From positions 96,001 through 160,000 of IMG/VR virus record IMGVR_UViG_3300033498_000048: a stretch of 64,000 nt of DNA, one strand, 5' to 3'. The translations under genes and the position numbers were made by a program. Shown here piece by piece: positions 1 through 64,000 of this stretch. How positions within the stretch are numbered: position 1 is the first letter of the stretch; every line of letters starts with the position of its first letter. A model generated the notes under the pieces. The model was given only the letters and a program-made list of their open reading frames with translations. It did no database searches and was not told the origin of the DNA. The stretch is from a virus (taxonomy: Duplodnaviria; Caudoviricetes).

Positions 1-437
1 AAATCGAAATCGGTGTATATTTTACGAGACCAAGCAACCTGAATATTACTCATTACTTCTTGGTGTGGATTATATCCATTATATGGTTTAGTTACCAAGT
101 CCACTAGTTTTTTTATAGATTCTTTAGTAGCTTTTTCATAACTGCGTGGGTTGATTGTGATGTAGGCAGCTAACGTTTCTTGTGGAATAGGATAATGTTT
201 TTGGTAATACGAACCGACCACAACTTCAAGCTGCTTAAGCTTTTCAAATAAAAATTCTTTACTTGATGTGCCACGCTTGAGTTGTTGTTTATCAGATTTT
301 AATGTTTGGTTAGAATCGTATTTGCGTCTACTAAAAAGACAGTAATAGTATGTTTCACCATTATCCAAGTCTGGAAGCCATGTGATAAACTCTTTGAGTG
401 CTATTTCATCCGTAATTACTTTATAATTCGATTTCAC
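1..437 (-). CDS. Conserved phage hypothetical protein (partial, runs off the window start)
   Basis: Hand translation from GTG at 437 gives [39 protein letters not shown]...QLKRG...YITINPRS...[10 protein letters not shown], open to the window edge. It is not in the supplied ORF track. Confidence 0.7.
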
Positions 438-636
438 GCCAATAATCCGCAAGTACCGTCCATACACCACCTATCCCGTCTGGAATTGATGCTCCACATT
501 CATTTAACAACTGAGGATAACCATCACCATATTTTGAACTAATCAACACTGTAACTGGTATTCCACCCTCTTTTTTAGTTTGTATAATTACATCTTTCGG
601 TGCTGTTTCAATCGGTTTCCAATTATTTACTGACAT
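421..636 (-). CDS. Small phage protein with DUF551-like N-terminus
   Basis: The N-terminal [10 protein letters not shown] motif is typical of DUF551-like phage proteins. Confidence 0.55.
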
Positions 637-714
637 TCATGTTCCTCTAAAATTATGTGTTTAGTTATAACTTTCTATTTTTATCGTTGTATGTTATTGT
701 GATTAGTTTCTGGT

Positions 715-837
715 CTAACAATTGTTCAGATGTTTATTTACTCTTTTATATTGTTTTTTCTTATCAACCTCAATAGAACTTCTATTAAAGGTTAAACAAT
801 GTTTTGCAACATAGTTACGAATTGTTTTTCGTTTCAT
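715..837 (-). CDS. Small basic hypothetical protein (40 aa)
   Basis: Hand translation MKRKTIRNYVAKHCLTFNRSSIEVDKKKQYKRVNKHLNNC, with an RBS-like GGGGA upstream. Confidence 0.5.
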   Translation of the reverse strand: MKRKTIRNYVAKHCLTFNRSSIEVDKKKQYKRVNKHLNNC

Positions 838-917
838 ATTATTCCCCAATTTAAGGTGTTGTTGATGTGTAAAAGTGTCAAGAATGTTTTACATCCATTG
901 ACACTAATTTACGATGA

Positions 918-1328
918 TTAAATATACTTAGTAGTAACTACATCGCGATTAAACATGGACGGTATGGACTGTAGCTCGCAATCTAACTCCAAACTTCCAC
1001 AAAAGAAGTGAAATTTTAACCATTCAGGTGTAGTCAATTTTTCAAGACAAACAGCAGCATCTTTTAAGCTCATTCTAACACGCCAAATTGTTTGAACTGG
1101 AAGTGTATTACAAATTGTATTCTCCAATCCAATTGTATCAATTGGAAAATCAATGATTACATCTCCTTGTGTTTTTTCGTGTGCGACTATACCAATTGCA
1201 CCTATCGGAATCACAATATCAGGATTACCAGCATAATTCCAATAAAACGGGTAAAGCACTTTGTTAGTTTTTACAGCTTGACCACGCTCTGATTTAAAAA
1301 CCTTTACTGTATTTGATTTTGATTCCAC
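918..1328 (-). CDS. Hypothetical protein
   Basis: Fits the minus-strand tiling, with an RBS-like AAGGTAGGTG upstream. Confidence 0.6.
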   Translation of the reverse strand: MESKSNTVKVFKSERGQAVKTNKVLYPFYWNYAGNPDIVIPIGAIGIVAHEKTQGDVIIDFPIDTIGLENTICNTLPVQTIWRVRMSLKDAAVCLEKLTTPEWLKFHFFCGSLELDCELQSIPSMFNRDVVTTKYI

Positions 1329-1633
1329 AACACACCTACCTTTTTTAGTATTATTGTAACATATTGCTAGTCATTATTGATTGCAATCCAGGGAACCTTT
1401 TTTTAAACAAAGATGTGTTAAAGCATCTTAGTTATTTGTTATTCTTGATATAAAACAATTCCATTTAGTCTAATGTAACTGTGTCAGCCAATTTATCAGA
1501 TATTTCACCAGTAATACGCAACCAGTCAACATAACCTGAAATGGTATCTGTTTTATACATCTTTCCAGTTCCACTAAAATCTGGATATTCTAACTTGTGT
1601 AGTAAACATAATGTTTCCAAATAGTGTTTAAAT

Positions 1634-1975
1634 CTATTTTAACCTAATGTCAAACATATTTTCATTTAACTCGAATGATTCAGTAACATACTTTTGGTCA
1701 ACATAACCAATACCAGTCAAGCTTATTGAATGTATGTGGACAATTCCAACATCAATTCCACAATCGCTAATAGTATAAGTAACGTACACTCGTTTTGGTA
1801 ATGTTTTTGTGTCTAAATCAAACTGTTTGTATTTCAAATTTTGTGGTATAGCTCCATCAATTTGATTGGTTGTTACTGACAGTACCTTGCTTAGATACCG
1901 ATAAACATCATCACTGGGACGTTGTTCGATTGCCAGTAAAGCTTGTAGATAATACACAAAGAATTTCATTATCAC
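1634..1975 (-). CDS. Hypothetical protein
   Basis: Tiles with its neighbours, with RBS GAGAGG upstream. Confidence 0.6.
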   Translation of the reverse strand: MIMKFFVYYLQALLAIEQRPSDDVYRYLSKVLSVTTNQIDGAIPQNLKYKQFDLDTKTLPKRVYVTYTISDCGIDVGIVHIHSISLTGIGYVDQKYVTESFELNENMFDIRLK

Positions 1976-1980
1976 CTCTC

Positions 1981-2574
1981 TTAATAGGATTTAAACACTA
2001 AATTACTGAATTTAATAAACCCCTCATAAGATTGAAATTCCAACATAAGTTCTATTTTCTTATCTTTTTTAGTCAATGCTGACAAGTCTTTATTTGGAAT
2101 AACATCCTTATATACGATAAATTCATAATAGGTGTCCATAAAAGGTAGGAAGTCTCCTAATGTAATCCAAGAGTGAAACTTACGATTTAGTAAAAATGGT
2201 AAGGTATTTCGTTCCCACCCTTGTTGAATCTCATACAGTAGTTTTTCACATTGTTTAACGTCAAACATAGCTATGTGGCATTTACTTTTTGAAATTCCCA
2301 TGACAGTTGACATCCACTCATATGCCATTGAACGACTTGTTCCATATTGTTTCCAAATTTGGTCAAAGTTTGTATGGCATTTTTTTCTCCAATCACGCAA
2401 TTCTGAGTTGGCTAATGTGCCTAGTGGATTGTTAGTCCCCTTGTGACATCCACAATAGGAGTTACAACGCACACATCTCCAGAATGCTAACTGGAACAAA
2501 TCACTTCTATGTGGGTAAACCTCTTTACCACTAACAAGTTCTGCTGGCTTTCCACAAGTGCATAATACATTCAT
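1981..2574 (-). CDS. DUF3268-like zinc-finger protein
   Basis: CTCG...CVRCNSYCGCH, PLGTLAN..LR..R...H..FD and AYEWM...CHIAMFD match the DUF3268 pattern. Confidence 0.75.
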   Translation of the reverse strand: MNVLCTCGKPAELVSGKEVYPHRSDLFQLAFWRCVRCNSYCGCHKGTNNPLGTLANSELRDWRKKCHTNFDQIWKQYGTSRSMAYEWMSTVMGISKSKCHIAMFDVKQCEKLLYEIQQGWERNTLPFLLNRKFHSWITLGDFLPFMDTYYEFIVYKDVIPNKDLSALTKKDKKIELMLEFQSYEGFIKFSNLVFKSY

Positions 2575-2602
2575 ATTTATTCCAACGTTTAATTAAAGCA
2601 AC

Positions 2603-2631
2603 ATAGTAACTTATAAAAAAACTAAAGTCAA
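2603..2631 (-). promoter_or_regulatory. Sigma70-like early promoter
   Basis: TTGACT-17 bp-TACTAT on the minus strand, upstream of 2574. Confidence 0.6.
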
Positions 2632-3357
2632 CTAGCTTTTATCACAACTTTTTGGAATAGTCCATGAAATCTTTTCTTTATGTTTTAAATTATAACCAGT
2701 GTATTGCATTCCAGTGATTTTATTAATGTCTGCGATTGAAACAAGATACCTATCAATCTCATTACTTACGGTGTCATCGTTTGGAAACACCCAAGCTATA
2801 TTCCGTTTTAATGTATCATTAACAATAATCTTGTAGAATGCTACAGGAACTTCAACTCCATGTGATTCCATAAATTGTGTTGAAATTTTAGTTTTAGTTT
2901 TACCATATATTGCACCACCATATACAGTTAAAACATTTTCGTTTCTCAAACATTCAGTAACCATCTCGGTCTTTAACCAAGCCGTGCGATTTAACTTAAC
3001 TGTTTGTGGTAATATATTAGTCATATAGTTTGATTCTTCCATGGCAAAAAAGGAATCATCAAATTGATTAATTGGAGCTAAATGACCTCTATCATATTTT
3101 GACCCGTATGACCTTGCACTTTTTTGTTGACATCTACTGGGTATAGATTGGTCGATAGCAAAATTATTTACACGAGTTAGGTTTCCAATGTCCTTAGTAG
3201 GTGAATATTGAAATCTAATAGCTCCACGTTTAGAACAATCGAGCCATATTGTAAACCTAGAATATTGTTTTTCAACTATAGTCGAATCATCTGCACCACA
3301 ATTATTGGTTAATAAAATCACAACTGCTGCTAATGCTGCGATATGGCTAATTTTCAT
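2632..3357 (-). CDS. DNA/RNA non-specific endonuclease (NucA/Serratia family) with signal peptide
   Basis: YDRGHLAP active-site motif, SNYMTNILPQ..LNR..W and VEVPVAFYKI, plus a hydrophobic N-terminal signal. Confidence 0.9.
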   Translation of the reverse strand: MKISHIAALAAVVILLTNNCGADDSTIVEKQYSRFTIWLDCSKRGAIRFQYSPTKDIGNLTRVNNFAIDQSIPSRCQQKSARSYGSKYDRGHLAPINQFDDSFFAMEESNYMTNILPQTVKLNRTAWLKTEMVTECLRNENVLTVYGGAIYGKTKTKISTQFMESHGVEVPVAFYKIIVNDTLKRNIAWVFPNDDTVSNEIDRYLVSIADINKITGMQYTGYNLKHKEKISWTIPKSCDKS

Positions 3358-3763
3358 GTTGTATTACCTCTGTTTTTGATTTTGGAACTTCTACAAAATC
3401 AATATATGTTCCAACTTTATCTGATTTTGTTCCATCAAATCTACGGATTGATGTTTTTACTTTTCTATAAACTTGTTCCACTTGTCCACCTAATGTTAAT
3501 ATTGCTGTGTTAATTCCAACACGACTTTTAAATTCTGAAAAGGTCTCTGTTGCAGATATTAGTTCACTTAAAAATCCTTCTAAAAACTCATCACTAATTC
3601 TTGTGATGTATTGTGGAATATCAATGTGTACCTGTTGATATTGTTGGAAAAATTCTTTATTTAACTTTCCCAATTTGCAATACAGAATACCGTTTGACTT
3701 ACCCTTTAAATATGTTGATTTAATATTATATGGGAGCATATTGTGTAATAATATCTGCATCAT
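3347..3763 (-). CDS. Hypothetical protein
   Basis: Overlapping tiling with neighbours; no motif recognised. Confidence 0.55.
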   Translation of the reverse strand: MMQILLHNMLPYNIKSTYLKGKSNGILYCKLGKLNKEFFQQYQQVHIDIPQYITRISDEFLEGFLSELISATETFSEFKSRVGINTAILTLGGQVEQVYRKVKTSIRRFDGTKSDKVGTYIDFVEVPKSKTEVIQHEN

Positions 3764-3768
3764 TTGAA

Positions 3769-4164
3769 TTATTCTCCAATCAAAATGAAAGTGCGTTCAA
3801 TACCATCGCGTGTGAAAAAAACATATAACTCATCAAGATTTGATATGAAAGATGGTTCTTCAATGTACACATATTTAACAAGTTTCCTATCAATTGATTT
3901 ATATGATGTACAAGAAAATGTATTAGCTCTGTCTTTTGAATTAAATTTAGATGGAACTATGATTACTCCAGATTCATCACAGCTCATATCACAATACCAC
4001 GATTTACCAGTTTGCCTACCTGGATTAACACTTACCGTACAGAACTGTTTTGCCCATATTGGTGGAGTAAATAACTCTCGGTTTTTAGCATTTAATGTGC
4101 GATGTTGTAGATTAATTTTCTTCAATATTTCGATTGCGTTTGGAAGGTCATAACTATACATCAT
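3769..4164 (-). CDS. Small P-loop-like phage protein
   Basis: GRQTGKS Walker-A-like motif and a YVYIEEP Walker-B-like strand. Confidence 0.5.
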   Translation of the reverse strand: MMYSYDLPNAIEILKKINLQHRTLNAKNRELFTPPIWAKQFCTVSVNPGRQTGKSWYCDMSCDESGVIIVPSKFNSKDRANTFSCTSYKSIDRKLVKYVYIEEPSFISNLDELYVFFTRDGIERTFILIGE

Positions 4165-5008
4165 TGAAAACCTTTGTTAGTTTGTTCCACATAAATTCTA
4201 CCATATCTGTAATTAAATAATATGATGAATCATCGACACCAAAATCAATATTAGATTTACAATTTGTAATGATAAATTTATCTGAAATGGTGAATTGGTA
4301 ATCTCCAATGGTGGCTGATAGTGTTGTGATATTAAATGTTGATAAAAACTCGGCAATTGGTGGAATTGCTGGGTCATTCGTATTATTAACTTTTAATGTG
4401 ATTGATTCAGTAGACTCATCGTCATTGATTCGCACTAACTTAAATGGAGACATTAATGTAATATCTGATGGTTTACTAATTGGACTTAATACCCAATTAG
4501 TAAACTCATTATTATATGTTAATACATTTTCCAATGGAACAACATCTAATGTTCTAAATATTGAACGTAAATATGATAATACTTCTTCAGCCTTTTTAGA
4601 GGATGAAGTATTGACAGCAACAAACTCATCGGTAATATACACATGGATTAATTCGTCCACTGGTAAAGTTGTTAATAGTACATTGTGATAAACCTCATTA
4701 ACAATTGTATCACGTTCAGCTTTTTTGACTTTACGATTCTCGGTTTCTTGAATCGTTTTTACTTTTTTTGTGGCTTCTTGATTAACTGCCTTTTTATTAA
4801 TCGGCTTGAACTCTGTTTGTATAGCAAATAAAATACCTTTACCTTTTTTAAAAGTAACCATATCATTGGAAATCGGTATAAATCCATACGTTTTTTCCTC
4901 AATTGCACTCAGTTCTTTAAATGGATTTAATTCCAATATAGCCTCAATTTCAATTACCGATAAACCTAATTCTTGATTAAACTGATATAACGATATACTT
5001 TTAAACAT
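4154..5008 (-). CDS. rdgC: Recombination-associated protein RdgC
   Basis: MFKSISLYQF start, F..LSAIEEKTYGF, the ENRKVKKAERDTI region and VAVNTSSSKKAEEVLSYLR match RdgC. Confidence 0.8.
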   Translation of the reverse strand: MFKSISLYQFNQELGLSVIEIEAILELNPFKELSAIEEKTYGFIPISNDMVTFKKGKGILFAIQTEFKPINKKAVNQEATKKVKTIQETENRKVKKAERDTIVNEVYHNVLLTTLPVDELIHVYITDEFVAVNTSSSKKAEEVLSYLRSIFRTLDVVPLENVLTYNNEFTNWVLSPISKPSDITLMSPFKLVRINDDESTESITLKVNNTNDPAIPPIAEFLSTFNITTLSATIGDYQFTISDKFIITNCKSNIDFGVDDSSYYLITDMVEFMWNKLTKVFNDV

Positions 5009-5018
5009 ATTATTTCCT

Positions 5019-5219
5019 CTATTTTAATGATTGTGGAATATCTAAAGATAAATCTCCACACGATGTTGATGGAATATCACCTTCTCCACAAATTGGACAC
5101 ATAAAATTATCCCAGCAGCCGTTCCATGATACATTACAATTGTAGCAAATCATATACCTAGTATGGACTGGTTCAACTGCTGAAAAATTACCAAGATACT
5201 TAATTTTAGTATTTACCAT
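5019..5219 (-). CDS. Small zinc-ribbon protein
   Basis: CYNC...CPIC. Confidence 0.55.
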   Translation of the reverse strand: MVNTKIKYLGNFSAVEPVHTRYMICYNCNVSWNGCWDNFMCPICGEGDIPSTSCGDLSLDIPQSLK

Positions 5220-6304
5220 TTTGAATTATACACGCTACTGATTGAATACGTTTTTAAGTAGTGTCTTCTCCAATATTCAATTAATTCCACTCTTTTACCG
5301 TGATACTTATTCATAATAAGTCCCCGTAATTTATGTTTTTTAACTAAAGCTGCTGCGTGTGATGGACTTAATCCAACCAATTGTGCTGCAACTAAATCAA
5401 TTTCATATTGTAATGCTGATAACTCACGAGCTACCTTAGTTTCAATGTTTTCGATTTGGGTTAAGTCATAGCCTTCGCTAGATAACCTTGATTTTGCATC
5501 GTCAATTGTTTCCATAGCTACCATCAATGCAACATCACGAACTCTTAACTCAGTTTGAATCCTGTGATTGATTCTATACCAACTAAACTTCTGTTTTACC
5601 CTGATTCCACTTTTTAATAGAATCACATAACCTTCTCGATTCTTTTCAGTTTGGAATTGTTCCAAAGCTATGTCGATAGTCATGTCTTGGTGTTTTTGAA
5701 CAATATCGACTCCAAAATCATCACACATTGTTTTTAATTTGTCATAATCCATATAACTTAAGTCGTGTAATGACCTTGCAGCAAGAACTGTAAATTTTGC
5801 TGTTTTACCATAATTCAATACAACTTTCCAATCTGGATGATAATATTCCATAATTAGTGAATATCCCATCTTATAAACTGATAATGCAAGTTTATTGATA
5901 TTATCAGTTACACACGTCATTGCAGATTGTGCTACTTCACTATAAAACGACTTCTTTGTTTTTAAGAAGATTTTACCATTAATCACGGCAACATTGAGCA
6001 TAGAAGCATCAACTTTCTCAAAAAACATTGCTTCTTTAAAATCTAACAAATTCAATTGGGTCCATTGATTTTCTCCAATATTAAAGAACTTTTCAAAGGC
6101 AACTGAAATTATATCACCAGTTTCAGCATCAAATGTGTGACCCCGCAATTCCAGTGCCATCGGTAATGTCCATAAATGACTATCAGAAACCATATAAGTC
6201 AATATGATTACAGCTTTACCGTCCACTGTTTCTGGTTTAAAAACCACCATTTTATTAGATTTAAAATGTTCAAAGTCACGAATGTTTAACTTTTTAATTG
6301 GCAT
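5213..6304 (-). CDS. rnlA: T4 RNA ligase 1 family (Rnl1)
   Basis: ELRGHTFD, AFEKFFNIGE, motif I variant EKVDAS, IMEY, motif IV REGYVI and RVKQK. Confidence 0.85.
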   Translation of the reverse strand: MPIKKLNIRDFEHFKSNKMVVFKPETVDGKAVIILTYMVSDSHLWTLPMALELRGHTFDAETGDIISVAFEKFFNIGENQWTQLNLLDFKEAMFFEKVDASMLNVAVINGKIFLKTKKSFYSEVAQSAMTCVTDNINKLALSVYKMGYSLIMEYYHPDWKVVLNYGKTAKFTVLAARSLHDLSYMDYDKLKTMCDDFGVDIVQKHQDMTIDIALEQFQTEKNREGYVILLKSGIRVKQKFSWYRINHRIQTELRVRDVALMVAMETIDDAKSRLSSEGYDLTQIENIETKVARELSALQYEIDLVAAQLVGLSPSHAAALVKKHKLRGLIMNKYHGKRVELIEYWRRHYLKTYSISSVYNSKW

Positions 6305-6400
6305 ATTTACTTTCCATACAGTAGTATTAATAACAATACGATAGCAAATGCTACAGTCATAGTCAAGCTTTTTAATGATGTGGGTTCTATTTTTAACATA

Positions 6401-7000
6401 TTATTTTCCAGCTAATAATCTAAATTCAGTGAGTAGCTTGTTCCTATATTCTTGGAACTCGTTTTTTAATTCTTGTTCATTCCACGTTTTTGAATTGAGT
6501 CTATCAAAAATATCATTGGCAACACTCCAATCAACAATTTTATGATATTTTGCTAATTGGATTCCAAATAAAATTATTCTTAATGAATGAAACATTGATT
6601 TTATACCAATATCATAATCACCCTGTCTAATTTTTTTAAAACACTTTGCCCATGAATTGGACACAGTTTTAGATATAGATTGTCTTAATAATTGATGATT
6701 TAAATCAAATTTGAATAAATCTGTGGTATTGTACTGTATTGGAGACATAAATTGTTCAATTGCTCCGATATTATGTTCATTTAACAACCTTTGAAATGTT
6801 GTTTTGTGTGTAATGTGTACATTAAACTTATTTAAAGTTAATTCAACTTCAGGAACATTACTATCGCAAATTACTACAAAATCAAAATCAGAAGTTTTGG
6901 TGTGAGTACCATATATTAAACTCCCGAATGAATACATATCATAAACTGGATATAGTTTTTCATTTTCTAATTCTTGTAATAACTCGCGATATAATGTCAT
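6401..7000 (-). CDS. Pol-beta superfamily nucleotidyltransferase
   Basis: FGSLIYGT..KTSDFDFVVI (GS...DxD), followed by a helical C-terminal domain. Confidence 0.8.
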   Translation of the reverse strand: MTLYRELLQELENEKLYPVYDMYSFGSLIYGTHTKTSDFDFVVICDSNVPEVELTLNKFNVHITHKTTFQRLLNEHNIGAIEQFMSPIQYNTTDLFKFDLNHQLLRQSISKTVSNSWAKCFKKIRQGDYDIGIKSMFHSLRIILFGIQLAKYHKIVDWSVANDIFDRLNSKTWNEQELKNEFQEYRNKLLTEFRLLAGK

Positions 7001-7005
7001 TTCTG

Positions 7006-7851
7006 TTATTCCTTATGTGTAATCAAAATTTCTACCCACGCATTTGTAATACAACCACTATAAAATACACAAAATTCGCTATGTTGTTGTTTGATGTGTG
7101 ATAGTGTCCAACCATTTAATGCTTTAATGATATGGTTTCTTGGAATCCAGCTACCAATGCCAACATAATACACATCATTTGAATCTGGAATTACTTGTGT
7201 ATATCCACCAAGATGTTTCACATACAAGTTACCTAGTCTATCAACATAGATGGACTGTTGAGCTTTCATTGGAAGTGTCATATAGTGACTTAACCGAATT
7301 AACTTAAATCTAAGTTTGCGTGTATCGTTTAATTCAAACTCAAGTTTAGTTTGTTTAACAATATTGTCTGGAACTACAACTTGTTTTGTAACAAGTTCAA
7401 TTGTCGGAACAATTGTATCAACATTAATTTTCAAATACTCCTGCCAAAAGTTTAAATCGCTATCCACATATACAATTTTATCGTCCATTCGATATTCAAT
7501 TGGAATAACCTCAGCACCATTAGAGAGTTTAATTGAATCAAATTCATCATCAACTACATATCTAATGCTGATTGGAATATCATCTGTCCCAATACTTTCT
7601 CGAATTGTGTTATCTGCCAACATAAATTGTCCAACCTTATGGTATTTTTCACCATTAGGGTAATATTGGATCACTTCACATTTTGTAATGATTCCCTTAT
7701 CATACTTGAAAACATGGTTTATAGTAATATCAACATAATAATTTGATAGTAACGCTTTACCACATACACTAACATATTCCGATAATGGAATACCATATAA
7801 TCCTTGTGCCAATTTGACTAAATAATCTGGTTTAATAATGGTAGGTTTCAT
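7006..7851 (-). CDS. Hypothetical protein
   Basis: 281-aa ORF tiling on the minus strand. Confidence 0.65.
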   Translation of the reverse strand: MKPTIIKPDYLVKLAQGLYGIPLSEYVSVCGKALLSNYYVDITINHVFKYDKGIITKCEVIQYYPNGEKYHKVGQFMLADNTIRESIGTDDIPISIRYVVDDEFDSIKLSNGAEVIPIEYRMDDKIVYVDSDLNFWQEYLKINVDTIVPTIELVTKQVVVPDNIVKQTKLEFELNDTRKLRFKLIRLSHYMTLPMKAQQSIYVDRLGNLYVKHLGGYTQVIPDSNDVYYVGIGSWIPRNHIIKALNGWTLSHIKQQHSEFCVFYSGCITNAWVEILITHKE

Positions 7852-7862
7852 TTAATTTCCTG

Positions 7863-8051
7863 TTAAGTTAAGATGTTATTTCTGAGTGAATCAAGTTCCA
7901 CTCGTGATATGTAATGGTTCTCACCATTAATATTTAGTTCTGCATATACAACTTTTGTTTTCTTACGGATTAAATCATTAATTGATTGTTTGTGTGATTT
8001 AAATCCGTTTTTAGTCCGTTCAACAATTACTAAGTCTTTATCGTGTTGCAT
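7863..8051 (-). CDS. Hypothetical protein
   Basis: Tiles with its neighbours, with RBS GAGG upstream. Confidence 0.5.
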   Translation of the reverse strand: MQHDKDLVIVERTKNGFKSHKQSINDLIRKKTKVVYAELNINGENHYISRVELDSLRNNILT

Positions 8052-8079
8052 ATTGTAACCTCTAAATAAATGAATATTG

Positions 8080-8775
8080 TTATAAAAATTGTACTATTGC
8101 TTCTTTTATCGAATCATATGTTGGTAAAATGTTATCGTGTATATGGAAAGCACCATCACAACCTTTAATGATGAATCTACCGTTCTTTTCTCTATCTGTC
8201 AAATCTGTTGTCCAATTTAATCCAATATCAAACAACATATTGTGCATATCTTCAGTTTTTTTGTCACGAAGTTGTTTGTGTGAAAAATGACTTCTACAAT
8301 ACATTTGAAGACTGTTTCTTTTCCAATCTTTTGCTCTCCATAGAAAGTTATTGATTACATCTTCTTTTGGAACATTAAATGCTCTCGAATCAAACACTGC
8401 TCCTAGGTCATTTAGGTATATACCGTTAAACTCAACTGACATCGTTGCTGCTGATATTGATACCAACTTTTCAACAATATAATCAAACCAAGCTTCTGTA
8501 TTAATGTTTTCATAATCGGTAAGCAAAAATGTAACCTCATCAGATTGTATATAAGCCACTTTTGCTCCTTGTAACGCATTTAACGTTACCATAGCGGATT
8601 CACTCATTGCGTCCATTATAGCACAATCAAATGGTTTTGTTGCATATCTTTTTGTTAAGGTGTGGAACGCTTTACCATCCAACCTTATAATAACTGGCAT
8701 CTTTTTAACTAAATATTGCCTAGAAACTTGCTCATAACGTTTCATTCTATCACCTAGACTATCTTGTTTTTTCAT
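8080..8775 (-). CDS. thg1: tRNA(His) guanylyltransferase Thg1-like protein
   Basis: IIRLDGKAFH, YIQSDEVT, FDSRAF and FLWR..DW.RNS are Thg1 motifs. Confidence 0.92.
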   Translation of the reverse strand: MKKQDSLGDRMKRYEQVSRQYLVKKMPVIIRLDGKAFHTLTKRYATKPFDCAIMDAMSESAMVTLNALQGAKVAYIQSDEVTFLLTDYENINTEAWFDYIVEKLVSISAATMSVEFNGIYLNDLGAVFDSRAFNVPKEDVINNFLWRAKDWKRNSLQMYCRSHFSHKQLRDKKTEDMHNMLFDIGLNWTTDLTDREKNGRFIIKGCDGAFHIHDNILPTYDSIKEAIVQFL

Positions 8776-9064
8776 AATGTAACTCCCCTACAAATTGCGA
8801 ATCGGTTATTTGTTTTATTTCACATTGTAATGCAATGTTAGTGTTGATGTCAACTAATTTAGATTTTGGGTATTGTAATATCATAACACCATTTAAACAA
8901 CTAAACAAGCTATAGTGATATGTTGTACTATTATACACCACATAATCTTTGTTAGTGTGGTGATAATCTTTAACTTTATTTAATATTATAGAATATAGTA
9001 CAAGTCCCAACAATATGGACGCACAACAAATTGACATATAGCCTAATGTTTGAATTATACGCAT
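8759..9064 (-). CDS. Hypothetical membrane-anchored protein
   Basis: N-terminal hydrophobic helix; overlaps both neighbours. Confidence 0.55.
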   Translation of the reverse strand: MRIIQTLGYMSICCASILLGLVLYSIILNKVKDYHHTNKDYVVYNSTTYHYSLFSCLNGVMILQYPKSKLVDINTNIALQCEIKQITDSQFVGELHYEKTR

Positions 9065-9519
9065 ATCATATCTGAAGTATTAAACTCGATTTGTTCAATT
9101 ATTCCACGATTTGCTAACTCATCTGCTTTAGAATTATTGACATCATCGCTATGACCTTTAACCTTAATCCAATCTATTTTATGGAACTTATTTAATTCAT
9201 CTAATTGTTCCCACAGCTCTTTGTTTGCAACATCTGATTTGGTTGATGTTTTCCAACCTTTGTTTTTCCAACCAGTCATCCATTCAGTCATACCTTTAAC
9301 TAAATATTGTGAATCTGAATATACTTGTACGATACAAGACCCTTTTAACAACTTCAATGCTTGAATTGCAGCTATTAATTCCATTCGCTGATTAGTCGTA
9401 TATTTCTCATAACCCCAAATCTCTTTTCTGTAACCTTTATAGATAAAAAACGCACCCCAGCCACCAATCCCTGGATTACCTTTACACGCTCCATCACAAT
9501 ATATTTTTAAATTTAGCAT
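9055..9519 (-). CDS. rnhA: Ribonuclease HI (bacterial type)
   Basis: YCDGACKGNPGIGGWG, TTNQRMEL, SDSQYL, KVKGHS and NSKADELA. Confidence 0.95.
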   Translation of the reverse strand: MLNLKIYCDGACKGNPGIGGWGAFFIYKGYRKEIWGYEKYTTNQRMELIAAIQALKLLKGSCIVQVYSDSQYLVKGMTEWMTGWKNKGWKTSTKSDVANKELWEQLDELNKFHKIDWIKVKGHSDDVNNSKADELANRGIIEQIEFNTSDMICV

Positions 9520-9522
9520 TAA

Positions 9523-9867
9523 TCACTCCGAATATTTGGGGTTAGTGTACATAATTAACGAGTGTTGTGTAACATCAATTGTTTTTTGCGGGTGGTTAAT
9601 AGGGTTAGTATAATCCCCAACAAATAATTCTGGATTTCTTAGGTCAATTAAATTATCTTTAATCCAATTAAATAGTGCTGTGTAATATTCAACAGTAATA
9701 TTTTTTATCCAATGTTTTTCAAAAAGTCTTTCCAAACGACTACGTTCTACAACTATTTTATCATACAGTCTATCATCATAGATTTTTGGTAACGTATAAT
9801 ACCCTAGTCTGATACACGCAATACTATATAATGCAATATCAGTTCGTTCCACCATATCAAGCTCCAT
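9523..9867 (-). CDS. Hypothetical protein
   Basis: Abuts both neighbours. Confidence 0.55.
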   Translation of the reverse strand: MELDMVERTDIALYSIACIRLGYYTLPKIYDDRLYDKIVVERSRLERLFEKHWIKNITVEYYTALFNWIKDNLIDLRNPELFVGDYTNPINHPQKTIDVTQHSLIMYTNPKYSE

Positions 9868-10302
9868 TCACATCTCCTCATATATTACCGAATTATTTTT
9901 TGTTGTTACCTTCAATTCAATTGTTTCGTTGGAATACCAACCAGCTTCATCTTCATCCCTATCAAATACGGTCTTAACTATTATAGCTCGATGTTTAGTT
10001 ACATAATGGTTGTCTGATATAGTCACACCTACTCTAAGATTTCTTAACTTTAATGTGTAGTTTTTATTGCTTTGTGTTGTGCCATAAAAAACATTTTGAA
10101 TGAAATAACTAAGTAAATTTGCAATATACCCAACATCATTGTTAAGTCGCCGTTCGGAAATCCTTTCTAAAAAGTGTTTTGAAATGTATAAATCCATAAC
10201 ATCTTTTAAATGTCCACACCTAACTAAATTACCTTTATATTCACCAAAATACATCTTAGCCTTCTTAGTATCAGAAGCTAAATTGAGTCTTAACTTGTCC
10301 AT
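9868..10302 (-). CDS. Hypothetical protein with HFxER motif
   Basis: ISKHFLERISER; compare the motif in 43634..44059. Confidence 0.6.
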   Translation of the reverse strand: MDKLRLNLASDTKKAKMYFGEYKGNLVRCGHLKDVMDLYISKHFLERISERRLNNDVGYIANLLSYFIQNVFYGTTQSNKNYTLKLRNLRVGVTISDNHYVTKHRAIIVKTVFDRDEDEAGWYSNETIELKVTTKNNSVIYEEM

Positions 10303-10358
10303 ATAAACTCCATAGGTTAATGGAGTTCAGATTTGTATAGTCTAAACTCCATAATTTG

Positions 10359-11123
10359 TTATGCTTTTATTGAATTGAAAATCCTGTTAGACATATCCGT
10401 TTTTAGTTTTAGCAGTGCTTCACTATGTTCAATCACAAGAGTTCTAACAGCGTTGGAATGCTCGGCTAAAACATTTTTATAGTTCACATTCGATAAAACA
10501 CATTCCATTTCAGATACAGCAACGGTTGTATTAAAACATTTAAGGTTTTTATCAATAAGGTGTTTCAATACAAGTAAACTTCCACCATCATTTTGCTGTG
10601 ATAAGATGTCAACAACTTTATATAAATTGCTTTTGTGTAAGACTGTATCACCAAGTTCAAATTCAAACTGTTTTGACTTATCTATAACACGAGTCAATTT
10701 GTGATATAGTTCACTTCTAATAACCACATCATCCTTAATACTGATAACCTCATTATCCATAAAAACTTTAGACAATTTTTTATGTTGCACTTCACTGTCA
10801 ATTACACTTCCGATTTTTAACATTAGTATCAATATTGAATCTGGTAAAAATCTATGTCTATTCTGTAATACTGGATCCAATATTCGTACAACCTGTTGCT
10901 GCCTACGTTGTCTTAATTTATTAACCTTATTCCACGCATTTGCAATATTAAATGCTTTGATTTCTGGAAAGTAATTTTCACCAACATAACAACTTAATTG
11001 TACTGGATTGAGATGTTTTGTCAATTGTTGCAATATTCTATCATACAATTCACACAATTGAGTATCAATAAAAGTAATTTGTTGCGTTATTATGTCATCA
11101 TTTTTCATAGTATATATTCCCAT
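10359..11123 (-). CDS. Hypothetical protein
   Basis: 254-aa ORF downstream of a sigma70-like promoter. Confidence 0.6.
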   Translation of the reverse strand: MGIYTMKNDDIITQQITFIDTQLCELYDRILQQLTKHLNPVQLSCYVGENYFPEIKAFNIANAWNKVNKLRQRRQQQVVRILDPVLQNRHRFLPDSILILMLKIGSVIDSEVQHKKLSKVFMDNEVISIKDDVVIRSELYHKLTRVIDKSKQFEFELGDTVLHKSNLYKVVDILSQQNDGGSLLVLKHLIDKNLKCFNTTVAVSEMECVLSNVNYKNVLAEHSNAVRTLVIEHSEALLKLKTDMSNRIFNSIKA

Positions 11124-11137
11124 GTGGTTAATGTGCG

Positions 11138-11167
11138 AATATTATAGCATCCACACAATAATGTCAA
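11138..11167 (-). promoter_or_regulatory. Sigma70-like early promoter
   Basis: TTGACA followed by TATAAT at 15 bp or TAATAT at 17 bp on the minus strand. Confidence 0.5.
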
Positions 11168-11415
11168 CAACTTTCACTAGATGAAATCCACGGACAATTA
11201 ACTTCAGATTCATCTTCACTATAACCAGTTTCATTCCAATTGTGGTCTTGTGGAAATGGTGATGGAATAACAATATCGGAAAACCTATTCATATTTGGGT
11301 GCATAACTACAAATGATACATGATTTTCGGCTGAAATAACTTCACATTCCTGTAATAGTTGTTGAATCAACCTAAGTTTTTCCCCAATTAAAATTCTTGC
11401 GTGTTCTTGTGTCAT
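11164..11415 (-). CDS. Small acidic protein ending W-x-SS-x-x-S-C (paralogue of 42667..42945)
   Basis: LLQECEVISAENHVSF...WISSSESC resembles LLSECESIADEHKVSF...WSASSQSC. Confidence 0.65.
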   Translation of the reverse strand: MTQEHARILIGEKLRLIQQLLQECEVISAENHVSFVVMHPNMNRFSDIVIPSPFPQDHNWNETGYSEDESEVNCPWISSSESC

Positions 11416-11429
11416 ATATTTTACCTACC

Positions 11430-11687
11430 TTAATATCCAATAATATTGAGTAATGCCGATTTAGCGTCCCATTGTTCTTTAAATGTATCAACAACCACCG
11501 TATATGTAGGACCACAATTCAATAAAACTTCCCGTTCGGAATTTGTAAAATGAGTTACAACATTACCCCTAACTCGATAGTGTAAGCCCCTTAGAGAATA
11601 AACACCATCTTTTTTAGTTTTTGCCTTTTCAACTATCAAGTTTCTATTGTTGACATTTAAAATACCATATTCTATCTTGTTTTTCAT
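11430..11687 (-). CDS. Hypothetical protein
   Basis: Fits the minus-strand tiling. Confidence 0.55.
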   Translation of the reverse strand: MKNKIEYGILNVNNRNLIVEKAKTKKDGVYSLRGLHYRVRGNVVTHFTNSEREVLLNCGPTYTVVVDTFKEQWDAKSALLNIIGY

Positions 11688-11725
11688 TTCATTAGTTCTC
11701 CACTCAATGAATGGTAAATGATGAT

Positions 11726-12676
11726 TTACCCAAATGGTTTAATTAAATTGTTTTTTAAACTTGATTTAAACTTATCAACATAATTATCGCTGTATAACTC
11801 TACAACTTCATCATAGTGTTCCCATGCAAATTCACGAAACCACCCACTTGTTATGGACGTACACACCTTTGATATGGCAATCTCAAAAGAGCGTTTACGT
11901 TTAGGTGTATAGTTGTTTGGGATTTGGTGTCGTTCTAATGCTAATACATAAGACTCTTCCAGTACACCTAGGAGCTTCGTTTTGTGTGGCAACACATCAA
12001 ACAATGCCTTATCGCACATAACCTGCTCTCCAGTCTTTAAATAATACAAGTATGCAGGTTTATCTAAATGTTTTACGGACTCGTGGATGTCATCGTGGTC
12101 ATAGATGTATGGAACTTCAGATAGTTTGAAAAAATCATTCTTTCCAACTTTCAAATTAGGGTGATTATACCAATAGGTATCTAATTCCCTTTGTTTGTAC
12201 CAATCTAAATACTTTGAATCAAATTTAGCTCCAAGAGAGCGTAAATATTTAATGTCCCGAATAGTCTTAAGAAATGCAGGAGAGTTTCTCAAATAGCGAT
12301 GACTCATTTTCAACATATACAACACATCTAACGATGGATATATTAGTGAAATATTACCATCATTAACAATGATTGAATTGGAATCATTTATGACCAAATT
12401 AAACAACTCGGTTTGATTTGATTGTGGTAGTATTGGTTCACACTCGATAATCAACCCATCACATAATTTTGTAACCAATTTATCATTGTATTGTTTTTGT
12501 TCCAATACTTCCGAACTTAGTGAATCTACAAACAATTGCAAATCCTTTGTAGCACAAATGACATCTAAATCTTTTGGATGTCTATACATCGAATTGGTCT
12601 GCATATTCAACGCAGCACTTCCAATTATAATCACTTTAATCATATCAAGACCTCCACAATTTATTGGAACACACAA
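11726..12676 (-). CDS. Phage nucleotidyltransferase-like protein (paralogue of 17769..18518)
   Basis: IIGSAAL...PKDLDVI (GS/DxD), LKMSHRY and YDHDDIHE. The real start may be MIKVII. Confidence 0.7.
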   Translation of the reverse strand: MCVPINCGGLDMIKVIIIGSAALNMQTNSMYRHPKDLDVICATKDLQLFVDSLSSEVLEQKQYNDKLVTKLCDGLIIECEPILPQSNQTELFNLVINDSNSIIVNDGNISLIYPSLDVLYMLKMSHRYLRNSPAFLKTIRDIKYLRSLGAKFDSKYLDWYKQRELDTYWYNHPNLKVGKNDFFKLSEVPYIYDHDDIHESVKHLDKPAYLYYLKTGEQVMCDKALFDVLPHKTKLLGVLEESYVLALERHQIPNNYTPKRKRSFEIAISKVCTSITSGWFREFAWEHYDEVVELYSDNYVDKFKSSLKNNLIKPFG

Positions 12677-12706
12677 AAGTATATTCCAACAAATTCAAGT
12701 TACATT

Positions 12707-13138
12707 CTAATTTGTTGGATATGCAAATGTCAACCTTTGATTATTAAGATATTCATTAGCACCATGTTCTGTTTTAAACACACGATTAGCATTGTAACAA
12801 TTTCTATAACCAAACATATTAAAATCACTTGAATGTATTGTTTGGTTATACTTTCCACTCAAATATCTAATAACATAATGATTGTTAATATCACCATATT
12901 TCGGTGATTCAAATTGCAATTGTCCAGCTTTATCGTGTTTATTGTACTGGATAATAATACCATGTTCAACAAATGCCATTGAATCTTTAGTGTTACTTCC
13001 ATTAGGTAAGTGAACTACCCACAGTTCAGCATCAAGTACCAAGTCTGACTCTGCAAACTCGTATGCACTGTGTTCCAATTCAAACTGTGGTAATTGTTTA
13101 AATCTACTAGAATAAACGGCTTGTGGAATAATTGCCAT
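12707..13138 (-). CDS. Hypothetical protein
   Basis: TAATG stop/start coupling with the upstream gene. Confidence 0.6.
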   Translation of the reverse strand: MAIIPQAVYSSRFKQLPQFELEHSAYEFAESDLVLDAELWVVHLPNGSNTKDSMAFVEHGIIIQYNKHDKAGQLQFESPKYGDINNHYVIRYLSGKYNQTIHSSDFNMFGYRNCYNANRVFKTEHGANEYLNNQRLTFAYPTN

Positions 13139-13323
13139 TACTCGACCTTTTCAGGTGTAATGCCAGCAACTTTTAGAATCTTGCGTATAATTTTACGCAT
13201 TGAGCCAACCATTTTAACTTCCCATTCAATACCGTTAAATTCTAAAAATCGCCATTCCCCATCGTTTTTGTTATCTGGATTATCAATACCATAATCTTGA
13301 TATTTTACTAAAAGCTTACTCAT
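13138..13323 (-). CDS. Hypothetical protein (start moved to MSKLL)
   Basis: RBS AAGGA precedes the ATG at 13323, and a promoter lies within the longer called ORF. Confidence 0.55.
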   Translation of the reverse strand: MSKLLVKYQDYGIDNPDNKNDGEWRFLEFNGIEWEVKMVGSMRKIIRKILKVAGITPEKVE

Positions 13324-13357
13324 GTTATTCCTTAAATGTTTAAAAATTAAAAAACGT

Positions 13358-13386
13358 ATTATATACAACTAAAATTGTATAGTCAA
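13358..13386 (-). promoter_or_regulatory. Sigma70-like early promoter
   Basis: TTGACT-17 bp-TATAAT. Confidence 0.7.
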
Positions 13387-13389
13387 CTC

Positions 13390-13602
13390 TTACAGCTCAA
13401 TATCCACAACTTCTGACTTTGGATAAAAACCTATTTCTGGACAATTACCTTCCCTTGGAAAAATCACAGCTATGAGTTTATTTTTACTCCCAACACTATG
13501 AAAATATCCCAATCGTTCAATTCCATATCGTTTCACAATAACCTGCTTCATTGTATTAAAGTCGTCTTTATGTGAACCAACCATTTTAACTCCACAACTC
13601 AT
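13390..13602 (-). CDS. Hypothetical protein
   Basis: Fits the minus-strand tiling. Confidence 0.5.
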   Translation of the reverse strand: MSCGVKMVGSHKDDFNTMKQVIVKRYGIERLGYFHSVGSKNKLIAVIFPREGNCPEIGFYPKSEVVDIEL

Positions 13603-13635
13603 AATATTTGATTGAATATGTACTCGATTTCCACT

Positions 13636-14079
13636 TTAAATATGTTGTTTTACGAATTTAGATACAATTGACATATCTGCCTTTCCAGCAAATGTAGTTT
13701 TTAACTCAGACATCAATTTACCCATTTCTTGTTTGGAATTAATACCCAATTCAGCAATTTTCTGAATGACTATAGTTTCAACTTCAGCATCAGTTAATTG
13801 GACTGGCAAAAAATCACGAATCATAGTTATTTCATATTCTTCAATATCAGCTAAATCCATTCGATTTGCGTCCGTGTAAATTCGCAAGCTTTCTTGACGT
13901 TGTTTAACCATCTTAGATAAAATTGCCAACACTGCTGTATCATCTAAATCTGTTCTGGTATCAACCTCGACTTGCTTGATTGCAGCAGAAATTAAACGCA
14001 ATACCCCCAATAAACTCTTGTTTTTTGACTTCATTGCTGATTTAATTTCACCCAACAATTTATTTTTAATTGTACTCAT
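13636..14079 (-). CDS. yqeY: GatB/YqeY domain protein
   Basis: IKSAMKSK...LRLISAAIKQ.E, SKMVKQRQES, FLPVQLT and MGKLM...GKAD. Confidence 0.92.
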   Translation of the reverse strand: MSTIKNKLLGEIKSAMKSKNKSLLGVLRLISAAIKQVEVDTRTDLDDTAVLAILSKMVKQRQESLRIYTDANRMDLADIEEYEITMIRDFLPVQLTDAEVETIVIQKIAELGINSKQEMGKLMSELKTTFAGKADMSIVSKFVKQHI

Positions 14080-14315
14080 TTCTGTTCCCTAATTAATTTT
14101 AATAAATTCACAATCTCATTGGTAACATCAAACCCTCCTATGTTTGTTGAGTTTGATGTTGTACTTTGAATAGGTTTTACAATTGATACGATTGGTTCGT
14201 TGTTTTGTGGATTAATATGTGAACTGATTATGAATCCAGCATCCATAATCACACAAACTTCATCTGGGAGTAACCCAAGGTTAGTTGCAATAGATGTTAA
14301 TTGTACATCGTTCAC
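14076..14315 (-). CDS. Hypothetical protein
   Basis: ATGA overlaps on both sides. Confidence 0.55.
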   Translation of the reverse strand: MNDVQLTSIATNLGLLPDEVCVIMDAGFIISSHINPQNNEPIVSIVKPIQSTTSNSTNIGGFDVTNEIVNLLKLIREQK

Positions 14316-14779
14316 AATCTCATTCCAAAGACTAAAAAAGTTTGTTTTAGGTGTCCCATCAACCGTTTAGTGATAAAAATTTTATCGAAAGAGAAAAATG
14401 TGTCATGTTCAATATCCCACCACAAATCACAATCATTCCATTTAAAATTATCTGATTCAATGTCAAATTTAATCCACCCTTTAGTAGTCAATATACCACT
14501 ACGCAAATCCACAAGGTGTTTTAGATATTCTTCTAATTTACCATATGGTAAGGTTGATAATATCCACAAACTTTTATCATTCTTAGTTATGGTTGAATGC
14601 TTAACAATAGCCACATCATTAAAATGACAATACATAGAAATTAGAGCTTTACGTCTAGCTCCAAACTCAAACTCGGCTGCTCCCATATCCGTATAAGATA
14701 CAGCCTCGAATATTGATTTACCAACATTATCATTTAATGGACGCTTAATCAGTGCCGATTGGACTAAATATGGTTTCAT
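14312..14779 (-). CDS. Conserved phage hypothetical protein
   Basis: DMGAAEFEFG motif and C-terminal DLWWDI. Confidence 0.65.
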   Translation of the reverse strand: MKPYLVQSALIKRPLNDNVGKSIFEAVSYTDMGAAEFEFGARRKALISMYCHFNDVAIVKHSTITKNDKSLWILSTLPYGKLEEYLKHLVDLRSGILTTKGWIKFDIESDNFKWNDCDLWWDIEHDTFFSFDKIFITKRLMGHLKQTFLVFGMRL

Positions 14780-14796
14780 AATATGTTACACTTTGA

Positions 14797-15015
14797 TTAA
14801 TTATTGTTTCTATCATTCCGATTTGACAAATCAGAATAGCGATTTTTTTGAACCTTAACTGATTGTGTTTTTTTTGACTTTAAGAGATGTTCCCATTTTT
14901 TTATATACTGGGTTGACTTAAAATTGTCTTCATATACATCAAACTCTGGAATGGGCGCACCGACTTCAACTAAGGAGTCGATTATTTTGCTTTTATTGTT
15001 TTTACTCATATTCAC
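14797..15015 (-). CDS. Hypothetical protein
   Basis: Lies downstream of the promoter at 15042-15070. Confidence 0.5.
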   Translation of the reverse strand: MNMSKNNKSKIIDSLVEVGAPIPEFDVYEDNFKSTQYIKKWEHLLKSKKTQSVKVQKNRYSDLSNRNDRNNN

Positions 15016-15041
15016 ATTGTATTACTGGTTTCGATTTACAC

Positions 15042-15070
15042 ATATTACATTATTGAAATTTAGATGTCAA
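15042..15070 (-). promoter_or_regulatory. Sigma70-like early promoter
   Basis: TTGACA-17 bp-TAATAT. Confidence 0.55.
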
Positions 15071-15597
15071 TAAGAAACTTTACCACCTTTGGATTTTGTC
15101 TTTGATATTGATTGCCCATCAAAAAATAAGCCATCACCTTCCCATTGGTCGTGTTTCCACCCACCTGAATACCATGTACCATCAGCATAATCTAACCGAC
15201 CATTTCCAGACTTCTCCCCTGTTTTCCACTCACCAATATATACGGAATTATCCGTGTGTACCATTTGCCCTGTTCCATCTGGAAGTAAATCTTTAAACCT
15301 GCCAACATACAATTCACCAGTTGGGTAATTTAAAGTTCCCTCACTTATCAGCCAATTCTTAAACTGACCAGTAAGTGTATGTCCACTCGAAAGCACAACA
15401 GAATTTTTATTTCCATTGAATGAACCGTTTACAAACTTACCTTTAAAAATATCACCATCTTCTGAAAAATATGTACCAGTTCCATTATAGCAATTTCCAG
15501 CAGTACATTTCCCAACAACCCCATTCGCAGCAGCATTAGTTGACATTGCCATTAACCCCATAATAATTATTGCTTTATACATTATTCGATTCTCCAA
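15067..15597 (-). CDS. Exported MORN-repeat protein
   Basis: Signal peptide followed by YxGxFxxGxxxGxG repeats (YVGRFKDLLPDGTG, YIGEWKTGEKSGNG, YSGGWKHDQWEGDG). Confidence 0.85.
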   Translation of the reverse strand: MENRIMYKAIIIMGLMAMSTNAAANGVVGKCTAGNCYNGTGTYFSEDGDIFKGKFVNGSFNGNKNSVVLSSGHTLTGQFKNWLISEGTLNYPTGELYVGRFKDLLPDGTGQMVHTDNSVYIGEWKTGEKSGNGRLDYADGTWYSGGWKHDQWEGDGLFFDGQSISKTKSKGGKVSY

Positions 15598-15769
15598 TTA
15601 TTTGATTTGAATTTAAAAATTCACTAGCATCGAAAGCAAACCTTCTATCAATTTGACTTCCGATTATGTATTGTGCCACTGTACATCCAACTGCATTTTT
15701 TAATTGTTCATTGGACAAATCAATACCCAATTTGGCGAGTTCAATTAAAAATTCTTCTATTACATTCAT
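15575..15769 (-). CDS. Hypothetical protein
   Basis: Fits the minus-strand tiling. Confidence 0.5.
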   Translation of the reverse strand: MNVIEEFLIELAKLGIDLSNEQLKNAVGCTVAQYIIGSQIDRRFAFDASEFLNSNQIIGESNNV

Positions 15770-15778
15770 TCATTATCC

Positions 15779-16480
15779 CTATAGTTTAATTATGTTTAAT
15801 GGTTTACCTGAAATTGCTCCAGAATCTATGAAAACGCAATTTCCATAAACTATTGGAGTACCGTGTGGAGTTATACTGTGTCCAAAGTAGACCTTGTGTA
15901 TATTGTCAATTATTACTGGAACAGGATTATAATATGACCGTTCAAACAAATATCTACCCCATAAACAATTTTGTTGAAAATCATAGTCAATAAAACCATC
16001 TTGATAAAGTGTGTTCCAATCTATTAAATCTTTTAAATCTCCGTGTACAATACCAATTAATCCACTTTGAGTCTCAACCTCAATTATTAATGGCATCTTA
16101 TTGTGTATTAAATTTACGATGTATTGTTTCACTGTACCATCTAATAATGCGAACCAATATGCACCATTCGCAATATGGATATTATATAAAGTAGCATCAG
16201 TTGGAGCAAAGGAAAGCATAAACTCGTGATTCCCCACTACCGAATGAAACCAGTCCTGTTCTAACAATTTGATTACATCAATTGAATCTGGACCCCTATC
16301 AACTAAATCTCCCGTACAAAACAACCTATCTACATCTTGATTAAACTTCAATTCATGTAATTGTTTATTCAATTGGTCTAAACATCCATGTATATCACCA
16401 ACAACATAATCTGACCCAATAGTGTTTAATTGGAATCGTTGTATTGATAAATTAGTAACTAAACCGTTTGATTGTTCCAT
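15779..16480 (-). CDS. Serine/threonine protein phosphatase (lambda NinI/PphA-like metallophosphoesterase)
   Basis: GDIHG, GDLVDRGP, GNHE, FGHS and IDSGA. Confidence 0.92.
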   Translation of the reverse strand: MEQSNGLVTNLSIQRFQLNTIGSDYVVGDIHGCLDQLNKQLHELKFNQDVDRLFCTGDLVDRGPDSIDVIKLLEQDWFHSVVGNHEFMLSFAPTDATLYNIHIANGAYWFALLDGTVKQYIVNLIHNKMPLIIEVETQSGLIGIVHGDLKDLIDWNTLYQDGFIDYDFQQNCLWGRYLFERSYYNPVPVIIDNIHKVYFGHSITPHGTPIVYGNCVFIDSGAISGKPLNIIKL

Positions 16481-17285
16481 TTGATAATCCCTTACTAAGT
16501 GATATTGATTTGATATGTCCCATTGCTAATGTTGAACCCCATTTAGCACAAATCCAGTCAAGTATATTATCAGAATCAATGGAAACTATGTTATACATAG
16601 CTTTGCTAATAGACAATTCAAAATTTTTAAATGTCAATTTAATAACACCATCAGAATCACTTTTAATATCATTTCCATTAATAAATATTACATCTTGTAA
16701 ATATTTACCAATACTATTAAATGATTCTATTCCACGTTGACAATCAAAGCAATCTGATTTAAATAGTGTATCATGTTCAACTTCAATCCAACCATAATAC
16801 CCATTAATGTTAGATTCACTTACAGTAATATGCCTAAACTTGTGGAAATAATTACTACCATTTACCAACATATTTTCAGTAAGTTTGACTTCTATTGATA
16901 GTCCATATTGTTGGACATTATTCCAGACAAATTGTTGGATTGCACGTTGCATGGTTTCAATTACCGAACCAATATAATTACATTCAACTATATTAATATA
17001 TCCCTTAAGTGCTTCCAATTCAAAACTATCTGCCCTCAATGCACGTTTATCTGGTGTATTAAGAACAATCATACACTTGCTATACGATGGAATAATCAAA
17101 AGTTTATTGGCAAACTCACGGTCAATCAATTCTGTGATGGTTGATTTAATGTGATTAAAGTCTTCTAAATTCCCTGTTATTACAACCGATAGTTTATAAC
17201 TACCTCCAACCAATGTTCCAGAATCATTGACAATCGTGTGGTCAATATCACATAGGTTGTTGAAAAATCCTGTTTTTTTATCCAT
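16452..17285 (-). CDS. Divergent 6-pyruvoyl-tetrahydropterin synthase/QueD-like protein
   Basis: FFNNLCDIDHTIV...GGSYKLSVVITG...DF..IK..I...ID..FANKL resembles phage tandem-domain PTPS-family proteins. Confidence 0.5.
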   Translation of the reverse strand: MDKKTGFFNNLCDIDHTIVNDSGTLVGGSYKLSVVITGNLEDFNHIKSTITELIDREFANKLLIIPSYSKCMIVLNTPDKRALRADSFELEALKGYINIVECNYIGSVIETMQRAIQQFVWNNVQQYGLSIEVKLTENMLVNGSNYFHKFRHITVSESNINGYYGWIEVEHDTLFKSDCFDCQRGIESFNSIGKYLQDVIFINGNDIKSDSDGVIKLTFKNFELSISKAMYNIVSIDSDNILDWICAKWGSTLAMGHIKSISLSKGLSNGTIKRFSY

Positions 17286-17649
17286 TATTCACACTTTCAT
17301 ACCATGTTACAACTCGTGTTTCAGATTTTTCAATAACCATCTCAGGTTCTTGATTCCATTCAACACCATTCCAAGAATCATAATCTCCAGTCCATCGAAT
17401 AATAACACTATCTGTCGGACTATCAAATCTTGATATTTTTACAGTGTAATACCAATATTCATCTTCTCTATCATCTTCCAATACGTCAATACACAATTTG
17501 TATTTTGAGTCTTCAAATATTGCCTGTTCAAAATGTTCTGGCTTTTCCCTTGGTACTTCATAATCACACAAGCTATTAATCCAATCCCAAAACTCAGCCA
17601 TTGTCAATTCGTTTAATTTCTTCATTTTATTACTCCTCCGCACTTTCAT
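17278..17649 (-). CDS. Acidic hypothetical protein
   Basis: C-terminal GDYDSWNG.EW..EPE.V motif of a kind seen in large-phage hypotheticals. The likely start is MKKLNE. Confidence 0.6.
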   Translation of the reverse strand: MKVRRSNKMKKLNELTMAEFWDWINSLCDYEVPREKPEHFEQAIFEDSKYKLCIDVLEDDREDEYWYYTVKISRFDSPTDSVIIRWTGDYDSWNGVEWNQEPEMVIEKSETRVVTWYESVNNG

Positions 17650-17768
17650 ACGATGTTATATTAATTGTTTTTGTTACAAGCTTTTCATTAACTATATGTG
17701 ATTCTGGACACTGATTGGTGTCTAAAACATTGACATTCCCAATCCATTAAAAGTATTTCAACATCTTA

Positions 17769-18518
17769 TTACTCCACAAATTTGCGAGTGTTAATTACAC
17801 ACTCTATAAAATGTGTATTATCGTACTTTATTAAAGTTTCAAAATTGATGATTAAAAATCTATTAAACCAACCCCATGTGGACGATGTAATTAAAGTCTT
17901 TAGTGCTAGATATTTCGCGCGATTTATCCCAACAACTTTCTTTGGAATTAGAAATCGCTCTAACATAAACACAAATACTTCTTCCATTGCACATTTAATC
18001 CTATCATCAAAGGACATTGAATTGAATAATTGCTCACTGCATAATGGACTATTTAAGTCTTTCCTGATTTTATGGTTTAAAGGTTGGTTATAGAATTTAA
18101 CCATTTCATGTAAATAATCATGGTCATAAATCCTATCTACATTAGTAGTAAAAAAGCTTGAATTTTGTACATTCAACTTTATGTGTGATTTTGTTCCATG
18201 TATTTGCTGCCAATCAAGGATTAATAGATTGTACAAATCAATATCAATAACACATTCTTTAGATTTCAAAAACACAATATCTTTTAATGTTTTGTCCCAA
18301 TTAATATCCCACGCTGCATGGGATATTTTTATTGTATATAACAAATCTGGATCCACATAAACATCGTCTGAATTGTGTTCAAATATATACGAAAATGCTG
18401 GAGTATAATGACAATCACATCCAATAACCTTATCTGCTGATATTAAATCAACATCATTAGGTATTCGTTTATAGTCTGGAAAATGGTGTTTGATTGCACA
18501 TGAGCCATATATTAACAT
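17769..18518 (-). CDS. Phage nucleotidyltransferase-like protein (paralogue of 11726..12676)
   Basis: IYGSCAI...PNDVDLI, IKISHAAW and YDHDYLHE. Confidence 0.7.
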   Translation of the reverse strand: MLIYGSCAIKHHFPDYKRIPNDVDLISADKVIGCDCHYTPAFSYIFEHNSDDVYVDPDLLYTIKISHAAWDINWDKTLKDIVFLKSKECVIDIDLYNLLILDWQQIHGTKSHIKLNVQNSSFFTTNVDRIYDHDYLHEMVKFYNQPLNHKIRKDLNSPLCSEQLFNSMSFDDRIKCAMEEVFVFMLERFLIPKKVVGINRAKYLALKTLITSSTWGWFNRFLIINFETLIKYDNTHFIECVINTRKFVE

Positions 18519-18522
18519 GATT

Positions 18523-19524
18523 TTAAAAATGTATTTTAGATAGTGGAGTTCCCTTGTTATATCTATTAGTTACTGGTTTAATATTACACAATTTAGTAAC
18601 ACATGGATATAATGTAATATCGTTTTCTATTAGATATGATTGTGTAATATCAATTGCGTCCAACATAAACTTACTTCTTGTTGTTATTAGCAATTGACTT
18701 CCAGAAGTATTAGCATATTGTAAATATTCAAATGCCAATTCAAATAGAAAGTCCGAATTAATGTTTGCTTCTGGTGTATCAATAACAATCATTGATTTGT
18801 TTTTTAAATCAAGGACTAGCATATTGAAAAATAGGTTTAATTCCCCAATTGACATATATTTTAAAATCCTATCAAAATGATAATCAATAGGATACATCAA
18901 CATATAATCAAACTTATCACTAAGCTGTGTGCATAATTGTTTAAAGTTTTTTTCTGTGATTAAACTAGAATCAAATTTTGATGTGTCTATGATTTGTATT
19001 CCAAGTAAAAATTGTCTAATAGACCCAATAGTATCTAATGAATCGTTAATATTAAACTTCAATGCCAAATCATCAAATGGATATGGATTGGTGTTAAACA
19101 CTGGAGCGTATGAATAGTTAATCATATCAAATTCATTTACAATAAACTCGATTCCACTAAATGAGTGATATAGAATATAATACGATTTTCCATTGATATT
19201 ACAACCAATAGATTCTTCACGAATAAATACTCCATTTTTAGTGTCAAACCCTATATCTAATTGATAAGATATTAAGTTATCAAATACCAAGTCAAATCTA
19301 ATGAATTGATTATTTCCAAACACATCTTCAATACCACCTCGTTTTGAAATTGCTGTTTTTAAATCTGTAACCAAACAGTCTTGGATAAACGCAATTGTAT
19401 CAATCAATCTCGTTTTGCCTGTTCCGTGTATTCCATACACAAAACTAAGATTATGTGGAATGTCCTTAAGTATCAGTTCACCTAATCCTTTATAGTTTTG
19501 AATTTTTATGTGTTTTAGTTTCAT
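18523..19524 (-). CDS. ABC/SMC-type ATPase (AAA_15/AAA_21-like) with degenerate motifs
   Basis: IKIQNYKGL start and Walker A GIHGTGKT. Walker B reads IVIDTPE and the H-loop reads LITTRS. Confidence 0.75.
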   Translation of the reverse strand: MKLKHIKIQNYKGLGELILKDIPHNLSFVYGIHGTGKTRLIDTIAFIQDCLVTDLKTAISKRGGIEDVFGNNQFIRFDLVFDNLISYQLDIGFDTKNGVFIREESIGCNINGKSYYILYHSFSGIEFIVNEFDMINYSYAPVFNTNPYPFDDLALKFNINDSLDTIGSIRQFLLGIQIIDTSKFDSSLITEKNFKQLCTQLSDKFDYMLMYPIDYHFDRILKYMSIGELNLFFNMLVLDLKNKSMIVIDTPEANINSDFLFELAFEYLQYANTSGSQLLITTRSKFMLDAIDITQSYLIENDITLYPCVTKLCNIKPVTNRYNKGTPLSKIHF

Positions 19525-19745
19525 TTTTTGGAACTGTCCAATTTATTTTTTTCATTCGTTAAATCGTTTCAATGATATACCTCATTAAAACCTTTACCCA
19601 TAAGAATAGCACTTTGCTGCAAATTTAATTGCAAAAGACAAAGCTTCTTCATTTTCTTTAAAAGCTTTGTAAAGAGGTGACTCTAATTTTTTTAACTTTA
19701 TTATCAATAGTTAGTCGATTAAGGACAATTGGTCTTTTTCGTTCT

Positions 19746-19928
19746 TCATAATATATCATTCCTATATTTATTTGTAAACTCAACCAAAGCTTCACTTGGA
19801 TTAAAATAATTCGTCACAAACTTTAAACTATCAACGGATGCTCTTCCATCTACAACACCTTGCCAATAAAAGGATTCCATATCTGATTTAGTGTATAGTC
19901 CAAAATACCTTAGTATTCTTTTCAGCAT
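19746..19928 (-). CDS. Hypothetical protein
   Basis: TAATG coupling with the upstream gene. Confidence 0.5.
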   Translation of the reverse strand: MLKRILRYFGLYTKSDMESFYWQGVVDGRASVDSLKFVTNYFNPSEALVEFTNKYRNDIL

Positions 19929-20167
19929 TAATTTTTAATCCTAATTGATATAGTTGATATAGTACCAAAATAAGTGATTTCACATTCAGCGATAACCATT
20001 CCAGCTAACGTGTCTTTAATGTCATTAACAATAGCAGCTATATTAGCCTGTATGCAGTGAATTAACAATACTTCATTAATTGTACGGTCAAGTGAAACTG
20101 TTGTTCCAGGGTATTTAACAGTTAATTCCAACAACTTACTTTTTATTAACATTGATTCAATATTCAT
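19928..20167 (-). CDS. Hypothetical protein
   Basis: Abuts def. Confidence 0.5.
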   Translation of the reverse strand: MNIESMLIKSKLLELTVKYPGTTVSLDRTINEVLLIHCIQANIAAIVNDIKDTLAGMVIAECEITYFGTISTISIRIKN

Positions 20168-20563
20168 TTAAATATGGACTCCATTAACATGGTCAACTTC
20201 GTGTTGTGCTATAAATGATGCTAGTCCAGATAACTTATACATTACTGGTTCAAAGTCGGTATTAACTCCTTGTAATGTGACTCGATAGTGCCGTTGCTTT
20301 TTAACTGCTTTGTTTGGAAATGATAAACAACCTTCTTTGCTAGTCTTTTTTTCAAGACTCTTAGCTGTAATTACTGGATTAACTATCGTTACAAACTCAC
20401 CATTAATTTTAACGATAATGATACTTTTAGTTATTCCAATTTGAACTGCTGCAATTCCAACACCATTACCTATATTGTTCAATAATTCCAACTCAATTTG
20501 TTTAACATCGTCATATTCAGTCAACATTTCAGATGGAACGTTAATATAATCATTTGTAAACAT
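20168..20563 (-). CDS. def: Peptide deformylase
   Basis: All three PDF motifs are present: GVGIAAVQIG, EGCLSF and QHEVDH. Confidence 0.95.
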   Translation of the reverse strand: MFTNDYINVPSEMLTEYDDVKQIELELLNNIGNGVGIAAVQIGITKSIIIVKINGEFVTIVNPVITAKSLEKKTSKEGCLSFPNKAVKKQRHYRVTLQGVNTDFEPVMYKLSGLASFIAQHEVDHVNGVHI

Positions 20564-20592
20564 TTTAACTCCCCGTATTAGTTTATAGTCGT

Positions 20593-20621
20593 ATTATATA
20601 GGCTTAATGATTCAATGTCAA
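20593..20621 (-). promoter_or_regulatory. Sigma70-like early promoter abutting repeat cluster A
   Basis: Perfect TTGACA-17 bp-TATAAT. Confidence 0.8.
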
Positions 20622-20883
20622 ACAACAAGTTAGCACTTGCAACAATTAGGTAATTAACACTGTCCAAGTGCTAACTCGTTGGTTTAATTGATGATAGTTG
20701 GCTCATAATTAAATCAATAGGTTAGCACTTACATGGGAGTGCTAATTATATAACCGTTCTAAGTGCTAACCTATTGATTTAATTGAGAATGATTGAGAAT
20801 GATTATAGCCTAACAATATCAATGAGTTAGCACTTACAGGTTAGTATTAGTTATATAACTGTTCCAAGTGCTAACCTATTGAT
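20620..20883. repeat. Inverted-repeat element cluster A (3 copies)
   Basis: Copies at 20620-20685 (27-bp core), 20711-20780 (perfect 20-bp arms, 30-bp core) and 20818-20883 (30-bp core). Confidence 0.95.
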
Positions 20884-20982
20884 GTATAATAATTGACAAG
20901 AATGATAGTAGTGGAACAGTTGTTTTTGTGTGTTAGTCTTCTATTTGTTCCATTTTTAGTTTATTCAACCCATTAGTTTATT

Positions 20983-21372
20983 TTAACTGGAAGTCAACTT
21001 GACAAAAACAGAATCATATTCTTCTTTAAACATCGCAATTTTGTTTTTGATTAGAGTTATATCGTATTCCAATGATGTTATGTGCCTTGCCCTTAACTCT
21101 AGGTAATATAGCTTACATTCTTTTTCATCTGTAAACAAATTTAACTCAGCTCCACTTGTATTACCAAATAACTTTATTTCTTTTTTCGTTACATCTCCCT
21201 TTGAATTGATTACACGAAAACGACCATTATCTCCAACTTGCACGTTTGTTGGAATAACATTTCGTTGTGGATTCTCATTTCCAGTATATGTAAAGTAATA
21301 TGCACATACCCACAAACTCATACCACAAAATTCTTTACCAGTATAAGCATATTCATTAAACTCTAATTTCAT
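20983..21372 (-). CDS. Hypothetical protein
   Basis: Lies between repeat clusters A and B. Confidence 0.65.
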   Translation of the reverse strand: MKLEFNEYAYTGKEFCGMSLWVCAYYFTYTGNENPQRNVIPTNVQVGDNGRFRVINSKGDVTKKEIKLFGNTSGAELNLFTDEKECKLYYLELRARHITSLEYDITLIKNKIAMFKEEYDSVFVKLTSS

Positions 21373-21776
21373 TTAATATTCCCTGTGTATCCTAGTAATC
21401 CAAAGTCTAGGATTGTACTTAATAACAAATCACATTCACTATTGGACAACTTAATATAATGTGTTTTAAACTTTCTTGCAATTGCAACAACTTCTTTGTA
21501 TCGGGTTATCATATTTCTTTCAAGTTTTTTAAATTCGATTATATCGGAATATAAACCTGGATTAGGTTTATTATCCTTGTGTACCATGCAATATTTCATT
21601 ATCAATTTATTAACTGAAAATTTGGTAATTTCCATAGCTTTAGTTATATGCTTTGAATTAACCAACTTTACATCTAAGCAATTAGTGTAATTAGTCGATA
21701 AGCGATGTTTTAACTGTTGATACAACTTTAACCTATCAGCTAATGGCATATCAAGTAATTCATATTTTTTGTTCAT
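21369..21776 (-). CDS. Hypothetical protein
   Basis: ATGA overlap; lies downstream of the promoter at 21805-21833. Confidence 0.6.
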   Translation of the reverse strand: MNKKYELLDMPLADRLKLYQQLKHRLSTNYTNCLDVKLVNSKHITKAMEITKFSVNKLIMKYCMVHKDNKPNPGLYSDIIEFKKLERNMITRYKEVVAIARKFKTHYIKLSNSECDLLLSTILDFGLLGYTGNIK

Positions 21777-21804
21777 TATTTAACTCCAATGTTTTTGTTG
21801 GCGA

Positions 21805-21833
21805 ATTATATTCAGTATTCCAAACAATGTCAA
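21805..21833 (-). promoter_or_regulatory. Sigma70-like early promoter abutting repeat cluster B
   Basis: Perfect TTGACA-17 bp-TATAAT. Confidence 0.8.
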
Positions 21834-21853
21834 CGCAATATCGTTCAAACTAT

Positions 21854-22143
21854 AAATCAATGACTTAGCACTTGGAACAGTTATATAATTAAGACCAATC
21901 TGCAAATGCTAACTTGTTGATTCTAATAACATTCATCTAAACTCAATTAAATCAACAAGTTAGCATTTGGAACGGTTATATAATTAAGACCACGCTGTAA
22001 GTGCTAAGTCATTGATTCTTTATAATTGACAATGATTGATAGTGTATAGAATACATATTAACAGGTAAATACAAAATCAATAACTTAGCACTTGGAACTA
22101 TTAGGTAATTATAAGACCTGTCTAAGTGCTAAGTCATTGATTT
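21854..22143. repeat. Inverted-repeat element cluster B (3 copies)
   Basis: Copies at 21854-21922, 21949-22017 and 22074-22143, each with a 30-bp core beginning GGAAC. Confidence 0.95.
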
Positions 22144-22155
22144 TTGAATAGTGAT

Positions 22156-22485
22156 TCATCTAATATTTTCGTACCAGAATTTAACTCTAGGAGGTTCATC
22201 GAAACACCAAACAGATATTATTTCAGGCATATAGCAATATTCAGACTCAGCTTTACGCATAGTTTTTCCAGACTTTCTTGCTGTGTCAATTATCAATATT
22301 GGACTCAATTCTTTTGGTATTTGTGTTCCATACGGAATAAATGGAACACCTAATAAATATGATGAATATACAGCAGCTATAGCACCACTACGACCTGGAC
22401 CAGTAACACTATTAACTTTCTTTATATTAGACAACTTAGCCTTTAAAACCGTTTGAAATTCAACCTCTGTCACAATTCTACTCAT
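22156..22485 (-). CDS. Minimal phosphoribosyltransferase-like protein
   Basis: VTGPGRSG (PP-loop-like) and LIIDTARKSGKT (PRPP-binding loop-like). Confidence 0.6.
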   Translation of the reverse strand: MSRIVTEVEFQTVLKAKLSNIKKVNSVTGPGRSGAIAAVYSSYLLGVPFIPYGTQIPKELSPILIIDTARKSGKTMRKAESEYCYMPEIISVWCFDEPPRVKFWYENIR

Positions 22486-22502
22486 ATTTTAGCTTATCCT
22501 TA

Positions 22503-22572
22503 AAATCAATAGGTTAGCACTTGCAACGGTTATATAATTACTAACACGATGCAAGTGCTAACCTATTGATTT
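22503..22572. repeat. Inverted-repeat element C (1 copy)
   Basis: AAATCAATAGGTTAGCACTT-30 bp-AAGTGCTAACCTATTGATTT, with perfect 20-bp arms. Confidence 0.95.
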
Positions 22573-22654
22573 TTGTGTGTTAATAATTGACAACGATAAT
22601 AGATGGAACATCCATCTTAACTGGTACATAATTATTAACACATTGGGTTATAGT

Positions 22655-22942
22655 TCATAAGATAATTTGGTATTTCTTTATTTCCTCTCGATAATATTTA
22701 CACATTATCATACCAACATTTGGGTAATGTTCACTTTCAATGATACTCGTATCTAATGCTTGTTGGCAAAATACTATTTCACGTTTAGCTAACTCCAAAG
22801 CATATTCTAAATTTATGTCAGCTAATTTTAGTATAAGTTCGTCCGTGTTTTTAATGTTCCCAAGCTCTGGGTCTACAACTTTAAATGAACATTGTCCATT
22901 AGATGCTTGTTGGAAGTGGAAGTTCCAATCATTTGCGTTCAT
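22655..22942 (-). CDS. Hypothetical protein, tandem paralogue 1 (start at MNANDW)
   Basis: Closely similar to 23202..23513. The longer called start overlaps the promoter. Confidence 0.75.
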   Translation of the reverse strand: MNANDWNFHFQQASNGQCSFKVVDPELGNIKNTDELILKLADINLEYALELAKREIVFCQQALDTSIIESEHYPNVGMIMCKYYREEIKKYQIIL

Positions 22943-22970
22943 ACATACCTCGGTGATAATTAAAAGTGGT

Positions 22971-22999
22971 AATATACATAATATTTCAGCTATTGTCAA
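22971..22999 (-). promoter_or_regulatory. Sigma70-like promoter (duplicated with the cassette)
   Basis: TTGACA-17 bp-TATATT. Confidence 0.6.
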
Positions 23000-23005
23000 A
23001 TATAC

Positions 23006-23177
23006 AAATCAATGAGTTAGCATTTGCAGTGTGTTAATAATTATATAACTTCTGTAAATGCTAACTCATTGATTGTTAGTAGTTGACAATGGTAGTTCCA
23101 TGTACATCCACTTTAACGGGTTACACATGGAACTATTAGGTAATTAATAACACTATGCAAGTGCTAACCTGTTGTTT
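23006..23177. repeat. Inverted-repeat element cluster D (2 copies)
   Basis: Copies at 23006-23074 (30-bp core) and 23112-23177 (degenerate left arm, 30-bp core). Confidence 0.9.
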
Positions 23178-23201
23178 TGCTTATAATTGTATATTGACTG
23201 A

Positions 23202-23513
23202 TTATAGTCTAACTCGCACAATAAACACCCTTTTGAATTTTTGTATTTCACTAGAATAATATTCACACATTATTCTACTAATATATGGGAAGGGGTCTGT
23301 TTTCATTTCTTCCTCATAATAAGATAACCATTTTTCACAAAATACTATTTCACGTTTAGCTAACTCCAAAGCATATTTTAAATTTATTTCAGCCATCTTT
23401 AGTATAAGTTCATCTGTATTTTTAATATTACCGATTTCTGGTTGAATAACTTTAAATGTACATTGTCCATTAGATGCTTTTTGAAAATTATAGTTCCAAT
23501 CATTTGCGTTCAT
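23202..23513 (-). CDS. Hypothetical protein, tandem paralogue 2
   Basis: MNANDWNYNFQKASNGQCTFKV...YALELAKREIVFC. Confidence 0.75.
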   Translation of the reverse strand: MNANDWNYNFQKASNGQCTFKVIQPEIGNIKNTDELILKMAEINLKYALELAKREIVFCEKWLSYYEEEMKTDPFPYISRIMCEYYSSEIQKFKRVFIVRVRL

Positions 23514-23543
23514 ATTATAAATCCGTTAGTGATTAAAAGTGAC

Positions 23544-23572
23544 AATATACATAATATTGCATCTATTGTCAA
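23544..23572 (-). promoter_or_regulatory. Sigma70-like promoter (duplicated with the cassette)
   Basis: TTGACA-17 bp-TATATT. Confidence 0.6.
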
Positions 23573-23579
23573 CTACTAT

Positions 23580-23839
23580 AAATCAATACCTTAGCACTTG
23601 TACTGGTCTTATAATTACCTAATACACCCAAGTGCCAACTTATTGATTCTTAACAATCGGATACATGGAACGTTCAAATGCTAACCTAATGGTTCTTAAT
23701 GTTTATGTTATACAAATCAACAGGTTGGCATTTACAACTGGTACATAATTATAAGACCAGTACAAGTGCTAAGGTGTTGATAACTGACAATGGTAGTTTC
23801 CATGTTCCATTCAAAATATAACTCAATAACTTAGCACAT
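23580..23839. repeat. Inverted-repeat element cluster E (2 full copies plus partials)
   Basis: Full copies at 23580-23648 and 23714-23781 (30-bp cores); partial arms near 23665-23692 and 23823-23839. Confidence 0.9.
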
Positions 23840-23951
23840 GGAACAGATACACAATTAACTACATTATGCTGTTGATTTATGGTTGGACTGTAATTTAGCC
23901 ATTCCCAAATACTAAATATCATATACTTTAATTAACGTGGAGATAACACAA

Positions 23952-24767
23952 ATGTTGACATTTAATGATTTTAAAAATTCAACTCAAAGTCAAGATATAA
24001 TTTATAACGAAAACTACTGTGATTACTTAGATGCAATATCATTAATAGAATCATATTATTCAAATCAATTATCTGAAAATATTATCACGGAATTGCCTGA
24101 TAAATTGAAAGATAAATTTGATTTCATTAAATCTATTGCTGATGTGGCAAAGATGGACATTTCAGAACTAATATCTATAATTAAGTTTCCTAGTGTATTT
24201 GAGTTTTTTGATTCGATTAAATTTAACTTAGCTAAGTTTTATAATATATTAAAACAAGGCTATAAATCGTATATTGAATTGGAACATGAAGTTTCTAAGT
24301 TTGCAGCTAATCAAAAAATAATGAAGTGGACCACTGCAAACTTAGAACTATTAGATGATTATTTGATGAATAACAAAGCACTCCACAGAATTACTGGAGT
24401 GGCAGCATCTGGAATCTTATTGTTTATGTGGATGCACCAATCACACACTGGTAACATAGACCACGACTTTAATGCTGATGATATTGTCAATGCTATGAAG
24501 GGGGAATATGAATTAGCAGATTTATTTGGAGGACATGAGGGTGCGAAACGATTGATGTTATTTGCTGTTGGTATCACCGTCCATGTTACATTCCCTTGGC
24601 CCACACCTAGCGATGTAAGCCTTATCATTGGACTAATACGAAATTTGAGAAAAACTATGAAGGTTAGAATCGAAAATGAAAAGGCTAACGAACCACCTAA
24701 ATTAATACCACGACCACATAAGGGAACTACCAGTAAAAAAAGAACTACCGAATCTTTTATGTGGTGA
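23952..24767 (+). CDS. Orphan plus-strand protein, possibly late/virion-associated
   Basis: GGAG RBS precedes the ATG at 23952 (MLTFNDFK). A late-promoter-like CTAAATA lies at 23912-23918. Confidence 0.7.
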   Translation: MLTFNDFKNSTQSQDIIYNENYCDYLDAISLIESYYSNQLSENIITELPDKLKDKFDFIKSIADVAKMDISELISIIKFPSVFEFFDSIKFNLAKFYNILKQGYKSYIELEHEVSKFAANQKIMKWTTANLELLDDYLMNNKALHRITGVAASGILLFMWMHQSHTGNIDHDFNADDIVNAMKGEYELADLFGGHEGAKRLMLFAVGITVHVTFPWPTPSDVSLIIGLIRNLRKTMKVRIENEKANEPPKLIPRPHKGTTSKKRTTESFMW

Positions 24768-24773
24768 TTCCAA

Positions 24774-24840
24774 AAATCAATAAGTTAGCACTTGCTGGTT
24801 TGTATTAATTATAACACTGTCCAAGTGCTAACCTGTTGAA
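24774..24840. repeat. Inverted-repeat element F (1 copy, 29-bp core)
   Basis: AAATCAATAAGTTAGCACTT...AAGTGCTAACCTGTTGA, between convergent genes. Confidence 0.9.
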
Positions 24841-24847
24841 TTACTGA

Positions 24848-25201
24848 TTAGTTTAGTCCAGACGCATACAGTTCAGCAGCTTCTATAAATCCAAGCTCAA
24901 ATTGTATTAATTTTTTAGCCCACAATGGTGCATTCCATGCTGATAAGATGAAGTTTAATATAATGCTATCTATGTGTTTATGGGTAGGTTTTTCTCCAAA
25001 TTGTGTTGGTAAATAATAATCACCCATCATATCCATTGCTAACGCTTTACCAATTTCCTTACTGTACCTATCTTTTTTATTTGAAAAACTATAACCAAAT
25101 CTAATCACATATCTACCTTTTTTATTGGACGTTAATTCAGACGCTATTGTAATAACATTAGTGTGGATTAATCCAGTATTGCCGATGTATTTAAATCTCA
25201 T
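24848..25201 (-). CDS. Conserved phage hypothetical protein
   Basis: FGYSFSNKKDRYSKEIGKALA motif of a kind seen in myovirus hypotheticals. Confidence 0.65.
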   Translation of the reverse strand: MRFKYIGNTGLIHTNVITIASELTSNKKGRYVIRFGYSFSNKKDRYSKEIGKALAMDMMGDYYLPTQFGEKPTHKHIDSIILNFILSAWNAPLWAKKLIQFELGFIEAAELYASGLN

Positions 25202-25288
25202 GCTGTTTACTCAATTATTAAAAACTATATTGTACACAAGGACAGTTCAATAAGATGTTGACTGTAGAACTGTCCTTAAACAACCAAT

Positions 25289-25648
25289 TTACGATTTCAC
25301 TCGAACATTCATACAAGTTATACTTCCAGACTCGGAAAATATATTTTTACCAACATCACCTTTAACCTCAACTGAACCTGTAACAGTTGCAACATCACCT
25401 CCAACCGAACCAGTAACGACAACATTACCTGATTGAGTTCTAATAGTTTCAAGTGTTGGACTTGTGACATTGATTGTAATTGATGTGTTAGGTTTAAAGG
25501 CAGTGTGGATTTTACCATCAACTAAAACCTCATTATCTGTTACAAACACACGATTACCGTTAGTGACATTTACAATAGTGCTATTGTCTCCAAAATTAAT
25601 ACTTCCACCTGTTACATTACCTATAAAAGTTTGTTTCCGTTCTGACAT
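25289..25648 (-). CDS. Small beta-helix/beta-repeat protein
   Basis: Repeated VxGxVxGxVxxxxG pattern (SGNVVVTGSVGGDVATVTGSVEVKGDV). Confidence 0.65.
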   Translation of the reverse strand: MSERKQTFIGNVTGGSINFGDNSTIVNVTNGNRVFVTDNEVLVDGKIHTAFKPNTSITINVTSPTLETIRTQSGNVVVTGSVGGDVATVTGSVEVKGDVGKNIFSESGSITCMNVRVKS

Positions 25649-25671
25649 ATATTACCTACATTAAATTAATT

Positions 25672-25728
25672 AAATTAATAAGTTAGCACTTGAACGATTT
25701 GATAAAAATAATCTGTCACAAGTGCTAA
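25672..25728. repeat. Degenerate inverted-repeat element G
   Basis: AAGTTAGCACTT-28 bp-AAGTGCTAA. Confidence 0.7.
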
Positions 25729-25732
25729 TAAA

Positions 25733-27016
25733 TCACCTCTTAGCATCATATTCTGGATTAATGAACTTACATGATAAGTTATTTGTTTCCATCGTTCTAA
25801 CCACAATTCCTTCGATTATTTCACCATTTTTCTTGTGTTCATCAAACATCAACTGGACAGTATTACACAAGTCTTCATAACTATGTGGGGTAATTACCGT
25901 TGTTGGAACAACTGGTAGATTTAAGTCTTTAGCAACATTCCACAAATCGTAACCATTCAAACGAATAGCATTGGGACCAGATACATCATCCAAACCAAAC
26001 AATATCAATCCTTGTTCTTTTTTAGAATGTGGATTGTGTTTGTTTCCAGAACCTTTCAATCCCTTACCATAAATCTCAGCTCTAAATGCCAATTCCAAAT
26101 CATTATCTAAACAGTATTGATACCCCTTATCTAATAACCCAGATGATTTTGAAATATCAACCCATGAGTCCTTATAAGCTATTTCAATTGGAGTTAAATC
26201 ACTAACATTATCATTGGTTCTAAAATCTCCAGTTTCTTCGCACAACCATCCCCTAGTATTGTCAGCAAAATGCTTTCTATAGGGTTTAAACTCATTATCA
26301 ACATAATGGGAAACAACTGTGGGGTTTAATTTTTTCAAAAACATTCTGGAACACACAAAAGGCTTCAATTCACCGTTGATTTTTTTGAATGCAACTGTTA
26401 AAGATGAACCATCCACTTTCAAAGACAACCCCAATGGCTCTCCACGCTCAATAACCATTTTTATGTGATTGACGATGTTTTGATACATAATTTCATCTGT
26501 TTTGTACATCCAATATGGAAAATCACCTTGAATTAATCCATTAGATTGTGTTGAAGGTTCAGGCTCTTCATACTTCACAATTTCCAAGGCTTCAGTCAAG
26601 TTACAATCACCAATATTAATTCCCTTATTAATTAAATATGATTCAACTAATTGGAAAGATAATAAGATTCCAAAAGACCAAATCGGTTGAATATCATCCT
26701 CAAATGAAAATGTAAATTTAGACGATTTAATCCTATTGTTCGTTCCTAATCTAGTTCGTTTTGGTTCACCACCTGGAGCTATAAATTCACTAAATAACTC
26801 TGTGTTAGGAACACAATAATCTGGTTGAATGAAAATTGCCTTATCTCCAATTTCATATAATCCGATTTGTGCAATTAGATTAAATCCACAAGTTTCACCT
26901 GTTCGGTCAAATGTGAATCTAACAACTTCAATGTTAGTAGCTGCTTCGCCGTTTTTTTGAATTTTTAAATTTTGATTAATTGTAACCAGTTCTACTGGAT
27001 TAACTTCATTTGTCAT
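25733..27016 (-). CDS. RNA ligase, DRB0094-like (Rnl2/Rnl5 type)
   Basis: N-terminal YEIGDKAIFIQPD domain, motif I SLKVDGSS, AEIYGKG, EGIVVR and KFINPEY. Confidence 0.85.
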   Translation of the reverse strand: MTNEVNPVELVTINQNLKIQKNGEAATNIEVVRFTFDRTGETCGFNLIAQIGLYEIGDKAIFIQPDYCVPNTELFSEFIAPGGEPKRTRLGTNNRIKSSKFTFSFEDDIQPIWSFGILLSFQLVESYLINKGINIGDCNLTEALEIVKYEEPEPSTQSNGLIQGDFPYWMYKTDEIMYQNIVNHIKMVIERGEPLGLSLKVDGSSLTVAFKKINGELKPFVCSRMFLKKLNPTVVSHYVDNEFKPYRKHFADNTRGWLCEETGDFRTNDNVSDLTPIEIAYKDSWVDISKSSGLLDKGYQYCLDNDLELAFRAEIYGKGLKGSGNKHNPHSKKEQGLILFGLDDVSGPNAIRLNGYDLWNVAKDLNLPVVPTTVITPHSYEDLCNTVQLMFDEHKKNGEIIEGIVVRTMETNNLSCKFINPEYDAKR

Positions 27017-27019
27017 ATT

Positions 27020-27349
27020 TTATTCCTTAATGTGGTTTTGATACCAATCTTTATATTTTGTATATTGTGCTGTTGCATCTGAAAAATTGTAAATGTTACC
27101 TCCAATTTTAATATACTCAGCAAACTGGTAAATATTCATTTTTTCAACTGTTGGAAAAAATAATACTACTAATTTATTATCACGAATAAATACTCCAGAA
27201 ATATAATCTTTATTCACATTCAACAAGTCTTGTAATATACTTTCTTTTGAATCATATCTTCCAGTTCCTACATATGTCGTGAAATATTCATAACTACAGG
27301 GGGTTAGCATTGTGATTGTTCCTTTTAAATTTAGTGTTTTTATGTCCAA
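27020..27349 (-). CDS. Hypothetical protein
   Basis: Fits the minus-strand tiling. Confidence 0.5.
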   Translation of the reverse strand: MDIKTLNLKGTITMLTPCSYEYFTTYVGTGRYDSKESILQDLLNVNKDYISGVFIRDNKLVVLFFPTVEKMNIYQFAEYIKIGGNIYNFSDATAQYTKYKDWYQNHIKE

Positions 27350-27639
27350 CTAATCTCAAATGAGTTAATATCAAGCTCTTGTCCATAGGTTGGGGTATAT
27401 GATATTTTAAAATTTGAGCATATTAAAAATCTAGCGATATGCGTTTGCTGTTCACTAGAAATTTGAGCATCGAAGCGTAATGTCATACAAATTTCACCAC
27501 GCGAAGCACTTTCCGTAAATAACAATATAAGATATTCGATATATTTTTTGCTCTCATCTGTTAATAAGTTTAATAAAGCTTCCATTGATATTTTTTTAAT
27601 ATCGTTGGCATTTAATGTACTAAATTGTTGTACTACCAT
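27340..27639 (-). CDS. Hypothetical protein
   Basis: Fits the minus-strand tiling. Confidence 0.5.
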   Translation of the reverse strand: MVVQQFSTLNANDIKKISMEALLNLLTDESKKYIEYLILLFTESASRGEICMTLRFDAQISSEQQTHIARFLICSNFKISYTPTYGQELDINSFEISWT

Positions 27640-27869
27640 ATTATTTTATTCCTTAATTTATATTGGGTAGAATTTAACGCATTAATAAACCCACCATCTT
27701 TAAATTTGAGTTTAGTGTTTATAAACCTTTCCAAGTCTTTTTTTGTCCAGTATTTACAATACACAAACCAGCCTAAATTGATTTTTTGATAAATGATTTT
27801 GTTAGTTTGGTCGACTTTATATTCTCCACTATCATTAATCTCGTTAATTAATTCTTTAATGTTACTCAT
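27633..27869 (-). CDS. Hypothetical protein
   Basis: Fits the minus-strand tiling. Confidence 0.5.
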   Translation of the reverse strand: MSNIKELINEINDSGEYKVDQTNKIIYQKINLGWFVYCKYWTKKDLERFINTKLKFKDGGFINALNSTQYKLRNKIIW

Positions 27870-28185
27870 TGTTTTTCATCCAATAGTTTAACAAATCATC
27901 ACATACAACCCAAACTTCATCTCCATACATATTCACAATGAAAGACTCAACAGTATCACCATCTTCTTTCAAACCTAACTTAATGAGATTGTTGTGGAGC
28001 TTTACCACACAATATTCACCAAGACCCATAGCCTTTAGTAAACCATGTTGTTTACTTCTTTCAAATGCTTCTTGTAATTCCCTAGGTAGTGTATAAAGTG
28101 GACCCAATACAGACTCGCACTTATTAATAACGGTTTTGTTTGTTGGTTTAAACTCAACTCCAACTAACTCAGTTTGTTCTGTCAT
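27862..28185 (-). CDS. Hypothetical protein
   Basis: Fits the minus-strand tiling, with RBS GGGGGA upstream. Confidence 0.55.
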   Translation of the reverse strand: MTEQTELVGVEFKPTNKTVINKCESVLGPLYTLPRELQEAFERSKQHGLLKAMGLGEYCVVKLHNNLIKLGLKEDGDTVESFIVNMYGDEVWVVCDDLLNYWMKNNE

Positions 28186-28188
28186 ATC

Positions 28189-28299
28189 TTAATTCCCCCT
28201 AACTACTCTTTGGATACCACACTTGGAACATCGTTCATAGTGGAAATTATCGGTGTATGGTCCATCGTACACCCATGAGTGTAATCCAATTCTACACAT
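28189..28299 (-). CDS. 36-aa Cys/His peptide (DUF1660-like)
   Basis: Hand translation MCRIGLHSWVYDGPYTDNFHYERCSKCGIQRVVRGN, with RBS AAGGA. It fills the gap exactly. Confidence 0.6.
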   Translation of the reverse strand: MCRIGLHSWVYDGPYTDNFHYERCSKCGIQRVVRGN

Positions 28300-28304
28300 A
28301 ATCC

Positions 28305-28616
28305 TTACTCCGATATTGAAGCTGATAAGTTCCCAAAAACATCTTGGTCTATTACCAACCAAAACGATTCATCATCATCGTGACAAAAACGTATATACCA
28401 TGCACTTGTTCCATCTGCATCATTCTCATAGCCAACATAGTTCCAATGTGAATGCTCTATGCCGTTGATTGCAGATGTTATCGACTCTATTAAGAACTTC
28501 TTATCATCGACATAATCACCTTTATTAAAAGTCACTTCTGCATTTACATCATATGATAATGCTACGTTCAATATACTATCAATGATTTCGGTTATATTAT
28601 ACATTATTGTACCCAC
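28305..28616 (-). CDS. Hypothetical protein
   Basis: Fits the minus-strand tiling. Confidence 0.55.
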   Translation of the reverse strand: MGTIMYNITEIIDSILNVALSYDVNAEVTFNKGDYVDDKKFLIESITSAINGIEHSHWNYVGYENDADGTSAWYIRFCHDDDESFWLVIDQDVFGNLSASISE

Positions 28617-28885
28617 ACATATTCAATTGCACTATGAACCATATAAACACATGGTTTACCATCATATTTACTGGAATAAAACCTAACATGATAATCGTTT
28701 TTTACTGTTGGACAAGTACCAAACTCAACTAAGTCTGATGTGTCGATATGACGAATAAATGTATTATATTTGATTTCCCGACCACGTCCTGTCATTTCAG
28801 TGATTAATCTACCTGAAAGATTGACACAACTTCCAATAAGACTTTTTTTCATTTTTAATGCCTTGTGGTTAAAATAAAAACACAT
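28604..28885 (-). CDS. Conserved phage hypothetical protein
   Basis: DYHVRFYSSKYDGKPCVYMVHSAIEYVW C-terminal motif. Confidence 0.6.
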   Translation of the reverse strand: MCFYFNHKALKMKKSLIGSCVNLSGRLITEMTGRGREIKYNTFIRHIDTSDLVEFGTCPTVKNDYHVRFYSSKYDGKPCVYMVHSAIEYVWVQ

Positions 28886-28963
28886 AATAATCCTATTCTA
28901 ATCCAATGTCAATTTATTTTTGTAACAATGGAGTCTATGTGTCTAGTGGGATTTCAGACAACT

Positions 28964-29809
28964 TTATCCAACAAATGTTGTTTTAGCATTGACTTGTTTT
29001 TTATCTGTTATTGTTACAATAACATCATCGGTGATAGTAAATTTAACTTCAGAATATGAAATGTATTTTCCAGTGTCCATCATAATATGGGAACATTTAT
29101 CAGTATGTCCTATTAGATGAGTTCCATCCCAAGTATATGGATTACCATGTAAATCATTAAATGTACCAATATTTGGTTCTAATGTTTTAAGGTATGCTTT
29201 TTTACCAACTACATTCAAGTTATTGTACATATCAGAAAAACCTTTGTTTTCCACCATTTGAGTGAATAGTGTTGGGAATTTATGACTAATTTGTAATATT
29301 AAAATTGGCAATAACTCTGAGTATTCCCGATACGACCACGGGCTTGAAAAGTCTGATTGGGTTAAGGTACAAATAAGGAGTAGATTAATTGATGTGAAAT
29401 CATTAACACCAATCATATTAGATTTAAAACAAGTCGGGATTTTAGAACCAACTTCGTCAAGGTTTAGTTTTCTGTTATATGGGAAATAAACATAATCTCC
29501 AATTCGATACAATTGAGTATCAGCTTTAGTTAAAGCGTTTAATACTGGTTTGTACATATCGGACATTTTGTTTATCCATGTATAGAAACCTTTTGCTTTT
29601 GATGTAAATCCTAGTTCTGTGTTTGTTTGTCCGTATGGACATACTGAATCATTTAATTGAATACATTGCCCTAACGCATAAACCTCGCAGTTTGAACAAT
29701 TTGAACACTTTGCTATATAACACGTTGATTTTGCTGTTTTTGATACTCCAAACGACATTTTCATTAAGTTTTTTGTTGGATTATCAACATATGCGTGTAT
29801 TAATTTCAT
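28964..29809 (-). CDS. Hypothetical protein with N-terminal Cys cluster
   Basis: CSNCSNC..YALGQC...CPYG in a 281-aa ORF. Confidence 0.65.
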   Translation of the reverse strand: MKLIHAYVDNPTKNLMKMSFGVSKTAKSTCYIAKCSNCSNCEVYALGQCIQLNDSVCPYGQTNTELGFTSKAKGFYTWINKMSDMYKPVLNALTKADTQLYRIGDYVYFPYNRKLNLDEVGSKIPTCFKSNMIGVNDFTSINLLLICTLTQSDFSSPWSYREYSELLPILILQISHKFPTLFTQMVENKGFSDMYNNLNVVGKKAYLKTLEPNIGTFNDLHGNPYTWDGTHLIGHTDKCSHIMMDTGKYISYSEVKFTITDDVIVTITDKKQVNAKTTFVG

Positions 29810-29891
29810 TTTTAAGTATTTCCTACTGGCTATTTAAGTTCTACAACTTCGTGTTTATTTCCACAGTGTGGACACCATAAGTGCGATGGTA

Positions 29892-30161
29892 TCAATTTAG
29901 GGTCGCCAATTGAAAACCATAACTTACAATCATCACACACAAAATGATATAGTGGTTCAAATGAATACCTTGGGTTGTATTGTTTTCGTTGTTCCACACT
30001 TTACGCTCGCGCTCTCTAAAAGTGTTGCAAATACTATCTGCTTTTGAATAATGAACTAATAGGGCTTTACCCAATTTATAAGATATAACATTAACAAAGC
30101 CAGTTTCTGGTGTTTTTGAATCTGGTAATATGTGAGCTGCATTTTCAAGATTATCTATCAT
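29892..30161 (-). CDS. Hypothetical protein
   Basis: Fits the minus-strand tiling. Confidence 0.45.
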   Translation of the reverse strand: MIDNLENAAHILPDSKTPETGFVNVISYKLGKALLVHYSKADSICNTFRERERKVWNNENNTTQGIHLNHYIILCVMIVSYGFQLATLN

Positions 30162-30164
30162 ATT

Positions 30165-30434
30165 TTAATTCCCTTGTATCCGAGATGCTTTGTGTGCAAT
30201 ATCAACAGAAACCACTAATGCCATATATGCTGAATCACTTTTATTATTCAAATAACTTCTCAATGAATCAGATACATGGTTATCAATTAAAGCAAACATT
30301 TCAGCTTGTTCTAATAACAACAACCGTTTGTGATTAACTTTTTTTAAATGCTCTTTCACATCAGCATTAACACTAAGAGTTTCGATAAAAACGTCTGGAA
30401 TAACAATTCCTTCATACTTGTTGTGTGTTGTCAT
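30165..30434 (-). CDS. Hypothetical protein
   Basis: Lies downstream of a TTGACT-16 bp-TATAAT promoter at 30471-30498. Confidence 0.55.
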   Translation of the reverse strand: MTTHNKYEGIVIPDVFIETLSVNADVKEHLKKVNHKRLLLLEQAEMFALIDNHVSDSLRSYLNNKSDSAYMALVVSVDIAHKASRIQGN

Positions 30435-30505
30435 ATTAGCCTACTTTGATGTGATTATTTAATATTTGCAATTATACTCAATTGATTATTTAAGTCAACA
30501 CTTGA

Positions 30506-30862
30506 TTAGATGAAGATTTGTAATGACATGGGAGTTGAAGTATCTCGTTTAGATGATATAAATGCGAGAGCTTCACCCTTTGAATAAAACTCAATACCTT
30601 CTCCAGACTTACAACCAACATATGACACTCCCCACTCAGGACAGCCAGATTTCACCCACCCTATCCTAGGGACAACACTCCACATTTTAGTTGGAATTGT
30701 AGCGTGAATGTCTCCATTCTTGAGAATGAAGTGTGTAACCCCTTTGATTGATACGAAGCCTAGAACACTCCAAGCTAAGTCTTGGAACTCAACTGCTGAT
30801 ATGGTTGGAAGCTGATTAAATATCTTAAGAGTCAGTTTAATTGTTTTGATAGTTACTTGCAT
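30506..30862 (-). CDS. Conserved phage hypothetical protein
   Basis: VTIKTIKLTLKIFNQLP N-terminus and C-terminal QIFI; lies downstream of a promoter. Confidence 0.6.
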   Translation of the reverse strand: MQVTIKTIKLTLKIFNQLPTISAVEFQDLAWSVLGFVSIKGVTHFILKNGDIHATIPTKMWSVVPRIGWVKSGCPEWGVSYVGCKSGEGIEFYSKGEALAFISSKRDTSTPMSLQIFI

Positions 30863-30895
30863 AGTATGTTATTACTCCATTCTGATAATTTGAGT

Positions 30896-30924
30896 ATCAT
30901 ACACACTAATAGTATTGGAGTCAA
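30896..30924 (-). promoter_or_regulatory. Sigma70-like early promoter next to repeat cluster H
   Basis: TTGACT-17 bp-TATGAT. Confidence 0.65.
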
Positions 30925-30952
30925 TATTTATCTTTCACTGTCAATTATGAAG

Positions 30953-31114
30953 AATCAATGAGTTAGCACTTGCATCGTGTTAGTAATTATATAACCGTTC
31001 CAAGTGCTATCTTATTGATTTAATTGAGTATAAATGTATTAGTAATATCAATGAGTTAGCATTTATAACGGTTATATAATTACTAACACGATGCAAGTGC
31101 TAACTCATTGATAT
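30953..31114. repeat. Inverted-repeat element cluster H (2 copies, opposite core orientation)
   Basis: Copies at 30953-31021 and 31045-31114. Their 30-bp cores are near-identical reverse complements. Confidence 0.95.
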
Positions 31115-31127
31115 TATTGGAGGCAAC

Positions 31128-31155
31128 AAAAAGCCCATTAAAGGGCTTTTTTTTT
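31128..31155. terminator. Rho-independent terminator (probably bidirectional)
   Basis: AAAAAGCCC-ATTAAA-GGGCTTTTTTTTT, immediately after the nrdJ-31154 transcript. Confidence 0.8.
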
Positions 31156-31351
31156 AGTTTGATATGATATTCAAAATGGTTGTGCTATATATTCCGACCA
31201 AGGTGTAGAATACAACATTTAACGTTTTCAATATTTTAAGGTCTAATTTGATTGGAATAGTTTGTTGAATTTTTAGTATTAGGTATAAGAATATTGTAAT
31301 ATATATAATACTCTTAATTGAAATGATTGCTATCATTGTTGATATTAGCAT
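31154..31351 (-). CDS. Small two-helix membrane protein
   Basis: Two hydrophobic stretches, with RBS GAGG upstream. Confidence 0.45.
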   Translation of the reverse strand: MLISTMIAIISIKSIIYITIFLYLILKIQQTIPIKLDLKILKTLNVVFYTLVGIYSTTILNIISN

Positions 31352-31428
31352 AATTTAATTACCTCATTTGTAACGAGTTGGTTCATAGTTACAACATACT
31401 AACTATAAACCAACTGTAAGTCAAATCA

Positions 31429-33402
31429 CTATTTTACAGGACATACACCTCCAGCACACGTTTCCTGTGATGAAATTTCATTATCATTAGAATCAATACT
31501 AGGCATAATGAATTGACGTAAAGTAGCAACATATTCATCATACACTTCTTGACTTACTACTTCTTGTGGTAAATATAAGTAACCTAAATCTTTAGCTGTT
31601 TTTGTTGGGTCAGCACGATATAAGAAACTAACACCGACATAAATGTCCCAATTAGCTAACAGCCATTCTATTATATCTGGAACTTCATTAGGTGAATAGC
31701 TAATCGTATTGCTCATGTTTTGTTGACTCCAATTAACTTGATACTTTTTATATCGGTTTAATTGTTGTATAGCAGATTCGGTATTAACTTCTAATGTTCC
31801 ATGGTCTGTCTTAACTTTAGTGAATGGAACGTGTTCCCAACATATTGGAAATGTTACCAACACACCTTCTGGGTCAGCTGGATTATCCCAAACCCTATAA
31901 TTAGCTTCTATTAAAGCTGGAAGTAACGGGTCATGTTTACCAAAATTAACATTGTTAAAAATGTATTTACCTAATGGAATATGTATTCCCTCTGGACACA
32001 TAAACACCTTACTTAATGTTCCAGATGGTTTACCTAAACAAACATTTTTTGGACGTTGTAATCCAAGTTCATCTGCCATTGAATACGCAGCAAATGTTGT
32101 TACTCTTTGCATACTAGATAAATCATATTCTAGTAAATCTGGACGTTGTGCTATTCCAGTTAATCCAACACCACACAATCTTAAGAAAATGTTATTAAGA
32201 TGCCATGATTCTTGTAATATTCCATCATTTAAATTAACACAAGTTTGTCTATAATTAGCTCTTGCTGATAATCTTAATGCCTCATGCAACCCAGATGTAT
32301 CTCCAATAAACTTAGACACATCAATCTCAACCAAATTACAGAATCCCTTATTAGGTAATAATACTTCTGCACACGGATTGACAATATTAAACCAAGGAGC
32401 TTTTGATAGAGCAGCCTCACCATTGATGAATCCAGGTTCACTACCCCCACCTTCTTCCATGATACTAAAAATATCAAGTAGTTCATTTTTAGTTGGTTTT
32501 GTATTAAATATTAATGAGTTATTCGATTGTGAACGTTGCGGATTATTATTCCAATACTCACGTTTAGCAATTGCAAACTCGTCCCATTCTGGTTGCCCAT
32601 ACTCAAATAACGCAATTTCAGCACTTCTACGACTGGAAAGAATTGTACCTAGCCAGTTCACTATATCCAATATATCAATGCGTGATAAGAGTTCTCCAGC
32701 CTTCCTGTTCATTATCTGTGCAATAGCAACGTATGCTTTAGATATTGCAGTATCACCACTACTAATCCAACCGTAACCCTTTAACCTACATCCAGCAGGT
32801 CTTATTTCACTAAAATCAAATACAAGCTTATCTGCTGGATATTTACCAGCTAACAATTTACCTATTGATTTTGCCCAAGCTTCGGCTGAATCTCCAATTG
32901 AAATAGTCCAAGTTTTAGTTTGATTGTTCCATGTTTCTAAATTGGTTTCTCTTCCACCTTTAGTAGTTCTTTGTGTTGGAATTACTTGAATGTCTTTAAT
33001 TGGTTTAAAGAACCCATTTAATGTACCAACTTTAGGTTTAAATCCTACTCCACAGCCTTGCATTAAAAGCCATAATACATCCACAACATCATATACGGTT
33101 TCAACAATAGTACCACTACAATTGAACTGGGATGCTTCCCGTGTTTGTGCGATTTCTGTTCCACCTAACCACAAAGTTCTTCCCGAAACAGATACCTTTT
33201 TAACTAACATCAAACAATAAAATGAAAACAATTCCGAATATTCTTTGTGTGTTAGTTCTCTCCCTAATGCTCGTTTCCATAACCACCACTGGTGCAGCAT
33301 AACCCGTAAACAAATGTCATCCCACGATTCAAACTTGGTTTCCATTTCATTTTGTGGTCTTGCATACGTTCTTCTTATAATTACTTCACTTCTAGTTTCC
33401 AA
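31429..33402 (-). CDS. nrdJ: Class II (adenosylcobalamin-dependent) ribonucleotide reductase
   Basis: SGRTLWLGG, FNC, NPCAE, FCNL, KPSGT and the C-terminal CAGGVCP redox pair. No beta subunit is adjacent. Confidence 0.92.
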   Translation of the reverse strand: METRSEVIIRRTYARPQNEMETKFESWDDICLRVMLHQWWLWKRALGRELTHKEYSELFSFYCLMLVKKVSVSGRTLWLGGTEIAQTREASQFNCSGTIVETVYDVVDVLWLLMQGCGVGFKPKVGTLNGFFKPIKDIQVIPTQRTTKGGRETNLETWNNQTKTWTISIGDSAEAWAKSIGKLLAGKYPADKLVFDFSEIRPAGCRLKGYGWISSGDTAISKAYVAIAQIMNRKAGELLSRIDILDIVNWLGTILSSRRSAEIALFEYGQPEWDEFAIAKREYWNNNPQRSQSNNSLIFNTKPTKNELLDIFSIMEEGGGSEPGFINGEAALSKAPWFNIVNPCAEVLLPNKGFCNLVEIDVSKFIGDTSGLHEALRLSARANYRQTCVNLNDGILQESWHLNNIFLRLCGVGLTGIAQRPDLLEYDLSSMQRVTTFAAYSMADELGLQRPKNVCLGKPSGTLSKVFMCPEGIHIPLGKYIFNNVNFGKHDPLLPALIEANYRVWDNPADPEGVLVTFPICWEHVPFTKVKTDHGTLEVNTESAIQQLNRYKKYQVNWSQQNMSNTISYSPNEVPDIIEWLLANWDIYVGVSFLYRADPTKTAKDLGYLYLPQEVVSQEVYDEYVATLRQFIMPSIDSNDNEISSQETCAGGVCPVK

Positions 33403-33700
33403 TTTGTCATTTTTCCATTTTAATTCACTATTACCATTATATAAAGTTTAAATTAAGCAATCTGATTGCTTACCATTCGACATAACTTCGGAATCACTGC
33501 CCATGAATATGGCTATTAGACTTTTTAACGTTGTCCAAATATGTGTTCTGAAAGTTTACCTTCACCATCTAACGTGTCAGCATTATCAATGTAAATTATG
33601 TCATCACCTGTTTTTAAAACAAACATAATTACATCATTGTCAAATAAAAATAGAGTTTTGTTTCACACTTCCATCACTATTGATAATAGGCTTACCAACT

Positions 33701-35014
33701 CTATTCTATTGGAATGATTTTAGTTTCTTTGAATGTAATATCTTGTAATCCACGTTTTAAGCATAACTCATCGTCTGATTTGTCCATATACAGTTGTAAC
33801 ATTGGAATTTCATTTTGAATTACTACTCCAATCTTATTAATAATATTTCGCAATGTTGGATGTACGGTTAATGAACTCCTCAAATCTAATACATAAGCAA
33901 TTTGTGGTAAGTCGTATGACAGTGTTGTAACAACATTAAATCCCATTGGAATATAATATTGCAATTCATACTTATTACACAATAATAAATCTAGCTTGTG
34001 TAATTGATTACCAATCCTAGCATTAATTTCATCAATAACACAATCAGGTAAATTGTCCAAATACCATTCATTAAATCCATATTGAGTTGTTAATAATGGC
34101 ATTTCACATAAACCATTCCGATGTCTTTGAATGTCCCTAAATGAACCATAATCTAATAAAAATTCAAATAGGACTGTTCCATATTTTTTAAGGTGTTTTG
34201 GTAACATTTTACCTTTCGGTCTATGTTCCATCAATTCAATATCCAACTGCTTAAAATCAAAGTTGAGTGTTTTGAAATTGATATTAAATCCATTATACTC
34301 AACAGATTCGGCATAGTGGATATATTCTGAATATTTCACCCCATACTTAATAATGTCAGGTTTTAATTTGTAGTTGAAGCTACTTGGATATTTACTTTGT
34401 AATTGTAACAACATTTCATTGGCAATGTTTCTAACTTCCAATAATGGATGTTGTAACAAATCATCAATCCTATCTTTAGCTTGACTTAAGCTTGTTGTCC
34501 ATGATAACTGAGTAGTAGCACCACTCGGTAAAAATCCACGCATAATATCAAAGCACCTTGATTGAATTGCTTTATCGTAAACTGTTTGGTTAATTCCATT
34601 TGATTTTGGATTTTGCCTTTTTAATTCAGCTATTACAATTGGTTGATATTCAGTGTATATATTCATCCACTCATTTAATATCTCTTTTGAAGTAGCTGAA
34701 TTAACGGGGTCTATCATTGGTCTTGATTGGAAGTCAATATATCGGGTTGAAGATTCTTGTCCAGAATATAATGGTGAATCTTGAATTGCTTTAGCTGCCA
34801 AAATTGACACATTTTCTATATAGATGGTTGTAGTACCACAATCTCCAATACTTTTATGTCCATACCCAATATAAAAGTTGGACATAAAATTAGTTGAACC
34901 AACATCTTCAACTTTTTTTATGTGGTCTAAAACCGATAATCCAGAACGACTGTATAATGCTTGTATCATTGCATTATCCTCAGCACTAAGGTCATCCTTA
35001 ATGATTATATTCAT
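33701..35014 (-). CDS. thyX: FAD-dependent thymidylate synthase (long two-domain ThyX)
   Basis: YGHKSI, QESSTRY, RGFLP and RDIQRHR. Confidence 0.85.
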   Translation of the reverse strand: MNIIIKDDLSAEDNAMIQALYSRSGLSVLDHIKKVEDVGSTNFMSNFYIGYGHKSIGDCGTTTIYIENVSILAAKAIQDSPLYSGQESSTRYIDFQSRPMIDPVNSATSKEILNEWMNIYTEYQPIVIAELKRQNPKSNGINQTVYDKAIQSRCFDIMRGFLPSGATTQLSWTTSLSQAKDRIDDLLQHPLLEVRNIANEMLLQLQSKYPSSFNYKLKPDIIKYGVKYSEYIHYAESVEYNGFNINFKTLNFDFKQLDIELMEHRPKGKMLPKHLKKYGTVLFEFLLDYGSFRDIQRHRNGLCEMPLLTTQYGFNEWYLDNLPDCVIDEINARIGNQLHKLDLLLCNKYELQYYIPMGFNVVTTLSYDLPQIAYVLDLRSSLTVHPTLRNIINKIGVVIQNEIPMLQLYMDKSDDELCLKRGLQDITFKETKIIPIE

Positions 35015-35037
35015 GTATTTCCCCTAGTTGACCAGTG

Positions 35038-35436
35038 TTAATCGTGGTTATATTCTAATATCTCAATACCATCTTTTCTCACAATAACTTTAGAGTGGTC
35101 TCCGAAAGCTACTTTAAATGTTTGTTCGCCTAATTCCGTTTGTGTGAACGCAGACAACTCATCAAGTAATGGATATACTCCATTAGAATAAGAATCATAA
35201 TCATCCTCATCAAAGTCATCTTCAGTTAAATAAACATCAAAGTCATTTACACCAAACGTACATTCATCTCCATCATTGAAGTATGGAGTGTACTGTGTCC
35301 AACTAACACAATATGGTGGCGAATTACCATCAAAGATTTGTGCCAACATATCAGCAATAGTTGCGTTTGCTTGTTCTTGAAGTGTCTTCACCATAGCTTC
35401 ATATTGTTCTGTTAATCTTACAAGCTTTTCATTCAT
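35038..35436 (-). CDS. Conserved acidic phage hypothetical protein
   Basis: WTQYTPYFNDGDECTF motif and C-terminal YNHD. Confidence 0.7.
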   Translation of the reverse strand: MNEKLVRLTEQYEAMVKTLQEQANATIADMLAQIFDGNSPPYCVSWTQYTPYFNDGDECTFGVNDFDVYLTEDDFDEDDYDSYSNGVYPLLDELSAFTQTELGEQTFKVAFGDHSKVIVRKDGIEILEYNHD

Positions 35437-35644
35437 ATTAACTCTCCTTATATTGTTTTGTTTAAAACTTCAACTTAATTAAAACTTTCCCCGTTTATCA
35501 AAATCAAGACTATATCTATGTATTAACATAATATAGTTTTCACTATTTCAAGTGTTAATCCATATGGTAGGCTAGCACATCCTTGAAATTTAGCTTTTAC
35601 TAAATCAGTAAACTTCCTCTGGTATATTATTAATCATATTCCCA

Positions 35645-36001
35645 TTACTCAGTTTTATTAAACTTTATAACTCGCCTTTTCTTTAATGTTCCGCTCATCC
35701 ACGGTTGTATTTCCATATTTTTAAAATAATTTTCAACCGTGGGAATGAATCCCAAGTCACCTAAGATGTGGTTTTCTGCTACTGCCCTTGGAGAGTATTC
35801 TCTACCATCTGAATTGACTAAACATTGTCCAAAGAATTGTTCTACTAACATTAATCCGAATTGATTGTGAAGTAATGCTCTGTGTCTTATATCAGGCATT
35901 GTGTGGTATGATTGGTCTATAAACTCATGTATTGGATAATAATCTTCTTTTTTACCTCCAAACATCTTTACGTCTAACTTTGCGTGGATATATGGTTTCA
36001 T
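35645..36001 (-). CDS. DUF6915-like protein (start moved to MKPYIH)
   Basis: H....FGG..DY..IH.F.D.S...RHRALLH...NSDGR....AVAENHILGDLGFIP. Confidence 0.7.
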   Translation of the reverse strand: MKPYIHAKLDVKMFGGKKEDYYPIHEFIDQSYHTMPDIRHRALLHNQFGLMLVEQFFGQCLVNSDGREYSPRAVAENHILGDLGFIPTVENYFKNMEIQPWMSGTLKKRRVIKFNKTE

Positions 36002-36002
36002 A

Positions 36003-36242
36003 TTAAAATAAATGTTGGTTATCGCGAATAAAGGCATAAACTTTACAATAAACTGAATCGAATCCAAATTTTTTCAGTAAATCATCATCCAATAAAAAAT
36101 CACGTTCTAAATTATACTCAGTAGCGTATCTTTTACCATTTTCAACAACTTGTATCATATCTCTACTACAAGATTTTTTAACTGGTCTATCTAACAAACT
36201 AACAAACGTTTTACAAAAACTAACCATTTCACTATCTTTCAT
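36003..36242 (-). CDS. Hypothetical protein
   Basis: Abuts the next start, with RBS GGGGAG upstream. Confidence 0.5.
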   Translation of the reverse strand: MKDSEMVSFCKTFVSLLDRPVKKSCSRDMIQVVENGKRYATEYNLERDFLLDDDLLKKFGFDSVYCKVYAFIRDNQHLF

Positions 36243-36265
36243 TATACTCCCCTAAACATTATTAA

Positions 36266-36616
36266 TCATCGGCATAGCCTAACGCACATCAAATCTGTTA
36301 TGTGAGCTTTTACCACATCACCATTCCAAAAATCAACGACATATATCCAATCTGTGGAACTTAAAGTTGATGTTAAATAGCATTGATAATCCTTCTTGAT
36401 AACATCTTGAAATACACCAGTATCAATGCAATAATCTGTATCGTTTTTACTAGGTTTTTGGATTATTGCAATTAATTCTGATAAAGTAGGAAGTCGCCAA
36501 TCATAATAACCAGCGACACCTTGATGTTTTTGAATTTCAAATTGGACATCTTTGAAATTTGATTTGAATGTATTTTTAGTCCATAATTTATCATTACAGA
36601 AACAAACTTGATTCAT
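36266..36616 (-). CDS. DUF1566 (Lcl C-terminal-like) domain protein
   Basis: GYYDWRLPTLSEL...TSTLS...VVDFWNG...VRLCR. Confidence 0.8.
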   Translation of the reverse strand: MNQVCFCNDKLWTKNTFKSNFKDVQFEIQKHQGVAGYYDWRLPTLSELIAIIQKPSKNDTDYCIDTGVFQDVIKKDYQCYLTSTLSSTDWIYVVDFWNGDVVKAHITDLMCVRLCR

Positions 36617-37607
36617 AGTAGTCTTTAATTAATTTTTCAATTTCAGAATTGGACGAGGCTAAAACAAATGGTTTAAGCTTATCGGCATAATGCTTACGGA
36701 ACTTTTCATTGAATCTCCCTAATTCTTTCAATTTAAGTCCAGTAACTTTAGATATAACGTTCCCTGACAACTTTTGTTTGAATATCTTATTATCAGCATC
36801 TTCTTTTAATACATTATCATATCGCAATTTGAAGTCTGGAAACAATCTAAAACACTTATTTAAAATTGTGTTTGTGTCTATTGATTTAGATTTTTTAAAA
36901 GTTTTTGTTTCAATCCACTTTAGAAATTCCATGTAAGTTTTTCGTTTTTTATCCCTAATGCGACTATCGTGATTTCTAGTGGATAAATTGTACCAGTGTG
37001 GAGAAAAATACTTACAATCACTGACATAATTAAAGATGTCCTCTAACGTGTCGAATTGTGTATTGTGATAGTTATCATAACCTAAGACAGACAATGCTTG
37101 TTCCCAATCGTGTGTGATTACAATTTCAGCAATCACACGGGTATCTTCTTTAAGAGTGTAAATTAACCCTTGATGTCCAAGCTTCAAGCCAGCAACTTTG
37201 AATAGAACACCCAATAGATTACCGAGGTCATTATACGAATAATAGCATTTAGCAAAATCATACGTTACAATTGGAGTATAAATTAAATCCGTTTGAACTT
37301 TTTTACCCGATTTACATTTCCACACAAAACTAAAACATAGTGATTTGTCGTCTGCATGGAATGCAATTGGATTATAACCTTCTATAACCGATTTAAAAAC
37401 ATAATCTAATGGGTATATTGAAGTGTCCATTGTATATAAAATGTCAATATCACCATGATTTGGTTTAGTATTATACCACGCAATTGGAACAAAGGTTATT
37501 CCAGGGCAAATGTGGTTTAACATTTTTTGTATTTGAGCTAACTCAGATGTTAGTTCTGGAGTATCAATTCTTTGAACCCCGAAATCAGCTAACGCATTGC
37601 CACCCAT
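36594..37607 (-). CDS. PolX-like nucleotidyltransferase domain protein
   Basis: MGGNAL start, HGDIDIL (DxD), VQTDLI (third Asp) and GLKLGHQGL. Confidence 0.7.
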   Translation of the reverse strand: MGGNALADFGVQRIDTPELTSELAQIQKMLNHICPGITFVPIAWYNTKPNHGDIDILYTMDTSIYPLDYVFKSVIEGYNPIAFHADDKSLCFSFVWKCKSGKKVQTDLIYTPIVTYDFAKCYYSYNDLGNLLGVLFKVAGLKLGHQGLIYTLKEDTRVIAEIVITHDWEQALSVLGYDNYHNTQFDTLEDIFNYVSDCKYFSPHWYNLSTRNHDSRIRDKKRKTYMEFLKWIETKTFKKSKSIDTNTILNKCFRLFPDFKLRYDNVLKEDADNKIFKQKLSGNVISKVTGLKLKELGRFNEKFRKHYADKLKPFVLASSNSEIEKLIKDYYESSLFL

Positions 37608-37664
37608 AATTAATCACCTCTTAGTTAGTTAATATTGAAATTTTAACATTTACACACTTTAAAG

Positions 37665-38192
37665 TCAACTATCTGTACATTTTTTCAACAAGTATTGTAG
37701 CTGTTTTATTTGTTCTAGGTTTAGTTCATTATCAACTTGTAACGCAATGTTTCTTTTTTCTAATTCAACGATTTTAGCATTTAATTCTACAATTGTATTA
37801 TCTTTGATATTGAGACTTACTTTTAACTCGTCAAAGTTCCTTTCGAGATGTTCAAGTTTGCACAATCTAGCTTCTAAACCCTTTATCATTTCCCATAAAC
37901 GATTGTTTTCGTCACGAGCTAGTGCCAATTCTTGTTTTTGATTTTCGATTTGTTCTTTCAAGTGCTGATACAGGTAGCTTTCTGTATCATTTCTATTGAT
38001 TTGGTTATTATTCTCACTATTTGTTTTTTGAATCATTTTAATAATTGGAGTGGCAATTGCAATCATTGCTAATACCACTAAACCTATTACTGTTAAATTT
38101 TCATAAAAGTTGCTTAATACATGATGTCCACTTTCCAAAACATTAGATGTAGGTGATAATATACCACCTAATAGGTTTGTAGGAGTTTCCAT
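37665..38192 (-). CDS. Single-TM plus coiled-coil protein (candidate lysis protein)
   Basis: TM segment LTVIGLVVLAMIAIATPII followed by a heptad-rich tail; translationally coupled to the upstream gene. Confidence 0.6.
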   Translation of the reverse strand: METPTNLLGGILSPTSNVLESGHHVLSNFYENLTVIGLVVLAMIAIATPIIKMIQKTNSENNNQINRNDTESYLYQHLKEQIENQKQELALARDENNRLWEMIKGLEARLCKLEHLERNFDELKVSLNIKDNTIVELNAKIVELEKRNIALQVDNELNLEQIKQLQYLLKKCTDS

Positions 38193-38683
38193 TATTGACC
38201 TCCATTATTGTTTTTTCTATCAGCCAAACATCTAATCATACACCACCACACTAGCAATGTAATCAAAACACTACTAAGTATATCTATTGGGATAATATTT
38301 GGAACATATAATTGCTTATATGCCAACATCGTTGCTGTTGTGTATGATGTCCACACAACAGAACTAAGAATACAATCAAACACTAATGTCCAATAATTCC
38401 GTATAGCCATTATTAAAGAAAACATATTCATGGATGCTGCTAATATAAACAATCCGCCCCATAGTTCTCCAGGTATAATGTGTAAAATGAAATAGTGTGT
38501 CGGTGATATGTAAGTTTGCATTTCTTGTAAAAAAAACATTAATCCAAACACAAAATTAGCCATTGAAACGAAAAAACGCATCGAAACTAAGTCGCTCCTG
38601 ATACAAATGTCAAATAGCTTATTCAACACATATTTCGTTATTTGTGATTCCTTTAAACGCTTAAACATAAAAACTCCAGTCAA
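38192..38683 (-). CDS. Multi-pass membrane protein (candidate holin)
   Basis: About four hydrophobic helices, with a late promoter directly upstream. Confidence 0.55.
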   Translation of the reverse strand: MTGVFMFKRLKESQITKYVLNKLFDICIRSDLVSMRFFVSMANFVFGLMFFLQEMQTYISPTHYFILHIIPGELWGGLFILAASMNMFSLIMAIRNYWTLVFDCILSSVVWTSYTTATMLAYKQLYVPNIIPIDILSSVLITLLVWWCMIRCLADRKNNNGGQ

Positions 38684-38697
38684 TTATTAATAATTAA

Positions 38698-38705
38698 TAT
38701 TTATA
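38698..38705 (-). promoter_or_regulatory. T4-type late promoter
   Basis: Exact TATAAATA on the minus strand. Confidence 0.65.
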
Positions 38706-38723
38706 TTTGACTGAATCTTAATG

Positions 38724-38894
38724 TTAATTAGTAAGCAATTGCTCAATTATATTGAGTCGAAGCAATCGCATAGCCACATTTCTATTTCCACGTTGAGTCC
38801 GTTTATCCATTGAACGTGCTGTTATTCCAGTTGGAATGTGTTGGATTAATATTCCATTATTGTTCCAAATGCTTCTGGAATGGGCGATTGTATA
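38724..38894 (-). pseudogene. Release-factor (RF-1/ArfB-type) domain remnant lacking GGQ
   Basis: The open frame reads ...NNNGILIQHIPTGITARSMDKRTQRGNRNVAMRLLRLNI, resembling AVRITHxPTG...RSQHxN...AM..L. It has no upstream ATG in frame and no GGQ. Confidence 0.55.
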
Positions 38895-38954
38895 TCAATA
38901 TTACCTCTCCAGTTAATTGTTATTTCGATGTATGTCTTATCCGAACAAAAACGA

Positions 38955-39215
38955 TTAACACGATATTGAAATTCGTTTGATGCAATTTAACGAGTTTTCA
39001 GCAATATCTGAAATCGTATATTTAAACATTGTCCAAAATTCAGTTAATCCAATGTCATTTGCACTTTCTGTAATAGAATCAGACACCCATTCTTGTATTG
39101 TACCAACATATTGTTTATCTGAATTGTCCTGATTAATTTTGACAATAACATTATCATTAGACACTGAAATTGAAACAGCATAGTCTAACATATGTAAATG
39201 TGTAGTTATAATCAT
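38955..39215 (-). CDS. Hypothetical protein
   Basis: Fits the minus-strand tiling. Confidence 0.5.
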   Translation of the reverse strand: MIITTHLHMLDYAVSISVSNDNVIVKINQDNSDKQYVGTIQEWVSDSITESANDIGLTEFWTMFKYTISDIAENSLNCIKRISISC

Positions 39216-39303
39216 AATTTTTTAATATGCTCCATGTTATCTCTCAATAAGAGAAATTAAGTTTTAAATTTCTTGTAGCCATTACTCATTTCCAATTATT
39301 GAT

Positions 39304-39380
39304 TGGTAGCGAGTGCTGGAATTGAATTCCACGATAATTTCCTTATGAATGAAACACTCTACAACTTGTTTTCTAACGCA
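39304..39380 (-). pseudogene. Degenerate tRNA with CAT anticodon (pseudo-tRNA-Met/Ile2)
   Basis: The minus strand reads ...TTTCA-TTCATAA-GGAAA-TTATC-GTGGA-ATTCAAT-TCCAG-CACTCGCT-ACCA. The anticodon arm, T-arm and CCA end are recognisable, but the 5' acceptor and D arm pair poorly. Confidence 0.5.
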
Positions 39381-39897
39381 ATCTCAACAAAATGTCATCA
39401 ATTATTGGGTGTAGGTCTACATCAAGTACATTATAACCATTATCAATCACGAAATGACCATGATGTTTAATTCCAGCCTCAGATTCGTGGAACTTGATAC
39501 CATGTTTCGATTCAAACCTACTTCCAACAACTTTAACAATGATTCCACCATTATTAACAATCACATCAACTTCGTTATCAAATCTTAAATCATCAACAAT
39601 GATAACTCGACTATGGGATTCAGCAACAGCATTTAGCCATTTGTTAATCCAGATATTTGGACTAATTAAGTTTCTACCAATATCAGTGCCAAGCAATTGT
39701 AATATTTTTCGTCCATTCTCATTTTTAATTCCATCCCAACCCATCGACAATGCTAAATCTTTGACAGGTTTTGCAAATGGAATTATGGAACTAATTGAAC
39801 CAAACCCTTTATGCAAAGAATTTGCAATGGTTGTTTTTCCACTACCCTTTAATCCACTTATTCCAACTATAACCTTATTTCTGCTACTCATAATCAT
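39373..39897 (-). CDS. Deoxynucleoside monophosphate kinase (T4 gp1-like)
   Basis: GISGLKGSGKTT, FAKPVK, RKILQLLGTD and DDLRFDNE. Confidence 0.9.
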   Translation of the reverse strand: MIMSSRNKVIVGISGLKGSGKTTIANSLHKGFGSISSIIPFAKPVKDLALSMGWDGIKNENGRKILQLLGTDIGRNLISPNIWINKWLNAVAESHSRVIIVDDLRFDNEVDVIVNNGGIIVKVVGSRFESKHGIKFHESEAGIKHHGHFVIDNGYNVLDVDLHPIIDDILLRLR

Positions 39898-40048
39898 AAG
39901 TATAAAAGTCCAATAAAAATGATGTAAAAAACTGCTAATGCTTTGTCAACTGCCGATGGTTCGGAATTGTTCACACACGTTAAATCTTGTTCGTATAAAT
40001 TATAATGTTTCATTTAAAATTTCCGTTTGTTAATCTAATTGTGGTGTA

Positions 40049-40255
40049 TTACCATATGTTGTTTGGACATGATGCTCCTAAGAATTTTACTTTATATGAT
40101 ACAATACAACCACATTTACTACATTGTCCCATTAACTTAATTAGTAGTGGACAATGGTTACAACAATCAAGCCTAGACTGTTGTAACTCTGGACTAGCAT
40201 ATTTAATATTTCCAGTTATCATGTCCATTGCAACATCTATTAAACCATAACTCAT
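40049..40255 (-). CDS. Small Cys-rich protein (DUF6171-like)
   Basis: RLDCCNHC...QCSKCGC...SCP..IW. Confidence 0.7.
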   Translation of the reverse strand: MSYGLIDVAMDMITGNIKYASPELQQSRLDCCNHCPLLIKLMGQCSKCGCIVSYKVKFLGASCPNNIW

Positions 40256-40283
40256 TTGTGTTCCAAAATTGTAAATGAGTTAT

Positions 40284-40504
40284 TTATGCTTGCTCTTTAG
40301 CATCTTCTATCAGTTGTAGGTGTTTTCTGATATATCTCATCAACAACATACATTTTCAGTTTGTTTGAATGTCGCATCTCCAATATCTGAAATTGGTACA
40401 GGAAACAAAAATCCCTCAACATCAGTTTTATACCACAATTCACTTTCTGTATAATGTGAAAATGTTGCTGTTTTACCATCTTTAACCAATTCTTTGATTT
40501 CCAT
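40284..40504 (-). pseudogene. Conserved small phage gene with a 1-nt frameshift
   Basis: MEIKELVKDGKTATFSHYTESELWYKT..GFLFPVPISDIGDATFKQTE continues as MLLMRYIRKHL in another frame. The break is at the T4 run at 40353-40356. Confidence 0.65.
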
Positions 40505-40511
40505 AAAAACC

Positions 40512-40748
40512 TCAAATCATATTAATATTAACATCTGGATCCAAAACTTCTTTTATATCCAGTCCTAAGTTTCTTGCAATGTTTAATTTAATTTCATATT
40601 GGATATTTTCATCAGCCAGTTCTGCTTTAGTCCAATTATATCCAATACCATCTTTAACAATTTCTTTTTTTGTGAATCCAGCAGAAACTAATCGTTTAAT
40701 TAATCCAGATAAGGATTCATTTAAATTCATCGCCATATAATACACCAT
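40512..40748 (-). CDS. Hypothetical protein
   Basis: Lies downstream of a TTGACA-18 bp-TATAAT promoter at 40773-40802. Confidence 0.5.
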   Translation of the reverse strand: MVYYMAMNLNESLSGLIKRLVSAGFTKKEIVKDGIGYNWTKAELADENIQYEIKLNIARNLGLDIKEVLDPDVNINMI

Positions 40749-40821
40749 TAAGTTAATAGGTTAAAAATGAACATTATACGTTTAAATTGATTGTGTTGTC
40801 AACTATCATACAGATTTACAG

Positions 40822-41262
40822 TTAAGCTAATCTGTAAGTTGGAAGTTTCAACATTAACTCAATCTCCCACTCAGTATAGCCTTCCTCACGCAACAAAACC
40901 CTAACACCATTGGCACTACAATCTGGTAACTCTTTTGTTCGTCCATAAATTCTTTCTGGTAAAACAATTGATACACAAGTCATTAATCCACCCAATGAGT
41001 CATAGTCTTCATTAAAGGTTCCCCAAGGATACGGATTTTCAACTGTATCAAACATATCTACAAGATTTAACAATCCACGATAATTCTTTGCATCCAATAA
41101 GCATATGGTTTTGTGTTTACTAATCCATTCCCAAAACAGTTTGTCTTTAATTGTGACATCACATTTATACTTTAATGTCAACTCACACATTGCGTGAGTT
41201 GTTTGAATTCCATGTTGTTTATCATTTAAATATAAACCCATAACCCACGAATATAATCTCAT
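40822..41262 (-). CDS. Peptidyl-tRNA hydrolase II (Pth2)-like protein
   Basis: YL...QHGIQTTHA..E, W.W...HKTICLLD and E..DSLGG.MTCV follow the Pth2-superfamily layout. Confidence 0.55.
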   Translation of the reverse strand: MRLYSWVMGLYLNDKQHGIQTTHAMCELTLKYKCDVTIKDKLFWEWISKHKTICLLDAKNYRGLLNLVDMFDTVENPYPWGTFNEDYDSLGGLMTCVSIVLPERIYGRTKELPDCSANGVRVLLREEGYTEWEIELMLKLPTYRLA

Positions 41263-41350
41263 TATACCTTATCCTATAAATGAAAGTAAACATAAAAAAT
41301 TGCATATGCTATAGACAAAGCAACAATTGTTAAAATAACCCAATGGTATA

Positions 41351-41800
41351 TCAATTGTATTCCCCTGATTGTATAGTTATAAAGTTTGTGTTACCTACAC
41401 CAACAACATGACAGTTTTCTTCATCACCGACCAAGTAGTAAACTGTTCCAGTGAAATTTTGAATGGTGGTTGCCCATTGACAACCACTAGGAATAATAAA
41501 GTCTGGATTATATCTTAAAATTTCATCCAACTCAAACACTGCAACTAATCCAATAATTGAGCAAAATCCACCAATTACATTATCGAATACTTTTGGAACA
41601 TCTTTAATACCTTGAATTGGATTTTGTGTTTTGTAGGTGGTACATACCCAATTCCCAAACAATGTCGATTCACAAAGGTAATTCTTGAATCCAAGAGCTT
41701 CAAGGTTGTTACCATAGTCACACCTTTCCAAATCTAACTCATTGGCTATCACATAACAGGGGTCGGTAATTATAACAGTTTTAGAAGTTATATTCATCAC
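41351..41800 (-). CDS. Conserved phage hypothetical protein
   Basis: IITDPCYV, STLFGNWVCT and IGGFCS..GLVAVF.L.E. Confidence 0.65.
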   Translation of the reverse strand: MMNITSKTVIITDPCYVIANELDLERCDYGNNLEALGFKNYLCESTLFGNWVCTTYKTQNPIQGIKDVPKVFDNVIGGFCSIIGLVAVFELDEILRYNPDFIIPSGCQWATTIQNFTGTVYYLVGDEENCHVVGVGNTNFITIQSGEYN

Positions 41801-42080
41801 AATCTATCTCCTCAACAAAATCAGCAACATAAAAACGAACTATTTTATCGTGTAATAACGGATTAACGAAATCGGACATATTGTTCATAATTAAATTGAC
41901 ACTGAAATCTAACAAATCAACGTCAACTTTGGCTTCTTTCCAATATTCACATAACAATGTGTTTAACCGAGTTACCTCAACTTCAATTAATCCTTGACTA
42001 ACTTCAATCTTTTTATTTAATAAACGTGATGTTGCTATTATGTTTAATACTTTAGTGTGTTGTGCTACTGATATTGACAT
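41781..42080 (-). CDS. Hypothetical protein
   Basis: Fits the minus-strand tiling. Confidence 0.5.
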   Translation of the reverse strand: MSISVAQHTKVLNIIATSRLLNKKIEVSQGLIEVEVTRLNTLLCEYWKEAKVDVDLLDFSVNLIMNNMSDFVNPLLHDKIVRFYVADFVEEIDCDEYNF

Positions 42081-42139
42081 GATATGTGTTCCTATTAAAA
42101 ATAGTAATTACTCAATTTGTGGAACACATCATAACACAT

Positions 42140-42622
42140 CTAAAAACAATGTAAAGCCTTTTCAGTATATTTTAAATATAATTCAAACTGTCTTTTTATA
42201 ACAGTTTTCCCTACAGAATCTGGACGCTTACTATCCCACAATATACAATCTTGAAGTGTAACTACCATCGGTACATCAACACATTTAAACCCAATAATTG
42301 TAAGTTCACTTTTCAATTCCAGCCTTGTTTTTTCGTTTAGGTTGGTGTCTGCACAAATGATATTTTTTCCATTTTCAAATGCTTGTTTTGCTTTGGAAAT
42401 ATAAATCTGTGTAACCCGTTTTTCGTTAGGTTTATTGAATTTCCAAAGTTTCCACAATTCACCTGGAATTATCTCACGCTTATTCCATTTAGACAATATT
42501 TCTTTGCGTATGTCATCGCGACATACAATCTGCCATAATGACGGGTCAAATGTTTTTGCTAAAGTTGTTTTGCCAGAACCACTTGGTCCAATTAAAATAT
42601 TTGCTATTAATACAACACTCAC
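42140..42622 (-). CDS. Stand-alone polynucleotide 5'-kinase domain (PseT N-terminal/AAA_33)
   Basis: LIGPSGSGKTT, VCRDDIR, ADTNLN, C...D..RPDSVG..VI. The GTG start at 42622 follows a GGAG RBS. Confidence 0.85.
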   Translation of the reverse strand: MSVVLIANILIGPSGSGKTTLAKTFDPSLWQIVCRDDIRKEILSKWNKREIIPGELWKLWKFNKPNEKRVTQIYISKAKQAFENGKNIICADTNLNEKTRLELKSELTIIGFKCVDVPMVVTLQDCILWDSKRPDSVGKTVIKRQFELYLKYTEKALHCF

Positions 42623-42666
42623 ATCAAACTCCACAAAAATATGGGGCTGTAGTAGCCCCACAATTA

Positions 42667-42945
42667 CTAACAAGATTGACTTGATGCTGACCAACCACCA
42701 TCATAATCACCATCCGAACAACCTGAATCAGACCATCCATCTTCACCCTCACAGTCTGATGATACCCATTGATTTCTTGGATGATATGAACCACCCATAC
42801 CATACGATGGTCCATCAAAGATAAAACTGACTTTATGCTCATCCGCAATACTTTCACATTCCGACAACAGTTCGATAATTTTAGTCAATCTTTCATTGAT
42901 TTCTTCATTTGCTTGGGTGCTGTTTACAATTTCATTAATTTCCAT
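42667..42945 (-). CDS. Small acidic protein ending W-S-A-SS-Q-S-C (paralogue of 11164..11415)
   Basis: Internally repeated W.xS.C motifs (WVSSDC, WSDSGC, WSASSQSC). Confidence 0.65.
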   Translation of the reverse strand: MEINEIVNSTQANEEINERLTKIIELLSECESIADEHKVSFIFDGPSYGMGGSYHPRNQWVSSDCEGEDGWSDSGCSDGDYDGGWSASSQSC

Positions 42946-43312
42946 TAAGTTCTCCGTTTTTATTTAAAGTTATATTTTTATCAATGACCTTGATTGGTTC
43001 AATGATAGTTTGTTCAAAATCTGCTAATATTTTGTTATATTGATATACACTTAACTCCAAAACATCCGTTGGAATTATATTCGGAACATTCCAAGTTCCA
43101 TTTCCACAATCAAATATTGTGAGTTTTGCATTAGGTAATCCATCACACATACCACTGAACTTAAATGACATTACAACATTGTTATCTACGCTTTTCAGTA
43201 TTTGTTCCAACGTAATGTCTCGTTGCCATTGTCCAGTGTTACTATTTTCAATGAAGTGTTTAAGGGAAGTTCTCGATAACTCGCCAAAAGTTAAGTTGTT
43301 GAAGGTATCCAC
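42935..43312 (-). CDS. Hypothetical protein
   Basis: Fits the minus-strand tiling. Confidence 0.55.
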   Translation of the reverse strand: MDTFNNLTFGELSRTSLKHFIENSNTGQWQRDITLEQILKSVDNNVVMSFKFSGMCDGLPNAKLTIFDCGNGTWNVPNIIPTDVLELSVYQYNKILADFEQTIIEPIKVIDKNITLNKNGELNGN

Positions 43313-43617
43313 CTTAATCCCTTAGTATATAGTTTAAAAACAAATGGAGACCTATAATCTCTATGCGTACCGATGACCCAAGTAATATCACCATCAACTA
43401 ACACTTCTGCCACAGATTCAAAATCATGTAAATCCCAGAATACCTTTTCGATGTTGGAAAACGGACCACATGAAATACTGGTTGGAAATACGAGCATTCT
43501 TGGATTATGTTTACGCAATTCAGTTACGATATGTTGCGTTGAAACGTATTCCGTGTGTTTTGCTTTTTCATTCTCGGTACAACACCATAATAGATACTCT
43601 ATCGTATCTTTAGTCAT
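43291..43617 (-). CDS. Hypothetical protein
   Basis: Fits the minus-strand tiling, with RBS GGAG upstream. Confidence 0.55.
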   Translation of the reverse strand: MTKDTIEYLLWCCTENEKAKHTEYVSTQHIVTELRKHNPRMLVFPTSISCGPFSNIEKVFWDLHDFESVAEVLVDGDITWVIGTHRDYRSPFVFKLYTKGLRWIPSTT

Positions 43618-43633
43618 AATATTAACTCCATAA

Positions 43634-44059
43634 TTATAATTTATTACAAAATTGCTTAAATGTCAACTTTTCAACCACGACTTCCTTACTTGACGAATAA
43701 AACTTTTTAACTCGCATAATCGTTTTAGCCAATATGTTAATTTTTTTAGTCTTTCTGTCATAGGATATTTGAATTGGAATATTAATATCAGTAGATAATG
43801 AGTGAATTAATCTATCAATGTCATCGTCTGTTCCTAGATGCGATAAATCAACTCCAAACTTATCATATAATGATGTATAAATCATTACCAATTCAGATGT
43901 CGTTATTTGTTTTTTGTTCCTACTATCATTTAACCTATCAAAAAAGTGGTTGGTGAAAACTATATCTAAGCCCAATTTATTAAATAAGTTATCTAAATGT
44001 TTTTCAATTATTCTTAATTGGGTTTTTGAAATTGGTTGTTCATCATTTGTTCCAGGCAC
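43634..44059 (-). CDS. Conserved T4-like-phage protein with HFxDR motif
   Basis: LGLDIVFTNHFFDRLNDSRNKKQIT..EL...DINIP...KTIMR. A late-like ATAAATA lies at 44082-44088. Confidence 0.7.
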   Translation of the reverse strand: MPGTNDEQPISKTQLRIIEKHLDNLFNKLGLDIVFTNHFFDRLNDSRNKKQITTSELVMIYTSLYDKFGVDLSHLGTDDDIDRLIHSLSTDINIPIQISYDRKTKKINILAKTIMRVKKFYSSSKEVVVEKLTFKQFCNKL

Positions 44060-44152
44060 AATATAATCCTTTAAATGACAATATTTATTGAATTATACCA
44101 TTTAACCAAAGCTGCAAACAAGCACATATTAAATGATAATCGACTATGGATT

Positions 44153-44350
44153 CTATTTTAATAGACTTTTTTCTAAAAGTTTCTCACCAGCATTAACATC
44201 ACTTTCGGTAATTATCTTATATACACCTCCATTTAAAATCCTGAAATAACATAATTTACCTGCTACTATTCCATATTCTACTTTGTGAACGGTTGAAATA
44301 TCACCATTACCATAGTCTATAGCTATGAGTTTACTACCTTTAATATCCAT
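44153..44350 (-). CDS. Hypothetical protein
   Basis: RBS GGAG upstream. Confidence 0.45.
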   Translation of the reverse strand: MDIKGSKLIAIDYGNGDISTVHKVEYGIVAGKLCYFRILNGGVYKIITESDVNAGEKLLEKSLLK

Positions 44351-44380
44351 TTAATTCTCCAAAAAAACTTCATTGTACAA

Positions 44381-44671
44381 TCATTTTTCGACATCCAACA
44401 AGGTATTGTCTAGTGTTATTGTCAATTGAATAAATCGAGTGTGGAGTGACTCCAGTTTAATGTGTATCGTTTCATAATAAGCAATTAATTCACACAATTC
44501 ACCTGTATGGACGTTAGTATTTTTAATCCAACAAACAAGTCTATAAAATGTGATTATTGTTGACTCGTATAAGCTAACACCAACAATCTTTAATGAAACT
44601 ATGCTTAGTAGTCCAATTATTTTGACTTGTTTGTTTATTAACATCTGACTAACTCGCATGGAATGGAACAA
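44381..44671 (-). CDS. Hypothetical protein
   Basis: Fits the minus-strand tiling; the start is uncertain. Confidence 0.4.
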   Translation of the reverse strand: MFHSMRVSQMLINKQVKIIGLLSIVSLKIVGVSLYESTIITFYRLVCWIKNTNVHTGELCELIAYYETIHIKLESLHTRFIQLTITLDNTLLDVEK

Positions 44672-44683
44672 TACATAAAAAGA

Positions 44684-45079
44684 CTAAACAACTTTAGCCC
44701 ATGAAATAAGTCTATAAATTAAAATTGCTGTTTTTTCACTAACAAAACCCAACCTAATTCTAGTTAATTTACCACCACTGAAAATCAAATATTCTAACAA
44801 TTGGTTTCGCTTGTTTAAGCTAATGTGTGCGTTTTGTAACTGTTTTTTACACATGGAAACAGATTCTTCTGGATAACATGGGAAAAAATATAATTCATCA
44901 TTCAAGTTTGCAATAGTTTTGCGTACATTTGCAATTTCACTTTTAACAATACCAATTTGCTCAGTGATATAAAGATTGCACAACTTACATAGATTTGCCT
45001 TTGTTTTGTTGGACTTTTCCAATGAAATTTGTGCTAATTGGTTATTTAACTCGCTTTTGATTTGTTTAATTGTTTTCAT
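44684..45079 (-). CDS. Hypothetical coiled-coil protein
   Basis: TAATG coupling with the upstream gene. Confidence 0.55.
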   Translation of the reverse strand: MKTIKQIKSELNNQLAQISLEKSNKTKANLCKLCNLYITEQIGIVKSEIANVRKTIANLNDELYFFPCYPEESVSMCKKQLQNAHISLNKRNQLLEYLIFSGGKLTRIRLGFVSEKTAILIYRLISWAKVV

Positions 45080-45849
45080 TATAAATTTACTCCACCCAAT
45101 TCAAGTTTCAATGACAACTTACTTTGTTGCCTGTTGTAAGGTTTACTCATTTCATAGTACCCTGATGTATCATAATCACATAATTTCAAATTGAAGTTTG
45201 GAAGCTCAAGTCTATTGATGTGAAATGAATCAGTGTAGTATTTGGCATATAATAACTGAAAATCAGCGATTGTCAATTTCTTATTTTTAATACCACTTAA
45301 AAACAATTCATCCCTAAACATGATTTTCAAGTAATCAAAAAAACAATGTTTTCTATTCCTATCAACTCTTTTTGGAGTAGGTGGATTATCAATTGACATC
45401 GTGAATACATCAATGCTATTGATAATATCTTTAATACCAAGTTCTAATAGACTAATTTTATGAATCACGGATTGTGACCAACCATATTCTGAGTGTGAAC
45501 GTAACCAATCTAGTATGTCAAAATTATTTACGTCAAATTCACGGTCTAACATTTTATTGGAATACACCCATGTGCCGTTATTGTATATTCCACGAAATTG
45601 GTCATATTCAATCAGGTGTAATACTCCATCTGGAACCACACAGTAACCTTGTTCAATTAGCAATCCAATACCATGATTAAAACTTTTAATTTGTTTAACT
45701 TTAACTCCAGTAAAGTTATATTCAGCATACACATCATCATCAACAATTCTCAACCAATATACTTTACTATATGGATGTAAGAATTGTTCAATAGACATAA
45801 CTGGCAGTCCAACCATCTTCTTAATAATTGGAATTTGAAATTTTTTCAC
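45079..45849 (-). CDS. Hypothetical protein
   Basis: 256-aa ORF with coupled start/stop codons. Confidence 0.65.
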   Translation of the reverse strand: MKKFQIPIIKKMVGLPVMSIEQFLHPYSKVYWLRIVDDDVYAEYNFTGVKVKQIKSFNHGIGLLIEQGYCVVPDGVLHLIEYDQFRGIYNNGTWVYSNKMLDREFDVNNFDILDWLRSHSEYGWSQSVIHKISLLELGIKDIINSIDVFTMSIDNPPTPKRVDRNRKHCFFDYLKIMFRDELFLSGIKNKKLTIADFQLLYAKYYTDSFHINRLELPNFNLKLCDYDTSGYYEMSKPYNRQQSKLSLKLELGGVNL

Positions 45850-46139
45850 TATACCTCCATTTTATACAACCAATCAACAGGAATATTAGCATTAATGTCG
45901 TAACAACAGCCTTCAAACTGAAATTCAACGACATCGGTATAATCTCGTACAATTTTAGTTCCAGCAACAGTAACAATTTTTTCAAACTCGCCATCCTCTG
46001 GAGTTTCAACCACAATTTTTATCTTATCTCCTTTTTTTATGGAAGTTGCTTTTTTGTAACCTTTTCTTCTACTGATTTTGCTTCCACTCTTAACTTCAAT
46101 AACATTTTCATACAATATGGCTGAACTTGAATGCGACAT
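45849..46139 (-). CDS. Small SH3/KOW-like hypothetical protein
   Basis: SIKKGDKIKIVV...VTVAG; lies downstream of a promoter. Confidence 0.55.
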   Translation of the reverse strand: MSHSSSAILYENVIEVKSGSKISRRKGYKKATSIKKGDKIKIVVETPEDGEFEKIVTVAGTKIVRDYTDVVEFQFEGCCYDINANIPVDWLYKMEV

Positions 46140-46169
46140 GATTATTTACCCCTTGTTTGAATTTTTTAC

Positions 46170-46198
46170 ATTATAGTTATTTGAAATTAAGATGTCAA
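46170..46198 (-). promoter_or_regulatory. Sigma70-like early promoter next to repeat cluster I
   Basis: Perfect TTGACA-17 bp-TATAAT. Confidence 0.8.
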
Positions 46199-46238
46199 CT
46201 ATTAATTTGTAATAAAAATACTAGCGACTGTCCACCAA

Positions 46239-46791
46239 GAATCAATGAGTTAGCACTTACAGGTTGGTGTTAGTTATATAACTGTTCCAAGTGCTAACTC
46301 ATTGATTCGTATAGTGTAATTAATTGTTATTAACTATCAATAGGTTAGCACTTACAGACATTAAGTAATTATAGGGACGCTTCAAGAGTGTATCATTCAT
46401 TGTCAATTATTAAAATCAATGAGTTAGCACTTGCACTGGTCTTATAATTAACTAACTGTTCCAAGTGCTAACCACTTGTTTAATATACATAAAGTTAATT
46501 AGTATAACTATCAATAGGTTAGCACTTATAGACTGGTATTAGTTATATAACTGTTGCAAGTGCTAACCTATTGATAGTTGGTTGTCCAAACCATTGAGGT
46601 GTAGTTAAAAATTGGAACAAATATGTAACTAATTGTGTTGAATAGCTAAAATCAATGAGTTAGCACTTACAGCGTGGTATTAATTACTTAATTGTTCCAA
46701 GTGCTAACCTATTGATTTAATTGAGAATGGTACAAGGTAATAATATCAACGACTTAGCACTTGGACGGTGTTATTAATTATCCAAGTGCTA
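46239..46791. repeat. Inverted-repeat element cluster I (6 copies)
   Basis: Copies at 46239-46308, 46335-46400 (degenerate right arm), 46413-46481, 46506-46579 (perfect 22-bp arms), 46649-46718 and 46743-46791 (21-bp core, truncated). Confidence 0.95.
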
Positions 46792-46824
46792 TTTTTATGA
46801 GTGGAACATTTCCACAATTGAATA

Positions 46825-48138
46825 CTAAAGACTAATCGAACTAACTTCGTTTAAATACATTTTATTAGCTGTTGTATTCAATAACGATTTTAGTTCTTTT
46901 TCTTTGTTTTTTAATGAGGTGTTTAAATCTGCTATTTTATCTTTTGTTAGGTTGTAAATAGGCATTGATAACAACTTATCTACATTAATGAATCCATTGT
47001 TCGATAATAACTCTACCAATTGTTTTTTAGACAATTCTTTAAATGTTGTTGCATTTTCAATGTAATAATTGATAAATCGTATTTTTTCTGAAATATCTGC
47101 TATTTCAGCAGTAACTATATCAATTAACTTTAAACGTCTCAATTCATAAATGTGAAGTCGATACTTAACAAAATAATCAACAATTTCTGCTGCCGAATTA
47201 AATACTTGAAGTTTAGAATTAACATTCCACAATGTTAAGTTTTCAGTGTCTTTTGATACCAACTTAAATGTATTATAAATGGTATCAATGTCCATATTAG
47301 TAACATTCCTAGGGCATTTAATTTCAATATTAAATCCATCTTCTGAAGAATCATCATCATAATCTTTGATTACATCTGTTTCCTTCAGTTTATTAAGGAT
47401 TGTTTTAATATCATCAAGGAACATTCCAATTGGCAATTCGGTAATACTAATTGTCGTTGAATTAACAATTTCCAATTTACCTTTGAAAATCCATTGGTTT
47501 TGATTTTCACCTTTTAATATTTGTCCAATGAAATTCTTATACCAAGGAATCAACTCAATTCTAGGTGTACCATTTAATATAGCAATAATATCATTTTTTA
47601 CATCAATTGGATTATATGCTAACACTTTACTGGCATATCCAGTACCAATTCCATGTGTTCCATTAATTAATACAACTGGTAATATTGGAACATAGAACTT
47701 TGGCTCAATTTGTTGGTCATCTTCATATAGATGTTCCAATATCACATCATCTGTACTATTAAATAATGTATTAAATGATGGAGATAACTTTGTGAAAATA
47801 TACCTATGTGCTGCTGGAATTGGTGATAATCTTGAACCAAATTGCCCTATAGGTTCGAGTAAATTGATATTGTTTGAACCAGCAAAGTTTTGAGCTAAGT
47901 TACAAATAACACCACCGATTCCTGCTTCTCCGTGGTGGTAAGCTGTTTCAGCAGCAACGGATGAACACAATTGTGCTACTTTGATTTCTGTGTTGGTTCT
48001 TTTTTTACAAGTGTGGACTATTTTACGTTGTGTTATTTTTAATCCATCTATGACATTTGCAATACTCCGTTGTGAATCATATATCGTGTATGGTTTATGT
48101 TGTGTTTCAAAAAACTCATTAATTGTTATCTTTTGCAT
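46825..48138 (-). CDS. 52: DNA topoisomerase II medium subunit (T4 gp52, GyrA-like)
   Basis: RSIANVIDGLK..QRK, YHHGE, GQFGSR and AAHRY (catalytic Tyr), LPVVLING..GIGTG. Confidence 0.95.
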   Translation of the reverse strand: MQKITINEFFETQHKPYTIYDSQRSIANVIDGLKITQRKIVHTCKKRTNTEIKVAQLCSSVAAETAYHHGEAGIGGVICNLAQNFAGSNNINLLEPIGQFGSRLSPIPAAHRYIFTKLSPSFNTLFNSTDDVILEHLYEDDQQIEPKFYVPILPVVLINGTHGIGTGYASKVLAYNPIDVKNDIIAILNGTPRIELIPWYKNFIGQILKGENQNQWIFKGKLEIVNSTTISITELPIGMFLDDIKTILNKLKETDVIKDYDDDSSEDGFNIEIKCPRNVTNMDIDTIYNTFKLVSKDTENLTLWNVNSKLQVFNSAAEIVDYFVKYRLHIYELRRLKLIDIVTAEIADISEKIRFINYYIENATTFKELSKKQLVELLSNNGFINVDKLLSMPIYNLTKDKIADLNTSLKNKEKELKSLLNTTANKMYLNEVSSISL

Positions 48139-48152
48139 TTGCTTATTCCCAG

Positions 48153-50042
48153 TTATACCAACTCACTAATACCCATCCAATCTTTTCTTAGATTAGTCAT
48201 TCCCTTTTCTTTTGAAAACATTAACTTGAATGTTCCAGGAACATCGCTATCAATTCCAGTTGATACTACCATTAAATTATTATCTAATGACGTTTCATCA
48301 AAATATTCTTTCCATTCTTTTGATGTTGATGTTCCAAGTCCTTTATAATATTTAAATGTAAATCCTGTATTAGATTCTTTCCATTCATTAAATTTGTCCA
48401 GTGAATAGAAGTTAATCGACTTCTTTTTATGTTGTACCTTAACAATTGGAGTATTTAAAATACAAATGATTCCCAATTCAAATAGTTCTGGAAAAAACTT
48501 GTGAAACATATTTAATAACAATGACCTGATTTGATAACCATCAAGGTCTTGGTCCGTGGTTATGATGATTTTTCCAAACCTAATATCATTTACAGATTCA
48601 ACTTTAACTCCGAGTTGTAATCCTAATATAGTCAATATGTTTTTAAATTCAGAGTTGTTTATAACGTCTTTAATGTCCATATCAAACACATTAATTGGTT
48701 TACCTTTTAATGGAAATGCTCCATGTAATTTAGTATTCCTACCACTTAATATTCCGCTAAGAGCCGAATCACCCTCAACAAGAAATAATGAGGTTTCCAT
48801 TCTATTTTTTGATGTTGCATCGTGAAACTTTGGAACATTCTTTGGGTCATTTTTGTTAATTAGTTTACTATGTTTCCGCAATTCAGCAGCAATTGTAGCC
48901 TGTTCTTTAGCCTTTACCCAATCTAATATAGATTGAATAGCATCTAATTCCAATACTTTTTTTATGAACTTATCATCACAGACCCACTCAGTTTGATATG
49001 CCTTGGGTTCTGTAATTAATTGTTCCTTAGTTTGGCTAGAATATCTAGGTTTAGCAATACTAGCAACAATGAATAATTGTAAATGGTTTTTAATATCTGC
49101 TGGCTTTACATCAATCTTGTGTTTTTTACTAAAATGGAATTTGAGCTTTGAAACTATTTGATTGGTTACATAATCAATATGTGTTCCCCCAACAAATGTT
49201 TCTGTTCCGTTGACAAACGAAACGTGGTCAAAGCCATCGGTTGCAGATGTAACAGCAATTTTCCAAGTATCGGTTTCATCAATTGCATAATTATCACAAT
49301 ACATGGAAACATAGTTTTTATATGAATCAATTTTTATCAATTCACCGTTTAAATGTATCTTTAATTTTGGATTACATCCAGCAACATCATAAACACGTTT
49401 AACTAACCTATCGTAATTATCTTGGTCTAATGTTTCTAAATTAAAGCGTGGATAGTCTGGAATCCATGATATTTCAGTAAACCGTTTTTTTGATTTGGTT
49501 ATTACTGGCTCTGTTTTTAACCTTGAATTGTTACTGTGTGTCTGGTTAAATGAGTTAGTTCCATCTGAAGTTATAACATTAAACTCAGTTGCAAATATTG
49601 CAGTTAATGATGCACCCTCACCATTTTGACCTGCACTAAAACCATCATCCGAATCATCATCAAAATTGCTTCCAGATTTCAATTCAAATACCATTTCTGG
49701 AATCCATTGGTTGTAGTCTTTGTGTTTGACAACTGTAATTCCACCATTATCAAACACTGTAATTTTACCAGTGCCTTTATCAATAGTCACTTTGATTGTA
49801 TCTAAATGTGACCCATCTGGACGTTTAGAAAAGTCGATTGAGTTTGAAATAACTTCATCAAATACTTTTAATAGTCCAGGACAAAAAGTCAGCTCTTTCT
49901 TCACAAAATTCTTTTCAATTTGGTTGTGAATAAATGTACTTGCTGTATGTGGATTAATAGACCCGATATATCTTCCTGGTCTGTGTAAAACATGGTCTAT
50001 ATCATCCAATTTTTTAAATCGTTCTTCAATCGTTTTTAACAT
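48153..50042 (-). CDS. 39: DNA topoisomerase II large subunit (fused T4 gp39+gp60, GyrB-like)
   Basis: HVLHRPGRYIGS, EVISNSID, GQNGEGA, EGDSA, PLKGK, TDQDLDG and YYKGLGT. Confidence 0.95.
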   Translation of the reverse strand: MLKTIEERFKKLDDIDHVLHRPGRYIGSINPHTASTFIHNQIEKNFVKKELTFCPGLLKVFDEVISNSIDFSKRPDGSHLDTIKVTIDKGTGKITVFDNGGITVVKHKDYNQWIPEMVFELKSGSNFDDDSDDGFSAGQNGEGASLTAIFATEFNVITSDGTNSFNQTHSNNSRLKTEPVITKSKKRFTEISWIPDYPRFNLETLDQDNYDRLVKRVYDVAGCNPKLKIHLNGELIKIDSYKNYVSMYCDNYAIDETDTWKIAVTSATDGFDHVSFVNGTETFVGGTHIDYVTNQIVSKLKFHFSKKHKIDVKPADIKNHLQLFIVASIAKPRYSSQTKEQLITEPKAYQTEWVCDDKFIKKVLELDAIQSILDWVKAKEQATIAAELRKHSKLINKNDPKNVPKFHDATSKNRMETSLFLVEGDSALSGILSGRNTKLHGAFPLKGKPINVFDMDIKDVINNSEFKNILTILGLQLGVKVESVNDIRFGKIIITTDQDLDGYQIRSLLLNMFHKFFPELFELGIICILNTPIVKVQHKKKSINFYSLDKFNEWKESNTGFTFKYYKGLGTSTSKEWKEYFDETSLDNNLMVVSTGIDSDVPGTFKLMFSKEKGMTNLRKDWMGISELV

Positions 50043-50265
50043 AATGCTCCGTTAAATTGTAAATGTTAATATCAACAGACGTAAATTCACGTTCCTTTTC
50101 AATAATCTTATTATCCTTGCGTTTTATATTTCTTCTTATTTTTTCACTAAAGACCTTCCGTTGTTTACCCCAATTCATTGGTACTTTACCGACCCACTCA
50201 CTAGGTATTTCCACCAGTTTTCCACGCCTTAATCTATAAAAGATTCCATCTTTTTCAATTCTCAT
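50026..50265 (-). CDS. Small basic protein, tandem paralogue A
   Basis: GIFYRLRRGKLVEIPSEWVGKV. Confidence 0.7.
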   Translation of the reverse strand: MRIEKDGIFYRLRRGKLVEIPSEWVGKVPMNWGKQRKVFSEKIRRNIKRKDNKIIEKEREFTSVDINIYNLTEHYVKND

Positions 50266-50483
50266 ATTAAGTCTGGACCACTAAAAGTATTTAATGAATG
50301 TATTTCATATAAATTAACACCACCTCGGTCTATAGTTCTTCCACGTTTGGGTTTTTTGCTTTGTCTGTTCCTCATAGTACAAGGAGTTGTTACTTTACCG
50401 ACCCATTCGCTTGGAATTTCAACAAGTTTACCACGTCTTAGTCTATAATAGATTCCATATATTTCTTTACGCATAATAATCAC
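50262..50483 (-). CDS. Small basic protein, tandem paralogue B
   Basis: GIYYRLRRGKLVEIPSEWVGKV. Confidence 0.7.
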   Translation of the reverse strand: MIIMRKEIYGIYYRLRRGKLVEIPSEWVGKVTTPCTMRNRQSKKPKRGRTIDRGGVNLYEIHSLNTFSGPDLI

Positions 50484-50497
50484 CTATAATTAAATTG

Positions 50498-51676
50498 TCA
50501 AATAAATTCACCTGGATGTGAATACAATACCTTATCTTTAGGGTTCGCTGATGTTGTAACCTCGGCAAATCTAACCCCTTTATTATTCTTTAGGGTTAAT
50601 ATATATTCAAAATTGGAAATTAAATCATAACTACCCTTTATTCCAATTGAGCTTGCAGTTTTTGAGTGACATGATAGTATGAAATTTATACCAACTTTCC
50701 TACCTTCTGTCAATAGTGGAAGTAAAAAGTCAGATAGGTTTTGAATATTTTTAGATACTGTTGTCCACTCGTCAGAAAAATAATAGACTTGTGGAAATTC
50801 ACCTTCAATAACAGCACCACTTCCTAATTGTTCATATCTGTGGTCCATTAAATGTAATGAGTTTTCTAGCTCTTCAGCAATAGCAGGGTAATTCCTACCT
50901 TGTCCTACAACACGCACACGTTCATCCCATTTCCCTGGGGTAGTGTGTGAATCCATAACTACTACTAAATGTCCCTGCCCTAATTTCTGTTTAATTAAGT
51001 GTTGGAATAGTGTTGTTTTACCCGAACCCTGTGAACCAATTATCAATATACGTTTAGAGTCAATTAATTCCTCTAATAATCCAGTCAAGTATCCATTATC
51101 ATCTTTTTTATTGATGCTTATAACCCCAACGTATGGATTTTGATTGGAATTAATTGATTCGTATATTACATCTTCTTCATCGTCATCGTTGTTTCCACAA
51201 TCTAAAACAGTATCATGTTCTTCAACACAATAATCGTCTGGATTTACATCCGTATCACATTCTTCAACGCAATAATCATCTGGACTTACACTTGTTTCGT
51301 GTTGTAATACAGCAATAGATGTCAATTGATATGGAGTGCATAGTTTCTCATTTCTAACTCTACTAATTGTATTGATGTGTATTTCTTTATTTAATTCCAA
51401 TTCATGTAGTTTTTGATACCGATGTAAATCCGTTAGGTTTTTTAAGTATCTAACTAAAAAAAAACAACATGGAACTAATACAAATAGTGCAGATATTAAG
51501 ATTATGATTCCAAGTAACCCGAACACCCCAGAAGTGGCAGTTACATAACTGTCAAGATAATTGTGTGGATATAATGATACAGATATATAATACCCCTTTA
51601 TTGTGATTGCAATTATCGCTGTAACCACGACAACTGCAACATATGATACAATTGTTAATAAATTGTTATTTCCCAT
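50498..51676 (-). CDS. Membrane-anchored FtsK/SpoIIIE-HerA-type ATPase
   Basis: Two N-terminal TM helices, Walker A GSQGSGKT, Walker B YYFSDE and arginine-finger segment EGRKVGI. Confidence 0.75.
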   Translation of the reverse strand: MGNNNLLTIVSYVAVVVVTAIIAITIKGYYISVSLYPHNYLDSYVTATSGVFGLLGIIILISALFVLVPCCFFLVRYLKNLTDLHRYQKLHELELNKEIHINTISRVRNEKLCTPYQLTSIAVLQHETSVSPDDYCVEECDTDVNPDDYCVEEHDTVLDCGNNDDDEEDVIYESINSNQNPYVGVISINKKDDNGYLTGLLEELIDSKRILIIGSQGSGKTTLFQHLIKQKLGQGHLVVVMDSHTTPGKWDERVRVVGQGRNYPAIAEELENSLHLMDHRYEQLGSGAVIEGEFPQVYYFSDEWTTVSKNIQNLSDFLLPLLTEGRKVGINFILSCHSKTASSIGIKGSYDLISNFEYILTLKNNKGVRFAEVTTSANPKDKVLYSHPGEFI

Positions 51677-51748
51677 GAAAGTCCCTTGACATTTGTTAAT
51701 TCTATTCTACATATACTATACAAATTCAATTATGTCAAGGGACTTTCA
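51676..51748. promoter_or_regulatory. Perfect 17-bp inverted repeat overlapping the RBS/start of the FtsK-like gene
   Basis: TGAAAGTCCCTTGACAT (51676-51692) and ATGTCAAGGGACTTTCA (51732-51748). Confidence 0.6.
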
Positions 51749-51751
51749 ATA

Positions 51752-52087
51752 TCATTTCATAAAACGTTTAATTGCACTTAGTTTGCTCCGTATTAATTTA
51801 TTAATGTGACGATTGATTATTGTTTTTGTGTCTAACAATTTGCGAATTTCGTCTATATCAGTTTTAATTGGTTTCCATTCATTTTCTAATCCATATTCGT
51901 AACAATCATACACCTCAACGAAATATAACATTCCACCATATTCATACAAAACAAATGCCATTTCATAATCACAAATTGCAACAAATACTTGATTAATCAA
52001 TAAGCATGGTTCACAAAACTCAATCGACAAATCAACAGCATTTTTACATTTCCAAGATATGAGTGGAGATATTGTAACATTCTTCAT
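51752..52087 (-). CDS. Hypothetical protein
   Basis: DYE....VL....G..Y.V....C..YGLEN.W pattern. Confidence 0.55.
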   Translation of the reverse strand: MKNVTISPLISWKCKNAVDLSIEFCEPCLLINQVFVAICDYEMAFVLYEYGGMLYFVEVYDCYEYGLENEWKPIKTDIDEIRKLLDTKTIINRHINKLIRSKLSAIKRFMK

Positions 52088-52090
52088 ATT

Positions 52091-52363
52091 TTATGCTACC
52101 ATTGGACTATCAACTGTTTCGTCCATGTAAGTTAAAAAGAAACTAACCGAATATTCATTTGCAGCAATATGATGTATGTTAATAGTATTTCCAAGTGACC
52201 GTACAAAGTTTAGCAATAATTGCATACTATGTTTAATGGTCACTTTATTTGGATAATCAATTACTACAATTTTTCTACACAATTCATATGCAGAATCATC
52301 AATTTCAATTGTTCCATGTTTACTCCAAAAAGCATTTAATTCTTTGTTTATAGTTTCACTCAT
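52091..52363 (-). CDS. Hypothetical protein (start moved to MSETINK)
   Basis: RBS AGAGG precedes the ATG at 52363. The longer call runs into the repeat. Confidence 0.55.
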   Translation of the reverse strand: MSETINKELNAFWSKHGTIEIDDSAYELCRKIVVIDYPNKVTIKHSMQLLLNFVRSLGNTINIHHIAANEYSVSFFLTYMDETVDSPMVA

Positions 52364-52387
52364 TTTGTTTCCTCTAGTATTATTTTG

Positions 52388-52670
52388 AATCAATGACTTA
52401 GCACTTGGAACAGTTATATAATTAATACCACGATGCAAGTGCTAACCTATTGATTTTGTTATATTGTAATCATTCTCAATTAAATCAATAGGTTAGCATT
52501 TATGAGTATTGGTTAATTAGTAAAGTGTTCCAAGTGCTAACTCATTGATTTATAGTAATTGACGATAATAGCTACTATATCAACAGGTTAGCACTTACAA
52601 CTGTTATATAACTAAGACCAATCTGCAAGTGCTATCTTGTTGATTCTTAATAATTGACAAGATAGCACTT
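52388..52670. repeat. Inverted-repeat element cluster J (3 copies plus a half-site)
   Basis: Copies at 52388-52455, 52482-52551 and 52577-52645 (all with 30-bp cores), plus an arm fragment at 52654-52670. Confidence 0.95.
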
Positions 52671-52952
52671 GTGGAACATATTATAACACGCTTAATGATG
52701 TGTTCAGAACCAACACGATTAACCCAGTGATTCCAGATAAACTTATAAATGGGTTCAATCTGAATGCTTCTGTTGGAGTTCGTTTTAATCTTGATGTTGT
52801 GTGGAAGATAAGCATAATAACACAAATACCACAAATAATATTAATAAGCAATTTTAATTCTCCAGTTGATAAGTAATTTATAGTTGTGCATGATACATTA
52901 AATAATAAAAAAGTCAAATAAATATGTTTATATTTTAAAAATGGAGAAAGGT

Positions 52953-53900
52953 ATGTTACAAGGTTTACAAAGTAATGCGTTTTCATATTCACAGTTCGTA
53001 TGGTTCATAGGTGTAGTTGAAGATAGAGATGACCCAGAAAAGACTGGACGACTTAAAGTAAGAATATTTGGCTATCACGATGAAGAAGATAGTGAAAATT
53101 CAAGTAGTGAAATATCAAAAGATTCGTTAGTTTGGGCTGCAACAATGCAACCAACAACCAGTGCAGCATTAAGTGGAATTGGTCATAGTCCAACAGGTAT
53201 TATGGTTGGTACAACGGTTGTTGGTTTTTTTGCAGATGGTCATAGTGCAGAAATGCCTATTATTATGGGTACATTAACAGGTAAACCAACAAAAACAAGT
53301 CAAACAAAGACAAAATATGAGGATGGTGAGTCGGATGCAAATAGGTTAGCTAGGGGAGAAACAAAAGAAACATCTATAGAAAAACAAAACGACTCATTGA
53401 CTGAGGGTGATGGGTGGAAAGAACCAAAATCAGCATATGCTGCAAAATATCCATACAATCATATAATTGAAACAGAGTGTGGACATATACAAGAATTTGA
53501 TGATACCGATGGTGCAGAACGCATACGAATTTACCACAAGAATGGTACATTTTGGGAAATACATCCAGGTGGAGATTATGTTTTAAAAATCCAAGGTACA
53601 CAATACGAAATCATCAAAACAGACTCTAATGTTAAAATAGGGGGTAATTTAAATGTAGAAGTAACTGGTGATGTGAAACTCAAAGTGAACGGTAAAGTTG
53701 ATTGTCAAGTTGTTGGGAACATAACGGTTAAATCAGATGGTGATATAGCAATGACTGCTACTGGAGATTTTGATATTAAATGTGGTGGGAATGCGACAAT
53801 TCAATCTGGTAGTTCTATGAAACTTGAGTCTGGTGGTAATACGTCAATTGATGCTGGAGGTATGTGTAGTATTAATGGGTCAATGGTAACAATAAATTGA
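52953..53900 (+). CDS. 5: Baseplate hub/puncturing device gp5 (OB fold plus beta-helix, no lysozyme domain)
   Basis: FVWFIGVVEDRDDPE.TGRLKVRIFGYH, PYNHIIETECGHIQEFDDT..ERIR.YH..GTF.EI, and C-terminal VxG repeats. Confidence 0.9.
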   Translation: MLQGLQSNAFSYSQFVWFIGVVEDRDDPEKTGRLKVRIFGYHDEEDSENSSSEISKDSLVWAATMQPTTSAALSGIGHSPTGIMVGTTVVGFFADGHSAEMPIIMGTLTGKPTKTSQTKTKYEDGESDANRLARGETKETSIEKQNDSLTEGDGWKEPKSAYAAKYPYNHIIETECGHIQEFDDTDGAERIRIYHKNGTFWEIHPGGDYVLKIQGTQYEIIKTDSNVKIGGNLNVEVTGDVKLKVNGKVDCQVVGNITVKSDGDIAMTATGDFDIKCGGNATIQSGSSMKLESGGNTSIDAGGMCSINGSMVTIN

Positions 53901-53910
53901 CCCAAACACT

Positions 53911-54204
53911 TTAATTAGTAGCTGAATATACCATTTTTAATATATCATCTTTTGATAAGTCTTTAATATTTACTATATTGTCCAATAGCCAATCGAAACG
54001 TGTTTTCCAAACATCTTGGAGTTTATTGGTTTTATTTGCTAGATGTATTTTGATGTTTTCCATTGAATCTGTTGTAAATATTGGAACCCACTCACTTATT
54101 GAGTTTTGTCGTTCTAATAATCTATAACAATGAATTGATGGATTATCTATGGCAATGTTTCCACGAATAGAAACTATATTCTCTTCAAATATCGGTTCGG
54201 TCAT
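53911..54204 (-). CDS. Hypothetical protein (start moved to MTEPIF)
   Basis: Abuts the stop of the upstream gene. Confidence 0.5.
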   Translation of the reverse strand: MTEPIFEENIVSIRGNIAIDNPSIHCYRLLERQNSISEWVPIFTTDSMENIKIHLANKTNKLQDVWKTRFDWLLDNIVNIKDLSKDDILKMVYSATN

Positions 54205-54205
54205 A

Positions 54206-54742
54206 TTATTCTTCCATATATTGATTTGTGAATCCAAGCAATACAGTTGAGTCGTCATCTAATTGTTCAAAATTTAAACATATTATCTTATCAGACTGCA
54301 ATGCTATTAATAAACTATGTAATATTTGTGGAAGTCCAATCATTGTAGTATCTGTTATTACTGGATTAATTTCAACCCATATTAACGGGTGTTTTAATAA
54401 TGTATTAACACATGGAGTATAACAGTTCCACAAATTGTGAATAGCACAACTATCCATATTAAATACTTTATTTAATTTATTTGTTATAATATCAATTAAT
54501 TCATAAACATTGGTATATTGTTTTGTATTATCATCGGTGGTCGAATCTAATATTTCAAGTGTAGACCAATCAATTGTAATATCAACATCTAGTAAATAGT
54601 TTAATAGTTCAATATTTCCAAGCAATAGGTTGTTATGCTTAACCCTATTTTCAAACACACAATATCCAGATATTGGGTCATTCTTGAGTAATTCAAATAC
54701 AACCTTTTTATACAAATCTGTTACTGTTTTTTGTTTTAACAT
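54206..54742 (-). CDS. Hypothetical protein
   Basis: A minus-strand late promoter lies upstream, with RBS AAGGTG. Confidence 0.55.
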   Translation of the reverse strand: MLKQKTVTDLYKKVVFELLKNDPISGYCVFENRVKHNNLLLGNIELLNYLLDVDITIDWSTLEILDSTTDDNTKQYTNVYELIDIITNKLNKVFNMDSCAIHNLWNCYTPCVNTLLKHPLIWVEINPVITDTTMIGLPQILHSLLIALQSDKIICLNFEQLDDDSTVLLGFTNQYMEE

Positions 54743-54768
54743 CGAATCACCTTCAACTGTAGTAAATA

Positions 54769-54782
54769 TATAAATATTTATA
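54769..54782. promoter_or_regulatory. Overlapping divergent T4-type late promoters
   Basis: TATAAATA at 54769-54776 (+) and 54775-54782 (-), plus CATAAATA at 54801-54808. Confidence 0.65.
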
Positions 54783-54827
54783 AATCTAATTAAATAGAAT
54801 CATAAATATTAAAGATAAGGGGTAAAC

Positions 54828-55184
54828 GTGAAACCAGCAACTATTAACTTAACAATATATCAGGGTTCAACTTTTACTAAAGATTATATTTGGAAAGTTG
54901 GTGAACCAGCAATTCCAGTTAATTTGACTGGATATACAGCTAAGATGCAAATCCGCGAAAAAATATCAGAAGCTACTATATTAATCGAATTATCAACAGA
55001 AAATGGTAGGATATTAATTCCTAATCCAATTGAAGGACACTTTTCATTTTTAATATCTGCTACAGATACGTCAATGTTAAGTTTTAAAAATGCTGTATAT
55101 GATTTAGAGTTGTATTCTCCATCTGGGGTTGTTCGCAGATTGTTTGGTGGGTCAGTAACATTATCTCCAGAGGTTACTAGATGA
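54828..55184 (+). CDS. Putative tail/baseplate-associated Ig-like protein (BppU-like)
   Basis: NLTIYQGSTF...PVNLTGYTAKMQIR...AVYDLEL......RLFGG.VT.SPEVTR. Confidence 0.65.
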   Translation: MKPATINLTIYQGSTFTKDYIWKVGEPAIPVNLTGYTAKMQIREKISEATILIELSTENGRILIPNPIEGHFSFLISATDTSMLSFKNAVYDLELYSPSGVVRRLFGGSVTLSPEVTR

Positions 55185-55753
55185 CAGATGAATTACTCGT
55201 TTCCAATCAAGATGGGATTCAAGTAATTGTACTATCTGGTATTACCGATACCATAACAGAAACTGAAGTTGTTACAAATGCAATCGAATCTACTATTGAA
55301 AGTGGAATTGTTACAATATATGACGATAAACTAACTTACATTGAATCTAAAGATGACCCTCCAACGTTAATTAATACAATTGGTGTTGGTCCACCTGGTC
55401 CACCTGGTCCACCTGGTCCAATTGGAGATGGTGTATTTCCACCACAATATTTCAACATCAATCAGAATACTACCAGTTATATTTTAGATACTTTAGATGT
55501 TTTGAACCATAGAACGTGTAAATGGATAGTCAATATCAGTGACGATTATAATACTAGATTTAGATGCTGTGAAGTTTTAATGTTAAATCACAATTCACAT
55601 TGTTCATTTGTTGTTTATAGTAGTATGGGGAGTCAAATACAACATAAAATTAATATAGAATTAATTGGAAATGACATTAATATGACACTTGATAATTATG
55701 AAAATGTTGATTTGAAAGTTGGTGTTATTAGGATTGGAATGTTATTTGTTTAA
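55181..55753 (+). CDS. Putative structural protein with short collagen-like repeat
   Basis: GPPGPPGPPGPIG, followed by a C-terminal domain shared with 55775..56809. Confidence 0.7.
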   Translation: MTDELLVSNQDGIQVIVLSGITDTITETEVVTNAIESTIESGIVTIYDDKLTYIESKDDPPTLINTIGVGPPGPPGPPGPIGDGVFPPQYFNINQNTTSYILDTLDVLNHRTCKWIVNISDDYNTRFRCCEVLMLNHNSHCSFVVYSSMGSQIQHKINIELIGNDINMTLDNYENVDLKVGVIRIGMLFV

Positions 55754-55774
55754 ATTAAATATATAGGGGTTAAA

Positions 55775-56809
55775 ATGTCACAACAATTATTTGAAGTTGA
55801 ATTGGGTATTGCATTTGGTGGAGCATCCATTATTGCAGATGTTGATTCACCAACTGGAACTGGGTTATCTAGTTCTGTTGGCGTTGGTTCGATATTCCAC
55901 AACACAACATCTGGTGAATTGTGGATTAAAAAAATTGCTGGTTCTGGGCAATTAAACTGGAGTAAAATTGCATTATATAGCGATATTACTAATAGGAGTT
56001 GGCGTGAACCAGTTACGGTTGTTGATAGTACAAGTATTGTAATTCCAGTAGGTGTTGCGACAGAAACCATAACAATTGATGGTGTCGTTATTGATGGTGG
56101 TGCTAGTGTATTATTCAAAAATACAACAATCACAACCAATAGGAACGTATATATCTATGATAAAGTTACGGGTACATTCATTGAAGAACTCAATCAAGAA
56201 ACTGCTGGAGACCAAGTGTTTGTGTTGGAAGGCACAAGTGCAGGTAAATCGTTTGCTTTTAATTCTAATACGAATGAGTGGATCCAAAACGATAGTTCTT
56301 CCTTAGATGAAGAAGGCTATGTTAGAGCATTCGTAGGCAAATCTGGAGTAGGTAATGTATTGCCAACTTATACATCTAATAATTACATCGCAGATGGTGA
56401 TACATTACAAACTGCTATCGGTAAGTTGGATGGTTCAGTTGCAAGTCAAGAAGTTTTGTTAGGTACTGCTAGGTTTGACTCCTTTGAATCTACAGTAACG
56501 ACCCAGAGAGCTATTGATTCTGTATTCACAGAACAAGTTATTGCGTGTAAATGGATATTGTATATCCAAGGCACTTCAACTAATAGGGAACTAATTGAAA
56601 TATTGGCTCTACATAATGGAACTCCAACCTCCAATGCAACTATTGTTCCAGATTATACCAAATATGCAAAATTAAAATTTGGAACAATTACAGACTTAGA
56701 TGTTAGTGTAGGATTAATTGGGACAGGTACAACACAAGAAATGCAACTATTAGTTAGTTCGACTATGCCAGTAGATGTGTGGGCAATTCGAGAAGTTATT
56801 AATTGGTAA
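55775..56809 (+). CDS. Putative virion structural protein (tail fibre/appendage-like)
   Basis: Beta-rich Thr/Ser/Gly composition in a late operon; shares domains with both neighbours. Confidence 0.65.
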   Translation: MSQQLFEVELGIAFGGASIIADVDSPTGTGLSSSVGVGSIFHNTTSGELWIKKIAGSGQLNWSKIALYSDITNRSWREPVTVVDSTSIVIPVGVATETITIDGVVIDGGASVLFKNTTITTNRNVYIYDKVTGTFIEELNQETAGDQVFVLEGTSAGKSFAFNSNTNEWIQNDSSSLDEEGYVRAFVGKSGVGNVLPTYTSNNYIADGDTLQTAIGKLDGSVASQEVLLGTARFDSFESTVTTQRAIDSVFTEQVIACKWILYIQGTSTNRELIEILALHNGTPTSNATIVPDYTKYAKLKFGTITDLDVSVGLIGTGTTQEMQLLVSSTMPVDVWAIREVINW

Positions 56810-56815
56810 AATTGG

Positions 56816-57106
56816 ATGAGTGCATTAACTGATTTTTTTGAAGTTGGTGGTATTGTAATAAATGATATAGTAGCAATAGCTGCTGGAATTAATGACCCAA
56901 CTATCATATTATTAGACCTTCCTGTTGGTTCATTGTACATAAGAACAACTGGTGAATTGTGGACTAAATATGGAGCATTATCAAATGAATGGAAATTGGT
57001 TAATATCACAGATACACAATCATTAGAGGAATTAATTGTGTATAATAATTTAGGAGACCCAGAATTGCTTTTTATGAATGATACAATAGTTAAGGTTAGT
57101 ATATGA
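56816..57106 (+). CDS. Putative structural protein
   Basis: The N-terminal domain resembles that of 55775 (PVGSLYIRTTGELW vs GVGSIFHNTTSGELW). Confidence 0.6.
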   Translation: MSALTDFFEVGGIVINDIVAIAAGINDPTIILLDLPVGSLYIRTTGELWTKYGALSNEWKLVNITDTQSLEELIVYNNLGDPELLFMNDTIVKVSI

Positions 57107-57846
57107 AACACGAAAATGCACCATTAGGACAAATTCACGTTCCATATAATTGGATATTTAATAATGCTACTGCTAGGTTAGCTGTAACATCTTTTTTACA
57201 AACTGATTTAGGTAAACTTGCGTACCAATTAAGTGATAATACACTATGGATTTTAATTGGCACACAAGGTATATGGAAAGATATAGTTGGAACAGTATCA
57301 ATTGTCAGTGGACATTGGCGAGATTTAAATTCAGAAATAGACCCACGAAGTGGTAATACAGCTCCAGCTTGGACAGTATTTAGAAATGGTATTTATTTTT
57401 ATGCGTTTTCACCATCTGCAATGCGTGAGGTATTTTCAAATTTTCACTTCCAGCACGATTATTTGTTGGGAAGTGCAGTATTTGCTCATGTACACTTTTC
57501 TATCAATACACAAGCGTCTGGAGTGGTTAGGTGGGGTATTGAGTACACCATTGCAAGGGGACATCAACAAACAACTGGGTCAACATTTCCAACAACAACG
57601 ACAATATACGCTGAACAAACAATAGTTGGAACAACAGACCAATATAAACATTTTGTATTAGACTTTCCAGGTGTAACTGATTCAAACATTGAACCAGATA
57701 CTATTATGTCATGTAGGTTATTTCGTGATGCAACAAGTGTAAATGATACATATCCAGATATTGTGTTTGGAATTAAATTTGATTTACATTATCAAGTTGA
57801 TGGGTATGCAACTGTAAATAGATTGCCTAATTTTTACACAATATAA
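57103..57846 (+). CDS. Putative structural/tail-fibre-associated protein
   Basis: ATGA coupling in a late operon; beta-rich C-terminal domain. Confidence 0.6.
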   Translation: MKHENAPLGQIHVPYNWIFNNATARLAVTSFLQTDLGKLAYQLSDNTLWILIGTQGIWKDIVGTVSIVSGHWRDLNSEIDPRSGNTAPAWTVFRNGIYFYAFSPSAMREVFSNFHFQHDYLLGSAVFAHVHFSINTQASGVVRWGIEYTIARGHQQTTGSTFPTTTTIYAEQTIVGTTDQYKHFVLDFPGVTDSNIEPDTIMSCRLFRDATSVNDTYPDIVFGIKFDLHYQVDGYATVNRLPNFYTI

Positions 57847-57869
57847 ACAACTCAATTGGAATTTACTAT

Positions 57870-58331
57870 ATGATAACTATTTTCTTTGCACTAAATCACA
57901 CTATTGAATCTAAATTAATAAGATTTAGTACCAATAGTGATTATTCACATTGCGGATTTGTTGATAAAACAAAAAACACAGTTATTGATTCCACTATCGA
58001 ATATGGTGTATCTGAATATCCAATATCGAAAATAATATTGAAGTATGATAAAATAGTTTTCGTGGATTTAACCTGTATATCGTACACTGCAATTAATTAT
58101 GCTAGACAACAACTAGGTAAAAAATTTGATTGGACTGCCATTATTGGAATTAATATGTTCCGCAGAAATTGGCATGAAGAGGATAGGTGGTTTTGCTCAG
58201 AATTGATTACATGGGCGTGTAACAGAGCATTTGTAAATTTCGTGACTAAAAACAATGTATTGCGTGTAACTCCTAATGACGTGTTCAATATATCAACAAC
58301 AATCGGAGGTAAACTTTCAATAATAAAATAA
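57870..58331 (+). CDS. Permuted papain-like NlpC/P60 amidase (YiiX/YebB family)
   Basis: SDYSHCG (His), ARQQLGKKFD and RWFCSEL (Cys) in permuted order. Confidence 0.85.
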   Translation: MITIFFALNHTIESKLIRFSTNSDYSHCGFVDKTKNTVIDSTIEYGVSEYPISKIILKYDKIVFVDLTCISYTAINYARQQLGKKFDWTAIIGINMFRRNWHEEDRWFCSELITWACNRAFVNFVTKNNVLRVTPNDVFNISTTIGGKLSIIK

Positions 58332-58652
58332 TGAAATCTGATTAATCTGGATTAGTTATTATTATTAATACCAATAACCAGATTCCATTAAATGAAAATG
58401 TATATAAAGAAAAAGAAATTTAAAACTAAATGTTAAAGTCACAATAGCAATATACAAGTATCACCGAAGTAATACCAACTTTAAATGTTGAAACAACACA
58501 CAATTAACAATTAACAATCGTTATAAAAATACAGTAGCAATAAACAAAGTGAATAACTGTAAGCAATAACGATATAATTCAATTTTATAGTTTTTGTGAT
58601 ACATTAATTAAAAATCACTTAAATCTCTATATACATATAAACCATTTTACAA

Positions 58653-59216
58653 TTAGATTATTTTATTATCTAAAAGTAATAACTCCAAATCATCTGGAAT
58701 TTGAATTTCAGTGCGATAATTCAATTCTAATAATTCATCTTTCAATTTTTGAATTGCTGTATTCAAACATTGAATCTCTTGTTCAACGTGTGAAATGTCT
58801 TCTGGAAGCAACACAGATGATGTAAAACTACAGTCGTACTTATTAACCGTTTCTGCTGATTTATATCTACCAATGCGTTTATCAATTTCAGTGACTGACA
58901 TCGCAACCGAATCAGTTTTTATTAACTTTAATGTAGCTAACGCTTGTCCACTAGAATTAAGATTCGCTAATATTTTATATATTCCGCTTTCGTAATTTGC
59001 TTGATATACAAGATTGCGTATAGCACCACTCGCAGTGGTTAAGTTAATGCGGGATGTCATATTTTTGAATAACTTATCATTTCCAGCTTCAATCTTTGCT
59101 TCAATAGCAGTTGAATACTCATTAAACTCAACGGTTGTTGGGAGTTGAATAGAATTGATTGTTGCTTGAATTGTGTGTAATATCGCAGATGCTTTTCTTA
59201 AATTAATTTTTTTCAT
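58653..59216 (-). CDS. Conserved large-phage coiled-coil protein
   Basis: INLRKA N-terminus and IQKLKDELLELNYRTEI C-terminus. Confidence 0.7.
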   Translation of the reverse strand: MKKINLRKASAILHTIQATINSIQLPTTVEFNEYSTAIEAKIEAGNDKLFKNMTSRINLTTASGAIRNLVYQANYESGIYKILANLNSSGQALATLKLIKTDSVAMSVTEIDKRIGRYKSAETVNKYDCSFTSSVLLPEDISHVEQEIQCLNTAIQKLKDELLELNYRTEIQIPDDLELLLLDNKII

Positions 59217-59361
59217 TTAGTCCTCTTTAAATTGTATTGTGTATTGATGTCCAAACACGCTTTCAATAATTTGCTTGTTTGGAGCATCAAATGCCTTGAA
59301 TCCAGACTCTTTTTTAACCAAGTATTAAATGAGTGTTCGCCAGCTAACTCAAACCACTTGT

Positions 59362-59640
59362 TTAGTTTCCAATTAAGTCTCCACGTTCATTGCATACCTG
59401 TAAGATTATATGTTCTCCAGTTACACATGAAAACACATCTGAACACTTAGGAGTTTTTTTCAAAAAACAATTGCGACATGGTTCGTATGTTCTTTTGTCT
59501 TGGGTAACTTTAACGTATATATCAGTTGATGTATTTGTTGTACCAGTTGCTTTTATAAGCGAATTAGTAGGTTTTAATATTGTTCCAATTGGAAAGCTTT
59601 TTTGTTTGTTTAAAGCTGGATTTAGGCTTAACTTAATCAC
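59362..59640 (-). CDS. Hypothetical protein
   Basis: CRNC....C...C cluster. Confidence 0.5.
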   Translation of the reverse strand: MIKLSLNPALNKQKSFPIGTILKPTNSLIKATGTTNTSTDIYVKVTQDKRTYEPCRNCFLKKTPKCSDVFSCVTGEHIILQVCNERGDLIGN

Positions 59641-59641
59641 G

Positions 59642-60103
59642 TTATATCTCCATTAAACATTCGATTAATCTGTCCAACTCAGTAACGCTTAGGCTCTCAA
59701 TTGAACTTGTCAAGATTTTACGTTTTTCTTCCAGTTCATTATGTTTATCTCTACTGTTAATATACGCATGATAGCGTCTAAATAGTCTTCTATCATTAAT
59801 CAATTCTTTTCTACGAAATAACAAATACTGTATTTCTTGTGGAAATTGTGCCAATACACCCAACACTTCTGAAAAATTAGATAGCTTAATATCAGATTGT
59901 GCATACCGTTTTATAAGTGTAATTCTTTTATTCAATAAACGATTTAAACTGTTATTCGCATTGTTTAATTCTTTTGGTATTACATCGAATGATTTAGTAT
60001 ATATTTCATATTGTTCAATTATATATGATAATCGTTGTAGTATTGCTGCATTCAATTGTCCAACTCTAATTGGAAGTTTAACTATGTCAAATTTCTTAGC
60101 CAT
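59642..60103 (-). CDS. Hypothetical protein
   Basis: Lies downstream of a TTGACT-17 bp-TACTAT promoter at 60147-60175. Confidence 0.55.
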   Translation of the reverse strand: MAKKFDIVKLPIRVGQLNAAILQRLSYIIEQYEIYTKSFDVIPKELNNANNSLNRLLNKRITLIKRYAQSDIKLSNFSEVLGVLAQFPQEIQYLLFRRKELINDRRLFRRYHAYINSRDKHNELEEKRKILTSSIESLSVTELDRLIECLMEI

Positions 60104-60179
60104 TATCTTTCCTATTCATAATATAACCTCGTTAATCTATATTGGTATAGTAAACTAATTGATTAACGAAGTCAAGCTT

Positions 60180-60782
60180 TTATTCCATAATACCTGCGTA
60201 TATTTTTTGAATACGCATAACGTCCATACAAACATCATGTAACGCATTGTGAGTAACTGCCGTTGGAATACCTAAATCTTTATATCTACCAAATCCATCT
60301 ATCGAACTTTCTAACACGTCAACAAAAGTTCTTACATCCCTCAACATCCAAGTGTTTATTGGCATAGAAATTGTGTTAGCTACATTATCATACAATGATG
60401 TTAATATTGGACCATCAAATGCTATACCCCTAGACCACACAAAACTATTATTGTATGAATATTGTGTAGTTCCAACAAACTTTGAAAACAATCTCAACCC
60501 TTGCTCAACACTAACATCATGCTTTGATGGCTTTGTAATAGACTTAGCCGAATCACCTTGCTTTCTCCACCACTCCATAGTATCAACTTCAACATTCCGT
60601 TTATACTTTTTGATTTGCTCGATTGAATCAAATTTAATATAAAATCCAGATTTAACTAAGTCATCAAATTCACACATTGAATCTAACGTGAATTGGACAC
60701 AAGCTAATGATAAAATAACACTGTTAGGTCTAGTACCCAAAGTTTCCATATCAATTAACAAATGAGTTTTGTTTTGTATCAT
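60180..60782 (-). CDS. dexA: DexA-like 3'-5' exonuclease (DEDDh)
   Basis: LIDMETLG, WSRGIAFD, RDVRT and HNALHDV..D. Confidence 0.85.
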   Translation of the reverse strand: MIQNKTHLLIDMETLGTRPNSVILSLACVQFTLDSMCEFDDLVKSGFYIKFDSIEQIKKYKRNVEVDTMEWWRKQGDSAKSITKPSKHDVSVEQGLRLFSKFVGTTQYSYNNSFVWSRGIAFDGPILTSLYDNVANTISMPINTWMLRDVRTFVDVLESSIDGFGRYKDLGIPTAVTHNALHDVCMDVMRIQKIYAGIME

Positions 60783-60798
60783 ACAACCTCCACATTGA

Positions 60799-60826
60799 AT
60801 TGTTGTGGATATTACTCCACAACAAT
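60799..60826 (-). terminator. 11-bp hairpin downstream of gene 32 (terminator or stabiliser)
   Basis: ATTGTTGTGGA-TATTAC-TCCACAACAAT; no strong U-tract follows. Confidence 0.4.
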
Positions 60827-60837
60827 CATTTAAACTA

Positions 60838-61707
60838 TTAGTTATTTAACATAGACTTAAATCTAGCTAAGTCATCGTCATCGTCAATAGTTGCAGCTTG
60901 TGGTGCTGAAGCTGGTCCATTAAGGTGTGCAGTTTGGTTAAATGCTGTATCTTTTGCAACTACTCCAACTAAACTGTTATATCTAGTTGATAATTCATCG
61001 TATGTTTTAAACTTATCACTTGATGATAATTCAACTAAACCATGCAATTGATGTTCTAACGACTCTAAAAATTGTTCATCAGATGAAAGTGGTTTTGGAG
61101 CATCAAACTTGCTTTTATCATAGTTTCTACGTCCATCAACTTTTCGGATGATTAATCTAAAATTCGCTCCTTCCCATAAATCGAACGGTTCAAACGCATC
61201 TTCACCTAATGCTGGGTCTGGTTTAATTGCATCCTGAATTTTCGCATAAATTTTAACTCCGTAGCGAAAAATGAACACCTTACCTTCATTTTCTGGATGT
61301 TGTGAATCGGAAATAACTAATACATTACTATAATAACTTAGTTTCCGTTTACGGGTTCGGACGATTTGTCGATTTTCTTCAATTCCGGTGTTCCACAATT
61401 CACTATTAGCCTCACACACAGGACACTTATGGTCTTTGCCCAATGTTGTTGGGCAATTTTCGATAAACCATTTTTCACCGATTTTAAACCCGTGATTATA
61501 CAAACTTGTATATGGACTATCTTCATTTGGACATGGAGGTAAAAATCTTATAATACTTGAATGATTACCAGCATTATCTACTTGGGGTTCCCAGATTTTA
61601 TCGTTTTTGAATGAATTACCATTTCCTTGTTCCATTTGGGCTTTTAATGCTGCTAGTCCAGATTTGGATTGGCTTTTCTCTTTCAATTTTTTCAAAAAAT
61701 CACTCAT
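60838..61707 (-). CDS. 32: Single-stranded DNA-binding protein gp32
   Basis: IRFLP, HGFK...WFIENCPTTLG...CPVC, RKRKLSYYSN, EGKVF.FRYG.KI, NYDKSKF and an acidic tail. Confidence 0.95.
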   Translation of the reverse strand: MSDFLKKLKEKSQSKSGLAALKAQMEQGNGNSFKNDKIWEPQVDNAGNHSSIIRFLPPCPNEDSPYTSLYNHGFKIGEKWFIENCPTTLGKDHKCPVCEANSELWNTGIEENRQIVRTRKRKLSYYSNVLVISDSQHPENEGKVFIFRYGVKIYAKIQDAIKPDPALGEDAFEPFDLWEGANFRLIIRKVDGRRNYDKSKFDAPKPLSSDEQFLESLEHQLHGLVELSSSDKFKTYDELSTRYNSLVGVVAKDTAFNQTAHLNGPASAPQAATIDDDDDLARFKSMLNN

Positions 61708-61751
61708 TTAACTTTCCTTTTGTTATTCACTTATCCATAATATACTTTTAA

Positions 61752-62357
61752 TTAACTTAAATTTTCAATGTATTGCTTTATTTTACTACTTTCTACGGTG
61801 AGGAACGGTTTATACTTTTTTAATTTAAATGCAATCTCTGACCACAGTGGGTCAGATTTAGATTGTTCAGTGTATGCTAATCCTTTATCTAAAACCGATA
61901 ATGTTTCATCTGTTATTCCACCGAATATTTCTTGTGATTTTTTAAATATCAAAGGCAATTCACCATTGCTAATGAATAAATCACGCAAAGTAAATTTAGA
62001 ATCATACATAAAATCAGCTAAATTTGCAATATCTTTAGAGATTACATATTCAAGTGATTTTACCCGTCCCATTCTATCAGTGTGGAACATTTTGATTTCA
62101 TCGTCAAAATATATATCACTGATATGACAACTACTATTTAACAAAAACGAACTAATAATCAAATTACATCTATCAATTCTATTTGGATATTTCAAATGTA
62201 ATGATGTAAATAATTTACAATCCCGTCTTTTTAAATATGTTTCAAATGGAATCCTTTTATATACAGAATTGTAATTCCAATTAAAGGATTCCATCGTGAA
62301 ATGTGTTTTAATATAAACATAATCAATATAAGTTTCAAACCCGATTGATATGTCCAT
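61752..62357 (-). CDS. 59: Helicase loader gp59
   Basis: Y...KTHFT...FNW.Y......Y.KRRD..LF, in the T4 gene order 32-59-33. Confidence 0.8.
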   Translation of the reverse strand: MDISIGFETYIDYVYIKTHFTMESFNWNYNSVYKRIPFETYLKRRDCKLFTSLHLKYPNRIDRCNLIISSFLLNSSCHISDIYFDDEIKMFHTDRMGRVKSLEYVISKDIANLADFMYDSKFTLRDLFISNGELPLIFKKSQEIFGGITDETLSVLDKGLAYTEQSKSDPLWSEIAFKLKKYKPFLTVESSKIKQYIENLS

Positions 62358-62358
62358 A

Positions 62359-62580
62359 TTATCTTTTTTTACTAATCAATGTTGGAGTTTTAATAATAAC
62401 ACGATTTGTTTTAATAGCCTCAGCTTTTAATAATTCGATAACGTGTTTGTCTAATATTCCAATAATTGCTTCAACTCTGTCATCTGAACCACAGTATATC
62501 AAAAGTGCATCTATTAAGTCAACACCTTGACTGTCTTTTATATGTGTCAATTCTGTTAATATTCGTTCACTTGCATTCAT
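62359..62580 (-). CDS. 33: Late-transcription coactivator gp33
   Basis: IDALL.YC......I...L...IELLKAEA; size and synteny match gp33. Confidence 0.75.
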   Translation of the reverse strand: MNASERILTELTHIKDSQGVDLIDALLIYCGSDDRVEAIIGILDKHVIELLKAEAIKTNRVIIKTPTLISKKR

Positions 62581-63686
62581 TTACAACTCTCAATATATTT
62601 TACACGGGCATCAAACACTGCCGATTTGATTTTCATTCCATCTTTGAACTGCTTTGCAATTGCCTCAGCATCAACTTTAGATGCCAACTCAATGTCGTTA
62701 ATTAACAATGATAATGAAGTTTTTTTCAAATTGTGGAACACTGCTACTACATCAAATATAACAAGAATGTTTTTATTTGTCAATGCCCTTGTGTTCATAA
62801 TTAAATCTAATCGTTGACTCGTACTCAATAACTCATAATCAAGGATTGTGTTGTAATGTGCTTTAAACAATTTGTTTAGAACTGAATACTCTGTTGGAAT
62901 ACAATGCCTTATATAGTCTAAATCACTCTTAAAGTTTGTTCCAATTGCAATAAATTTAGACACACTGGAATTAGCTTTTTTCAATAATGTTTTTGAGTAC
63001 GCTCTATATATAGACATAGCATCAATATCTAATGCCCCACAATCTTTTAGTGCATCAAACATTTTCCATGTGTATTTTTCACTTAAGCCTTTTTTAATTT
63101 CTAAAAATATTCTTTCTTGACATTGTTTATCAAGTTCAGGAACAACCTTTGACATCAGCTCAATAGTTTCTGGGTGTATTTTAAATCCGTATCTGGCATG
63201 AAACCTTGCTGCTCGCAATACACGCACTGGGTCTTCAGCAAATGCGATTGAAACGTGTTTAATCGTTTTATTTCTCATATCAGCAATACCATTAAATGGG
63301 TCTATTATATTCCCATTCACGTCCATTGCTATAGCATTCATCGTTAAATCTCTGCGTTTTAAATCAGAGATAATACCAACACCAGTTTTATCAACTTGGA
63401 ATCCAGTATAACCGACTCCATTTTTACTTTCTGTTCTGGTCAATGCAACTTCGTTATTGTCAATAAGGAACACTGGAAATGATTTCCCAACCATTTCAAT
63501 ATCAGGAAACAATCTTCTGAACTCAGTTTCTGTTAAATCGACAACAATATCGAAATCGTTAATATCACACTTTAGAATGTGGTCTCTCACACAACCTCCA
63601 ACTAAGAAAGTTTTTTGTGGAACTTTCTCAATTAAAACATTTGGAATTTTACTTAATAACGTTGATGTTTTCATGTCATAATCCAA
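62577..63686 (-). CDS. cca: CCA-adding enzyme/tRNA nucleotidyltransferase (class II)
   Basis: FLVGGCVRD, DFDIVV, VGKSFPVF, DLKRRDLTMNAIA, EDPVRVLRAARF and ERIFLE. Confidence 0.92.
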   Translation of the reverse strand: MDYDMKTSTLLSKIPNVLIEKVPQKTFLVGGCVRDHILKCDINDFDIVVDLTETEFRRLFPDIEMVGKSFPVFLIDNNEVALTRTESKNGVGYTGFQVDKTGVGIISDLKRRDLTMNAIAMDVNGNIIDPFNGIADMRNKTIKHVSIAFAEDPVRVLRAARFHARYGFKIHPETIELMSKVVPELDKQCQERIFLEIKKGLSEKYTWKMFDALKDCGALDIDAMSIYRAYSKTLLKKANSSVSKFIAIGTNFKSDLDYIRHCIPTEYSVLNKLFKAHYNTILDYELLSTSQRLDLIMNTRALTNKNILVIFDVVAVFHNLKKTSLSLLINDIELASKVDAEAIAKQFKDGMKIKSAVFDARVKYIESCK

Positions 63687-63740
63687 CTTTGTTTATTTGA
63701 TTTGCACATTATGCTATAACGATTTCGATTTGTCAAGATA

Positions 63741-64000
63741 TTATTCTATACCATCTTTGGTATATGCTTGATTCCAAGTAAATACTGGACTTGTGAACGT
63801 GGTACTATCATTTTTAAAAAACATACTCAACTGAGAATACATTACACCTCTATCTAACATTGCTACATTAGAATGTTTTTTGTGTGGTAAAATCCTATAA
63901 GAAACAGTTGTTACTCCAGAAAAACCTAATGCCTTAGCTGCACCTTTTGATAAATCAAATTTTCTGTTTCCAACGTATGGTCCTCGGTCATTAATTCGTA
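63741..64000 (-). CDS. rlpA: RlpA-family lytic transglycosylase (C-terminal part, runs off the window end)
   Basis: Hand translation RINDRGPYVGNRKFDLSKGAAKALGFSGVTTVSY matches the RlpA DPBB signature. It is not in the supplied ORF track. Confidence 0.85.
   Translation of the reverse strand, partial: RINDRGPYVGNRKFDLSKGAAKALGFSGVTTVSYRILPHKKHSNVAMLDRGVMYSQLSMFFKNDSTTFTSPVFTWNQAYTKDGIE

What the first reader, a model, noticed from the sequence alone, without database searches (positions are those of the whole stretch)
20620..52670. Dispersed family of ~25 intergenic 70-bp inverted-repeat elements with a fixed 30-bp core
Seen in sequence: about 25 copies in 10 loci (20.6, 21.9, 22.5, 23.0, 23.6, 24.8, 25.7, 31.0, 46.2 and 52.4 kb) of ATCAATRRGTTAGCACTT-core-AAGTGCTAACYYATTGAT. 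The arms are 18-22 bp and often perfect. In 19 hand-counted copies the core is exactly 30 bp (others are 21-29 bp). The core is asymmetric, with consensus GGAACRGTTATATAATTAxxACCAxxxTGY, and occurs in both orientations. Linkers between copies vary in length. Cores are mosaics of a few sub-variants (TTAGGTAATTA vs TTATATAATTA; TAAGACCAGTAC), which suggests recombination or gene conversion among copies. No copy lies inside a convincing gene. Inference: strict length conservation with tolerated substitutions points to a protein-bound site with fixed geometry, such as a recombination site, replication origin (like baculovirus hr palindromes) or genome-organising site. It fits a terminator poorly (30-nt loop, no U tract). 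The nearest known analogue is the PeSL cassettes of RB49/phi1 phages, but those are promoter-terminator units with a different architecture. No cognate recombinase is visible in this window.
Basis: partly seen in the sequence, partly recalled or inferred. Interest (0 to 1): 0.88.

Follow-up and report, generated by a model that had tools for sequence, protein, structure and literature searches.

The report
Dispersed 66-bp palindromic phage repeat family
An uncultured 306-kb T4-like jumbo phage carries about 100 copies of a strictly built 66-bp intergenic repeat that looks like a protein-binding DNA site, not an RNA hairpin, promoter or classic terminator; its function is still unknown and no published description was found.

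Summary
A profile search finds 25 copies (21 full, 4 partial) at the ten stated loci. The whole 305,782-bp phage genome holds about 100 to 118 copies in 40 intergenic arrays of 1 to 6.

Architecture: ATCAAT-N3-TTAGCACTT, a 30-bp core, then the inverse arm. The core is exactly 30 bp in 80 of 94 copies.

New results:
- Partner arms do not co-vary (185 mismatches against 189±8 for random pairs). There is no G·U bias on the sense strand (45:39).
- The core is polar, but its polarity is random relative to gene direction (24:19).
- All 67 orientable cores differ in sequence, yet fixed positions and length are kept.
- Linkers cluster at 27-30 bp, giving a period of about 95 bp.
- Each arm fits the IHF consensus WATCAANNNNTTR, with the variation confined to the Ns.
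- The genome has no tyrosine or serine recombinase, Y1 transposase, HU/IHF or ParB gene.
- A relative (about 71-74% amino-acid identity) has 10 copies with the same inner arm and a 29-30-bp core. Some sit at the same loci, some are gained or lost, and one 1.6-kb indel is bounded by arrays.

Best reading (0.4): a double-stranded DNA site recognised by a protein, which also acts as a PeSL-like recombination linker. Other first-stage notes on this same genome flagged this family; none came from other DNA.

The parts
20621..20883 (.). Array of 3 elements: 20621-20683 (27-bp core), 20713-20778 and 20818-20883. It lies between the stop of the 129-aa ORF (20983) and the promoter of the deformylase gene.
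20593..20621 (-). Consensus sigma70-type promoter (TTGACA-17-TATAAT, 12 of 12). Its -35 box abuts the outer end of the last arm. It drives the deformylase gene 20563-20168.
21856..22141 (.). Array of 3 elements: 21856-21921, 21951-22016 and 22076-22141.
21805..21833 (-). Consensus sigma70-type promoter (12 of 12), downstream of the array in the direction of transcription.
22505..22570 (.). Single element upstream of the 109-aa gene (22485-22156). The relative's contig L190 has an element at the orthologous place.
23008..23177 (.). One full element (23008-23073) and one with a degenerate arm (23115-23177).
23582..23868 (.). Elements 23582-23647 and 23716-23781, a lone arm at 23676-23693 and a partial copy at 23823-23868.
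24776..24840 (.). Single element with a 29-bp core, in a convergent gap.
25673..25737 (.). Degenerate element directly after the stop of the 427-aa RNA-ligase-like gene.
30954..31112 (.). Array of 2 elements: 30954-31019 and 31047-31112.
31128..31151 (.). Classic bidirectional intrinsic terminator (9-bp stem, T and A runs). It lies between the upstream gene and the array. It is one of only 3 such intergenic sites in the genome.
46241..46801 (.). Array after the stop of the topoisomerase II medium-subunit gene (46825). Full elements at 46241-46306, 46415-46480, 46510-46575 and 46651-46716; a partial copy at 46335-46386; a copy with a 21-bp core at 46745-46801. The relative's contig L005 has 2 elements at the same place.
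46170..46198 (-). Sigma70-type promoter (TTGACA-17-TATAAT), read by eye, between the array and the next start codon at 46138.
52389..52670 (.). Array of 3 elements (52389-52454, 52484-52549, 52579-52644) plus a lone arm at 52659-52670. It sits at the divergent junction before the gp5-like baseplate gene (52941). The relative's contig L196 has 1 element there.

Best explanation
The element is a cis-acting site read as double-stranded DNA by one or more sequence-specific proteins.

Shown:
- Each arm is an independently conserved bipartite half-site: AAGTGCTAA, 3-4 free bases, then ATTGAT, with block centres about one helical turn apart.
- The two arms are held exactly 30 bp apart around a polar AT-rich core.
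- Neighbouring units are phased at about 95 bp, roughly nine helical turns.

Inferred: a bound protein complex, possibly helped by host IHF because each arm fits WATCAANNNNTTR, forms a fixed-geometry nucleoprotein unit in the gaps between transcription units. There it would act as a boundary or architectural element.

A side effect of roughly 100 near-identical 18-bp patches is that they serve as linkers for homologous recombination. This shuffles small gene cassettes, as PeSL motifs do in other T4-type phages. Which protein binds, and what binding achieves, is not shown.
For: 1. Sequence is conserved, not pairing. The arm blocks are nearly invariant in 160 arms, while 3-4 positions between them vary. 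Partner arms are no more alike than random arms: 185 against 189±8 mismatches, and the variable tetranucleotide is identical in 17 of 80 against 12±3 expected.
2. There is no G·U over A·C bias on the sense strand (45:39, p=0.59).
3. Nothing tested is oriented relative to transcription. Core polarity is 24 same to 19 opposite. T-rich outer flanks are equal on both sides at 4.1 and 4.0 per 8 nt, against 2.8 background.
4. All 67 orientable cores are different sequences, but length (30 bp in 80 of 94) and fixed positions are kept. That argues against a recent copy burst or homogenisation.
5. Linkers cluster at 27-30 bp in 30 of 51 pairs. Most differ in sequence within an array.
6. 140 of 188 arms match WATCAANNNNTTR, and the arm's variable positions are the Ns. 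The consensus itself is from my own knowledge.
7. A relative with about 71-74% amino-acid identity keeps TTAGCACTT, a 29-30-bp core and AAGTGCTAA in 10 copies, two of them at orthologous loci, while the surrounding intergenic DNA is unalignable.
8. Recombination-linker role: the relative lacks window 20621-22141 (array, two ORFan genes, array) between two orthologous genes. Array linkers at seven or more loci carry a truncated promoter -35 half.
Against: - No binding protein is identified. The genome has no HU/IHF, ParB or MotA-type gene, and no recombinase or transposase of the families tested.
- The IHF register is not kept in the relative's arms, so IHF cannot be the family's conserved reader.
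- Degenerate and truncated copies exist, as in decaying selfish repeats.
- Position-specific conservation is also expected if a mobilising enzyme has to recognise the element.
- As RNA the arms would still fold stably (-20 to -43 kcal/mol). Classic terminators are very rare in this genome, which leaves room for an RNA-level role.
- Association with promoters is no stronger than sharing large intergenic gaps would give: 12 of 38 strong promoters, against 34 of 133 gaps of 100 bp or more holding an array.
Confidence: 0.4

Rival explanations
1. RNA-level element. The transcribed palindrome forms a long hairpin that acts as a bidirectional transcription terminator or attenuator, an RNase III processing site, or a 3' stabiliser of early mRNAs. 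This is the role of the stem-loop in PeSL cassettes and of the T7 RNase III sites.
For: - Predicted hairpins are very stable (-20 to -43 kcal/mol, z -3.4 to -12.5).
- Arrays begin 0-30 bp after stop codons and lie before the next promoter.
- Outer flanks are T-rich on both sides.
- Only 3 classic intrinsic terminators were found in intergenic DNA of the 306-kb genome.
- In a more distant relative, a classic terminator occupies the spot after the topoisomerase gene where this phage has an array.
Against: - No covariation between partner arms and no G·U bias.
- The loop is 30 nt, the stem base is AU-rich, and there is no directional U tract.
- Tandem arrays of up to 6 units at a fixed 95-bp period are not expected of terminators.
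- One array sits just downstream of a classic terminator.
- Sequence-specific conservation of both stem strands is unnecessary for pairing.
- No Rfam family matches.
Confidence: 0.2
2. Selfish palindromic repeat of the MITE or REPIN type. It would be spread and maintained by an unrecognised phage enzyme or a host enzyme, and conserved positions would reflect what that enzyme must recognise, not a benefit to the phage.
For: - It has terminal inverted repeats, is strictly intergenic, and occurs in clusters with truncated or degenerate copies.
- Presence differs between relatives. The relative has an element after the gp5 gene that this phage lacks, and two arrays here are absent from the relative.
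- One array shows a recent exact tandem duplication.
- The family is absent from relatives with 59-65% identity.
Against: - No Y1/HUH transposase and no tyrosine or serine recombinase in the genome.
- No target-site duplication beyond the self-complementary AT that is part of the arm.
- No two orientable cores are identical, so there is no recent burst or master copy.
- Copies are kept at orthologous loci in a relative whose synonymous sites should be saturated.
- The pattern is not found in bacterial genomes beyond chance single hits.
Confidence: 0.2
3. An hr-like enhancer or replication-origin array, as in baculovirus homologous regions. Phased palindromic units would bind a dimeric activator or initiator and stimulate neighbouring promoters or start replication.
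For: The layout is the same in outline: units of about 66-70 bp with an imperfect palindrome, 1-6 per locus, 40 dispersed loci, orientation-independent and phased. Some arrays directly abut strong early promoters and two abut late TATAAATA promoters.
Against: Purely analogical. No initiator or activator was identified. Most strong promoters (26 of 38) have no array within 150 bp upstream, and many arrays have no strong promoter. GC skew follows gene strand only.
Confidence: 0.1
4. A promoter, with the arm as an upstream box and TATAAT at core positions 11-16, or a site for a site-specific recombinase of the Xer or integron attC type.
For: About 30 of 67 cores carry TATAAT or TATAAC at positions 11-16, and both core types of the relative have TATAAT or TACAAT there. 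The 12-6-12 core resembles recombinase core sites in outline.
Against: - Polarity is random relative to genes, and the promoter-proximal unit points the wrong way in 8 of 14 cases read by eye.
- The arm's -35-like hexamer lies only 13 bp upstream of that TATAAT.
- The best-conserved core bases are not the key -11A and -7T.
- Real consensus promoters lie outside the elements.
- No integrase or recombinase gene was found.
Confidence: 0.05

Closest known systems
PeSL cassettes (promoter-early stem-loop) of T4-type phages RB49/phi1, PST/T4 and nt-1/KVP40 (PMC2839356, PMC4122927)
   Same: Both are repeated motifs in the gaps between small, mostly ORFan genes of a T4-like phage. Both are placed between the upstream stop codon and a strong sigma70-type promoter. 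Both are associated with an indel between relatives, and degraded half-copies with only a -35 box are seen here too.
   Different: In PeSLs the conserved unit is the promoter plus a short G-run/C-run stem-loop that was shown to terminate transcription. Here the conserved unit is a 66-bp palindrome with an exact 30-bp core and no integral promoter. It stands in phased tandem arrays, its arms show no pairing selection, and most strong promoters lack it.
Bacterial REP/BIME and REPIN elements, including the IHF-binding BIME-1/RIP type (own knowledge)
   Same: Both are short intergenic imperfect palindromes in clusters with alternating orientation, and both are linked to an IHF consensus.
   Different: No RAYT (Y1 transposase) gene is present. 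The IHF-like boxes lie in the arms, not between two REPs. The core length is fixed. The host is a phage genome.
Baculovirus homologous regions (hr) (own knowledge)
   Same: Both are dispersed loci of 1-8 tandem units of about 70 bp, each unit with an imperfect palindrome, and both work regardless of orientation.
   Different: There is no sequence relationship. The hr-binding protein IE-1 has no counterpart identified here. Enhancer or origin activity is untested.
MITEs such as Neisseria Correia elements (own knowledge)
   Same: Both have terminal inverted repeats, an intergenic location, an IHF site and many copies.
   Different: Here there is no target duplication, no partner transposase and no identical copies. 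The element is 66 bp long with a conserved internal geometry.

Membership tests
PeSL (T4-type phage promoter-early stem-loop cassette) | A strong sigma70-like early promoter is an integral part of every repeat unit. | tested here: not met
   Consensus promoters lie outside the elements. Only 12 of 38 strong intergenic promoters are within 150 bp downstream of an array, and units repeat in tandem without promoters.
PeSL (T4-type phage promoter-early stem-loop cassette) | A short GC-run stem-loop just upstream of the promoter that acts as a terminator. | tested here: not met
   The arms are 18 bp and AT-rich at the base, the core is 30 nt, and there is no covariation. Terminator activity itself cannot be tested here.
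PeSL (T4-type phage promoter-early stem-loop cassette) | Sits between small non-essential or ORFan genes and marks indels between related phages. | tested here: met
   All ten flanking ORFs tested have no Pfam match. A 1.6-kb indel against relative L190 is bounded by arrays. Gain or loss is seen after the gp5 gene.
PeSL (T4-type phage promoter-early stem-loop cassette) | Recombination between copies gives excised mini-circles. | not testable with these tools
   Only assembled contigs of the source run were available. The joints seen are repeat cross-mapping.
REP/REPIN with RAYT | A cognate Y1 (HUH) REP-associated transposase gene in the genome. | tested here: not met
   PF01797 gives no match in six frames of the whole genome.
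MITE | Terminal inverted repeats plus a target-site duplication. | tested here: inconclusive
   Inverted repeats are present. The only flanking direct repeat is the self-complementary AT that is part of the arm, and none of 2-8 bp is found at other boundaries.
MITE | A related autonomous element or transposase. | tested here: not met
   No PF00589, PF00239 or PF01797 match in the genome. DDE families were not searched.
Intrinsic (Rho-independent) terminator | A GC-rich stem, a 3-8 nt loop and a downstream U tract on the sense strand. | tested here: not met
   The terminator scan picks none of the full elements. The loop is 30 nt. T-richness is symmetric, not directional.
IHF binding site | Match to WATCAANNNNTTR. 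| tested here: met
   140 of 188 arms match exactly. Genome-wide there are 221 matches against about 54 expected from composition. The arm's variable positions are the Ns. The register is not kept in the relative. Binding itself is untested.
Integron attC or Xer dif-type recombination site | A cognate tyrosine recombinase, with the conserved GTTRRRY/RYYYAAC boxes or the 11-6-11 dif consensus. | tested here: not met
   No PF00589 match. The arm reads GTTAGCA, which fails the RRRY positions by eye. A host Xer enzyme cannot be excluded.
Any Rfam RNA family | Reaches a family's gathering score. | tested here: not met
   No match in the 64-kb window.
Baculovirus hr-type enhancer or origin | Binding of a dimeric viral activator, with enhancer or origin activity. 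| not testable with these tools
   Only the layout can be compared.

The most novel reading that the evidence does not exclude
About 100 phased, two-fold sites form a genome-wide nucleoprotein scaffold in a jumbo T4-like phage. An unknown phage protein, with host IHF bending each arm, would wrap the 66-bp units into fixed-geometry complexes. These would insulate early transcription units or organise replication or condensation of the 306-kb chromosome. That would be a prokaryotic-virus counterpart of baculovirus hr regions, and a new class of phage cis-regulatory architecture.
Probability: 0.2. Interest if true: 0.85.

Novelty: new variant of a known kind. Interest (0 to 1): 0.62.

Why it matters
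Repeat families of this size and regularity are rare in phage genomes, and this one has no published description that I could find.

If a protein reads these sites, the phage uses about 100 fixed-geometry complexes to partition or regulate its early genes. That would be a new layer of jumbo-phage genome organisation, and a handle for finding the binding protein.

Even if the elements are only linkers, they extend the PeSL idea of cassette shuffling at conserved intergenic motifs to a very different motif in a distant, uncultured T4-like lineage.

They also explain why short-read assemblies of these phages break at these loci.

Tried and rejected
- Promoter reading. Rejected on random polarity, a 13-bp spacing to the arm hexamer, and conservation at the wrong -10 positions.
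- MotA-box reading of AAGTGCTAA. The spacing to any -10 is wrong and there is no credible MotA gene.
- Classic terminator. Rejected.
- Hairpin selection. Three tests were negative.
- Target-site duplication. None found.
- Recombinase, transposase, HU/IHF and ParB genes in the genome. None found.
- Enrichment at strand switches or next to short genes. Not significant with my crude gene calls.
- Specific coupling to strong early or late promoters. Weak.
- Exact and loosened pattern scans of IMG/VR, metagenome contigs and 185,579 prokaryote genomes. Only single chance hits, including unrelated Acidobacteria repeats.
- Megablast against known phages. No match.
- Read laying. Only contigs were available, and the joints reflect paralogous copies, not inversions or circles.
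- L189. It proved to be the same genome, so it is uninformative.
- Use of arm stop codons by real genes. Only 6 doubtful cases in 188 arms.
- Literature searches for the motif and for similar phage repeats. Nothing found.

Full report
**Source and setting**

The window is bases 96,001-160,000 of a 305,782-bp IMG/VR virus record with terminal repeats, rated 100% complete. GC content is about 31%. It carries T4-type genes: topoisomerase II subunits, a gp5 OB-domain hub, ribonucleotide reductase and ThyX. It also has 21 T4-type late promoters (TATAAATA) placed in front of genes.

The nearest named phages share only about 48% amino-acid identity in topoisomerase II, and megablast finds nothing. 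The source run is a microbial mat metagenome. Two freshwater runs hold a relative whose longest laid contigs are roughly 90% identical.

- The arm pattern hits 41 times against 0.04 expected.
- A profile built from the genome's own copies finds 25 elements in the window, 21 near full length, at the ten stated loci.
- Genome-wide, a strict arm-pair search finds 94 two-armed units in 40 arrays of 1-6. The profile finds about 118 including partial copies.
- The core is exactly 30 bp in 80 of 94 units.
- All units are intergenic.

**Anatomy**

Read outward from the core, each arm is AAGTGCTAA (near invariant in 160 arms), then 3-4 variable bases, then ATTGAT and a T or A. So each arm is a bipartite half-site with block centres about 10.5 bp apart.

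The core has fixed bases at positions 3, 8-10, 13-15 and 17-18, with TAAYTA at its centre. The two halves of a core are anti-correlated. Position 10 is the same in both halves in 7 of 80 cores against 37 expected. The core is therefore polar: arm, 6 nt, GTTA, 2 nt, TAATTA, 1 nt, TAAC, 7 nt, arm.

All 67 orientable cores are different sequences. Left and right sub-variants are only weakly linked.

In arrays, linkers are 27-30 bp in 30 of 51 adjacent pairs, which gives a 93-96-bp period. They are 81% A+T and mostly differ within an array. A few linker types recur between loci, one of which is the -35 half of an early promoter.

**DNA site or RNA hairpin**

- Partner arms have 185 mismatches in total against 189±8 for shuffled partners. 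The variable tetranucleotide is identical in 17 of 80 against 12±3 expected. Only 11 of 80 have perfect 18-bp arms.
- On the sense strand, transition mismatches give G·U 45 times and A·C 39 times (p=0.59).
- Nothing tested is oriented with transcription. Core polarity is 24 same to 19 opposite. Outer flanks are equally T-rich on both sides.

As RNA the units would still fold strongly, so a hairpin is not excluded. But what is conserved is sequence, not pairing.

**Context**

The usual order is: stop codon, 0-30 bp, array, often a consensus sigma70 promoter (TTGACA-17-TATAAT), Shine-Dalgarno sequence, start codon. This is the place of the stem-loop in PeSL cassettes (PMC2839356, PMC4122927).

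The coupling is loose. 12 of 38 strong promoters have an array within 150 bp upstream, while 34 of 133 gaps of 100 bp or more hold an array. One array follows a classic terminator. Such terminators are otherwise very rare: 3 intergenic sites in the genome by a strict scan.

**IHF lead**

Read inward, the arm is W-ATCAA-NNNN-TT-R, which is the integration host factor consensus (own knowledge). 140 of 188 arms match exactly. There are 221 matches genome-wide against about 54 expected from composition. The arm's variable bases are exactly the Ns.

The phage has no HU/IHF gene, so a host factor would be needed. The relative's arms do not keep this register. IHF can therefore only be an accessory in this phage, not the family's conserved reader.

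**Relatives**

Contigs of one related phage carry 10 elements. Its topoisomerase subunit is 71% identical, its deformylase 73% and its gp5 homologue 74%. The contigs are L005/L006, L190 and L196/L197. All elements have TTAGCACTT and AAGTGCTAA, and cores of 29-30 bp in seven of them.

- Two loci are orthologous to arrays here: after the topoisomerase gene and before the 109-aa gene. A third, before the gp5 gene, also carries an element.
- One locus, after the gp5 gene, has an element only in the relative.
- The relative lacks window 20621-22141 (array, two ORFan genes, array) between orthologous genes.
- By my reading of these ten copies, the relative has two sub-families, each with its own arm class and core type.

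Relatives at 59-65% identity have no element. Pattern scans of IMG/VR, metagenome contigs and prokaryote genomes gave chance hits only. Rfam and the literature gave nothing.

**Enzymes**

Six-frame searches of the whole genome find no tyrosine recombinase, serine recombinase, Y1/HUH transposase, ParB or credible MotA. No target duplication was seen.

**Conclusion**

The best-supported reading, at confidence 0.4, is a protein-read double-stranded DNA site of fixed geometry. Its many copies also serve as recombination linkers for cassette shuffling.

The rivals are:
- an RNA hairpin acting as terminator or processing site (0.2);
- a selfish REPIN- or MITE-like repeat (0.2);
- an hr-like enhancer or origin (0.1);
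- a promoter or recombinase site (0.05).

The family is not a PeSL by its defining features, but it works in the same genomic niche.

Other first-stage notes on this same genome had flagged the family, the IHF match, the 95-bp phasing and the promoter proximity. I re-tested those points. The first three hold, and the promoter link is weaker than was stated.

Noticed in passing
all arms; e.g. window 20718-20720, 20823-20825, 21861-21863: Read inward, the 'variable' triplet at arm positions 6-8 is a stop codon in 124 of 160 arms (TGA 65, TAG 31, TAA 28). TGG occurs twice against 19.5 expected (p about 1e-9). With the fixed TAG at positions 11-13 and the TAA at the core centre, every unit closes all three frames from both sides. 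Real genes almost never end on these stops (6 doubtful cases). Unexplained.
   Followed up: partly
whole genome G000; window 31128-31151: Classic GC-rich hairpin plus T-run terminators are very scarce. A strict scan finds 3 intergenic sites in 306 kb, one of them next to the 31.0-kb array.
   Followed up: partly
G000:C1 linkers at 11280, 13621, 37796, 57095, 86473, 179666 and 184796: A recurrent about 30-bp linker holds the upstream half of an early promoter (AT-rich stretch, TTGACA, part of the spacer). It is cut off by the next element's arm, like the 'half PeSLs' described for T4-type phages.
   Followed up: partly
G000:C1:67872-68125: Two neighbouring units with identical cores and identical 28-bp linkers, which indicates a recent exact tandem duplication inside one array.
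   Followed up: no
window 23080-23135 and 23785-23845: A second short motif, GTTCCATGT ... ACATGGAAC followed by TACCATTGTCA, recurs beside degenerate elements. GGAAC is also the usual start of the core.
   Followed up: no
L005:2858-2880, L190:160-178, L196:2330-2348: The related phage has a second intergenic repeat of its own (CCGCGATAGCGTAACGATT-like) in both orientations near its elements.
   Followed up: no
window 20983-21776: Two ORFan genes (129 and 135 aa) bounded by arrays are absent from the related phage, where the 109-aa gene is followed directly by the deformylase gene.
   Followed up: yes
whole genome G000: 21 T4-type late promoters (TATAAATA, 5-80 bp before a start codon) and 38 strong intergenic sigma70-type promoters. 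This indicates T4-like early and late transcription without a detectable MotA.
   Followed up: partly
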